A stretch of DNA of 32,000 bases, taken from NCBI GenBank assembly GCA_016196885.1, contig JACPWU010000050.1, positions 30,001 to 62,000 of the forward strand, given 5' to 3'. Below are positions 1 through 32,000 of this stretch, in pieces. The stretch comes from Chlamydiota bacterium. Its GTDB lineage: Bacteria > Auribacterota > JACPWU01. A program made the position numbers and the translations under genes. How positions within the stretch are numbered: the stretch's first letter is position 1; every line of letters starts with the position of its first letter. The notes beneath the pieces are model-generated. The model had not been told where the DNA came from. It did not search any database and saw nothing but the letters and a program-made list of their open reading frames with translations.

Positions 1-1
1 T

Positions 2-265
2 CTCCTCACCCACAAGGTAGAAAGGGCAGGCCTAGAAATTATTCTCACCTCAAAAGAATTTATTCTCCTTCAATATCTCATCAGAAACAGAGACACCGTT
101 GTGACTCGCACAATGATTTCAGAACACGCTTGGGACATTAACTTCGATATTTCTTCTAATGTCATCGATGTCTATATCAACTATTTGAGACATAAAATTG
201 ATGAGCAACATCCAAAAAAACTGATTAAGACCATTCGAGGGCGAGGTTACCTTCTTGAGGGATAA
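2..265 (+). CDS. OmpR/PhoB-family response regulator, C-terminal winged-helix fragment (5' end lies outside the window)
   Basis: Frame 2 reads LTSKEFILLQYLIRNRDTVVTRTMISEHAWD...VIDVYINYLRHKIDEQHPKKLIKTIRGRGYLLEG*. This is the typical OmpR-type DNA-binding output domain. The stop at 263-265 is 6 nt before the kinase ATG. Confidence 0.85.
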   Translation, partial: LLTHKVERAGLEIILTSKEFILLQYLIRNRDTVVTRTMISEHAWDINFDISSNVIDVYINYLRHKIDEQHPKKLIKTIRGRGYLLEG

Positions 266-271
266 AAATCT

Positions 272-1774
272 ATGGATCTGTTTTTTTATAAATCAGTCCG
301 TTTTAAAATCATCCTCTTATGCCTATTAACCTTGATGGGCATCTTTTTTGTTTTTAGCATTTTCATACAAACGCAGTTCAGCCACAGCTTGTATGAAAAG
401 ACAGATGCGCTCATTATGACCAAGGCGGAAGGGATTGAAAACGCCATTCAAACTTATTGGCAAACACAAAAAATGGATTTGACTCGAGACTGGTTCTCTT
501 CTCATGTCTTTCCAAAAGGGAAAGACATGAAGTTTGAAAAGATTGCCGACTATCTCACCACAGAAAAATTGAGAGACGAACTTGAAATCAATGCGATGAG
601 TGTAGATATTTTAAATCCCAAAGGAGAATTGATCGCCTCTTCGCGAGAAATCCCTGAAGTGGATGCCTTAAGAAGAAAACTTTTTGAGAAAACCTCACCA
701 GAGACTCGTTTCGATAATTTAAACGTTTCATCAAAAGGGGGAAATGATTTACCCATTCGCGTTTTAACCAAGACCATTAAAAGTCAGAATCGAGTTCAAT
801 ACATTGTACAAATTGTGGCTTCCCTCTCCCCAGTTATGTCAGAAATGAAGCGGTTGAGAAAAATATTCTTCATGCTTTTACCTATTGCCATTTTAATTGC
901 CGGCGTCACCGCCTTTTCGTTGGTCAAAGTGACATTGCGTCCCATTGACGAAATGGTCAGCAGAATTGGCGAAATTAAACCCGATAATTTAGGCGTACGC
1001 ATTCACATCCATCATTCAGACGATGAAGTGGGACGACTCGCCCAAACATTCAATGAAATGCTCGAGAGATTGGAAAAATCATTTTTATCCCAGCACCAGA
1101 TGATTGAAGACATTTCTCATGAGTTAAAAACGCCCATCACCATTATGAAAGGTCAATTACAACTGGCCTTAAACAGACTACGCTCTTCGCGAGAGTACAA
1201 ATCTGTTTTGTACAGCAACTTAGAAGAAGTAGAGAAAATAAGAAACATTGTTGATGAAGTTTTGACCCTGGCTCGTTTAGACAGTCAGGAATTTTCCGCG
1301 GAAATGGAGGAAATAGATTTAAATTCCCTCCTGAATTTAGTTTTGGAAGACATTCGTGTGTTAGCAGAATCAAAAAATGTGGAACTTTCTCTTCAGTTGC
1401 GGCCAAAAACAATTTTAAGAGGAAATGAAACTCAACTCCGAAGACTTTTCTTCAATCTACTTGAAAATGCAGTAAAATACAATCATCCTGGAGGTAAGAT
1501 CACAGTGAGAATCAAGACCCAGGGCCAAGATGTACAAGTTGAGGTCTCAGACAGCGGCGTAGGAATTCCAGAAGAAGATTTGCCTTATATTTTTGATCGA
1601 TTTTATCAAGCGCACAAGGCCCGCGAGAACCATGACGGCATTGGCTTGGGACTCAGCATTGCAAAATCGATTGTTCAAGCCCATAAAGGAGACATTCAAG
1701 TCAAAAGCCATTTAGGACAAGGAACCACCTTCCAGATTTATTTTCCGATGTTTAGTAGCTATGTTCATAAATAA
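272..1774 (+). CDS. Sensor histidine kinase (two TM segments, HAMP, HisKA, HATPase_c), partner of the upstream response regulator
   Basis: N-terminal TM (IILLCLLTLMGIFFVFSIF) and a second TM (FFMLLPIAILIAGVTAFSLV). H-box ISHELKTPIT, N-box NLLENAVKYN, G1 DSGVGIPEEDL..FDRFYQ, G2 GIGLGLSIAKSIV. Confidence 0.92.
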   Translation: MDLFFYKSVRFKIILLCLLTLMGIFFVFSIFIQTQFSHSLYEKTDALIMTKAEGIENAIQTYWQTQKMDLTRDWFSSHVFPKGKDMKFEKIADYLTTEKLRDELEINAMSVDILNPKGELIASSREIPEVDALRRKLFEKTSPETRFDNLNVSSKGGNDLPIRVLTKTIKSQNRVQYIVQIVASLSPVMSEMKRLRKIFFMLLPIAILIAGVTAFSLVKVTLRPIDEMVSRIGEIKPDNLGVRIHIHHSDDEVGRLAQTFNEMLERLEKSFLSQHQMIEDISHELKTPITIMKGQLQLALNRLRSSREYKSVLYSNLEEVEKIRNIVDEVLTLARLDSQEFSAEMEEIDLNSLLNLVLEDIRVLAESKNVELSLQLRPKTILRGNETQLRRLFFNLLENAVKYNHPGGKITVRIKTQGQDVQVEVSDSGVGIPEEDLPYIFDRFYQAHKARENHDGIGLGLSIAKSIVQAHKGDIQVKSHLGQGTTFQIYFPMFSSYVHK

Positions 1775-1843
1775 ACGTTATGCCGCACACTTCCATCCTT
1801 CCAAATCCAAATCTTAGTGAATTGGGGAAAGTTTATCCACAAA

Positions 1844-2092
1844 TTAGACCGCGATAGGGATGCTAACCGGACAGCTGTCTTGGCGAAGAATAATGGGAGG
1901 GTTCCAAACTTTATGCGCCTTTTTCCACCCATACTCCTCCAGTACATCTTTCCAAGTTCCTTTTTGCGTCACATATTCCATAAACAATTTTAAAGACTTC
2001 ACAAAAGAGTCATTTGCGTCTTTGAAAGAATCTCCATGAGCTACAAGATCAAAAGCAGGGGTATAAGCAATAAAAGAGTCTCCCTCTTTCAT
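1844..2092 (-). CDS. Small HicB-like (UPF0150-type) protein; the start codon is uncertain and no toxin partner is present
   Basis: The segment IPVFYMKEGDSFIAYTPAFDLVAHGDSFKDANDSFVKSLKLFMEY fits the HicB N-domain pattern (strand, G, strand, P..L.G....G.s..eA......l.l). The first ATG falls inside the predicted first strand. The open frame continues upstream to the ftsQ stop with no ATG, GTG or TTG. Confidence 0.35.
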   Translation of the reverse strand: MKEGDSFIAYTPAFDLVAHGDSFKDANDSFVKSLKLFMEYVTQKGTWKDVLEEYGWKKAHKVWNPPIILRQDSCPVSIPIAV

Positions 2093-2158
2093 GTAAAAAA
2101 CGGGAATGTTGGTTTTTATACTCGTATTGCATCTGAAGGAGTTACAAAAATATTCAAT

Positions 2159-3025
2159 TTAGGAAACAGCTCTAGCAGAATGCTCTGGTTCTTTCAACAC
2201 CACGGGAACATATCGAAATCGAAGATCAATGGACAGGGGTTCTCTCTTTTTCTTTTTGAGATCATCTAAAATGGAAAGTAATTTCAAGAGTCGTCCTTCA
2301 AATTCTTCATTTCCCAAATGAATCACGAGATCTCCCTTCCCTTTCAGAATCACATCCTCTTTGTCATGCAAATCAATCCATTGAAGATCAAAAACTTTTT
2401 TTAGGACAGATCCGGAAAAAATTTCCAGGACTTTCAAGGCATTGGGAAGCCCGCCTTGAATCACTTGATTGCCTCGGCGAAAAGCACTTTTTTCCAAAGG
2501 CATTCGGATGATGGGATAAAGATTACTCGCCGCTTGAACGTTAGACACAATCACCCCCTGGGGATCCACCAGCCATCCCTTGGAACCCCCCGAGATCGCA
2601 ATCACCTGAGCCAGGGGAGCCCTCTCCTGGACTTGAATGACAATGTCTCCAGGAAGCTCCCTCCAAACTTGAACTTCCTTGAAGAGAGGTTCTAAAGTCA
2701 GTAAACGCCTGGCCTCGAGAATGTTTGCCTTAAAGATATTATGAAAGGATTTTAGTCTCGATCGCTCAATCACCTCCTCCTCTGAAACAACCGAAGCCCC
2801 CATCACCTTAATTTTTTGGATGGTGAAATAAGAATCCCCGCAAGCCATTTTCCATATTTGAGAAGCAACCCACCCTGATAAGGCCAAATCTACTGTCAGG
2901 AGAAATAAAAACAAACTGCCGCGTGAAAGTTTCCTCAACCAAGAAGGACGTTTAGAATTCTTGGATGAACCAAACCTGTGGAAATGGGAAGGAGCCTTAT
3001 AAACGTAGCGCTTTGGACGAAGCAT
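2159..3025 (-). CDS. ftsQ: Cell division protein FtsQ/DivIB (TM plus POTRA)
   Basis: Basic N-terminus, TM LFLFLLTVDLALSGWVASQIW, and a POTRA-like FTIQKIKVMGASVVSEEEVIERSRL. It sits directly after ddl at the 3' end of the dcw cluster and overlaps the ddl stop by 29 nt. Confidence 0.8.
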   Translation of the reverse strand: MLRPKRYVYKAPSHFHRFGSSKNSKRPSWLRKLSRGSLFLFLLTVDLALSGWVASQIWKMACGDSYFTIQKIKVMGASVVSEEEVIERSRLKSFHNIFKANILEARRLLTLEPLFKEVQVWRELPGDIVIQVQERAPLAQVIAISGGSKGWLVDPQGVIVSNVQAASNLYPIIRMPLEKSAFRRGNQVIQGGLPNALKVLEIFSGSVLKKVFDLQWIDLHDKEDVILKGKGDLVIHLGNEEFEGRLLKLLSILDDLKKKKREPLSIDLRFRYVPVVLKEPEHSARAVS

Positions 3026-3971
3026 GATTGTGAACTCGGTTGTGAATTCGGGTCAAAGCCATCTCTAAAATTTTCTCACACAAATCTTCAAAAGAAAGCC
3101 CCACGGCTTGAGCTGCTTTGGGGAGCAGGCTCTTTTCCGTAAAGCCTGGGATGGTGTTTATCTCCAACACCCAAGGCTGATTTTCTAAATCTAAAAGAAT
3201 ATCCACGCGGGAAAGATCCCGACAGCCAAGCGCACGATGAGCCTTGAGCGCCAAATCCTGAACCTTTTTAAAAATGGCTGATGGAATTTGAGCTGGAACT
3301 TCATATTCTGTGTGACCTGTGCTGTACTTGGCTTCAAAATCATAAAAGCTACGATCCGTTTTAATCCGAATAATGGGAAGCACAACCTCATTCAAAATTC
3401 CGACGGTCAACTCATCCCCCTGGATAAATTTTTCAACTAAAATTTCTTGAGTGACCTGTCGAATTCTTTCAAAAGCCTGAGGCAGGTGCCCTAAATCTTG
3501 AACGATTTCTAACCCAATGCTAGAACCTTCATCCACTGGTTTTAGGACCAGAGGAAATTCTAATTTCAAAATCTGACTCTCAAGAGAGTTCAAATTTTCA
3601 AAAGAGCCCGACACCCAAGCAGGCGTTGAAATTCCACTGCGATCAAAAACTTTTTTGGATAAATTCTTATGTAAGGCTAAAAAACTGGCTTCGGGCCCAC
3701 AACCCGTGTAAGGAATATGAACCGACTCTAAAATTTTCTGAACCTGACCATCTTCTCCAAAACGCCCGTGAAGAGCAATAAAAGCTACATCAATATTTGC
3801 ATTTAACAAACGCGTTGAAAGATCCTCCATCTCTAGAATTTCACAAACATCAAATCCCTTGGCTTTCAGGGCACGACTGACCGCCTGACCCGACTTGAGT
3901 GAAATCTCTCTCTCCCGAGAAGACCCGCCCATTAAAACAGCCACCCGAATTTTTTCTTTTTTATTCTCCAT
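2997..3971 (-). CDS. ddl: D-alanine--D-alanine ligase
   Basis: IRVAVLMGGSSREREISLKSG, ALHGRFGEDGQVQ, EINTIPGFTEKSLLPKAA. I prefer the ATG at 3971 (MENKKEK), which has GAGGTG 6-7 nt upstream, over the ORF-track ATG at 3980. Confidence 0.93.
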   Translation of the reverse strand: MENKKEKIRVAVLMGGSSREREISLKSGQAVSRALKAKGFDVCEILEMEDLSTRLLNANIDVAFIALHGRFGEDGQVQKILESVHIPYTGCGPEASFLALHKNLSKKVFDRSGISTPAWVSGSFENLNSLESQILKLEFPLVLKPVDEGSSIGLEIVQDLGHLPQAFERIRQVTQEILVEKFIQGDELTVGILNEVVLPIIRIKTDRSFYDFEAKYSTGHTEYEVPAQIPSAIFKKVQDLALKAHRALGCRDLSRVDILLDLENQPWVLEINTIPGFTEKSLLPKAAQAVGLSFEDLCEKILEMALTRIHNRVHNHASSKALRL

Positions 3972-3999
3972 ACAAAGCACCTCACACTCCGCAACAAAT

Positions 4000-4126
4000 A
4001 ATTACCAATCACCAATTACAAATGTCAAATGAATGACCAATGACTCAATGTTCAATTGGACATTGAATCATTGGAAATTAATTTGTAATTGGTAATTGGT
4101 AATTGAAAATTGGTCATGGGTCATTG
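4000..4126. repeat. Type A heptamer hairpin (AATTGGT/CATTGGT units), copy 1, centred on CAATTG 4053-4058
   Basis: Right arm reads taattgg taattgg taattga aaattgg tcatggg tcattg; left arm reads aattacc aatcacc aattaca aatgtca. Hand pairing from the centre gives about 30 positions that are mostly Watson-Crick. The element fills the murC-murB stop (4130) to ddl start spacer. Confidence 0.85.
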
Positions 4127-4129
4127 TTT

Positions 4130-6355
4130 TTAATCTTCCCCCACCACCTCTACTTCATTTTCCAAAAGTACCTTTTTCTCCTGATAAACACGGTTTCGAA
4201 CCTGTTCAATGAGAGAAATAACATCCGAGGCCTTGGCCTTACCCTTATTTACAATAAAATTAGCGTGCTGAGAAGAAACCTGCGCCTCTCCATAACTTAA
4301 ATCTTTCAACCCGGATTGATCAATCAGTTCGCCTGCATGAAAGCCCGAAGGATTTTTAAAAATACATCCTGCATTAGGCAATCTTGGATAAGTCAAAACC
4401 CTTTTGTTTTTGCGGACGATCATTTTCTCACAAATTTTTCTGGGATCGGAAGGAACAAGACGAAATCTTGCCTGAAGTGCAATCTTTCCTCTGAGGCCCA
4501 GACAGGTCCGATATTTTAGTTGTAATTTTTGACGAGACAATGTTTCTAAAGCCCCTTCCGGCGTTAAAGCCGTGACAAAATCTAAGGCGTCTCCAATCTC
4601 AGAACCATAAGCCCCTGCATTAAAATGAAGGGCGCCGCCAATGGTTCCCGGAATCCCTTTTAAATTTTCCAAGCCTGAAAGACTGGCCTCCATCGCAATT
4701 TGAATCACCTCCGCCAAACTCAGTCCCGAACCGACTGTCAAATTTTCCCCCTCTACATTCCACTGGCGAAAAGAGGGACTGGAAAGACGAACCACCACGC
4801 CCCGAATCCCCCCATCTTTCACAATCACATTGGAACCATTCCCAATCACAAAAAGAGGTAAACCTTTCTTACGCGCCCATTGTTGTACTTGAAGGAGTTC
4901 TTCCAAGTGACAGGGTTCAATCCAAAAATCAGCGGGACCTCCCAAATGAAAAGTGGTGTGCTTAGCCATGGATTCCCCTTTGAGAATTCGCCCTTTTAGA
5001 GAATCCAAAACATTTTTTTTCATTTGAAGATCATCCAAAACCTCTTGACCCAAATTTGTAATATCCCCTGCCCCCAAGGTTAAAACAGCTTGATAAGCAA
5101 AATAATTTTCTAATGTGTAGTTGCGAAGACCTTCACGATCTGAAATATATTCGACGGACGGCTTCCCCCATTTTACGATCTCTTCATAAATTGAGCGGCC
5201 CGTCACACCTGCTATAGGATTTTCATGGCTTGCATAAACATCTGTGATTACAACATGATCCAAACCTTCAAAAGCTCTTCCAAATTGTTCTTTCAGGTGA
5301 TAAGTACGGCTGTAACGATGCGGCTGAAAGACACCTAATAATTTTCCGGAGAAACAAAGGCGTGCATTTTGAATCGTCGCCTGGATTTCTGTTGGATGAT
5401 GCGCATAATCATCCACGAACATCGTATTTTCAAATTGCCCTTTCACCTGAAAACGACGTGCTGCCCCTTCAAAATTTTCCAAGGCTTTTTGAATCGCAGA
5501 AAATTCAACTCCCGCTTGTAACCCCACTCCCACAGCGGCCAAGGCATTTAGGATTTGATGCCTACCTGAAATGTTTAAAGAGATTTCACCTAAATCATTC
5601 CCCTTGAAAGAAAGGTGAAATTTCGACCGCCAGGGCAAAGTTTTAACCTGAGACGCTTGAAGCTGGGTGCTTTCAGAAAAACCATAAGTAATAAAAGAAA
5701 CGCCTGGATATTGTTCAATAAGCCTTCGACAACCCAAATCATCCGAACAAACTAAAACGGGGCCTGATACCTGACCCACAAAAGTTTTAAAATGACTTAC
5801 AATTTCATTAAAATCCTTAAAAAAATCCAGATGCTCCGGCTCTAAATTGGTGATGACGGCCACCTGAGGATGATATTCCAACAAACTTCCATCACTCTCA
5901 TCCGCCTCAAAGAGAGCCCAATCCCCTTGCCCGTTCCTCGCATTTCCACTTAGAAAAGGGAAGTCTCCTCCCACCGCAACAGTAGGATCAAGTCTTCCCT
6001 CCAACAAAATTTTTGCGATCATTCCCGTGGTAGAAGTTTTCCCATGCATACCCGAAACAGCGATCGATTTTTTCTCTTTCATCAAATTCCAAAGCATTTG
6101 AGAGCGATGCAAAAGAGAGACACCAGACCTTTTCGCTTCAGCTCTCTCAACGTGAGATCCGTTGATGGCACTGGAAAAAACAACGCAGTCCCTTCCTTCC
6201 ACATAGGAAGGATGATGTCCCTGGTAAACACGAATTTTCTCGCCTAGAGAAACTTTTCTCCTGTCTGAGCCGCTGACCTCATGTCCCTGAGAAGACAGGA
6301 TACAAGCCAAGGCGCTCATGCCAGAACCGCCAATACCTATCAAATGAATTTTCAT
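4130..6355 (-). CDS. murC/murB: Bifunctional MurC-MurB fusion (UDP-N-acetylmuramate--L-alanine ligase fused to UDP-N-acetylenolpyruvoylglucosamine reductase)
   Basis: N-terminal half: IGIGGSGMSALA, GMHGKTSTTGM, DDYAHHPTEI, LTLGAGDIT (MurC). C-terminal half from about nt 5020 downward: KHTTFHLGGPADFW, VIGNGSNVIV, GIPGTIGGALHFNAGAYG, GCIFKNP, SSQHANFIVN (MurB). It is a single uninterrupted 741-aa frame. Confidence 0.9.
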   Translation of the reverse strand: MKIHLIGIGGSGMSALACILSSQGHEVSGSDRRKVSLGEKIRVYQGHHPSYVEGRDCVVFSSAINGSHVERAEAKRSGVSLLHRSQMLWNLMKEKKSIAVSGMHGKTSTTGMIAKILLEGRLDPTVAVGGDFPFLSGNARNGQGDWALFEADESDGSLLEYHPQVAVITNLEPEHLDFFKDFNEIVSHFKTFVGQVSGPVLVCSDDLGCRRLIEQYPGVSFITYGFSESTQLQASQVKTLPWRSKFHLSFKGNDLGEISLNISGRHQILNALAAVGVGLQAGVEFSAIQKALENFEGAARRFQVKGQFENTMFVDDYAHHPTEIQATIQNARLCFSGKLLGVFQPHRYSRTYHLKEQFGRAFEGLDHVVITDVYASHENPIAGVTGRSIYEEIVKWGKPSVEYISDREGLRNYTLENYFAYQAVLTLGAGDITNLGQEVLDDLQMKKNVLDSLKGRILKGESMAKHTTFHLGGPADFWIEPCHLEELLQVQQWARKKGLPLFVIGNGSNVIVKDGGIRGVVVRLSSPSFRQWNVEGENLTVGSGLSLAEVIQIAMEASLSGLENLKGIPGTIGGALHFNAGAYGSEIGDALDFVTALTPEGALETLSRQKLQLKYRTCLGLRGKIALQARFRLVPSDPRKICEKMIVRKNKRVLTYPRLPNAGCIFKNPSGFHAGELIDQSGLKDLSYGEAQVSSQHANFIVNKGKAKASDVISLIEQVRNRVYQEKKVLLENEVEVVGED

Positions 6356-7479
6356 TCTTTCCCCACCACTTCTTTCAACACCTTCACAATCCGAGCCGCC
6401 CCATCCGCAAGACCCAAGGCCTTGGCGTGCTGCGACAATGATTTTCTCAAGACATGATTCTCCACCAGCCTCGCAATTTCCTTTGCCAAAACTTGAGGAG
6501 AAAGTTCTTTTTCATCAATGAGAAACGCCGCACCTTGTTTCACCAAATAGTCGGCATTGACCCATTGATGATTCTCAATGGCATGAGGATAAGGAATTAA
6601 CAGAGACGGCAAACCGCAAAAGGTGACTTCCGCTAAAGTCGAAGCCCCCGCCCTCCCGACAAAGAGATCCGCACTGCCAAAGGCCTGCTCCACCTCATCC
6701 AAAAAAGGAAAGGCCTGATATGAAACACCATTCGGTTGATATTGATACATCACATGTTCATAATCTTTTTTACCCGTCACATGAACAATCTGAATTTTTT
6801 TAGACGTAGGTCCCATTTGATGAATTGCTTGAAGAAGACAGGTATTGATTTTCTGAGACCCCTGGCTTCCTCCCATGACCAAAATGGTAAATTTATCTGA
6901 GGCCAATTTCAAATTCCGAACGGCCTGGACCCGGTCCAGATTTAAAAATCTCTCCCGAATAGGAAGTCCTGTCACAAGCACTCTTTGATCATAAAAAAAA
7001 GGGTGTGCTCCCTTTTGTCCCTCTAAAGAATTTTTTAAGGAAGGAAAAGTGGTGCACACCACATTTGCCCATCGGGAAAGCAAACGGTTGGCACGTCCTG
7101 GCTGAAGATTGGCCTCATGAATCACTACAGGAATTTTCATCAAATGTGCCGCAAGCACAGGGGCACACGAAATGAAACTCCCGAAAGAAAGCACTGCATC
7201 GGGCCGCCTTTTTCCAAAAAGGAGTACGGCTTGAACGAAACCCAGCATCAGCATTCCCAAACATTTAAAGATCTTCCAATGAAACCCTGTCGGGAAACCG
7301 GATCCTGAAATTCCTTCAAAGAGAAAGCCCTCCTGACTCAAAAGGCTCTGATCCAATCCCCCTTGAGTTCCGATGAAATAAATTTCATCTGCCGGATTTT
7401 CTTTTTTCAGACGACGAGCCACAGCCAATGCAGGAAAGATATGTCCCCCCGTTTTACCCGCACAAATGGCAACTTTCAT
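6352..7479 (-). CDS. murG: UDP-N-acetylglucosamine--N-acetylmuramyl-(pentapeptide) pyrophosphoryl-undecaprenol GlcNAc transferase
   Basis: GKTGGHIFPALAVARRL, VMGGSQGSQKIN, GRAGASTLAEV. There is a 4-nt overlap with both neighbours. Confidence 0.93.
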   Translation of the reverse strand: MKVAICAGKTGGHIFPALAVARRLKKENPADEIYFIGTQGGLDQSLLSQEGFLFEGISGSGFPTGFHWKIFKCLGMLMLGFVQAVLLFGKRRPDAVLSFGSFISCAPVLAAHLMKIPVVIHEANLQPGRANRLLSRWANVVCTTFPSLKNSLEGQKGAHPFFYDQRVLVTGLPIRERFLNLDRVQAVRNLKLASDKFTILVMGGSQGSQKINTCLLQAIHQMGPTSKKIQIVHVTGKKDYEHVMYQYQPNGVSYQAFPFLDEVEQAFGSADLFVGRAGASTLAEVTFCGLPSLLIPYPHAIENHQWVNADYLVKQGAAFLIDEKELSPQVLAKEIARLVENHVLRKSLSQHAKALGLADGAARIVKVLKEVVGKE

Positions 7480-8663
7480 GTTTTGCGCCTCCTTGCGAAC
7501 AGACGACGTGGTTTCGCCTTCACCCGTACCCTCAAGGACTCCCGAGAGTCCCGATTCCTTCTCTGATCTAACCTACCAGCTAAATTCATTAAAATGCCGA
7601 TCCCGGCCATGTTCAAGACCAAACTGGTTCCTCCAAAACTGATGAAAGGGAGCGGCAGGCCCTTGGTCGGTAAAGTCCCCGTGACCACCCCCATGTTAAT
7701 CACCGTCTGAAAGGCCAGGAGGCTCACAATCCCAAGGCCCATGAGATGACCCAGAAGATCCTCTGTTTTCAAAACCACGCGAAAGCCCAATACAAAAAGG
7801 AAAAAGAAGGCAAGACACACCATCAAAACTCCCAAGAAACCCAACTCTTCTCCGATAATGCTGAAAATAAAATCCGTATGCGCCTCTGGCAAATAAAATA
7901 ATTTCTGACGAGACTCTCCCAAACCAACCCCCGTTAATCCCCCTGAACCCAAGGCAATAAAGGATTGAATGATTTGAAATCCGACTCCCTTAGGGTCTTT
8001 CCAAGGATCTAAAAAGGCAAGAATTCGAGCCCGCCGATATGCGGCCCCCGCGATGAGATAATAAAGGGCCGGCAGGGAGATGAGTGTCAATCCCAGAAGA
8101 TAGGTGAAACGGACGCCTCCGACAAACAAAAGGATCATTCCGACGGTTCCAATCCCCAATGTAGTCCCAAGATCTGGCTGAATTAAAATCATCACAACCA
8201 TCAACCCTAAAACAGCAATCGGCGGAAGAAAACCATGCACGAAAGACTTGACTCTATTTTGACCCGAAGACAACCTTTTTGCCAAGAAAAAAATAGTCGC
8301 ATACTTAGCAAGTTCAGATGGTTGAAAACTAAAGCCTCCTACTTTTAGCCAACGACGAGCCCCGCCCACCTGATGACCGACAGAAGGAACCATCACCCCC
8401 ACGAGAAGAATGGCTGATAAAATTAAAATCCATAGCGATGCGCTCCCCCAAAATTCATAAGGGACACGATACCCCACGTAAAGCGTAACCACACCAAAGG
8501 CCACCCATAAAAGCTCCTTCCTCAAGAAAAAGAGAGCATCTCCAAAACGCTCCTGAGCCAGAATCGCACTGGTGCTGTAAATCATCACCAGTCCTACGGC
8601 GATTAAAAAAAGTGTAGTGTAAAATAAAAGATACGCTGTTTTTTGCATATTTTTTTCAGACAC
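7476..8663 (-). CDS. ftsW: SEDS-family peptidoglycan glycosyltransferase FtsW
   Basis: Polytopic membrane protein with QPSELAK, QPDLGT and PEAHTDFIFS motifs. The GTG at 8663 overlaps the murD stop; an alternative ATG lies at 8648. Confidence 0.9.
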   Translation of the reverse strand: MSEKNMQKTAYLLFYTTLFLIAVGLVMIYSTSAILAQERFGDALFFLRKELLWVAFGVVTLYVGYRVPYEFWGSASLWILILSAILLVGVMVPSVGHQVGGARRWLKVGGFSFQPSELAKYATIFFLAKRLSSGQNRVKSFVHGFLPPIAVLGLMVVMILIQPDLGTTLGIGTVGMILLFVGGVRFTYLLGLTLISLPALYYLIAGAAYRRARILAFLDPWKDPKGVGFQIIQSFIALGSGGLTGVGLGESRQKLFYLPEAHTDFIFSIIGEELGFLGVLMVCLAFFFLFVLGFRVVLKTEDLLGHLMGLGIVSLLAFQTVINMGVVTGTLPTKGLPLPFISFGGTSLVLNMAGIGILMNLAGRLDQRRNRDSRESLRVRVKAKPRRLFARRRKT

Positions 8664-10128
8664 GGCTTAGTTCAAAGGCCGAACGCACTTGATCCTTAAA
8701 ATATCTCCCCCTCTCCTCAAAATTCTTGAACTGATCAAAACTCGAACAGCCCGGAGAAAGTAAAACCGTATCCTGTGGAGAAACTTGCTCTCTCAAAACA
8801 TGAACCACGTCTTTCAAAGAAGAACAAAGTAGAGACTTACAGGCATCCTTCAACTTTTCGTAAATCAAAGGTCCTGCCTCTCCATAAAAATAGGCCTTTT
8901 TCACCTTTCCTGAAAGAAGAGGCTTTAAAAGTTCAAAATCCCCCCCCTTGAAACGTCCTCCTGCTAACCAAAGAATGGGTTTTGGAAAAACCTCTAAGGC
9001 TGATCGTACCGCATCCACACTGGTCGCCTTAGAATCATTCACCCAACGGGCCCCTTCCCACTTCGCAAATATCTCTTGACGATGTTCCAAACCTGAAAAA
9101 GAGGAAACGGTACGACGAATGGTTTCTAAAGAAATCCCGCATAAAGAGGCAGCAGTCACTGCAAACATCACATTTTCTAAATTGTGCTTGCCAGGAAGAG
9201 CAATGTCTTCCACGGGCATGATTTCATGAATGTAATCGTGACTTAATGAAGTCCCTTTAACCCCTCCAACTCCCCTTAAATAAGGGGAGGGCTGCTCCCC
9301 TCTTATGTTAAGAGGGGTTGGGGGAGTTAATGAATTTTTTCCATCATTGAAGCTTTTCATCCTCACACATAAAATCCTATTTTTAACAAAACATCCTTTC
9401 TCTTCCACCCCTTTAGAATTTATAAAAAGAGTCTTCACATGGGATGACGCAAAAGAAGCGCAAGAACGATTGACCAGGGCCCAATCTTCTTCATTTTGAT
9501 TGCGAAAAATATGGGCCTTGGCCGACCCATACGCTTCCATAGAAGGGTAACGATCTAAATGATTGGCTGTCACATTTAATAAGAGACTGACCCATGGCTT
9601 CAAATTTCCAATCGCCTCCAATTGAAAAGAACTCACCTCTAATACCCAAATTTCTGTCAGGGGATTCTCAAGCACAGCCCTCGATAAACTCAAGCCGATA
9701 TTCCCAGCCAAAGTCGCCTTAAGACCTGCGTCGCTTAAAATTTTCCAAATCAAAGTGGCCGTCGTACTTTTTCCATTGCTTCCCGTCACAGCAATGATTT
9801 TGCCGGATAAAAATTGACTTGCCCATTCCAACTCCCCCAAAACGGGAACCCCTCTAGCTGACAAATTTTTCACGAGCGGCATATCCAAGGGAATCCCTGG
9901 ACTTAAAATTGCAAAATCTACCTCTCGACAAAAATTTTCAGAATGAATCCCCAATTCTACTTCCACTCCTACCGTAGGAAGCTTCTCAGCCCTGTGAATC
10001 ACCTCTTCACCACAGGAAGAATCTGTCACACGCACAGAAGCGCCCAATGATTTCAGGAGCAAACTCGCGCCCAAACCCGACTCGCCTAAACCAATGACCA
10101 ATGCTTTTTTACCAATCAAAGATTGCAT
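8656..10128 (-). CDS. murD: UDP-N-acetylmuramoylalanine--D-glutamate ligase carrying a 28-aa in-frame insertion
   Basis: GLGESGLGASLLLK, VTGSNGKSTTATL, LPGKHNLENVMFA, NDSKATSVDA. At 490 aa it is longer than usual because of the 9251-9334 insertion. Confidence 0.9.
   Translation of the reverse strand: MQSLIGKKALVIGLGESGLGASLLLKSLGASVRVTDSSCGEEVIHRAEKLPTVGVEVELGIHSENFCREVDFAILSPGIPLDMPLVKNLSARGVPVLGELEWASQFLSGKIIAVTGSNGKSTTATLIWKILSDAGLKATLAGNIGLSLSRAVLENPLTEIWVLEVSSFQLEAIGNLKPWVSLLLNVTANHLDRYPSMEAYGSAKAHIFRNQNEEDWALVNRSCASFASSHVKTLFINSKGVEEKGCFVKNRILCVRMKSFNDGKNSLTPPTPLNIRGEQPSPYLRGVGGVKGTSLSHDYIHEIMPVEDIALPGKHNLENVMFAVTAASLCGISLETIRRTVSSFSGLEHRQEIFAKWEGARWVNDSKATSVDAVRSALEVFPKPILWLAGGRFKGGDFELLKPLLSGKVKKAYFYGEAGPLIYEKLKDACKSLLCSSLKDVVHVLREQVSPQDTVLLSPGCSSFDQFKNFEERGRYFKDQVRSAFELSRV
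9251..9334. mobile_element. 84-bp structured palindromic insertion inside murD, bounded by 8-bp direct repeats (MITE/RPE-like)
   Basis: TTAATGAA occurs at 9243-9250 and again at 9327-9334, exactly 84 nt apart. Between them, an outer stem (ttaacccctccaa / ttgggggagttaa, 2 mismatches) encloses two 9-bp hairpins: ctcccctta-aa-taaggggag and cccctctta-tgt-taagagggg. The insertion translates in frame as TPPTPLNIRGEQPSPYLRGVGGVKGTSL. Confidence 0.55.
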
Positions 10129-10195
10129 AATTTAATTTCAATAATCTTTCGAGATCATCGTAGAGGACGAAAGTTCTCCCCATCATGCTTTTTTT
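10129..10195 (-). repeat. Conserved leader module, copy 1 (directly 5' of the murD ATG on the mRNA), including the T7/A7 tract
   Basis: The 40-nt string gaaagttctccccatcatgctttttttgtagtcgcccgatt is identical to that in 16380-16419. The flanking atctttcgagatcatcg is also shared. It contains a uORF that starts ATGATG at 10186. Confidence 0.8.
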
Positions 10196-10349
10196 GTAGT
10201 CGCCCGATTTATCCCCCCACCCAATCCAGCTGTTATCTTTAGCACGTTCGTAAGCTTATGACCCGTGCATTGATCGCTAAACAATCCCGCCACCTTGGAT
10301 AGATTGGGTGGGGGGATGAATCGGGCAGCCCCATAAATGGGGCGACTAC
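10196..10349. repeat. REPIN-like inverted REP doublet with GTAG heads, copy 1 (carries a nested insertion)
   Basis: GTAGTCGCCCGAT...ATCGGGC is followed by the inverted GCCCCATAAATGGGGCGACTAC. Each half is GTAG plus a short palindrome. The outer 10-bp stem is TGTAGTCGCC/GGCGACTACA. Confidence 0.6.
10211..10317. mobile_element. 107-nt insertion with perfect 16-bp terminal inverted repeats, nested in the loop of the first REP hairpin
   Basis: ATCCCCCCACCCAATC (10211-10226) is the exact reverse complement of GATTGGGTGGGGGGAT (10302-10317). The homologous REP in copy 2 has only cccgaTTCAtcggg at this position. Confidence 0.55.
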
Positions 10350-10355
10350 AAAGAG

Positions 10356-10480
10356 TCCAAAATCCAAAAATCAAAATGCAAAATGACAATTCAAAAATTA
10401 AATTTTTTCAACGCAACAATATTAGAAACATTTTGGATTTTGGTATGTCATTTTGATGTTTGATGTTTGGATTTTTAATT
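10356..10480. repeat. Type D heptamer hairpin (CAAAATN / AT-only units), copy 1
   Basis: Left arm reads tccaaaa tccaaaa atcaaaa tgcaaaa tgacaat tcaaaaa; right arm reads ttttgga ttttggt atgtcat tttgatg tttgatg tttggat. The mraY stop codon (10480-10482) lies at the end of the right arm. Confidence 0.8.
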
Positions 10481-11577
10481 TATCTTAATTTCAGCACCCC
10501 CAAACTCAACAATGCAAAAATCGCCGCCAAAATCCAAAATCGAATCGTCACCTTTGTCTCAGGCCAACCCTTCACCTCAAAATGATGATGGAGAGGGGCC
10601 ATCTTAAAAATCCTTTTTCTTCGCAATTTAAAAGAGCCCACCTGGAGCATCACGGAAAGGGCCTCGATCACAAAAACACCTCCCACAATGAAAAGCATCA
10701 TCTCTTGTTTAGAAAGAAGCGCAACCACACCCAAGCTCCCGCCCAAGGCCAAAGACCCTGTATCCCCCATAAAAACTTGAGCAGGATAAGCATTATACCA
10801 AAGAAACCCCAGACCCGCCCCTACGAGGCTAGCGCAAAAAACGGTCAATTCTCCAACCCCTGCGACCGGTTGAAGTTGAAGGTAGGTCGCAAATTTGACA
10901 TTGCCGACGAGATAAGTCAATGCCGAAAAAACCAGGGCAGAAACCGTCACACACCCAATCGCCAAACCATCCAAACCATCCGTCAAATTCACCGCATTCG
11001 ACGATCCGACAAAAACACTCAATAAAAATATAAGATAAAAAAATCCCAAATCGAAAGTCCAGTTTTTAAGAAAAGGAAGACTCACATGACTAAAAAAGGG
11101 TTGCAGATGATGTTCATGCCTCATGAAGAGCCAAAGAACAACAGCCAAGAGAATTTGCACCACAAATTTTGTCTTGGCCCTCACACCTAAAGACCTTTTA
11201 TTTTTCAATTTTAAATAATCATCCCAAGCCCCCAAAAACCCAAGACCCGTCACACAAAAGACAGTGATCCACACAAAATGATTGGTTAGATCAGACCAAA
11301 GAAAAACGGAAATTAAAATTGCGAGGAGAATCAAAGCCCCGCCCATGGTGGGCGTTCCTTCTTTACTGCGATGAAGGGCAAAAAGAGGCGGGCATTCTTC
11401 TTTGCGAATGTTCTGGCCTACTTTGAGAGAATACAATTTTCGAATGAGCCACGGGCCCAAAAAGAGGGTCATCGCAAAAGCTGTCACAGCTGCAAAGGCC
11501 GCCCGGAAGGTGATGTAACGGAAGACGTTAAAGGGGGAAAAAATTTCTCTTAAAGGATATAACAAATGATACAGCAT
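10480..11577 (-). CDS. mraY: Phospho-N-acetylmuramoyl-pentapeptide transferase
   Basis: MLYHLLYPL..FNVFRYITFRAAFA, PTMGG, NAVNLTDGLDGLA, VFMGDTGSLALGG, APLHHHFE. Confidence 0.95.
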   Translation of the reverse strand: MLYHLLYPLREIFSPFNVFRYITFRAAFAAVTAFAMTLFLGPWLIRKLYSLKVGQNIRKEECPPLFALHRSKEGTPTMGGALILLAILISVFLWSDLTNHFVWITVFCVTGLGFLGAWDDYLKLKNKRSLGVRAKTKFVVQILLAVVLWLFMRHEHHLQPFFSHVSLPFLKNWTFDLGFFYLIFLLSVFVGSSNAVNLTDGLDGLAIGCVTVSALVFSALTYLVGNVKFATYLQLQPVAGVGELTVFCASLVGAGLGFLWYNAYPAQVFMGDTGSLALGGSLGVVALLSKQEMMLFIVGGVFVIEALSVMLQVGSFKLRRKRIFKMAPLHHHFEVKGWPETKVTIRFWILAAIFALLSLGVLKLR

Positions 11578-11587
11578 GAAACCTCAA

Positions 11588-13039
11588 TCAAACGGGGTGG
11601 GTCGCAGGTAATATTTCTTTACGATAATGATGCTGACCCTGAAGTTGGACGACCAAGGCTCGGACGATCCCTTCCATCCCCATGGCCCTGGATCCCTTTA
11701 CCAACACGGCATCTGAATCTCCTAAAATACTCAAATGATGTAAAACCTCTTCATGGCTCTCACACATCACACTGGCCGATTTTGGAAAACCCTTTTTTCT
11801 TACTTCTTCAACCATTAAACTCGACAAAGGCCCCATGCTGATCACAATATCTACCTGTGCCTTTAAAACCTCTGTGGCCAAAGCCCGATGCCAATGGGCC
11901 TCATCCTCTCCCAAATCCAACATATCGGCGCAAACAAAAATTTTCTTTCCAACAACTTTCATCGCCTTAAAAGTTTCCAGCGCGGCCGCCATAGATTGAG
12001 GATTGGCGTTATAGGCATCATTGACAATAGCAACGCCGCCCACGCGGGTTACATCCCATCGCATGGAAGGCAACTTCAATTGCGAAGCCTTCTCAAACAT
12101 CTCATACCAAGGCACTCCCAGGACATGCCCTATGCACAAAGCCCCTAAAACATTATAAACATGATGAAGCCCGATAAATGGAATTTTCATCATGCCCAAT
12201 TCTTTCCCTTCAAAAATCAATGAGAACCGTGTGGCATATCCTTTGAGAAGCTCAATTTTCGAGGCCCTCAACTGCCCCCCTTCATAAATCCCAAAAGAGA
12301 AAAGAGGCCCTTGATAGGTCTTGGCCTTTTTCCGAAGGAGAGAATCATCCTCATTGTAAATTCCAACCCCTCCATTCAACCCCGCGATCAAATTCCATTT
12401 TTCCTCAAGAACGCCTTCTAAGCCCTTGAGCATTTTCAAATGGGAGGGTCCTACATTTAAAACCACACCCACTGTTGGGGACGCTATAGAAACAAGTTTT
12501 TCAATCTCTCCCGGGCCGCTTGTTCCCATTTCGACAGAGCAGGTCCGATGCGCGGCTCGAAACTTTAAAAGAGTGAGAGGAACCCCCAAATGATTGTTCA
12601 AGGTCCCTTCATTTTTAAGATTGGGACCCAAGGGCTCGAGCATGACCGCCGTCATTTCTTTCACCGTTGTTTTTCCGCAAGAGCCTGTAATCCCAATCAC
12701 AGGAATCGAAAAGAGACACCGATAGTGACTGGCCAACCTCTGAACCGTTTCAAGTCCATCCTCCACATAACCCACTGCGATTTCGCCTCGACGAAGCAAG
12801 TCCATAGAAGCTCCATCCAGCAGACGACTCATCAAAACACCCTTGGCCCCTTTTGAAACGGCTTCTCGGACAAAATCATTTCCATCAAATTTAGGGCCCT
12901 TCAAGGCAATAAAAAGATCCCCGGCATTTATTTTTCTCGAATCTGTCGAAACCCCTTCAAAAGGGGTAAAAGAGCGCCCAAAAACATGACGGGCACTTGT
13001 ATAATTCAAAACTTGTTCAAATGTCAGAAAATCACTCAT
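11588..13039 (-). CDS. murF: UDP-N-acetylmuramoyl-tripeptide--D-alanyl-D-alanine ligase
   Basis: TDSRKINAGDLFIALKG, GITGSCGKTTVKEM, NDAYNANPQSM, LVKGSRAMGME. Confidence 0.93.
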   Translation of the reverse strand: MSDFLTFEQVLNYTSARHVFGRSFTPFEGVSTDSRKINAGDLFIALKGPKFDGNDFVREAVSKGAKGVLMSRLLDGASMDLLRRGEIAVGYVEDGLETVQRLASHYRCLFSIPVIGITGSCGKTTVKEMTAVMLEPLGPNLKNEGTLNNHLGVPLTLLKFRAAHRTCSVEMGTSGPGEIEKLVSIASPTVGVVLNVGPSHLKMLKGLEGVLEEKWNLIAGLNGGVGIYNEDDSLLRKKAKTYQGPLFSFGIYEGGQLRASKIELLKGYATRFSLIFEGKELGMMKIPFIGLHHVYNVLGALCIGHVLGVPWYEMFEKASQLKLPSMRWDVTRVGGVAIVNDAYNANPQSMAAALETFKAMKVVGKKIFVCADMLDLGEDEAHWHRALATEVLKAQVDIVISMGPLSSLMVEEVRKKGFPKSASVMCESHEEVLHHLSILGDSDAVLVKGSRAMGMEGIVRALVVQLQGQHHYRKEILPATHPV

Positions 13040-13049
13040 TTGTATTAAC

Positions 13050-14531
13050 TCATTCCTGAAGACTGTACGCTACACGCTGTACGCTTTCTTTTACCACAGC
13101 CACATCATCAAAGGGAATTTGAAAAGCACCGATTTGCTGAAATTTTTCATGCCCCTTTCCTGCAACCAAAACCACATCCCCACGTCTAGCCAAATCGAGT
13201 GCCCTGTCAATCGCTGTGCGACGATCCGAAATCTTTTCAAAGGGAATTTTTTCCTCTGCCACACCCGCCTCAATTTCGCAAATAATCTTCTCAGGATCTT
13301 CGCTCCGTGGATTGTCCGAAGTGATAATGACAAAATCCGAAAAATGGGCGGCCGAGCACCCCATTTTAGGACGCTTCGAGCGATCTCGATCGCCCCCACA
13401 TCCAAAGAGAGTGATCAAGCGCCCCTTCACCAAGGGTCTCAATGTTTCCAAAACATTACGAAGGGCCTCTTCGGTATGCGCGTAATCTACGATCACCTGA
13501 AAGGGGGCATCCAGAGAAACAAATTCCATTCGGCCGGGAACATTCTTAAAATTTTCCAAACCTTCCTTGATTTTTTCTGGATACATTCCCAATACCCACC
13601 CAACTGCAAAGGCAGCCAGGGCATTGTAAACATTAAACCGCCCAATCAAAGGAAGTCTTAACGAAAGACTCCCATTCGGAAACACCACCTCAAAAGAACT
13701 CCCCCCCATATCGGATTCAAGATGACGAGCCTGAATCATGGCCCCTTGAGAAAGTCCATAGCTGATGAGTCGAGCCTTTGACAACGCCTCCACCCTTGCA
13801 CCCCAAGGATCGTCATGATTCACCACTGCGAAACCCTCTGGACTTAATAAATCTCTAAACAAAATCGCCTTGGCGGAAAAATAATTCTCTAAATTTTGAT
13901 GATAATCCAAATGATCCTGAGAAAGATTCGTGAAAACGGCAACATCAAAGGAAATACCGTCCAGCCGCCCTTGCCCAAGGGCATGGCTAGAGGCTTCTAG
14001 CACCACCGATTGAGAACCCTGATCTAACATGTCACGAAAATATTTTTGCAAGTCGAGTGACTCGGGCGTCGTTCTCTCAGCAGGGATCAAACGCCTTCCC
14101 ATCTTGTAATAAACCGTTCCTAAAAGACCCGGATGATCCCCTCTTCCCCGTAGAAGAGATTCAATCAAAAAACTCACCGTCGTCTTCCCATTGGTCCCGG
14201 TCACTCCCACCACAGTTAAACCCTCAGCCGGATTTTCATAAAAGGCACAGGCCAACTGGGCCATGGCACGTCTGGCATCCTTCACCACAAAACAAGAAAC
14301 ATTTTTAAATCTTATATTTTCATCTTCCACACACAACGCCACCGCACCGCGAGATACGGCATCCTCCGCGAAATCCTTCCCATCCCTCTTCTCGCCGCGC
14401 CAAGCGATAAAAAGATGCCCCGGCTCCACTTTTCTGGAATCGAAACTAATCCCGCTGATGAGAACATGCGGATCTCCGTGGAAGGATAAAATTTCAAGAC
14501 CTTTGATTAAAGAAGACAATGATATATGCAT
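13050..14531 (-). CDS. murE: UDP-N-acetylmuramoyl-L-alanyl-D-glutamate--2,6-diaminopimelate ligase
   Basis: FDSRKVEPGHLFIAWRG, GVTGTNGKTTVSFL, DYAHTEEAL, ITSDNPRSEDP (DNPR motif). I prefer the ATG at 14531 (MHISLSS). The 22 extra N-terminal residues in the ORF track (SNWRLDHWKLNCHWKFGIGNF) are a read-through of the type A repeat. Confidence 0.92.
   Translation of the reverse strand: MHISLSSLIKGLEILSFHGDPHVLISGISFDSRKVEPGHLFIAWRGEKRDGKDFAEDAVSRGAVALCVEDENIRFKNVSCFVVKDARRAMAQLACAFYENPAEGLTVVGVTGTNGKTTVSFLIESLLRGRGDHPGLLGTVYYKMGRRLIPAERTTPESLDLQKYFRDMLDQGSQSVVLEASSHALGQGRLDGISFDVAVFTNLSQDHLDYHQNLENYFSAKAILFRDLLSPEGFAVVNHDDPWGARVEALSKARLISYGLSQGAMIQARHLESDMGGSSFEVVFPNGSLSLRLPLIGRFNVYNALAAFAVGWVLGMYPEKIKEGLENFKNVPGRMEFVSLDAPFQVIVDYAHTEEALRNVLETLRPLVKGRLITLFGCGGDRDRSKRPKMGCSAAHFSDFVIITSDNPRSEDPEKIICEIEAGVAEEKIPFEKISDRRTAIDRALDLARRGDVVLVAGKGHEKFQQIGAFQIPFDDVAVVKESVQRVAYSLQE
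13063..13085. repeat. Type B heptamer array, solo arm, inside the murE 3' end
   Basis: ctgtacg ctacacg ctgtacg ct. It encodes the MurE tail ..VQRVAYS.. on the minus strand. Confidence 0.6.
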
Positions 14532-14534
14532 AAA

Positions 14535-14609
14535 ATTCCCAATACCAAATTTCCAATGACAATTTAATTTCCAATGATCCAATCTCCAATTGGACATTTG
14601 TCATTGGTT
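14535..14609. repeat. Type A heptamer element, copy 2 (asymmetric: long left arm, short right arm)
   Basis: aattccc aatacca aatttcc aatgaca ... ccaattggacatttgtcattggtta. It shares the CCAATTGGACATT core. The ccaatgacaa/ttgtcattgg 10-bp stem is present. The ftsI stop and last codons (..NTNQ*) lie inside the element. Confidence 0.75.
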
Positions 14610-16322
14610 AGTATTTTCTTCCTCTCTCGCCAACATTCGATCGGGCACAACCTCTAAGTAACGCATCAATGCACTCGCCAACTCTTGAAAAGCAGGGGCC
14701 GCCACCGTCCCTCCATAATGAAAATGCTGAGGCTCATTGACGACCACCAAAATCACCGCCTCTGGATGATCTGCCGGCAAAAAACCAATAAAAGAAGAAA
14801 CAAATTTAGAATGAGAATATCCACCCGCCGGATCCGCTTTCTGAGCCGTTCCTGTTTTCCCCGCCACAGAATATCCGTCTACACGGGCATTATAACCTGT
14901 CCCCTGGGAGCTCACGACCCCTTTCATCGCCTCCACAATTTGATCCACTGTTTCTCGAGAAATCACGCGATCCTGTTTCTCTGTTAGATTTTCTAAAATC
15001 ACATTCCCATCTCGATCCACAATTTTCCGAATCAATCGAGGTTTCACCAAAACGCCCCCATTCGCCAATGCACAATAAGCCCTCACCAACTGCATGGCTG
15101 TCACCGTCATCTCCTGCCCCATCGGAATCATATAAGGCGAGAGCTTAGACCATTTGGAAAGAGGATGCAAGAGTCCCGATACTTCTCCCGGTAAATCCAC
15201 TCCCGTCATACGCCCAAATCCAAATTTACTCATATAGTTATAAAGATTTTTCGCACCCAATCTGCATCCTATTTTGGCCATTCCAATGTTGCTGGACTTC
15301 GAAACGATCTCATGCACCGCCAGGGTCCCATAAGGATGAGCATCATGAAGGACATGCCCTCCCCCAATCGAAAAGGAGCCCTTCTCACAATAGAACCGAT
15401 CCGAAAGTTTCACCACCCCCTCTTCCAAAGCGGCAGACACAATCAAAGGCTTCAAGGTGGACCCCGGCTCAAAAAAATCCGTCAGGGCTCGGTCGCGCCG
15501 CACATCCAGAGATGTCTTCGACGCTTGATTCACATCATAAGAAGGACGATTGACAAAGGCCAAAATATCTCCGCTTTTAGGATTCATCACAACGAGGCTG
15601 GCGCTTTGAGGATTAAATTGCTCCATGACTTTATCCAATTGAGCCTCCGCCAATGTCTGAATGGTGGCATCAATCGTCAAAATCAAATCCAAACCGTCTT
15701 GAGGTTCTACCTCAAAGCGCCTGGATGTCAACACCTCTCGGCCCGTAGCATCCTTCTCCGTCAGTCGCCATCCAGGTTTGCCCCTCAAGTAACGATCAAA
15801 CTTCAGTTCCAGCCCCTCCAAACCCTGATCATCTAATCCCGTAAAACCCAACACATGACCCAACAATTTCCCGCCTGGATAAACACGCCTGGACTCCTCC
15901 AGCGTATAAATCCCAGGTAATTTGAGGGCAATCACCTCTGACGCTTTATCTGGCTCAATCTTGCGCTTAATCCAAACAAAATGTTTTTCTTTAGAGAAGC
16001 GTTTTAAAATTATTTTTCTATCTACATTCAGGGCCTTTGCCAAAACCTTGGCCACCTTTTCAGGGTCCTTGACTTGGGCAGGAACTGCATAAAAAGATTT
16101 CACAGGAACGCTGATCGCTAAATCCCGACCCTGGCAATCCACAATTTTCCCTCTTTTGGGAGGAAGTGGAATCGTCAAACGCTGCTGTTGGGAGGCCTTC
16201 TCCACAAAAAAATCGTGCCACAGCACCTGAAGAAAAAAAAGGCGAATCACCAAAATCGTCAAGGCACCCAAAAGAAAAATAGCCACTAGTAAAGAACGAA
16301 ACTTATGCGTAAATTTGACCAT
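14601..16322 (-). CDS. ftsI: Division-specific class B penicillin-binding protein (transpeptidase) FtsI/PBP3
   Basis: N-terminal TM, a PBP dimerisation region, and the active-site triad motifs STLKP, SSN and KTGTA. Confidence 0.92.
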   Translation of the reverse strand: MVKFTHKFRSLLVAIFLLGALTILVIRLFFLQVLWHDFFVEKASQQQRLTIPLPPKRGKIVDCQGRDLAISVPVKSFYAVPAQVKDPEKVAKVLAKALNVDRKIILKRFSKEKHFVWIKRKIEPDKASEVIALKLPGIYTLEESRRVYPGGKLLGHVLGFTGLDDQGLEGLELKFDRYLRGKPGWRLTEKDATGREVLTSRRFEVEPQDGLDLILTIDATIQTLAEAQLDKVMEQFNPQSASLVVMNPKSGDILAFVNRPSYDVNQASKTSLDVRRDRALTDFFEPGSTLKPLIVSAALEEGVVKLSDRFYCEKGSFSIGGGHVLHDAHPYGTLAVHEIVSKSSNIGMAKIGCRLGAKNLYNYMSKFGFGRMTGVDLPGEVSGLLHPLSKWSKLSPYMIPMGQEMTVTAMQLVRAYCALANGGVLVKPRLIRKIVDRDGNVILENLTEKQDRVISRETVDQIVEAMKGVVSSQGTGYNARVDGYSVAGKTGTAQKADPAGGYSHSKFVSSFIGFLPADHPEAVILVVVNEPQHFHYGGTVAAPAFQELASALMRYLEVVPDRMLAREEENTNQ

Positions 16323-16405
16323 AATGAATCTCCTTAAAATATCAATTTTAATGATCTTTCGAGATCATCGTGTGCGATGAAAGTTCTCCCCATCATGCTT
16401 TTTTT
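16323..16405 (-). repeat. Conserved leader module, copy 2 (directly 5' of the ftsI ATG on the mRNA), including the A7 tract
   Basis: It has the same 40-nt identical block as copy 1. The uORF runs from ATGATG at 16396 to a TAA at 16334-16336 that overlaps the ftsI Shine-Dalgarno (TAAGGAG). Confidence 0.8.
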
Positions 16406-16466
16406 GTAGTCGCCCGATTCATCGGGCAATCCGTGTGCACGGCAGCCCCATAAATGGGGCGACTAC
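16406..16466. repeat. REPIN-like inverted REP doublet with GTAG heads, copy 2 (61 nt, four-way junction)
   Basis: GTAGTCG | CCCGA-ttca-TCGGG | caat CCGT-gtgc-ACGG | ca GCCCCA-taaa-TGGGGC | CGACTAC. The two REP halves differ by a compensated stem change (CCCGA/TCGGG versus CCCCA/TGGGG). Confidence 0.6.
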
Positions 16467-16490
16467 AAGGGCGATTTTCATCCTCCTTTG

Positions 16491-16508
16491 TGCCGACCTC
16501 AGTCGGCA
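16491..16508. repeat. Short GC hairpin TGCCGAC-ctca-GTCGGCA between the REPIN and the type D hairpin (copy 2 only)
   Basis: Perfect 7-bp stem with a 4-nt loop. Confidence 0.5.
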
Positions 16509-16522
16509 TGAATGTTTCATAG

Positions 16523-16649
16523 CAAAAATCAAAATGCAAAATTCAAAATGACAAATTAAAATTTAAAACAATCATGCAAGACTGAGAGTCAATATATTTT
16601 GATTTTTAATACGTCATTTTGATATTTAATTTTTAATTTTTGATTTTTT
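16523..16649. repeat. Type D heptamer hairpin, copy 2
   Basis: caaaaatcaaaatgcaaaattcaaaatgacaaatt ... ttttgatttttaatacgtcattttgatatttaatttttaatttttgatttttt. The element ends 1 nt from the ftsL stop (16650). Confidence 0.8.
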
Positions 16650-17081
16650 CTAATCCATTCCCTTCCCTGCCACGCTTAGCAAAGACGCCGAATCCAGACT
16701 CTCTTTCCCCCAATCAGAACTCATTAAATCATCTTCGTAAAACACAGGTTCCTCATGAAGCTTCACCACTTTCAACACATCTGACATCGCCAAACCCAAT
16801 CCCTCTTCCTCCGCCTTTATCATGATACGACTGGGCATTTTTAACGCCGAGAGATCCGTTTCCAAAGTTCTCTCATGCTTAGAAAGCTCTAACGCCATTC
16901 TTTCCTTTTCCTTAATTTGATACCCCATCCGAACCACCTGCACGTTTTGCCACACGTAAAAAAGTGCCAAGAAAATTCCAAAAACCAAACAAAGAAAAGT
17001 TCTCACCACCACACTCCATCGCGTGACTCCGGCCTGTCTTCGTCTCGCCTTCAAATAGGCTTGACTGTAATAACGTCTCAT
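16650..17081 (-). CDS. ftsL: Cell division protein FtsL
   Basis: Basic N-terminus, a single TM (VVVRTFLCLVFGIFLALFYVW), a coiled coil, then PSRIMIKAEEEGLGL, the typical FtsL C-motif. It lies between rsmH and ftsI. I prefer the ATG at 17081 (MRRYYSQ), which has GGGGGTGA upstream; the ORF-track start at 17123 lies in the type A repeat. Confidence 0.8.
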   Translation of the reverse strand: MRRYYSQAYLKARRRQAGVTRWSVVVRTFLCLVFGIFLALFYVWQNVQVVRMGYQIKEKERMALELSKHERTLETDLSALKMPSRIMIKAEEEGLGLAMSDVLKVVKLHEEPVFYEDDLMSSDWGKESLDSASLLSVAGKGMD

Positions 17082-17103
17082 GAAAATCACCCCCTTTTTT
17101 TTA

Positions 17104-17210
17104 TGACCAATGACCCATTTCAAATGTCAAATGAATGGACAATGACCCGATGTTCAATTGGACATTGACTCATTGGAAATTCATTTGTTATTGGTCATTG
17201 GTCATTTGAA
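17104..17210. repeat. Type A heptamer hairpin, copy 3, centred on CAATTG 17155-17160
   Basis: tgaccaatgaccc...aatgtcaaatgaatggacaatgacccgatgttcaattggacattgactcattggaaattcatttgttattggtcattggtca. By my hand alignment it has 8 mismatches in about 79 nt against copy 1. It ends 1 nt from the rsmH stop. Confidence 0.85.
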
Positions 17211-17211
17211 A

Positions 17212-18123
17212 TTATATTTTCTCTATCGCCCTTAACCTGGCACTCCTCGCTCTTCGATTCTCACGCACCTCTTCTGGAGAAGGTCTCAGAGGTTTACGCG
17301 TTAAAATTTTAACCACCCCAGACCCTCCAGATTCATCCCCCCCTTTGACAGAACAGCCTCTAAAAAACCGTTTCACCAAACCGTCCTCTAAAGAATGAAA
17401 AGAAATAACGACCCATCGTCCGCCTGACCTCAAGGCACGAAGCGCCTGAGGCAACACCTCTTCCAAGGCTCCCATCTCATCATTCACATAAATTCTTAAG
17501 GCTTGAAAAACTCTCGTCGCCGGGTGAATTTTTTGATTTTGATAACGCCGTCCGATTGTTTTCTCAACCAGGTCAGCCAATTGAAAGGAATTCTGCAAAG
17601 GAAGTTGTCTTCGGGATTGAACAATGGCTCTTGCGATTTTGCGGGCATAACGCTCTTCGCCCAGATCAAAAAAAATTCGGCTCAGCTCCTCTTCACTTGA
17701 ATCGCGCAACACTTCTCGAGCTGTACATCCCTTGGAAACATCCATTCTCATATCCAAAGGTCCCGAATTGGAAAAACTAAAACCACGCTCAACATCTTCT
17801 AATTGATAAGAGGAAAAGCCTAAATCCATCAGGATTGCGTCCACCTGACTTACTTGAAGAGATTTCAAATGGCTTTCTAAATTTCTAAAATTGCCATGAA
17901 CCCATCGAATGTCATCATTGAAATCTCTCAAATTTTCCTTCGCAACTTCCAAGGTACGCTCGTCTTGATCCATAGCGATCAAACTCCCCCCTGGCAAAAT
18001 TCCTTTTAAAATCTCCCTCGAATGACCTCCCAAACCAACGGTTGCATCCACCACGGTGCTTCCTGGCTTTAAATTCAGAAACTCCAATGCTTCTCTTAGA
18101 AAAACACTAACGTGCGTAAACAA
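17212..18123 (-). CDS. rsmH: 16S rRNA (cytosine1402-N4)-methyltransferase RsmH/MraW
   Basis: HVSVFLREALEFL, DATVGLGGHS, DLGFSSYQLE, SFHSLEDGLVK. The apparent start codon is TTG at 18123. Confidence 0.93.
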   Translation of the reverse strand: MFTHVSVFLREALEFLNLKPGSTVVDATVGLGGHSREILKGILPGGSLIAMDQDERTLEVAKENLRDFNDDIRWVHGNFRNLESHLKSLQVSQVDAILMDLGFSSYQLEDVERGFSFSNSGPLDMRMDVSKGCTAREVLRDSSEEELSRIFFDLGEERYARKIARAIVQSRRQLPLQNSFQLADLVEKTIGRRYQNQKIHPATRVFQALRIYVNDEMGALEEVLPQALRALRSGGRWVVISFHSLEDGLVKRFFRGCSVKGGDESGGSGVVKILTRKPLRPSPEEVRENRRARSARLRAIEKI

Positions 18124-18141
18124 TGTTCAAACTCTTTTTAA

Positions 18142-18225
18142 AGCGTACAGCGTTCAGCGGACAGCGGACAGTTTGAAGGAACTTATTTTTCTGTCCGCTG
18201 TACGCTGAACGATGTACGCCGAACG
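18142..18225. repeat. Type B heptamer hairpin (GCGTWCA/GCGGACA units), copy 2
   Basis: agcgtac agcgttc agcggac agcggac ag pairs with ctgtccgctgtacgctgaacgatgtacgc. I count 29 paired positions with 2 internal mismatches and a 19-nt loop. It sits in the mraZ stop (18230) to rsmH start spacer. Confidence 0.85.
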
Positions 18226-18229
18226 GTCC

Positions 18230-18679
18230 TTAAATCCCCTGCCCGTCCATCAACAATTTTTCAGCAATCTCTTCATAACTCTTGGTAGATTCAGCCACAA
18301 AATGATCCCAAGCCGTCTGGTCCCAAATCTCAATGCGATTCAGCACCCCGACCAGCACCACATCCTTGCGAATATCGGCATAACTCAAAAGAGGTTGAGG
18401 AATGATAATGCGCCCCTGCTTATCACTCACCACTTCAAAAGCCCCGGAAAAAAACATCCGCGAAAAATGTCTAGACGTACTTTGAGTCATGGGAAGGTTT
18501 TTCAATTTCTGCTCAATCAAGTTCCAATCGGGTTCTGTAAAAACAAAAATGGATTTTTCTAAACCTCTCGTGAGAAAAAATCTCTCCACGTAAACCTCTT
18601 TAACGGCCTCGCGGAATTTGGAAGGAATCAAAACGCGGTTCTTATGATCTAAGGAGTGACGATACTCACCGTAAAACAT
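18230..18679 (-). CDS. mraZ: Transcriptional regulator MraZ
   Basis: MFYGEYRHSLDHKNRVLIPSKFRE, followed by a second SpoVT/AbrB-like repeat (VVSDKQGRIIIPQPL). It is the first gene of the dcw cluster. Confidence 0.93.
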   Translation of the reverse strand: MFYGEYRHSLDHKNRVLIPSKFREAVKEVYVERFFLTRGLEKSIFVFTEPDWNLIEQKLKNLPMTQSTSRHFSRMFFSGAFEVVSDKQGRIIIPQPLLSYADIRKDVVLVGVLNRIEIWDQTAWDHFVAESTKSYEEIAEKLLMDGQGI

Positions 18680-18750
18680 TTGCGGGTCCTTTTTATCTTA
18701 TTAAACGCCTTTACCAGCCCCTGTTCCCGCTTCCCCTAAAGAAGAATATA

Positions 18751-18778
18751 TACCACAATACACCACTTTTCACCACTT
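18751..18778 (-). promoter_or_regulatory. Three direct GTGGT boxes with 10-bp phasing: candidate MraZ operator
   Basis: The minus strand reads AAGTGGTG-AA-AAGTGGTG-TA-TTGTGGTA. The boxes lie immediately downstream of the -10, at about +1 to +30. Confidence 0.5.
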
Positions 18779-18785
18779 TGATATC

Positions 18786-18814
18786 AGTTTAAGGCTCTTT
18801 TCCCCCACTGTCAA
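18786..18814 (-). promoter_or_regulatory. Sigma70-type promoter of the dcw operon (TTGACA-17 nt-TAAACT)
   Basis: On the minus strand, TTGACA is the reverse complement of 18809-18814 and TAAACT is the reverse complement of 18786-18791. The spacer is 17 nt and the promoter is about 100 nt upstream of the mraZ ATG. Confidence 0.55.
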
Positions 18815-18821
18815 CGAAAAT

Positions 18822-18915
18822 AGCGTTCAGCATTCAGCGTTCAGCGTTCAGCGTTCAGCGTTCAGAAAAAAACAAGCTCCTTTAAACTGTCGCTATACGC
18901 TGAACGCTGTACGCT
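18822..18915. repeat. Type B heptamer hairpin, copy 3, with six tandem AGCRTTC units
   Basis: agcgttc agcattc agcgttc agcgttc agcgttc agcgttc ag ... ctgtcgctatacgctgaacgctgtacgct. It lies between the mraZ -35 (8 nt away) and rnpB. Confidence 0.85.
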
Positions 18916-18961
18916 CTATTTTATTGGGGTATTTTTCAGCTAGATTGAGTATATTATTAAT

Positions 18962-19354
18962 GAAGGGAGAGCCGGATGATCGCTCCGACGTAACGTCGGA
19001 GAGGAAAGTCCGAACTCCACAGGGTGAAGTGACTTCTCGTAGAAGTCGGTCGAGCGCTTTTTAAATAAAGTTCAAGACCAGGGAAAGTGCCACAGAGACA
19101 ATACTACTTCGATGCAAATCGAAGGAAAGGTGAAAAGAGAAGGGATGTTCGAAAGAGCTACTCTTCTCTCCGATGAGTACAAGCTCTATCGGAGTGGAAA
19201 ACCCCACTTGGAGCGAGATCAAATAAAAGACCGTGAGGTACCCGCCTCCCGTTGACTGAATCGACAGGTCTTGGGTAAGATCGCATAAGAGAAATGATCA
19301 TCACGGGCCGTCTAAAAACGGCCTGACAGAATTCGGCTTACAGGCTCTTCCTTC
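18962..19354 (+). ncRNA. rnpB: RNase P RNA (bacterial type)
   Basis: P1 pairing is GAAGGGAGAGCC (5') with GGCTCTTCCTTC (3'). The universally conserved P4 strands GAGGAAAGTCCG (19011-19022) and ACAGAATTCGGCTTA (19326-19340) are present, as are GGGAAAGTGCCACAGA-type internal motifs. A T6 run follows the 3' end. Confidence 0.9.
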
Positions 19355-19360
19355 ATTTTT

Positions 19361-19651
19361 TCACCCACCCAACCTTCCATCCCTGAAGAATTGAAGCGTG
19401 TGAATGGTAAAAATTGAGATGCCAATGGAAATTCTTAAAAGCCTGAAAAATTGAATTCGAAAGGTATCTTGTTTGGAACGAAGCATGCCCGCCACTCCAT
19501 CACTGACCAAAAGAACTCCAGCCGCAAATGCCCAATAATCCACAACCACAGGCCCAGATTTTGAAAAAAACGTATGCCACGTAGAGAAACAACTCAACGC
19601 CGCGATTAAAAATGCAAAGGCCAAAAGATATTTCTTTTCGGCAAAGTCCAT
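19361..19651 (-). CDS. Small hypothetical membrane protein (about 3 TM)
   Basis: The ATG at 19651 (MDFAEKKY) has GAAGGAG 7 nt upstream. Hydrophobic segments are LLAFAFLIAALSCF, YWAFAAGVLLVSDGVAGM and LLRISIGISIFTI. I recognise no family. Confidence 0.5.
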   Translation of the reverse strand: MDFAEKKYLLAFAFLIAALSCFSTWHTFFSKSGPVVVDYWAFAAGVLLVSDGVAGMLRSKQDTFRIQFFRLLRISIGISIFTIHTLQFFRDGRLGG

Positions 19652-19661
19652 AAGCACTCCT

Positions 19662-20318
19662 TCAAAATTTTTCATTCCATTCAGGGGATAAATATTTTTC
19701 ATGCAAAAAGGGCAAGGCTTCCAAAGAGCAAATCATAGAATCTGAATCCTGAAAATTCAAATCAAAAACTTTTGAAAAGGCTTGATGAATTTGATAAATT
19801 AAATCGTTTCTCTCAATCCCATTTTCTAAATGGATAGATCCTTGATGAAGTAAAAATCCCCTTCTTCTGCGCTGAGCCCCTCCTGCTATTTTTCGAGATT
19901 CTACCACAAGATCTCCCTTCACAGGCGTTTGAAAACAAAAATTTCCCTCTTGACTCTTGCCTTCATAAACTTCAGCGGATACGCCTAAGGAAACAAACGC
20001 ATTTTTCAAAACCCCATGAATCCAGCCATAACTCTCTTGGATATTTTTTAAGAAAGGAACCGATTCCAAAGCAAGGACGAGAGAAAAAGTTAAATCATCT
20101 CCATGGGGAACAATCCCTCCACCCGTCCAGCGACGCACAAAAGGACGATCTAAAGAGAGATCCCCATTTATCTTTTGAAAATAACCAATGGAATAACTAA
20201 AGGTTTCCCAATCATAAAAACGCAAAGCAGGAATCTCAGCCAGTAAAAGGCCCTCGTCAACAGCCATGTTCCAGGCAGGATCACGGGGAGGGGTTTCAAA
20301 AACAATTAATTTATACAT
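19662..20318 (-). CDS. Lipoate-protein ligase / octanoyltransferase family protein (LplA/LipM-like catalytic domain only)
   Basis: PAWNMAVDEGLL, RRWTGGGIVPHGDDLTFSLV, and RKIAGGAQRRRRGFLLHQGSI, which contains the family's conserved Lys. It follows the gcv genes directly. I prefer the ATG at 20318 (MYKLIVFE); the ORF-track extension lies in the type A repeat. Confidence 0.75.
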   Translation of the reverse strand: MYKLIVFETPPRDPAWNMAVDEGLLLAEIPALRFYDWETFSYSIGYFQKINGDLSLDRPFVRRWTGGGIVPHGDDLTFSLVLALESVPFLKNIQESYGWIHGVLKNAFVSLGVSAEVYEGKSQEGNFCFQTPVKGDLVVESRKIAGGAQRRRRGFLLHQGSIHLENGIERNDLIYQIHQAFSKVFDLNFQDSDSMICSLEALPFLHEKYLSPEWNEKF

Positions 20319-20324
20319 AATCTC

Positions 20325-20438
20325 AAATTTCCAATGACCCATTCCCAATGTCAAATGAATGACCCATGACTCAATATCCAATTGGACATTCGATCATTGG
20401 AAATTAACTTGTCATTGGCAATTGAGAATTGGAAATGA
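20325..20438. repeat. Type A heptamer hairpin, copy 4, centred on CAATTG 20379-20384
   Basis: aaatttccaatgacccattcccaatgtcaaatgaatgacccatgactcaatatccaattggacattcgatcattggaaattaacttgtcattggcaattgagaattggaaatga. It sits between the gcvPB stop (20445) and the ligase start. Confidence 0.85.
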
Positions 20439-20444
20439 TCAAAG

Positions 20445-21881
20445 TTACCAAACCAGTCTTAATTCTTTGGCCGCCGCAACTTCATCCAATCGCCGAACAG
20501 GTGTTTCGGTTGGAGCTTGATGAAGTTTTTCGGGAGCGTTTTGGGCCTCCCGGGCAATCTGAACCATCAAATCTGCGTAAGCATCTAAGGTCTCTCGGGT
20601 TTCCGTCTCAGTCGGTTCTATCATCATGGCCTCCTCCACAATCAAAGGAAAATAAACGGTCGGAGGGTGCATTCCAAAATCTAAAAGTCTTTTCGCAATA
20701 TCAAGTGCACGAACACCATGCTTCACATAAGGCTTGGCCGAGACCACGAATTCATGCATAAAGGGACCTGGGAAAGGAGTTTCGAAAATTTTCTTCAATT
20801 TCGAAAAAAGATAATTGGCATTGAGAACAGCCGCTTGTCCTGTTTTCTCAAGTCCTTCCTTACCTAAAGCCTTGATATACGTATAGGCTCGAACCAAAAT
20901 CCCCACATTGCCGTAAAAAGACCGTACGCGACCTACAGAATCGGGGAGATTTTCATTCAAAAAATATTCTCCCTCTTTTTTTTCAATCACAGGTGTGGGT
21001 AAAAATTTTGCCAAATGCGCTTTCACCCCGACAGGCCCAGCACCGGGACCTCCACCCCCATGGGGGGTCGAGAAGGTTTTATGCAAATTCAAATGAACCA
21101 TGTCAAATCCCATATCTCCGGGCCTGGCCAAACCCAAGAGTGGATTCAAATTTGCTCCATCATAATAAAGGAGCGCCCCTATTTTATGCATGTCTTTGGC
21201 AACGCGAAGAATATCCCTCTCAAAAAGGCCCAGCGTATTAGGATTGGTCAGCATGAGACAAGCCACATCCGGATTCAGAACCTTTTCCAGGGCCTCGGAA
21301 TCAATATGGCCCTTGGCATCCGAAGGAACAGAGACCACGGTGAAGCCCGCCAAATGGGCACTGGAAGGATTGGTCCCGTGTGCAGAATCAGGGACAATCA
21401 CCTGGGTTCTCTTTTGGCCCAACGAATCAAAATAGGCCCGCACGATGAGCATGCCTAAAAATTCACCCTGCGCCCCGGCACAGGACTGGAGACAAAATCG
21501 GTCCATCCCTGAAATCTCAGAGAGGAGTTTTTCCAATTCATAAAGCAAAGACAAAATCCCTTGAGAAAGATGAGCGGGTTGAAGAGGATGCACCTTTGCA
21601 AACCCTGATAAAGAGGCAGCTACCTCATTCATTTTCGGATTGTATTTCATGGAACAGGAGCCCAGTGGATAAAAATTGGAATCTATCGAAAAATTCAAAC
21701 GCGACAAATGCGTATAATGTCTGACCACCTCGAGTTCACTTAAAGAGGGAAGGCCATTTTCACTTTCCCTTAAAAATTCTTGGGGGATCACTTGAATACT
21801 TTGAAAAGGGCCTGTGTCTTCCCCGGGCAATGAATAGGCACGACGACCTTCCTTACTTAATTCAAAAAGAGTTTTTTCCAT
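20445..21881 (-). CDS. gcvPB: Glycine dehydrogenase (decarboxylating) subunit 2
   Basis: LGSCSMKYNP and NLHKTFSTPHGGGGPGAGPVGV (the PLP-lysine region). Confidence 0.95.
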   Translation of the reverse strand: MEKTLFELSKEGRRAYSLPGEDTGPFQSIQVIPQEFLRESENGLPSLSELEVVRHYTHLSRLNFSIDSNFYPLGSCSMKYNPKMNEVAASLSGFAKVHPLQPAHLSQGILSLLYELEKLLSEISGMDRFCLQSCAGAQGEFLGMLIVRAYFDSLGQKRTQVIVPDSAHGTNPSSAHLAGFTVVSVPSDAKGHIDSEALEKVLNPDVACLMLTNPNTLGLFERDILRVAKDMHKIGALLYYDGANLNPLLGLARPGDMGFDMVHLNLHKTFSTPHGGGGPGAGPVGVKAHLAKFLPTPVIEKKEGEYFLNENLPDSVGRVRSFYGNVGILVRAYTYIKALGKEGLEKTGQAAVLNANYLFSKLKKIFETPFPGPFMHEFVVSAKPYVKHGVRALDIAKRLLDFGMHPPTVYFPLIVEEAMMIEPTETETRETLDAYADLMVQIAREAQNAPEKLHQAPTETPVRRLDEVAAAKELRLVW

Positions 21882-23238
21882 GTTCTACCGTCTCGTTAGC
21901 CTCTTGGGCCAGCTTTTCCACAAAGTGTTTTATTTTTTGATCGCTCATCATCTCTGTCACACAAACCAAAAGCGCATCATCCAAATCGGGATAAAAAGGC
22001 TTCAGATGAAGCCCAGGAATAATCTTTTTCTTTTGCATTCTGCGAATCAATTCTTCGGGATTCATGGGAACACGAATCACAAATTCGTTGAAGAAAGGCT
22101 CCGGGAAGGCGAGAGAAAATCCAGGAACACGGGTCATCAGATCGGCCAAATCATGGGCCTTTTTGAGATTGAGAAGTGAAACCTTCTTGAAACCTTCAGG
22201 ACCCATCACGCAAAGATAGAGAGCCCCCATCAAGGCATTCAAAGATTGATTGGTGCAAATGTTGGAGGTGGCCTTCTCCCGCCGAATATGCTGCTCCCGG
22301 GCCTGCAAGGTGAGAACAAATCCCCGCCTACCATCGAGATCCTTCGTCATCCCAACCAGACGGCCAGGCATCTTTCTCACAAATTCCTTCCGACATGTCA
22401 TGAATCCAAAAGAGGGCCCACCAAATTGAAGGACATTTCCAAGACTTTGTCCCTCCCCCACACAAATGTCAGCACCCAACTCTCCAGGAGATTTCAAAAC
22501 ACCGAGCGCGATCGGATAAGCGACCAAAATAAAAAGAGCCCCATAACGCTTGCACAACTTTCCCGCCTCTTCCATTTTTTCAAGGCAGCCCAAAAAGTTG
22601 GGCCATTGCGCAATAAAGGCCGTCGCCCCTTTTTTGAGTTCATCTTCGAGCTTTTCAAAATCCGTTACCCCCCCACGTCTTGGAATTTCAACAATCGCCT
22701 CAGCGGTTGCTGTTAAATAGGTTTTAAAAACTTCCCGATATTGAGGGTTCACGGTTTCTGAGACGAGAATTCTATCTCCACTCCCCTGAACTCTCATGGC
22801 CATCAGTGCGGCTTCTGCCACGGCTGAAGAGCCATCGTAAAGAGAGGCATTGGAAACATCGAGACCCGTTAAACGGGCCATCATGGTTTGATATTCGAAA
22901 ATCGCCTGAAGCGTCCCTTGACTCGCCTCCGGCTGATAAGGGGTATACGATGTGGAAAATTCTCCCCGAGAAGCCAAGGCATTTACGACGCTCGGAATAA
23001 AATGATGATAAGCCCCTGCACCCAAGAAACTGTCATAGGATTCTACCGTGCCATTGAGATCTGCCTTGGACTTTAAAAGCTGTAAAACTTCATACTCCGA
23101 GAGACCTTTTTCAATCTCGTATTGAGCCCTCTTCACATCTTTTGGAACCAACTGACGGGTTAAATCTTCGAAAGAAGAGAAGCCAATCTCTCGAAGCATT
23201 TCATTCCAATCTTGAGGGGTATGAGGAACAAAATCCAT
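21862..23238 (-). CDS. gcvPA: Glycine dehydrogenase (decarboxylating) subunit 1
   Basis: FLGAGAYHHFIPSVV, YTPYQPEASQGTLQAIFEYQT, EQHIRREKATSNICTNQ. Confidence 0.95.
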   Translation of the reverse strand: MDFVPHTPQDWNEMLREIGFSSFEDLTRQLVPKDVKRAQYEIEKGLSEYEVLQLLKSKADLNGTVESYDSFLGAGAYHHFIPSVVNALASRGEFSTSYTPYQPEASQGTLQAIFEYQTMMARLTGLDVSNASLYDGSSAVAEAALMAMRVQGSGDRILVSETVNPQYREVFKTYLTATAEAIVEIPRRGGVTDFEKLEDELKKGATAFIAQWPNFLGCLEKMEEAGKLCKRYGALFILVAYPIALGVLKSPGELGADICVGEGQSLGNVLQFGGPSFGFMTCRKEFVRKMPGRLVGMTKDLDGRRGFVLTLQAREQHIRREKATSNICTNQSLNALMGALYLCVMGPEGFKKVSLLNLKKAHDLADLMTRVPGFSLAFPEPFFNEFVIRVPMNPEELIRRMQKKKIIPGLHLKPFYPDLDDALLVCVTEMMSDQKIKHFVEKLAQEANETVEHGKNSF

Positions 23239-23625
23239 TCAAGCCTCCACACCAATCAAACGCTGATAATCCTGTGCACTCAAAAGCTCTGTGGCCAATG
23301 AATGGGGATCCAGCTGAAGCACAAAAAACCATCCTGAATCATACGGATCCTTATTCACCACACTGGTGTCTTTTGCCAGAGACTCATTGACACGCAGCAC
23401 CGTCCCCGAAAGAGGTGCATAAATATCCGAAGCTGCTTTCACAGATTCTACAACAGCACAAGAATCCTCCGCCTTCAATTTTTGACCCACTTTCGGCAAC
23501 TCCACGAAAACAACATCACCCAATTCATGCTGTGCGAAATCCGTAATTCCGACCACCCCTTCTCCCTTTTCACTGCGCACCCATTCATGCGTTTTTGAAT
23601 ATTTTAAATCCTTTGGTACATTCAT
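23239..23625 (-). CDS. gcvH: Glycine cleavage system H protein
   Basis: YSKTHEWV, ITDFAQHELGDVVFVELP, and the lipoyl-lysine motif VESVKAASDIYAP. The ATG at 23625 has GAGGGGGA upstream. Confidence 0.95.
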   Translation of the reverse strand: MNVPKDLKYSKTHEWVRSEKGEGVVGITDFAQHELGDVVFVELPKVGQKLKAEDSCAVVESVKAASDIYAPLSGTVLRVNESLAKDTSVVNKDPYDSGWFFVLQLDPHSLATELLSAQDYQRLIGVEA

Positions 23626-23633
23626 AATCCCCC

Positions 23634-24764
23634 TCAATTTTGGATTTTGGATTTTAAAGAAGACAATCCACCTTTGTAAAACGGCGTCTTCACTATTTCT
23701 GCCAAGCGCTCCACGCCTCGAATGGAAATATAAATCGGAATCCCTACATGCGCATAAGCAATGTCAATATAGGCTAGACCTATATTTTTACTCAACGTGG
23801 GCGAAAAGGAACCCGAAGTCACAAGACCCATTTCTCTTCCATCCCTCAAGACAGAATGCCCTTGTCTTGGAATGGCCTGATCAATCATTTCAAATCCCAC
23901 CAAGCGGCGTTTCAAACCTTCTTCCCGCTGGCCGATCAAGGCCTGCCGTCCTATAAAATCGCCTTTGTGAAAAGAGATCGTCCACGCAAGCCCTGCCTCT
24001 AAAGGCGTATTTTCCTGGGTCATATCGTGTCCGTAAAGAAGGTATCTCATTTCTAATCTTAAGGTGTCCCGAGCTCCTAACCCCACGGGAATCACCTCAT
24101 GACCGATATCCACCCTAAAAAGCTCATCCCAAAAATCGAGGGCCTTTTCTTTGGGAATAGAAATTTCAAAACCGCTCTCTCCCGTATATCCGGTTCTTGA
24201 AACAAGAAGCTCAACTTCTTTCCATTTCATCTTTTTAAAATGATAATAGCCCATGTCATGAAGTGATGCCCCTAATAATTTTTCCATCAGGAGATCTGCC
24301 AAGGGCCCCTGCACTGCCAAGAAGGCTGTGCCCTGGGACTCATCCAGAAAAGATACATTCTCACCTTTCGCTTGAGTCTTCAGCCATTTCAGATCCTTTT
24401 CCACATTGGACGCATTCACCACCAAATAAAACTCATCCATTTTATTTTGATAAACCAAAATGTCGTCTAAAATTTTCCCCTCTTCATTACACAAAGGGGT
24501 GTACAAAATTTTTCCGTTCTTTAATTTTTTTAAATCATGGGTGATCATTTTTTGAAGAAATTCAAAGGCTTGAGGTCCCCTCACCCACAAACGTCCCATG
24601 TGAGAAATGTCAAAAACCCCAACCTTGCGCCTCACGGCCTGATGCTCCTCTAAAATCCCCCGATAATAAATGGGCATGAGAAAACCAGCAAATTCGGCCA
24701 TGCGGGCGTGAAGCGCGACATGTTTGTCATAAAGAGGAGTTTTTCGAAGAGAAACGTGAGACAT
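23634..24764 (-). CDS. gcvT: Aminomethyltransferase (glycine cleavage T protein)
   Basis: KTPLYDKHVALHARMAEFAGFLMPIYY, VFDISHMGRL, RTGYTGESGFEI. The ATG at 24764 overlaps the upstream TGA (TGATG). Confidence 0.94.
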   Translation of the reverse strand: MSHVSLRKTPLYDKHVALHARMAEFAGFLMPIYYRGILEEHQAVRRKVGVFDISHMGRLWVRGPQAFEFLQKMITHDLKKLKNGKILYTPLCNEEGKILDDILVYQNKMDEFYLVVNASNVEKDLKWLKTQAKGENVSFLDESQGTAFLAVQGPLADLLMEKLLGASLHDMGYYHFKKMKWKEVELLVSRTGYTGESGFEISIPKEKALDFWDELFRVDIGHEVIPVGLGARDTLRLEMRYLLYGHDMTQENTPLEAGLAWTISFHKGDFIGRQALIGQREEGLKRRLVGFEMIDQAIPRQGHSVLRDGREMGLVTSGSFSPTLSKNIGLAYIDIAYAHVGIPIYISIRGVERLAEIVKTPFYKGGLSSLKSKIQN

Positions 24765-25522
24765 CACGGAGTCCCTTGTTCTGCAGAATGAGGAATATCA
24801 GCGGTGGAGGAGGCGCCTTCTTCTGGAATAAAAAGCAACCGCGCACAATTTTCACAAGAGATCAATTCTGTTTCTTTCCTCACATTCACCATCACTTGAG
24901 GAGGAAGAAGCGTATGACAACCCTGACAACTGCGATCGACAATCGGAACAATTGCAATTCCGTGGACATGGGCCAAAATTCGGGTGTAGCGCTTAAAGAA
25001 AACGGGATCCACATCCTTCACGAGGCTTTCTCTTTCTTTCTTTAATGCCTCAAGCCTTTCCTCAATCACTTTCATCTTTCCTTGAATCTCCTCTTCCTTG
25101 CGGCTGAATTGAGATTTAACCTCTTGAAGCTCCGCCTCCACTTTTCTAATCGCTGCGTTTTGCGTATCCAGCGTGACCCATTTCTCTAATATTTCATCCT
25201 CGATGCGGGACATTTCCGTTTTGGCACCAAAGATTTCTTTCTCCAATGCCTTGTATTCTTGATTGGTCTTGACCGCCATCAACTGTGCCTCTTGTTTTTG
25301 ACGGACCGTGTTCTTACTCTCAAGATCTATCTCTAACTTTTTATGGGCCACTTGAATTTCTTTGAGCAACGTCTTGGCCGCCTCTACCTCCCTATTTTTT
25401 GCGTCCACCCATCCCTTTAATTGATTCAACAATTGAGGAAGAGCTTTTTTCTCATCCTCTAATTTAATCATTTCCACATCTTTTTCTTGAACCGCCAGTA
25501 ACTTTTTGAGTTCTTCTACCAT
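24764..25522 (-). CDS. Coiled-coil C4 zinc-ribbon protein (DUF164/COG1579-like)
   Basis: A long coiled coil is followed by CQGCHTLLPPQ...ISCENCARLL. It is translationally coupled to gcvT. Confidence 0.75.
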   Translation of the reverse strand: MVEELKKLLAVQEKDVEMIKLEDEKKALPQLLNQLKGWVDAKNREVEAAKTLLKEIQVAHKKLEIDLESKNTVRQKQEAQLMAVKTNQEYKALEKEIFGAKTEMSRIEDEILEKWVTLDTQNAAIRKVEAELQEVKSQFSRKEEEIQGKMKVIEERLEALKKERESLVKDVDPVFFKRYTRILAHVHGIAIVPIVDRSCQGCHTLLPPQVMVNVRKETELISCENCARLLFIPEEGASSTADIPHSAEQGTP

Positions 25523-25591
25523 AAAATGAAATTGCCTTTCATAAGAAGACTTGTCCTATCTAAAAATCACAATTTCCAATCTTTATAATCC

Positions 25592-25665
25592 TGGGCAACG
25601 CTGGGCTCGAACCAGCGACCCCTACCGTGTGAGGATAGTGCTCTAACCAACTGAGCTAGTTGCCC
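25592..25665 (-). tRNA. tRNA-Val (anticodon CAC)
   Basis: The reverse complement folds as GGGCAAC-TA-GCTC-AGTTGGTTA-GAGC-A-CTATC-CTCACAC-GGTAG-GGGTC-GCTGG-TTCGAGC-CCAGC-GTTGCCC-A. No CCA is encoded. Confidence 0.92.
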
Positions 25666-25676
25666 TAAAAAACTGT

Positions 25677-25732
25677 GCATCGTACATAGCACATCGCCAT
25701 TCGTAAAAAAACGAGTAACGACTAACGACGAT
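25677..25732. repeat. Type F heptamer element (eight 7-nt units around an A7 centre)
   Basis: gcatcgt acatagc acatcgc cattcgt aaaaaaa cgagtaa cgactaa cgacgat. The lipoprotein gene's stop and last codons (ADRR*) lie in the right-hand units. Confidence 0.55.
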
Positions 25733-26126
25733 CCGCAAGCACCAGTTCATCTAACTTTGCAAGAATAGCCTCTCGAGCATCACTGGCAAAAACATCCGAA
25801 GGATATCTTCTTTTCCTCACCAAATAAATCTCGCATTGAGAAGCCCCCAGAGGATAAACATAGATCCCATAGACGGAACCTGTTTCACCCAAAGAAGCAG
25901 GCTGATATCCAAGAACCTCAATCCTCTCTTGCCGATTGCGGTTCACTCTTTCAACAACAAGACCACAGTTTTCAAGAGCCTTTTGTGAAAGCTCCACCAT
26001 TTTCTCAAAGCTCTCATCATATAAAATTTCCTGCCCCTCGCCCCGCTTCACATGTTCCAATTCTGAGACCGTGGTGCAACCCGTCAAAACGATTAAACAC
26101 AAAAAGGCACAAATCAATTCTCTCAT
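25722..26126 (-). CDS. Small lipoprotein, function unknown
   Basis: The ATG at 26126 gives MRELICAFLCLIVLTGC, a signal peptide with an LTGC lipobox. GAAGGGG lies upstream. The ORF-track N-terminal extension reads through the type C repeat. Confidence 0.6.
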   Translation of the reverse strand: MRELICAFLCLIVLTGCTTVSELEHVKRGEGQEILYDESFEKMVELSQKALENCGLVVERVNRNRQERIEVLGYQPASLGETGSVYGIYVYPLGASQCEIYLVRKRRYPSDVFASDAREAILAKLDELVLADRR

Positions 26127-26164
26127 GCAAAGCCCCTTCTTTAAGATTGAACAAATGAGAGAAC

Positions 26165-26173
26165 ATTCTACCA
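26165..26173 (-). promoter_or_regulatory. Candidate extended -10 (TGGTAGAAT) for the lipoprotein gene
   Basis: The minus strand reads cTTTTTaTGGTAGAATgttc, about 35 nt upstream of the ATG at 26126. There is no good -35, and that region lies inside the hairpin. Confidence 0.3.
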
Positions 26174-26180
26174 TAAAAAG

Positions 26181-26268
26181 CAGGGAATAGGGTGTAGGGA
26201 TTAGGGTATAGGGAACAATGTTCTTAATTAAAATCATTATTTCCCTAAACCCTACACCCTATTCCCTG
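26181..26268. repeat. Type C heptamer hairpin (TAGGGNN units), copy 1; on the minus strand it is followed by T5
   Basis: cagggaa tagggtg tagggat tagggta tagggaa ... ttccctaaaccctacaccctattccctg. It starts 7 nt after the tRNA(CAT) 3' end and may act as an intrinsic terminator. Confidence 0.8.
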
Positions 26269-26275
26269 CATTTCA

Positions 26276-26348
26276 TGGGCCCACTAGGATTTGAACCTAG
26301 GACCAATGGATTATGAGTCCACTGCTCTAACCGCTGAGCTATGGGCCC
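26276..26348 (-). tRNA. tRNA with CAT anticodon; elongator type, probably tRNA-Ile2 (lysidine), alternatively tRNA-Met
   Basis: The reverse complement folds as GGGCCCA-TA-GCTC-AGCGGTTA-GAGC-A-GTGGA-CTCATAA-TCCAT-TGGTC-CTAGG-TTCAAAT-CCTAG-TGGGCCC-A. It is not an initiator: G1-C72 is paired and the anticodon stem lacks the 3 G-C pairs. C4-G69 and C5-G68 match E. coli ileX. Confidence 0.88.
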
Positions 26349-26355
26349 GAAAAAA

Positions 26356-26444
26356 GTAGGGCATAGGGTATAGGGCTCAGGGCTTAGGGAAAAAATAAAT
26401 AAACAACCTTACCCCAAACCCTACTCCCTACACCCTATGCCCTG
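26356..26444. repeat. Type C heptamer hairpin, copy 2; on the minus strand it is followed by T6
   Basis: gtagggc atagggt atagggc tcagggc ttaggga ... taccccaaaccctactccctacaccctatgccctg. It sits between the rpoD stop (26450) and the tRNA(CAT) 5' end (26348). Confidence 0.8.
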
Positions 26445-26449
26445 AATTT

Positions 26450-28084
26450 CTACGCAGAGATATAATCCAAGAATCCCTTGAGCTTCTTAGATCGAATGGG
26501 ATGGCGCATCTTCTTCAAGGCTTTTGCCTCGATCTGACGTACACGCTCGCGCGTGACATTAAAAACCTTGCCCACCTCTTCCAGGGTTCTCGGAGAACCA
26601 TCGCCCAATCCAAAGCGAAGCCTCAAGACCCGCTTTTCGCGAGGGGTTAAAGTCTCAAGTACATTTTCAATCTGCTCCTTCAAGAGGCTATACCCCGTTG
26701 CCTCCGCCGGATTGCGAATGGTTTTATCTTCAATGAAATCCCCGAATTGGCTGTCCTCTCCATCCCCAATCGGCGTCTGAAGAGAAATGGGATGCTGAGA
26801 AATTTTCAGAATGCCGCGTACCTTTTCCACAGGAAGATTCATCTCCTCGGAAATTTCTTCCGGCGTCGGCTCTTTCCCATATTCTTGCACAAGCTTTTTC
26901 GAGACACGTACCAATTTATTGATGGTCTCAATCATGTGAACTGGGATGCGAATGGTTCTGGCCTGATCCGCAATCGAACGCGTGATGGCTTGACGAATCC
27001 ACCACGTGGCGTAAGTGCTGAATTTATAGCCACGCTTGTATTCAAATTTATCCACAGCCTTCATCAAGCCCAGATTTCCTTCTTGAATCAGATCCAAAAA
27101 GGAAAGCCCGCGATTCGTGTATTTTTTGGCAATGCTGATCACGAGCCGAAGATTGGCCTCGACCATGTCATCTTTGGCGGATCGCATGCGATTCGTCCAA
27201 TGCTCTAAGGTCGCAGACTGCTGTTTAAATTCGTCCAGCGTAACGCCTAAAGTTTCTTCAATACGCTTTAATTTTCGGCGTTCATTCTGAACCCTCGCTC
27301 TTCGAAGTTTGGAAGACTCTCCCGGACGAGACAGCTCAATCTCCCGCTCTGCCGCAACAATTTTATCTCTCAAAGAGAGAACCTTATCTACCAATTCATC
27401 AATGACCTCTTGGCGAAAATAAAACTTCCTGAGCAGTGAATTGAGTTTCCTTCTTTTCTCCTCAAGCTTTTTCAATTTTCGATTGCGAATCCCTTTGGAG
27501 ATCCTCTTGCGAACCTCTTTCACGAGGACGAAAACTTCTTTCTCCAAGGTCTCTGCATGATGACACACCCTAGAAAGACCTGAGATATAGCGCTCTTTAT
27601 TCGTCACAAATTTATCAATCACGACACGGTCAAACCGCTCCTTGCCGGCCAAAAGCCTTCGAGCAATGATCACACTTTCTTTGGGAATATTTCCGAAGGT
27701 AAAAAGAAAGGAACGGATTTGCTGATCGGCTTCCTCAATTCTCTTGGCCAAATCTACCTCTTGTTCTCGGGTGAGAAGAGGGACTTTGCCCATCTGCTTG
27801 AGATACATGCGAACAGGGTCGTCCAGCACCTCCGTTTTGGAGGATTCATCCTCTTCCTTCGTCTCTTCCTTGGCCTTCCATTCCTCCTCTGCCTTTTTCC
27901 GTTTGGCATCATCTACAATCTGAACTTCCATGCTTCTTAAAAGAATAAGCATGGACTCAATTTCATCTGGAGAAATCACATTTTCAGGAAGGACCTCATT
28001 GATATCATCATAGGTCAAGACGCCCTTTTCACCAGCCATTTTAACCAGCTGCTTAATTTTGGTATTTCTCTCTTCTTTGGTCAT
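26450..28084 (-). CDS. rpoD: Primary RNA polymerase sigma factor (sigma70)
   Basis: Region 1.1 acidic stretch. Region 2: [41 protein letters not shown]. Region 3: [12 protein letters not shown]. Region 4.2: [25 protein letters not shown] prefer the ATG at 28084 (MTKEERN). Confidence 0.93.
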
Positions 28085-28162
28085 GTCTCCAACTCCCGCC
28101 CTACCCTCTCTCATGACTAAGACACATAAGAAATGAAAAAGATTAAAAGAAAAGTGATGATA

Positions 28163-29902
28163 TTACATTTTCTTAAGCGTTGCAATTTCTTTCTGAAGTC
28201 CTTGCAGCTCAACTAAAATAACGCCGATTTGAGCTGAATTCTTCCCTGATTCTTCAAGCCTTTTTAATTCCTGAGTCAAATTCAGACATTTTTTATCGTA
28301 AGTCCTTAATTTAAAGGTAGTTATATAATCAGAAAGAACTTTTTCTGGATTCTGGAAAGAAAATTTTTCCACCAGAAGACTGCTCAGAATACCTTGAAAT
28401 CGAGGATCAGACAGCAAAGAATCGGCACCTTTATTCTCTAACATATTCTGAAGCAATAACTTATAATCTTCAAATTCAAAATCCTCTGGTTTAACTTCTC
28501 CCCTGACCTTCTCAAAAAGCCTTGAGTCCGACAAAATAAGCTTCAAAAGCCCCTTTTCTAAAGCACAGGGTCCTGGCAATTGGGAAGGATCCTTTTCTCC
28601 AGAACGAAACTCTGACCTCGCTGGCTTGATACCCTTTATTTCTTCCCGCAAAGACTGTTCAGAAATCTTTAGCCTTTGACTTAAAAGCTGAAGATAATGA
28701 TCTTGAAGCACCGCATTTTTAATGCGACTCAGGATCGGCAAAATTTCTCGTGCGATTTTCAGTTTTGAAACCTCATCCTGTGAGGGATGACGATTCATGA
28801 GAATACCGATTTTAAAATCAATCATGGAGGGAGACTCCTGAATCAGCTTTAGGAAAGCCTCTTTTCCGTTTTTTCGAATCCACGTATCCGGATCATCCCC
28901 TTCAGGAATCTGTGCAATTTTGACAATCATGTCCTGACCGAGAAAAACTTCTAAGGCCCGAAGAGAGGCCTCGACCCCTGCCCTGTCTCCGTCGTAAGCA
29001 ACCACAACGCCTTGGGCAAAGCGCCGTAAGATTCGGACATGATTTTCATTGAAGGCGGTTCCGAGGGAGGCCACCACATTTTCAACACCTGCCTCATACA
29101 CATGGATCATGTCCATGTAGCCTTCGACCAAAATCACCCGAGACTCTTGAAGAATGGCCCTTTTGGCCAAATGAAGGCCGTAGAGCAATTGGCTTTTATT
29201 GAATAACGGGGTTTCGGGAGAATTTAAATACTTGGGCATCTGGTCCCCCAGCGCACGGCCTCCAAAGCCCACAACTCTGGCCTGGGCATCCATGATGGGG
29301 AACATAATCCTTCCTTTGAAGCGGAGATTTTTTCCGCCCCCACCTGGGCCTGTCACACCCACGCGCTCCAAGAGTTTTTCCTCGAGCCCCAATCGCTGAA
29401 ATTCTTTCAGCACCTCCGTCTCCCTCAAAGGGCAATAACCCATTCGAAAGGTTTCAACCATTTTTTTATTCACCCCTCTTGCCTTAAGATAATTCCTCGC
29501 CTCAGCGGCCTCTTCTGTGAAGAGGGATCTCTGAAAAAAGTGGGCCACCTTTTCTGCAACGTCAAAGAGCTGTTTCTTTTGAAATTCTCCCGATCCCTCC
29601 TTTACTTTTGAGATGACCACACCCGCCTTTTCTGCCAGGATTTCCACAGCCTCAGGGAAACCGATGTTCTCATATTTCATCAAGAAGCTAAAAACATTGC
29701 CTCCCGCTCCACAACCGAAGCAGTGAAAAATCCCCTTCTCAGGATTCACCATAAAGGAAGGCGTTTTCTCAGGATGAAAAGGGCACAAGGCCTTGTAATT
29801 GCGCCCAGCCCCTTTGAGCGGCACATATTGTGCAATCAACTGCACAATATCCACCTTGAGCTGGATCTGGGAAAGTGTACTTTCAGGAATTAATTCAGAC
29901 AT
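28163..29902 (-). CDS. dnaG: DNA primase
   Basis: Zn finger CPFHPEKTPSFMVNPEKGIFHCFGCGAGG, plus TOPRIM motifs (LVEGYMDMI, AYDGDRAG). I prefer the ATG at 29902 (MSELIPEST); the ORF-track extension reads through the type B repeat. Confidence 0.92.
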   Translation of the reverse strand: MSELIPESTLSQIQLKVDIVQLIAQYVPLKGAGRNYKALCPFHPEKTPSFMVNPEKGIFHCFGCGAGGNVFSFLMKYENIGFPEAVEILAEKAGVVISKVKEGSGEFQKKQLFDVAEKVAHFFQRSLFTEEAAEARNYLKARGVNKKMVETFRMGYCPLRETEVLKEFQRLGLEEKLLERVGVTGPGGGGKNLRFKGRIMFPIMDAQARVVGFGGRALGDQMPKYLNSPETPLFNKSQLLYGLHLAKRAILQESRVILVEGYMDMIHVYEAGVENVVASLGTAFNENHVRILRRFAQGVVVAYDGDRAGVEASLRALEVFLGQDMIVKIAQIPEGDDPDTWIRKNGKEAFLKLIQESPSMIDFKIGILMNRHPSQDEVSKLKIAREILPILSRIKNAVLQDHYLQLLSQRLKISEQSLREEIKGIKPARSEFRSGEKDPSQLPGPCALEKGLLKLILSDSRLFEKVRGEVKPEDFEFEDYKLLLQNMLENKGADSLLSDPRFQGILSSLLVEKFSFQNPEKVLSDYITTFKLRTYDKKCLNLTQELKRLEESGKNSAQIGVILVELQGLQKEIATLKKM

Positions 29903-29909
29903 AGGAAAT

Positions 29910-29939
29910 AGCGTACAGCGTATAGCGTTCAGCGGACAG
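29910..29939. repeat. Type B heptamer array, solo arm
   Basis: agcgtac agcgtat agcgttc agcggac ag. I see no convincing complementary arm. It sits between the cvpA stop and the dnaG start. Confidence 0.7.
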
Positions 29940-29967
29940 AAAAAATCCATCCTCATTGAAACTGTTC

Positions 29968-30531
29968 TTACTGAGGTTCATCAACAACTTCACTTACTTT
30001 TTCCAATCCTTCTTGGACCTCTTCTTGGGTCTCCAACAATTCTTTTGGCTGGATCTTCTGATCTAGCCATTGATGAATCTCATCCATCTTCTGAGTGGAG
30101 TAAGAGCCAATCACGGACTCTTGAAAGGGTCCTTGGAAAGTTTTTGGATAAAATGTCAGCAAGGCCAGACCCAAAACAGCTGATAAAAGAATGGCTCTCG
30201 TTCCTCCGAAAAGCGAGCCCCCCACTTTATCAATGGGCGATTGAAAAATCATATGGGAAATTTTCTGAACGATTTTTGCAAGAAGAAAAGAGGCCAGAAT
30301 CCCAATGAACACAATTCCCCAAAGAGAGACAGGATTGGAAAGATTGATCCCCAACGGAAGCTTGCTGGAAATCAGGGTCCCGACTGAAGATCCCATCACC
30401 AGCGCAAAGACAATGGCCCCCAAAATCCCGCCTGTCAATACCACCTCCGCCAAAATGCCCCGACGCACTCCGACATAAAAGCCCCGGACCGCCAAGGCCA
30501 TCATCGCAATGTCTATCCAATTGAATTTCAT
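29968..30531 (-). CDS. cvpA: CvpA-family membrane protein
   Basis: MKFNWIDIAMMALAVRGFYVGVRRGILAEV is followed by 3-4 further TM segments, the typical CvpA N-terminus. Confidence 0.8.
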   Translation of the reverse strand: MKFNWIDIAMMALAVRGFYVGVRRGILAEVVLTGGILGAIVFALVMGSSVGTLISSKLPLGINLSNPVSLWGIVFIGILASFLLAKIVQKISHMIFQSPIDKVGGSLFGGTRAILLSAVLGLALLTFYPKTFQGPFQESVIGSYSTQKMDEIHQWLDQKIQPKELLETQEEVQEGLEKVSEVVDEPQ

Positions 30532-30565
30532 AGGTGCATTATACAATAAATTGGATATTTCACCA

Positions 30566-31699
30566 TTATTTCAACCACGGAAGTTGGCAAAATTTCATAA
30601 AGGGTGTTATTCTTGCCCTATATTTTGCAATTTCGATATCCTTTGTTCCCAAATGAACTTGATAAAATTTTGGAACCGAAGAACGTTCGGAAAAATAAGA
30701 TATATGAGGGCTTAGAGAGGATTCACCTGTCTTACATTCAACCGCAAAAAGAGGCTTACGATTTTTGATCACGACAAAATCAATTTCCCTTTTTTGGGCA
30801 TCACGAATAAACTGAAGATCCATTTCATCTCCTTCGGTATCTTCAATAAAATGACACATTTTGAGCAAATGGGATGCCACAAGGTTTTCAAATCGGGTGC
30901 TCAGGTCTTCACATTGGGACCAATCCCACAGGTAAAGTTTTTTCTCCTTTTTTGCCGTGCGCAATCGAGGGAGCCCAAAGGGAGCTATTCGATAACAATA
31001 ATAAATATTTTCTAGGATAAGAATCCAACGGTCCACTGTTTCAAAAGAGACTTGTAAATCTTGTTTCAAATTATTGAGTGAGAGAATGGACCCCACACGT
31101 TCAGGGAGAATATGAATGAGGAGATCCAATTGTGAAACCTCTTTAACTTGTTCCAAGCTTATCAAATCTTCTTGAATCACACGCATCAGGCGCTCCCTCT
31201 GCCATCTTTTATGGTGACGAGTGTTCGCCTTTAAAAAGGGTTCTGGGAAACCTCCGAAGGTCAGCAGTTGATCTAGACATTTTTGATTTGGCTTCGAATC
31301 AAGCTCGGAAAGACTTAAAGGATGTAAACGATAATAGTGATATCTGCCCTGCAAAGAATCTCCTCCACGACGGTAGTAATCGAGTCTGGCTGAGCCTGTG
31401 ATGAGAAACCGTTTCGTAGATTTGTGCTGATCGTAGAAACCTTTCACGAGATTTCGCCACCCCCTGTATTTGTGAATTTCATCCAGGACAATTAATTTTT
31501 GATCCGCAGGCAATTCCCCTTTAAGAAGAGACCTTTTGACAGTCGGCACATCCCAGTTGAGGTAGGCAGGATGGGATTCATTGGCATTTCCCAAAAGATG
31601 AAAAGCCACCGTGGTCTTACCTGTTTGCCGAGGGCCACCGATAAAAACCATTTTTTCATTTAAATCTTTTTCAATCGCTGACTCGAGGTAACGCTGCAT
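30566..31699 (-). CDS. AAA-family ATP-binding protein (AAA_14 plus DUF4143-like architecture)
   Basis: Walker A GGPRQTGKTT, Walker B LIVLDEIH, and a C-terminal region with EIDFVV...AVECK, the restriction-endonuclease-like fold typical of this family. Confidence 0.75.
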   Translation of the reverse strand: MQRYLESAIEKDLNEKMVFIGGPRQTGKTTVAFHLLGNANESHPAYLNWDVPTVKRSLLKGELPADQKLIVLDEIHKYRGWRNLVKGFYDQHKSTKRFLITGSARLDYYRRGGDSLQGRYHYYRLHPLSLSELDSKPNQKCLDQLLTFGGFPEPFLKANTRHHKRWQRERLMRVIQEDLISLEQVKEVSQLDLLIHILPERVGSILSLNNLKQDLQVSFETVDRWILILENIYYCYRIAPFGLPRLRTAKKEKKLYLWDWSQCEDLSTRFENLVASHLLKMCHFIEDTEGDEMDLQFIRDAQKREIDFVVIKNRKPLFAVECKTGESSLSPHISYFSERSSVPKFYQVHLGTKDIEIAKYRARITPFMKFCQLPWLK

Positions 31700-31742
31700 A
31701 AAAACCCCTGTAAATGATCATGAATAAATTAGACTATATCTT

Positions 31743-31770
31743 ATTTTATACATGAATAAATTAGAGTCAA
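31743..31770 (-). promoter_or_regulatory. Candidate sigma70 promoter (TTGACT-16 nt-TAAAAT) for the ATPase gene
   Basis: On the minus strand, TTGACT is the reverse complement of 31765-31770 and TAAAAT is the reverse complement of 31743-31748. A 15-nt direct repeat overlaps the spacer and recurs downstream of the -10. Confidence 0.4.
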
Positions 31771-31822
31771 CTAGAAAATAGTTAAGATGGTTTTGATGGG
31801 CTTTAGAAGGCATGAGAGAAGC

Positions 31823-32000
31823 TTACCGAGACAAGTAAAAATTTAAAACAGCCAAACTCGCAAGAGCAGCTGTTTCTACACGCAGCACCAGCGATCCCAG
31901 ACTGACGCATTTCCACTCCCGATCCAAAGCCCCTTGAATTTCTTGAGGTGAAAAATCCCCTTCTGGGCCAATGGCAATGATCACTTTTTTTGCATCCGGA
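31823..32000 (-). CDS. rsmE: 16S rRNA (uracil1498-N3)-methyltransferase RsmE, C-terminal fragment (5' end lies outside the window)
   Basis: The minus strand reads ..KVIIAIGPEGDFSPQEIQGALDREWKCVSLGSLVLRVETAALASLAVLNFYLSR*, the conserved RsmE C-terminal knot motif (IGPEGG.s..E, LG..ILR.ETA). Confidence 0.85.
   Translation of the reverse strand, partial: PDAKKVIIAIGPEGDFSPQEIQGALDREWKCVSLGSLVLRVETAALASLAVLNFYLSR

Follow-up and report, generated by a model that had tools for sequence, protein, structure and literature searches.

Most of the spacers in a block of co-directional genes are filled by short dispersed palindromic repeats whose arms are degenerate heptanucleotide arrays (Table 1). The block lies in the 32,000-nt stretch analysed here (hereafter the window), which stems from a groundwater metagenome-assembled genome (MAG) labelled "Chlamydiota bacterium" at NCBI. 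Judged by their sequence, the elements are the same kind of repeat as the STRRs of cyanobacteria and the heptanucleotide simple-sequence repeats of many bacteria. This repeat class has long been known; the lineage is new, and the density in the spacers is unusual.

Heptanucleotide periodicity in the window

The initial annotation had counted 13-14 loci with 7-nt periodicity and had proposed a scan against shuffled controls; both the scan, run on the window, and an independent repeat search confirmed that the heptamer repeats are real. In the self-match scan (periods 4-12, at least 17/21 matches, per period, over the window), period 7 was the sole enriched period with 11 strong runs, compared to none at periods 4-6, 8, 9, 11 and 12 and one at period 10, which represents the MraZ boxes, while 50 Markov shuffles of the window contained no period-7 run. 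TRF called period-7 arrays at 12 of the 14 loci listed, missing only the degenerate copies at 14535 and 20325, which are recognised via their homology to the A family. At least five different heptamer units occur in the window, with a layout of a conserved 5-nt core plus two variable positions (CAGCGnn, TAGGGnn), and an inverted partner lies within 200 nt of every period-7 run (11/11). Among the 15 co-directional-block spacers that measure at least 40 nt, 12 hold an array, whereas none of the 7 spacers in the neighbouring promoter-type region does (Fisher p = 0.0007).

Over positions 1-10350 and 26277-32000, the window matches an NCBI MAG contig and Logan contigs of two runs at 100% identity, whilst the contig of GCA_016178005.1 ends at 10350 (D1) and a Logan contig at 26277 (C2). 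The arrays are thus reproduced in independent assemblies over the covered parts, which is the check for artefacts that the initial annotation had suggested, and no 7-nt polymorphism exists among the three assemblies of the population over their shared parts.

Table 1 Heptamer hairpins and arrays of the window in order of position (MFE, minimum free energy in kcal/mol; z, fold z score against shuffles).
Element	Type	Location	Position (strand)	Recognised by	Folding and other features
A1	CCAATnn-type hairpin	murC/B fusion/ddl gap	3996..4128 (-)	TRF, period 7 in both arms	A family; MFE -50 to -59; identical in two other assemblies
D1	CAAAATn-type hairpin	mraY-murD spacer, first module	10352..10476 (-)	TRF, scan, fold	whole spacer: MFE -128.9, z -10.3
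	AGCGKWC array, one-armed	last 8 codons of murE	13063..13085 (-)	TRF, 3.3 copies	codes MurE tail SVQRVAYS
A2	truncated A-family copy	ftsI-murE gap	14535..14608 (+)	homology, no TRF call	A-core pattern on + strand; weak fold, z -0.6
D2	CAAAATn-type hairpin	ftsL-ftsI spacer, first module	16518..16652 (-)	TRF, scan, fold	whole spacer: MFE -104.8, z -8.3; paralogous to D1
A3	A-family hairpin	rsmH-ftsL gap	17100..17208 (-)	TRF, fold, homology	MFE -39.9, z -5.2; 21 nt from its end to ftsL start
B1	AGCGKWC hairpin	mraZ-rsmH gap	18138..18226 (-)	TRF, fold	MFE -50.7, z -7.0
B2	AGCGTTC hairpin	divergent rnpB-mraZ region	18818..18922 (-)	TRF, fold	unequal arms, 6.3 vs 2.7 units
A4	degenerate A-family hairpin	gcvPB/lplA-like gap	20316..20444 (-)	fold, homology, no TRF call	MFE sense -44.4, antisense -30.0; z -5.2
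	AAAATCC array, one-armed, short, 2.7 units	last 6 residues of GcvT	23637..23655 (-)	TRF	
F1	(nnnTCGT)n hairpin, weak	orf171/tRNA-Val gap	25668..25736 (-)	TRF, 2.9 copies	MFE -15 to -22, z -3.5
C2	TAGGGnn hairpin	directly downstream of tRNA-Met	26176..26272 (-)	TRF, fold	T5 run after hairpin; one-unit indel between arms; z -10.6
C1	TAGGGnn hairpin	rpoD/tRNA-Met gap	26352..26446 (-)	TRF, fold	T6 run after hairpin; G-tracts at 7-nt spacing; MFE sense -59.2, antisense -41.8; z -12.1; present in Logan contig L127
	AGCGKWC array, one-armed	cvpA-dnaG spacer	29910..29939 (-)	TRF	upstream of true dnaG start at 29902; present in Logan contig L127

Folding and placement of the hairpins

The long imperfect palindromes with heptamer arms described initially were recovered as long hairpins at 11 loci, with MFEs down to -62 kcal/mol and z scores at or below -3.5 in nine spacers (extreme -12); A2 and F1 are the weak folders. 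The three unnamed loci in Table 1 carry one-armed arrays, and the MurE tails of relatives are unrelated to the one encoded by the array in murE. After correction of the start codons (e.g., ftsL, with its ATG at 17081 and SD GGGGGTGAT), each stem starts within 0-7 nt of the preceding stop codon or tRNA end, and 0-21 nt separate it from the next start codon. The initial annotation had given 0-6 nt and 5-55 nt for these distances. Only in part could we retain the statement that the elements lie inside polycistronic mRNAs: B2 is not inside the operon, because it sits upstream of the dcw promoter (promoter-like TTGACA-17-TAAACT at 18814-18786) in the region that separates mraZ from the divergent rnpB (18964-19356, + strand), and C1, C2 and F1 flank tRNA genes, while the remaining elements would lie within such transcripts.

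Variants of a unit pair with their mirror partner in the opposite arm. Across the six A-like copies we counted 8 double-change pairs, compared to 4.0±1.2 in shuffles, and the covariation score was 0.242 versus at most 0.135 for slid controls. The sense strand has the lower MFE in 8 of the 11 hairpins, and its stem mismatches are G.U rather than A.C at 23:9, a signal that is confounded because the sense strand is G+T-rich and that is not significant (p = 0.12) against the expectation of 0.6 from the strand's own G+T bias. A consensus terminator scan gave no excess over shuffles.

Element families and a shared loop

According to the alignments, each flavour is a dispersed family with copies in both orientations. 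Aperiodic stretches included, the alignment of A1, A3 and A4 spans about 110 nt, and A2, which has the opposite orientation, aligns to them as reverse complement only. D1 and D2 sit in paralogous spacers of 330-350 nt, and the conserved loop of B1 (ACAGTTTGAAGGAACTTATTTTT on the + strand) recurs in B2 as its reverse complement. A non-periodic loop, ACAGTTTnAAAGGA..TTATTTTT, is common to B1, B2, a hairpin in L127 and the mraY>murD hairpin of the relative L006, which are four hairpins from two genomes with only about 59% identity in MurF, and the arms around it consist of AGCGKWC, AGTCCAT or TAAGCTK. The view that the elements do not form one MITE family was thus well founded, since there are several families and copies with homologous loops carry different arm heptamers.

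Relatives and other bacteria

Where the junctions in the window measure 69-351 nt, spacers of 7-40 nt or overlaps are found in relatives that share the dcw order, and the hairpins of L006 and L004 are built from other heptamers and lie partly at different junctions; the elements are therefore lineage-specific additions. At matching junctions, L004, L140, L142 and L145 have 7-40 nt and no hairpin. The mraY>murD and murCB>ddl junctions harbor unrelated hairpins in different genomes, as do fabF>leuC and leuC>leuD, where four genomes of Omnitrophota showed the same contrast between short spacers and other-heptamer hairpins.

In a cross-taxon sample of 120 loci from many bacterial groups, fetched by the AGCGKWC pattern, we found 259 period-7 runs versus 2-24 at other periods. 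These loci contained 136 distinct units among 281 runs, at least two unrelated flavours in 36 cases, and an inverted partner for 27% of the arrays versus 5% for the decoy. Multi-flavour heptamer arrays, often as inverted pairs, thus occur in the loci of many bacterial groups and are not peculiar to this genome or lineage. Matches to the A core in other taxa may be convergent because the search pattern itself consists of CCAAT units; viral contigs gave no A-core match and five loop-motif matches, all without heptamer arms.

Probable origin and possible effects

We favour an origin by 7-nt slippage, arm-to-arm copying and dispersal of heptamer hairpins, which the comparisons above make the likely, if not the assured, explanation. 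At the DNA level, replication slippage would add or remove units in 7-nt steps, the arms would stay mirror images via template switching across the hairpin or selection for pairing, and whole elements would be copied into other intergenic sites in either orientation. Unit gain and loss are suggested by the differing arm counts of B2 and the indel of C2, mirror arms by the paired unit variants and the covariation, concerted arm change by the loop shared among four hairpins, and dispersal by the alignment of A1, A3 and A4, the inverted A2, the B1/B2 loops, the D1/D2 spacers and the assembly breaks at D1 and C2. The arrays would homogenise in the manner of satellite DNA, which could explain why elements with homologous loops have different heptamers. 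Accumulation would occur in gaps between translationally uncoupled genes, inside long co-directional housekeeping operons, in line with the preference of the arrays for spacers of the co-directional block. Counting against the copying step, no empty site, no target-site duplication (k ≤ 2) and no transposase turned up in the roughly 40 kb of the genome that was covered; the absence of 7-nt polymorphism counts against ongoing slippage in this population.

When transcribed, an element would form a stem of 20-45 bp that extends from the stop-codon side to the next ribosome-binding site or near it. Such stems probably affect processing, stability or coupling at the RNA level: they are expected to be 3' exonuclease barriers, RNase III substrates or partial terminators, and could make access to the downstream start site depend on termination at the preceding stop codon. 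The relative expression of the operon's genes would then shift as a side effect, which may later be co-opted.

Several of our observations would also fit selection on RNA structure, namely the lower sense-strand MFEs, the G.U mismatches and the junctions reoccupied by unrelated hairpins in different genomes. Here the transcript would need a long stem at its junctions, as an RNase III site, 3' stabiliser, attenuator or coupling device that masks the following ribosome-binding site until the upstream ribosome has terminated, and the sequence would be free to turn over provided that the stem is kept. The tight fit between stops and starts, the pair covariation and the T runs after C1 and C2 are in line with such operon punctuation, and earlier authors speculated that STRR hairpins might affect the stability of transcripts or couple translation (PMC2670836). 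However, members of a family point either way (A2; B1 vs B2), B2 lies upstream of a promoter, some relatives manage without hairpins at matching junctions, the G.U excess is within the strand bias, covariation is also predicted by DNA-level arm copying, and the terminator scan did not exceed shuffles, and we therefore regard this explanation as rather unlikely.

Less probable still are non-autonomous transposons of a MITE- or REPIN-like kind (for REP and REPIN elements with RAYT transposases, see PMC3116915 and PMC3333891), in which the heptamer arms would be binding sites of a transposase or RAYT encoded elsewhere and the loop part of the element. Multi-copy, extragenic families in both orientations, assembly breaks at elements and a loop conserved between two genomes would suit them, but the fold-defined ends show no target-site duplication, the roughly 40 kb hold no transposase gene, and copies that share a loop differ in their arms, the reverse of transposase-bound terminal repeats. 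One-armed arrays and arrays in coding tails are better suited to slippage, and the viral contigs offer no armed relative. That the arrays serve a DNA or RNA reader with a 7-nt step (cold-shock, S1-like or other single-strand binder, or nucleoid protein), with the hairpin incidental, seems very improbable: the conserved core with variable positions would agree with it, and published suggestions include S1, Csp or CsrA as binders of TAACTGA repeats and an unnamed binder in Nostoc, but the units across taxa and within the window are too diverse for one sequence-specific binder, and pairing of all 11 arrays with a complement would hide single-strand sites. Assembly artefact or chance low complexity, which a short-read MAG and the tendency of contigs to end at repeats might suggest, is effectively refuted by the identity of three assemblies, the empty shuffles and the equivalent structures in independent genomes.

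Comparison with known repeats

REP and REPIN elements are extragenic imperfect palindromes as well, with several families per genome, just past stop codons; within a REP family the sequence is conserved, a 7-nt period is absent, and the RAYT gene defines the system. They resemble the present elements in length (about 70-130 nt) and in a known or presumed effect on mRNA 3' ends, and differ in the 7-nt periodicity found here. The Foldback transposons of eukaryotes, which are far larger and sometimes encode a transposase, likewise have long inverted arms composed of short, degenerate tandem repeats around a central loop, with an arm length that differs from copy to copy, although this resemblance is architectural only. 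Rotation of TTGGTCA, which we take to be the STRR2 unit, reportedly described by Mazel et al. in 1990, yields CATTGGT, the main A unit.

The STRR precedent invoked initially is apt, as heptamer hairpins are on record in the cyanobacterial hupS-hupL spacer (PMC2670836), and the NCBI label bears out that the host is not a cyanobacterium. Both repeats are tandem, degenerate, intergenic and multi-locus heptamers with several unit types per genome, and in both hairpins are possible between co-transcribed genes (PMC2670836). In contrast to the STRRs of heterocystous cyanobacteria, each strong array in this Chlamydiota MAG is a hairpin arm (11/11), the spacers of the essential dcw operon are nearly saturated, and copies have non-periodic loops in common. 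Heptamers are the commonest long simple-sequence repeat in bacteria, for which polymerase slippage was hypothesised (Mrazek et al. 2007, via PMC4679880 and PMC4692102); as relayed there, these repeats share the over-represented period 7, intergenic position, phylogenetic scatter and proposed slippage origin, whereas they are direct arrays treated statistically, with dispersed hairpins, loop homology and concerted arm change absent from that account.

The GGGNATC and GGGGAYT heptamers of Xanthomonas and Nostoc (Rehm et al. 2015, PMC4692102) likewise have a conserved core plus variable positions, lie in intergenic regions beside starts or stops, with one array inside the pec operon, and include some stem-loop-capable inverted pairs; G-tracts every 7 nt are also seen in flavour C (TAGGGnn). 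Their unit sequences are different, most of their arrays are unpaired, and the focus there is on G-quadruplexes (PMC4692102). TAACTGA repeats of Beggiatoaceae, cyanobacteria and Bacteroidetes (MacGregor 2015, PMC4679880) are intergenic heptamer arrays near start codons that span distant phyla, but with one dominant unit in fixed orientation upstream of starts and with 169 direct sets and 1 inverted. The same work features mixed heptamers in one genome and 7-nt indels between strains (PMC4679880). Mixed heptamers are on record for Microcystis, and Cyanothece strains are set apart by indels of 7 nt.

Heptamer hairpins at gene junctions

Within 32 kb, the window holds 14 heptamer loci of at least five flavours (the arm-unit types that give the hairpins in the table their letters), and a sixth flavour lies immediately outside it. 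A sliding self-match scan of the window returned 11 strong runs at period 7, one at period 10 and none at periods 4-6, 8, 9, 11 and 12, whereas shuffled sequence gave no period-7 runs in the same scan; the 7-nt periodicity claimed in the initial annotation was therefore borne out in the window, with an excess at period 7 only. TRF called period-7 arrays at 12 of the 14 loci listed in that annotation, and the two without a call (14535 and 20325) are degenerate A-family copies, identified by alignment and by an A-core pattern. The units share a pattern of a fixed core with two freer positions, as in CCAATnn, CAGCGnn, TAGGGnn and CAAAATn.

The claim that these arrays form hairpins also held up: when the coding strand was folded, long stems appeared at 11 loci, with minimum free energies (MFE) down to -62 kcal/mol and z-scores against shuffles of -3.5 to -12 in nine spacers, and all 11 period-7 runs have an inverted partner at most 200 nt away. 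Measured from starts corrected by HMM coordinates and Shine-Dalgarno positions, the stems begin 0-7 nt past the upstream stop codon or tRNA end, in line with the gene-end association anticipated earlier, and finish 0-21 nt ahead of the next start.

The genes concerned are all encoded on the minus strand. Their co-directional block has 15 spacers that are 40 nt or longer, and 12 of them contain an array, a hairpin in 11 cases, against none of the seven spacers in the adjacent promoter-type region, a strong bias toward the block. The earlier description of hairpins filling nearly every spacer thus stands for most of the block, except that two one-armed arrays are coding: they specify the last eight residues of MurE and the last six of GcvT, and the tails of the relatives' proteins are unrelated. 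The proposed placement inside polycistronic mRNAs needs revision in two respects, as C1, C2 and F1 are neighbours of tRNA genes, and B2 lies not within an operon but in the divergent rnpB-mraZ region, upstream of a promoter-like site and a putative MraZ operator. The latter consists of three GTGGT boxes at 10-nt spacing, upstream of mraZ and directly downstream of a promoter-like TTGACA-17-TAAACT, and is probably the MraZ operator; the relative L006 has an identical GTGGTGAAAAGTGGTAACTTGTGGT arrangement upstream of its mraZ.

Features of the window (window coordinates)
Feature	Position	Strand	Remark
dcw division/cell-wall cluster	window	-	complete: mraZ, rsmH, ftsL, ftsI, murE, murF, mraY, murD, ftsW, murG, murC-murB fusion, ddl, ftsQ
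gcvT-H-PA-PB and lplA-like gene	upstream of dcw cluster	-	
cvpA-like gene, dnaG, rpoD	further upstream	-	tRNA-Met and tRNA-Val close by
RNase P RNA (rnpB)	18964-19356	+	
murC-murB fusion	4130-6355	-	single 741-aa ORF
113-aa ORF	19361-19702	-	
GTGGT boxes	18752-18776	+	read on minus strand
Hairpins A1, A2, A3, A4	3996-4128, 14535-14608, 17100-17208, 20316-20444		
Hairpins B1, B2	18138-18226, 18818-18922		
Hairpins C1, C2	26352-26446, 26176-26272		
Hairpins D1, D2	10352-10476, 16518-16652		
Hairpin F1	25668-25736		
One-armed arrays	13053-13085, 23637-23655, 29910-29939		murE end, gcvT end, cvpA-dnaG spacer
Non-D modules, mraY-murD and ftsL-ftsI spacers	10129-10351, 16323-16517		
GC-rich palindrome in these spacers	10196/10341, 16406/16458		
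60-nt block in these spacers	10144-10188, 16354-16398		directly ahead of murD and ftsI starts
murE start	listed 14597; probable 14531	-	
ftsL start	listed 17123; probable 17081	-	
lplA-like gene start	listed 20381; probable 20318	-	
orf171 start	listed 26237; probable 26174 (or 26126)	-	
dnaG start	listed 29956; probable 29902	-	

Exact protein matches to the window were found in two NCBI MAG assemblies and in the Logan assemblies of SRR12113387 and SRR12113417. The proteins carry the NCBI label Chlamydiae/Chlamydiota bacterium and the window has the full dcw cluster, mraZ to ftsQ, both of which agree with the earlier view that the host is not a cyanobacterium. For MurF, the nearest relatives are only 52-62% identical, and outside that small clade identity falls to ~40%. 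The murC-murB fusion recurs in the relatives L004 (801 aa) and L006 (756 aa). The 113-aa ORF, possibly not a genuine gene, has no family match; it overlaps the lplA-like gene and adjoins the 3' end of rnpB, which is on the opposite strand.

Element families, shared loops and differing arms

The flavours behave as dispersed families. A1, A3 and A4 can be aligned over ~110 nt, aperiodic stretches included, while A2 aligns to them solely as its reverse complement, and the loop of B1 is likewise the reverse complement of that of B2. D1 is the first module of the mraY-murD spacer and D2 that of the ftsL-ftsI spacer; the two spacers are paralogous, 330-350 nt long, and have in common a GC-rich palindrome, GTAGTCGCC...GGCGACTAC, as second module and a near-identical 60-nt block as third. 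Rfam has no family for either of these two, and the block holds a possible mini-ORF, MMGRTF(V/I)..DDLER.

A non-periodic loop, ACAGTTTnAAAGGA..TTATTTTT, occurs in four hairpins from two Chlamydiota genomes: B1, B2, one at 884-960 of L127, a contig of the same organism, and one at the mraY>murD junction of L006. The L127 hairpin, found upstream of an rsmE-like gene and ~700 nt past the right end of the window, has an MFE of -37, a z of -3.3 and AGTCCAT/GGTCCAT arms, while the L006 copy has arms of TAAGCTK, so that one homologous loop is flanked by three different arm heptamers. This combination points to concerted, satellite-like evolution, in which the arms would change together around a common centre. 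Within single hairpins the arms can differ by whole units (6.3 vs 2.7 units in B2, a one-unit indel in C2), and unit variants are mirrored between the two arms despite these differences. Pair covariation, which the initial annotation had proposed to test, exceeded both controls in a set of six A-like copies drawn from this genome and metagenome contigs.

The tRNA-Met gene lies between the two TAGGGnn hairpins (26176-26446), whose arms could pair with each other across it in the manner of a processing stem. The G-tracts of C1 and C2, one per 7 nt, are compatible with a G-quadruplex motif.

Occupied and empty junctions in relatives

L006 (MurF 59%) and L004 (MurF 57%) have the gene order of the window. 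Heptamer hairpins occur in L006 at rsmH>ftsL, mraY>murD and ftsQ>rnhB, and in L004 only at murCB>ddl, its mraY>murD junction being occupied by a GC-rich palindrome. The initial annotation had proposed a search of related genomes for the same heptamers; the units of both L006 and L004 are unrelated to those of the window. In the relatives L140/L141 and L142 there are no period-7 arrays, and the corresponding junctions are 7-40 nt long or overlapping, which means that the long spacers of the window exist because of the heptamer elements. Taken together, the unrelated units and the short, array-free junctions indicate from comparative sequence that the elements are gains with quick turnover.

Heptamer arrays across bacteria

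A metagenome scan with the A-core pattern matched 11 contigs, eight of which carry CCAAT-type arrays. The remaining three, L133, L135 and L138, share one array-free coding sequence and were set aside as chance matches. Since the search pattern itself consists of CCAAT units, we do not claim homology of the A-core across taxa. One matching contig, L139, was assigned to Candidatus Omnitrophota by its FabF and has hairpins at fabF>leuC and leuC>leuD. Three more Omnitrophota genomes, chosen via FabF and hence unbiased as to repeats, contain 2-7 period-7 runs per 21 kb, and their fabF>leuC and leuC>leuD junctions hold hairpins of other flavours or nothing.

A scan of a genome collection with a B-type pattern, AGCGKWCAGCGKWCAGCG, matched at least 120 loci, a sample biased to genomes with B-like arrays. 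Most of the matches listed proved to be real heptamer arrays on re-analysis; they include Acidobacteriota, Planctomycetota, Verrucomicrobiota, Bacteroidota, Chloroflexota, Nitrospirota, Gemmatimonadota and Myxococcota, as well as Cyanobacteria (Moorena, Oscillatoria, Okeania), Proteobacteria and Actinobacteria, and no other contig of the window's genome is among them. For 120 B-pattern loci among the matches listed, at least 259 runs had period 7, against 2-24 at other periods; 36 of the 120 combined at least two unrelated flavours, and 27% of the arrays had an inverted partner, compared with 5% for a decoy. With nine further loci added, 281 runs comprised at least 136 distinct units. A measure of how many cross-taxon arrays fall inside a stop-free stretch (61%) is unreliable in GC-rich genomes and was left unused. 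Despite the B-biased sample, these data show that multiple heptamer alphabets, often in hairpin form, are a general bacterial phenomenon, which now reaches Chlamydiota and Omnitrophota; distinctive in the window are the density of arrays and the pairing of every strong one. As a further example, the metagenome contig Ga0335071_10007823 (L131, GC 54%) carries an exopolysaccharide gene cluster in which 7-8 heptamer arrays, belonging to some five flavours, are spread over 11 kb; among them is a GTATAAG/CCATATA inverted pair at 5387-5464.

Relation to known repeat systems

Cyanobacteria have been known to carry heptanucleotide repeats since ~1990. By inspection, the CATTGGT unit of the A family is a rotation of TTGGTCA, which we take to be the STRR2 unit of Mazel et al. 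1990. STRRs in the strict sense belong to heterocystous and filamentous cyanobacteria (Mazel et al. 1990), whereas the present host is labelled Chlamydiota. In Nostoc, Anabaena and Lyngbya, heptamer STRR hairpins occupy the hupS-hupL spacer and also occur upstream of hoxW; it has been speculated that they affect how stable the transcript is, couple translation or act in termination (PMC2670836). As cited in PMC4679880 and PMC4692102, Mrazek et al. 2007 found heptanucleotides to be the most abundant class of long simple sequence repeats (SSRs) across many bacteria and proposed polymerase slippage as their origin. In two Xanthomonas genomes, Rehm et al. reported intergenic repeat patterns of the GGGAATC type (GGGANTN), 186 in one and 183 in the other, some of them paired in inverted orientation (PMC4692102), and MacGregor described TAACTGA repeats, mixed heptamers in Microcystis and Cyanothece strains differing by 7-nt indels (PMC4679880). 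The literature searched contained no report of heptamer repeats in Chlamydiae, Planctomycetes, Verrucomicrobia or other PVC bacteria. The window shares with the heptanucleotide SSR/STRR type its head-to-tail 7-nt units in excess over other periods, its intergenic, multi-locus distribution and its several unit types per genome. It is thus a real, well-defined STRR-like case in hairpin form, new in lineage and high in density, and not a new kind of system.

Other classes fit less well. REP/REPIN elements are also extragenic imperfect palindromes in multi-copy families, but they go with a cognate RAYT (Y1 HUH transposase) gene, and there is no transposase in ~40 kb of this genome. MITEs are IS-related and keep their terminal repeats conserved within a family, whereas here copies with the same loop differ in their arm heptamers, and no IS related to the hairpins was seen. 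Intrinsic terminators have a GC-rich stem, a short loop and an immediate U-run, while here T5-6 follows the stem only at C1 and C2; a terminator consensus scan, with counts of 17 and 33 sites where shuffles gave 19.8 and 22.7, did not rise above the shuffled level; its loop-size limit misses most of the window's hairpins, and it detected only the inner stem of A1. The contiguous 7-nt units in inverted arms rule out a CRISPR array, with its repeats of 24-48 nt and unique spacers of similar length. Rfam 15 at gathering score found only RNase P RNA and one tRNA in the window, and a relaxed search (E ≤1) of 10100-16700 gave no credible match. In viral contigs there was no A-core match, and since the five matches to the loop motif all lacked heptamer arms, no phage link was found.

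Origin and possible function

The best-supported account places the origin of the hairpins at the DNA level, and we consider it probable. Arrays would grow and be trimmed by slippage in a 7-nt register, arm complementarity would be kept by arm-to-arm copying or by selection for pairing, whole elements would spread into permissive spacers in either orientation, and arrays would homogenise. RNA-level consequences would then follow from geometry, as long stems directly after stop codons reach to the next start site. That the RNA structure is itself what has been selected seems rather unlikely to us. The sense strand folds better in eight of the 11 hairpins, and G.U outnumbers A.C among the mismatches by 23:9 (nominal p = 0.02 against 0.5), an asymmetry that is only suggestive because the sense strand is G+T-rich (p = 0.12 against that bias). 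Evidence for selection on the RNA is therefore weak, and the occurrence of elements in both orientations, the position of B2 outside an operon and the relatives without hairpins at the same junctions shift the balance to the DNA-level account. Classical transposition, for which no direct repeat >2 nt was found as a target-site duplication at the fold-defined ends of the 11 hairpins (weak evidence, as these boundaries are fuzzy), is quite improbable, and arrays serving to bind a protein are more improbable still; a Nostoc preprint reports that heptamer arrays affect promoter output, and its authors suspect an unknown binding partner.

A bolder reading, which we hold to be unlikely as a whole, is that the hairpins represent an undescribed foldback-type class in bacteria, with a conserved central module like ACAGTTTnAAAGGA..TTATTTTT and arms whose expansion and homogenisation keep strictly to a 7-nt register. 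What lies behind the STRRs of cyanobacteria and the multi-flavour arrays across bacteria would then be this one register-specific process and not the sequence, and hairpins would be kept at operon junctions because they serve in processing or coupling. If true, the number seven would have a molecular cause, dedicated or at the least shared, that phylogenetic profiling could find. The window is a compact natural test case, with 11 hairpins of five or six flavours in two or three essential, well-understood operons (dcw, gcv, dnaG-rpoD) and relatives without hairpins at the same junctions, and it offers concrete constructs for asking if stems of this kind serve in the processing, stabilisation or coupling of cistrons. 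Two parts are worth pursuing because they make "why seven, and what for" testable: the loop with swapped arms, and the orthologous junctions, some occupied and some empty.

Effects on assembly and gene calling

The arrays are not an assembly artefact, an explanation to which we assign next to no probability and which the initial annotation had named among possible refutations: positions 1-10350 and 26277-32000 are 100% identical to three other contigs over the parts covered, and no polymorphism was seen among three assemblies of this population. Two of the three contigs stop exactly at D1 (10350) and C2 (26277), as expected if these sequences are multi-copy in the genome. In L004, a run of N with duplicated flanks lies within the murD-ftsW spacer (9082-9181). 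Heptamer repeats evidently fragment short-read assemblies.

In practical terms, then, these repeats break short-read MAG assemblies and also induce false N-terminal extensions in gene calling: when the longest ORF is taken, murE, ftsL, the lplA-like gene, orf171 and dnaG all extend falsely through arrays, and public dnaG calls (595 aa) appear to include such an extension.

Follow-up and report, generated by a model that had tools for sequence, protein, structure and literature searches.

A dispersed palindromic repeat inserted in frame in the murD gene of a Chlamydiota bacterium

murD is an essential cell-wall gene, and the copy that we analyzed here, carried on a 32-kb stretch of DNA (the window) from a Chlamydiota bacterium, contains a structured segment of 84 nt that keeps the reading frame. 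This raises the question of what the segment is, how it arrived in murD and how the protein accommodates it. The original prediction had taken it for a MITE with a target-site duplication, tolerated within the enzyme and analogous to Rickettsia palindromic elements (RPEs). Our analysis shows that the murD insert is a copy of a palindromic repeat dispersed across phyla, and that this copy is in frame and specific to its lineage.

The murD insert and the protein that carries it

The segment is bracketed by an exact 8-nt direct repeat, the two copies of which start 84 nt apart, as had been described (Table 1). It contains two perfect 9-bp hairpins, CTCCCCTTA/TAAGGGGAG and CCCCTCTTA/TAAGAGGGG, and these too were found as predicted. 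Perfect hairpins with a stem of at least 9 bp and a short loop occur at four places in the whole window, and two of the four are those of the murD insert; for either hairpin pattern, shuffled sequences gave an expectation of 0 matches. Folding tools, which model Watson-Crick pairs only, returned the proposed three-way junction for the + strand as DNA (-21.4 kcal/mol, z -3.9) and a preference for one long hairpin for the sense strand as RNA (-40.8 kcal/mol, z -3.4). Among the six reading frames through the segment, that of murD is the only one free of stop codons. The repeat pair thus sits in its only stop-free frame, and we infer that it is therefore translated, as a Pro/Gly-rich loop.

Table 1. 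Features of the murD locus, with positions in the window
Feature	Positions	Strand	Basis or remarks
murD (UDP-N-acetylmuramoyl-L-alanine--D-glutamate ligase), host gene	8656-10128	-	490 aa; open reading frame
Insert codons, 28 aa (MurD residues 268-295)	9244-9327	-	Translation; peptide TPPTPLNIRGEQPSPYLRGVGGVKGTSL
Direct repeat copy TTAATGAA	9243-9250		7 nt (GTCCCTT, 9251-9257) short of the core
Element core, inverted unit pair with TAAC/GTTA ends outside, 72 nt	9258-9329		Ends match the conserved ends of the family
Unit 1	9258-9289	+	Strict unit scan; HMM E 4e-5; 8 consecutive valid purine-motif triads
Parts of unit 1	9258-9289	+	TAAC 9258-9261; block CCCTCC 9262-9267; AA; hairpin 9270-9289, CTCCCCTTA-AA-TAAGGGGAG
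Spacer between units, GGCTGCT, 7 nt	9290-9296		Read from sequence
Unit 2	9297-9329	-	Strict unit scan; HMM E 6e-5; follows the mirror rule
Parts of unit 2	9297-9329	-	TAAC 9329-9326; block TCCCCC; AA; hairpin 9317-9297, CCCCTCTTA-ACA-TAAGAGGGG
Direct repeat copy TTAATGAA	9327-9334		Begins with the conserved terminal TTA (3 nt) of the core

The insert-bearing MurD is 100% identical to a protein of a Chlamydiae MAG that has the Mur-ligase Pfam domains, and the same sequence stands on two contigs, one of 39 kb (GCA_016178005.1) and one of 70.8 kb, that is, in two assemblies. The next nearest MurD proteins share just 53-56% identity with it. In an alignment of 82 sequences, all 41 of the 41 invariant residues are kept in the insert-bearing MurD, and the 28 insert columns are empty in 80 of the 81 homologues. 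The segment is thus lineage-specific: orthologous proteins lack it, and the presence of a homologous segment in them would have spoken against the original prediction. Removal of the 84 nt leaves a MurD of 462 aa, which is of ordinary size since the 81 homologues measure 439-486 aa. Where the homologues make a tight turn, the protein analyzed here has about 39 extra residues, made up of KSFNDGKNSL and the 28 residues of the insert, so that by alignment the extra loop is about 39 aa long, not 28.

An AlphaFold model of the protein (pLDDT 91, pTM 0.89) contains a single low-confidence segment, residues 261-296 (pLDDT below 50), situated between strands 252-257 and 299-305. Superposition on E. 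coli MurD gave a target-normalised TM score of 0.85-0.86. The insert is probably a disordered Pro/Gly-rich surface loop at a beta-hairpin turn of the MurD central domain, and the ligase fold is modelled as otherwise intact, which points to tolerance of the insert by the enzyme. For annotation, repeat inserts of this kind would explain odd low-complexity loops in conserved MAG proteins.

A dispersed family of units with triplex-motif architecture

We scanned species-representative genomes with one hairpin pattern, and at least 118 stretches matched. The listed matches come from Geobacteraceae and other Desulfuromonadota, Nitrospirota, Thermodesulfovibrionia, several CPR lineages, Auribacterota, Gammaproteobacteria and others; because the loci were picked through one hairpin sequence, and only listed matches were counted, the numbers per phylum are biased. 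The flanks of these matches show one common architecture. The basic unit consists of TAAC, a 6-nt pyrimidine block, 2-5 nt of any sequence and a 9-bp hairpin closed by TTA/TAA, with the consensus TAACCCCTCC-N-CCTCCCCTTA-N-TAAGGGGAGG. A strict scanner built on this description detected at least 135 units in 70 of the 118 listed loci and 0 in shuffled sequences; the scanner demands complementarity, so that covariation in the stems is not independent evidence. Units in the listed loci occur as monomers (7), as inverted pairs with the ends outside (30) and as inverted pairs with the ends inside (18), and one locus, L033, holds a tandem cluster. The spacers of ends-outside pairs range from 5 to 106 nt; the murD insert is such a pair, with a 7-nt spacer and one unit of each type.

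A profile HMM was then built from 121 units of other genomes, with the window left out. Run against the 32-kb window, it detected exactly the two murD units and nothing else. This profile and the rule-based scanner with its shuffle controls were used in place of a covariance model; with loops of differing length, MAFFT does not align the 3' arms correctly. The ends of the murD core coincide with the conserved ends of about 39 full copies from other genomes among the matches listed, and copies in Saccharibacteria, Auribacterota and Thermodesulfovibrionia share 81-88% of their positions with this core, an identity across phyla that is far higher than that between the host proteins. Strict units were also present in 22 of 25 matching viral stretches, with several per contig. 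Other genomes that carry the family include groundwater MAGs (loci L075, L078, L107 and L119). Rfam returned no family at the insert site, at either gathering or E-value thresholds.

Pattern scans, the hairpin scan and the profile HMM detected no second copy within the window, and about 3 kb of adjoining sequence of the source contig held no new one. Further copies nevertheless exist, across many phyla and in the same MAG; their complete absence would have spoken against the original prediction. A peptide search of a word-indexed protein database returned nothing. An exhaustive HMMER search with a 32-aa peptide retrieved a 1001-aa protein, P0123. P0123 is encoded outside the window and belongs to the same Chlamydiae MAGs, its longest contig measuring 70,793 bp as for MurD. 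At residues 10-33 it has the sequence LTPPTPLNLRGENLSPYLRGVGGV, and an alignment with the murD insert and its flanks shows identity at 22 of 30 residues; this copy may be truly coding or may lie in a 5' leader. The source MAG thus holds at least two copies of the repeat.

Insertion within genes extends beyond murD. Among the matches listed, 5 of 39 full pairs, murD counted, lie inside long ORFs. RuvB and PrmC of a single Uhrbacteria MAG carry in-frame copies, as do Fmt of a Doudnabacteria MAG and a giant ORF of an Auribacterota MAG, where the peptide, VTPPTPLSLRGEESSPLRIRGDGGVI, resembles that of murD. No frame at all is open in 22 of the 39 pairs listed, which indicates that the intragenic copies are the subset able to survive there.

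Within a unit, a C-rich and a G-rich arm separated by a short loop are followed, after a short gap, by another G-rich block, which is the mirror image of the G-rich arm. This mirror relation between outer block and hairpin arm holds in 116 of the 135 units, whereas shuffled pairings gave 58 on average and 74 at most. Two unit types follow from this rule: TAAC-CCCTCC goes with the arm CTCCCC and TAAC-TCCCCC with the arm CCCCTC, the four combinations being counted 66, 0, 0 and 35 times (p 6e-28). On the G-rich strand, the succession of G-arm, gap and mirror G-block is what a purine-motif intrastrand triplex requires, and both murD units provide 8 valid triads each, with loops of 2-3 nt. The ITxF definition (a pyrimidine arm, a purine arm and a mirror third block, with stems of 6-15 nt and loops of 1-6 nt) describes both of them, which assigns them by their blocks to the BoxC/PIT/TM class. 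The family shares further properties of that class, being multicopy, dispersed and arranged in inverted pairs of two unit types. We consider it probable that the murD insert consists of two G/C-rich potential intrastrand-triplex motifs, which form an inverted pair with one motif per strand and belong to a family putatively spread by DUF559 proteins.

BoxC/PIT/TMECO repeats have been known since the 1990s and have been assigned neither a function nor a route of spreading. BoxC, PIT elements and TMECO are successive names of one repeat, counted 3610 times in 262 proteobacterial genomes (Holder et al. 2015, PMC4666352). The same survey describes TMECO as always intergenic in E. coli, often in inverted pairs of two types, with no known function and no mobility genes nearby, and reports that a stable triplex was found neither in double-stranded DNA nor in vivo. 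These repeats have the same three blocks and short loops as the murD family (Hoyne et al. 2000; Holder et al. 2015, PMC4666352). Both are G/C-rich, multicopy, highly conserved and found as inverted pairs of two types; some TMECO copies have TTA as their second loop, and neither repeat has a transposase nearby. Their sequences differ, however: units of the murD family read CYCCYCTTA..TAAGRGGRG..GRGGRGTTA, whereas TMECO reads CCCTCNCCC..GGGNGAGGG..GGGNGAGGG, and the murD units do not match the TMECO consensus CCCTCNCCC-N3-6-GGGNGAGGG-N3-GGGNGAGGG. TMECO has been reported from Proteobacteria only, between genes and not on mobile elements (PMC4666352), whereas the murD family spans many phyla, occurs on viral contigs and enters genes in frame. 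Judged by sequence, the murD family is best filed as a separate, TTA/TAA-closed family with the known BoxC/PIT/TMECO architecture. The murD insert places this architecture, as a separate sequence family, far outside the Proteobacteria, and shows that repeats of this design can enter essential genes in frame and travel on viral contigs.

REP/REPIN sequences (PMC3116915, PMC3337134, PMC3733652) resemble the murD family in being short palindromic singletons or inverted doublets, in both arrangements; they form heterodimers, some copies lie in ORFs, including DNA-repair genes, and one small enzyme gene stands between their units. The murD family likewise comprises singletons, clusters and inverted doublets. 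In contrast to REPs, its units have no GTAG/CGTC tag and begin with TAAC and a pyrimidine block, the outer block repeats the stem in mirror image, and the neighbor is a DUF559 PD-(D/E)XK nuclease, not a Y1/HUH transposase; the RAYT (Y1 transposase) family is not recurrent among the ORFs of the 118 listed loci. We also considered TAAC as a REP-like cleavage tag, but its place within the mirror block accounts for it better. An integron attC site was rejected since the flanks beyond TAAC/GTTA are not complementary and do not fit RYYYAAC/GTTRRRY, and so was a resemblance to XerD/dif (TTAACATAA in one loop), as the loops differ between copies.

In their effect on the protein, RPEs proved an apt analogy. 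They are found in frame in housekeeping genes and encode peptides compatible with the fold (Ogata et al. 2000; PMC10969869), and the murD insert likewise lies in frame where the fold would tolerate it, with RuvB, PrmC and Fmt also carrying copies. RPEs measure about 100-150 bp and are confined to Rickettsia, some of them being CGTC-tagged REPs (PMC3733652), whereas the murD core has 72 nt and its family crosses phyla. Intragenic REP dimers are documented as well, and some RPEs have been equated with tagged REPs (PMC3733652).

The flanking repeat and alternative origins of the insert

The 8-nt repeat would be readily explained if the insert were a classical MITE, that is, a deletion derivative of an insertion sequence that a DDE transposase had moved, creating an 8-bp target-site duplication. 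The repeat brackets exactly 84 nt, the removal of which gives a seamless frame, and the ends form imperfect 10-nt inverted repeats, TAACCCCTCC and TAACTCCCCC. When flanks of other copies were re-paired as a control, a repeat of at least 7 nt arose in 0.7% of pairings and was thus rare. The insert also shares with bacterial MITEs (Correia, ERIC, Chunjie, Nezha) a small size, a structured and non-coding nature and inverted ends, and occasional in-frame fusions of MITEs have been reviewed (PMC10969869).

The other members of the family do not show such a duplication. In 43 other copies among the matches listed, no target-site duplication was found beyond the TA inside TAAC/GTTA, and their flank repeats are no longer than those of mismatched-flank controls; the murD copy alone reaches 7-8 nt, and its repeat is thus unusual and specific to it. 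Moreover, one 8-mer overlaps the conserved terminus of the core, and 7 nt separate the other 8-mer, outside the core, from the opposite terminus. These 7 nt (AAGGGAC on the other strand) are absent from other family copies, so that we dropped the idea of a conserved extension. When exactly the 72-nt core is removed, a stop codon arises, and duplication of TA or TTAA does not account for the frame, as the net 70 nt is no multiple of 3; the only clean excision is the 84-nt one of the original prediction. The murD flank repeat may reflect microhomology-mediated insertion, a secondary event that restored the frame, or chance.

The wider survey also argues against a MITE. No transposase family recurs in the 118 listed loci, where ORF clustering yielded ABC ATPases, DUF559 proteins and local metabolic genes as the only recurrent families and DUF559 as the only recurrent neighbor. 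The 0.85 Mb of loci contained no insertion sequence with these ends and no parent was found, and the coexistence of single units with both inverted arrangements is typical of REP-like units, not of MITEs. The part of the original prediction that stands is the dispersed palindromic repeat, in frame and tolerated; the duplication, the transposase and the architecture of terminal inverted repeats with target-site duplication do not. Given the inverted BoxC/PIT triplex-motif architecture and the 43 copies with no target-site duplication, the classical MITE reading is not supported beyond that part, and we regard it as unlikely.

It is quite unlikely that the insert was co-opted, either as a useful surface loop of MurD or as an mRNA hairpin (GGAGG-like) that affects translation or transcript stability in the dcw cluster. 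In favor of such a role, both hairpins are perfect, the RNA folds strongly, the G-rich arms look like Shine-Dalgarno sequences, and one MurD sequence is recorded from two assemblies. Against this, the peptide is disordered in the model, other phyla have near-identical elements both between genes and within unrelated genes, and terminator-like sites are no commoner here than in shuffled sequences. PIT elements have neither promoter nor terminator activity in E. coli (PMC4666352).

A ribosome that skips the segment by programmed translational bypass, with the flank repeat supplying the take-off and landing codons, is very improbable. As with mitochondrial byps and T4 gene 60, a structured, G/C-rich insert in a coding region lies between identical codons, here TCA-TTA around a mobile insert, and skipping would yield the junction GKNSLSHD. 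Unlike those systems, the murD insert is translatable, with no stop codon after the take-off site, so that bypass is not needed, and other intragenic copies have no flanking repeats. Finally, an assembly artefact or a chimera with another organism of the sample, conceivable since the family is also present in other genomes of the community that the MAG comes from, has a negligible probability, as the same protein stands on two contigs, unique murD sequence flanks the in-frame insert on either side, and the same MAG holds a second, diverged copy.

DUF559 genes beside the repeat units

If the murD insert is an inverted pair of repeat units, the question remains what could move them, and here the most valuable lead is the association with DUF559. 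The sole small family that recurs among the neighbors is a protein of about 125 aa (PF04480; PD-(D/E)XK, Vsr-like), and its gene lies between units in 7 of the 118 listed loci, representing at least six lineages. Upstream of the gene stand a hairpin, a gap and GGGGGAGTTA, and the ATG overlaps GTTA, as in several of the loci, or just follows it; downstream, TAACCCCTCC and a hairpin overlap the stop codon or come directly after it. This placement between units resembles that of RAYT transposase genes between REPs. About 36 kb of the source genome was examined, and no DUF559 gene was detected there.

In the reverse test, 80 DUF559 loci were chosen from metagenomes by protein similarity alone. Strict units adjoin the DUF559 gene in 14 of the 15 closest homologues, compared to 3 of the 65 more distant ones; the distant loci have G/C-rich homopurine/homopyrimidine hairpins of their own, the TMECO type included. 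Overall, such a hairpin lies within 150 nt of the gene ends in 66 of the 80 loci, and hairpin density is 4.9 per kb at the ends of DUF559 genes versus 0.32 per kb elsewhere.

The link is one of co-location, and the hairpins could be expression signals of the gene itself or a favored landing site. Our leading candidate for the spread of the family, which we put forward tentatively, is movement in trans by small DUF559 nucleases. A DUF559 nuclease would cut at structured or mismatched DNA formed by the units, and repair or replication would then copy a unit to a new site; an inverted pair that landed in frame among the codons of murD would be tolerated as a passenger in the enzyme. More generally, DUF559 nucleases (YcjD-like, with a Vsr fold) are possible, though doubtful, missing partners that spread BoxC/PIT triplex repeats, comparable to RAYT and REP. 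If this were true, lineage-specific hairpin families in many phyla and in phages would be placing translatable inserts in murD, ruvB, prmC and fmt. DUF559 thereby offers a concrete candidate enzyme that is genetically testable in E. coli K-12, through ycjD and the 23 TMECOs of that strain.

In the literature searched, we found no report tying DUF559, COG2852 or Vsr-like proteins to such repeats, and the 2015 TMECO survey does not mention ycjD (PMC4666352). A looser form of the arrangement exists in E. coli K-12, where ycjD, a DUF559 gene, is followed about 170 nt downstream by TMECO no. 9, and a decayed duplicate of the 3' end of ycjD lies between them. The chance of finding a TMECO in such a 200-nt interval is about 0.001.

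DUF559 genes and the hairpins at their ends

DUF559, a small Vsr-like nuclease family, is the candidate partner enzyme of the units. At 66 of the 80 DUF559 genes in the metagenome loci L123–L202, G/C-rich homopurine/homopyrimidine hairpins specific to the lineage lie no more than 150 nt from the gene ends. Data from the same loci showed that the type of hairpin shifts with protein distance. When predicted viral contigs from IMG/VR (L203–L227) were analyzed, each was found to carry at most five strict units (TAAC, a 6-nt pyrimidine block, 2–5 nt and a 9-bp hairpin), and no DUF559 gene was present on any of them.

Two individual loci can be described here. In a Desulfuromonadaceae MAG (L033, 2700–5300), a tandem array with a period of 220 nt holds one unit pair per repeat, and a DUF559 gene is located within the array. 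In E. coli K-12 (NC_000913.3, 1351204–1351760; L228), the sequence downstream of the DUF559 gene ycjD first shows a decayed second copy of the ycjD 3′ end and, beyond this copy, triplex-motif repeat TMECO no. 9, in the numbering of Holder et al. (PMC4666352).

Inserts in MurD and other proteins

The murD element has a second copy in the same MAG, outside the window, at residues 10–33 of P0123 (MBI1884500.1 / MBI3267037.1), a protein of 1001 aa whose annotation is helix-hairpin-helix domain-containing. This copy may instead be in the 5′ leader, should translation in fact start further downstream. Two in-frame copies occur in a single genome, the Uhrbacteria MAG MGDU01, where they lie in ruvB (L016, 3628–3713) and prmC (L039, 1132–1222). 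The Fmt protein of a Doudnabacteria MAG (L071), which has an in-frame copy, also contains a second Gly-rich stretch, PPLDGEGSGGVD, and this may be another insert.

The MurD of a relative (P0003, 56% identical; L001, ~1114–1230) has a different insert of ~30 aa at another site in the protein. Its DNA is G/C-rich, contains the hairpin GCCCCGATG-TTA-CATCGGGGC and folds with −58 kcal/mol over 135 nt.

Other repeats and genes of the window

Long intergenic hairpins made of repeats with a 7-nt period are also found in the window. The heptamer differs from family to family, the types being CCAATGA-, AGCGTWC-, TAGGGNN- and CAAAATN-, and such hairpins flank both the tRNA and the RNase P RNA. A ~350-nt composite repeat is present in two copies, one of them in the murD–mraY gap. 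The palindrome TTTGTAGTCGCCC...GGGCGACTACAAA is part of this repeat, as is an exact block of 28 nt. A single 741-aa ORF combines Mur-ligase (MurC-like) and MurB domains, as assigned by Pfam, and Ddl is encoded by a separate gene downstream.

Coordinates of repeats and genes in the window
Feature	Positions	Location or strand
7-nt-periodic hairpins, group 1	3995–4133, 14529–14598, 17097–17217, 20321–20437	intergenic
7-nt-periodic hairpins, group 2	18142–18225, 18822–18925, 29901–29960, 13061–13085	intergenic
7-nt-periodic hairpins, group 3	26171–26278, 26356–26449	intergenic
7-nt-periodic hairpins, group 4	10358–10475, 16523–16648	intergenic
tRNA	26276–26348	
RNase P RNA	18964–19356	
Composite repeat	10134–10485, 16344–16651	
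MurC-like/MurB ORF	4130–6355	− strand
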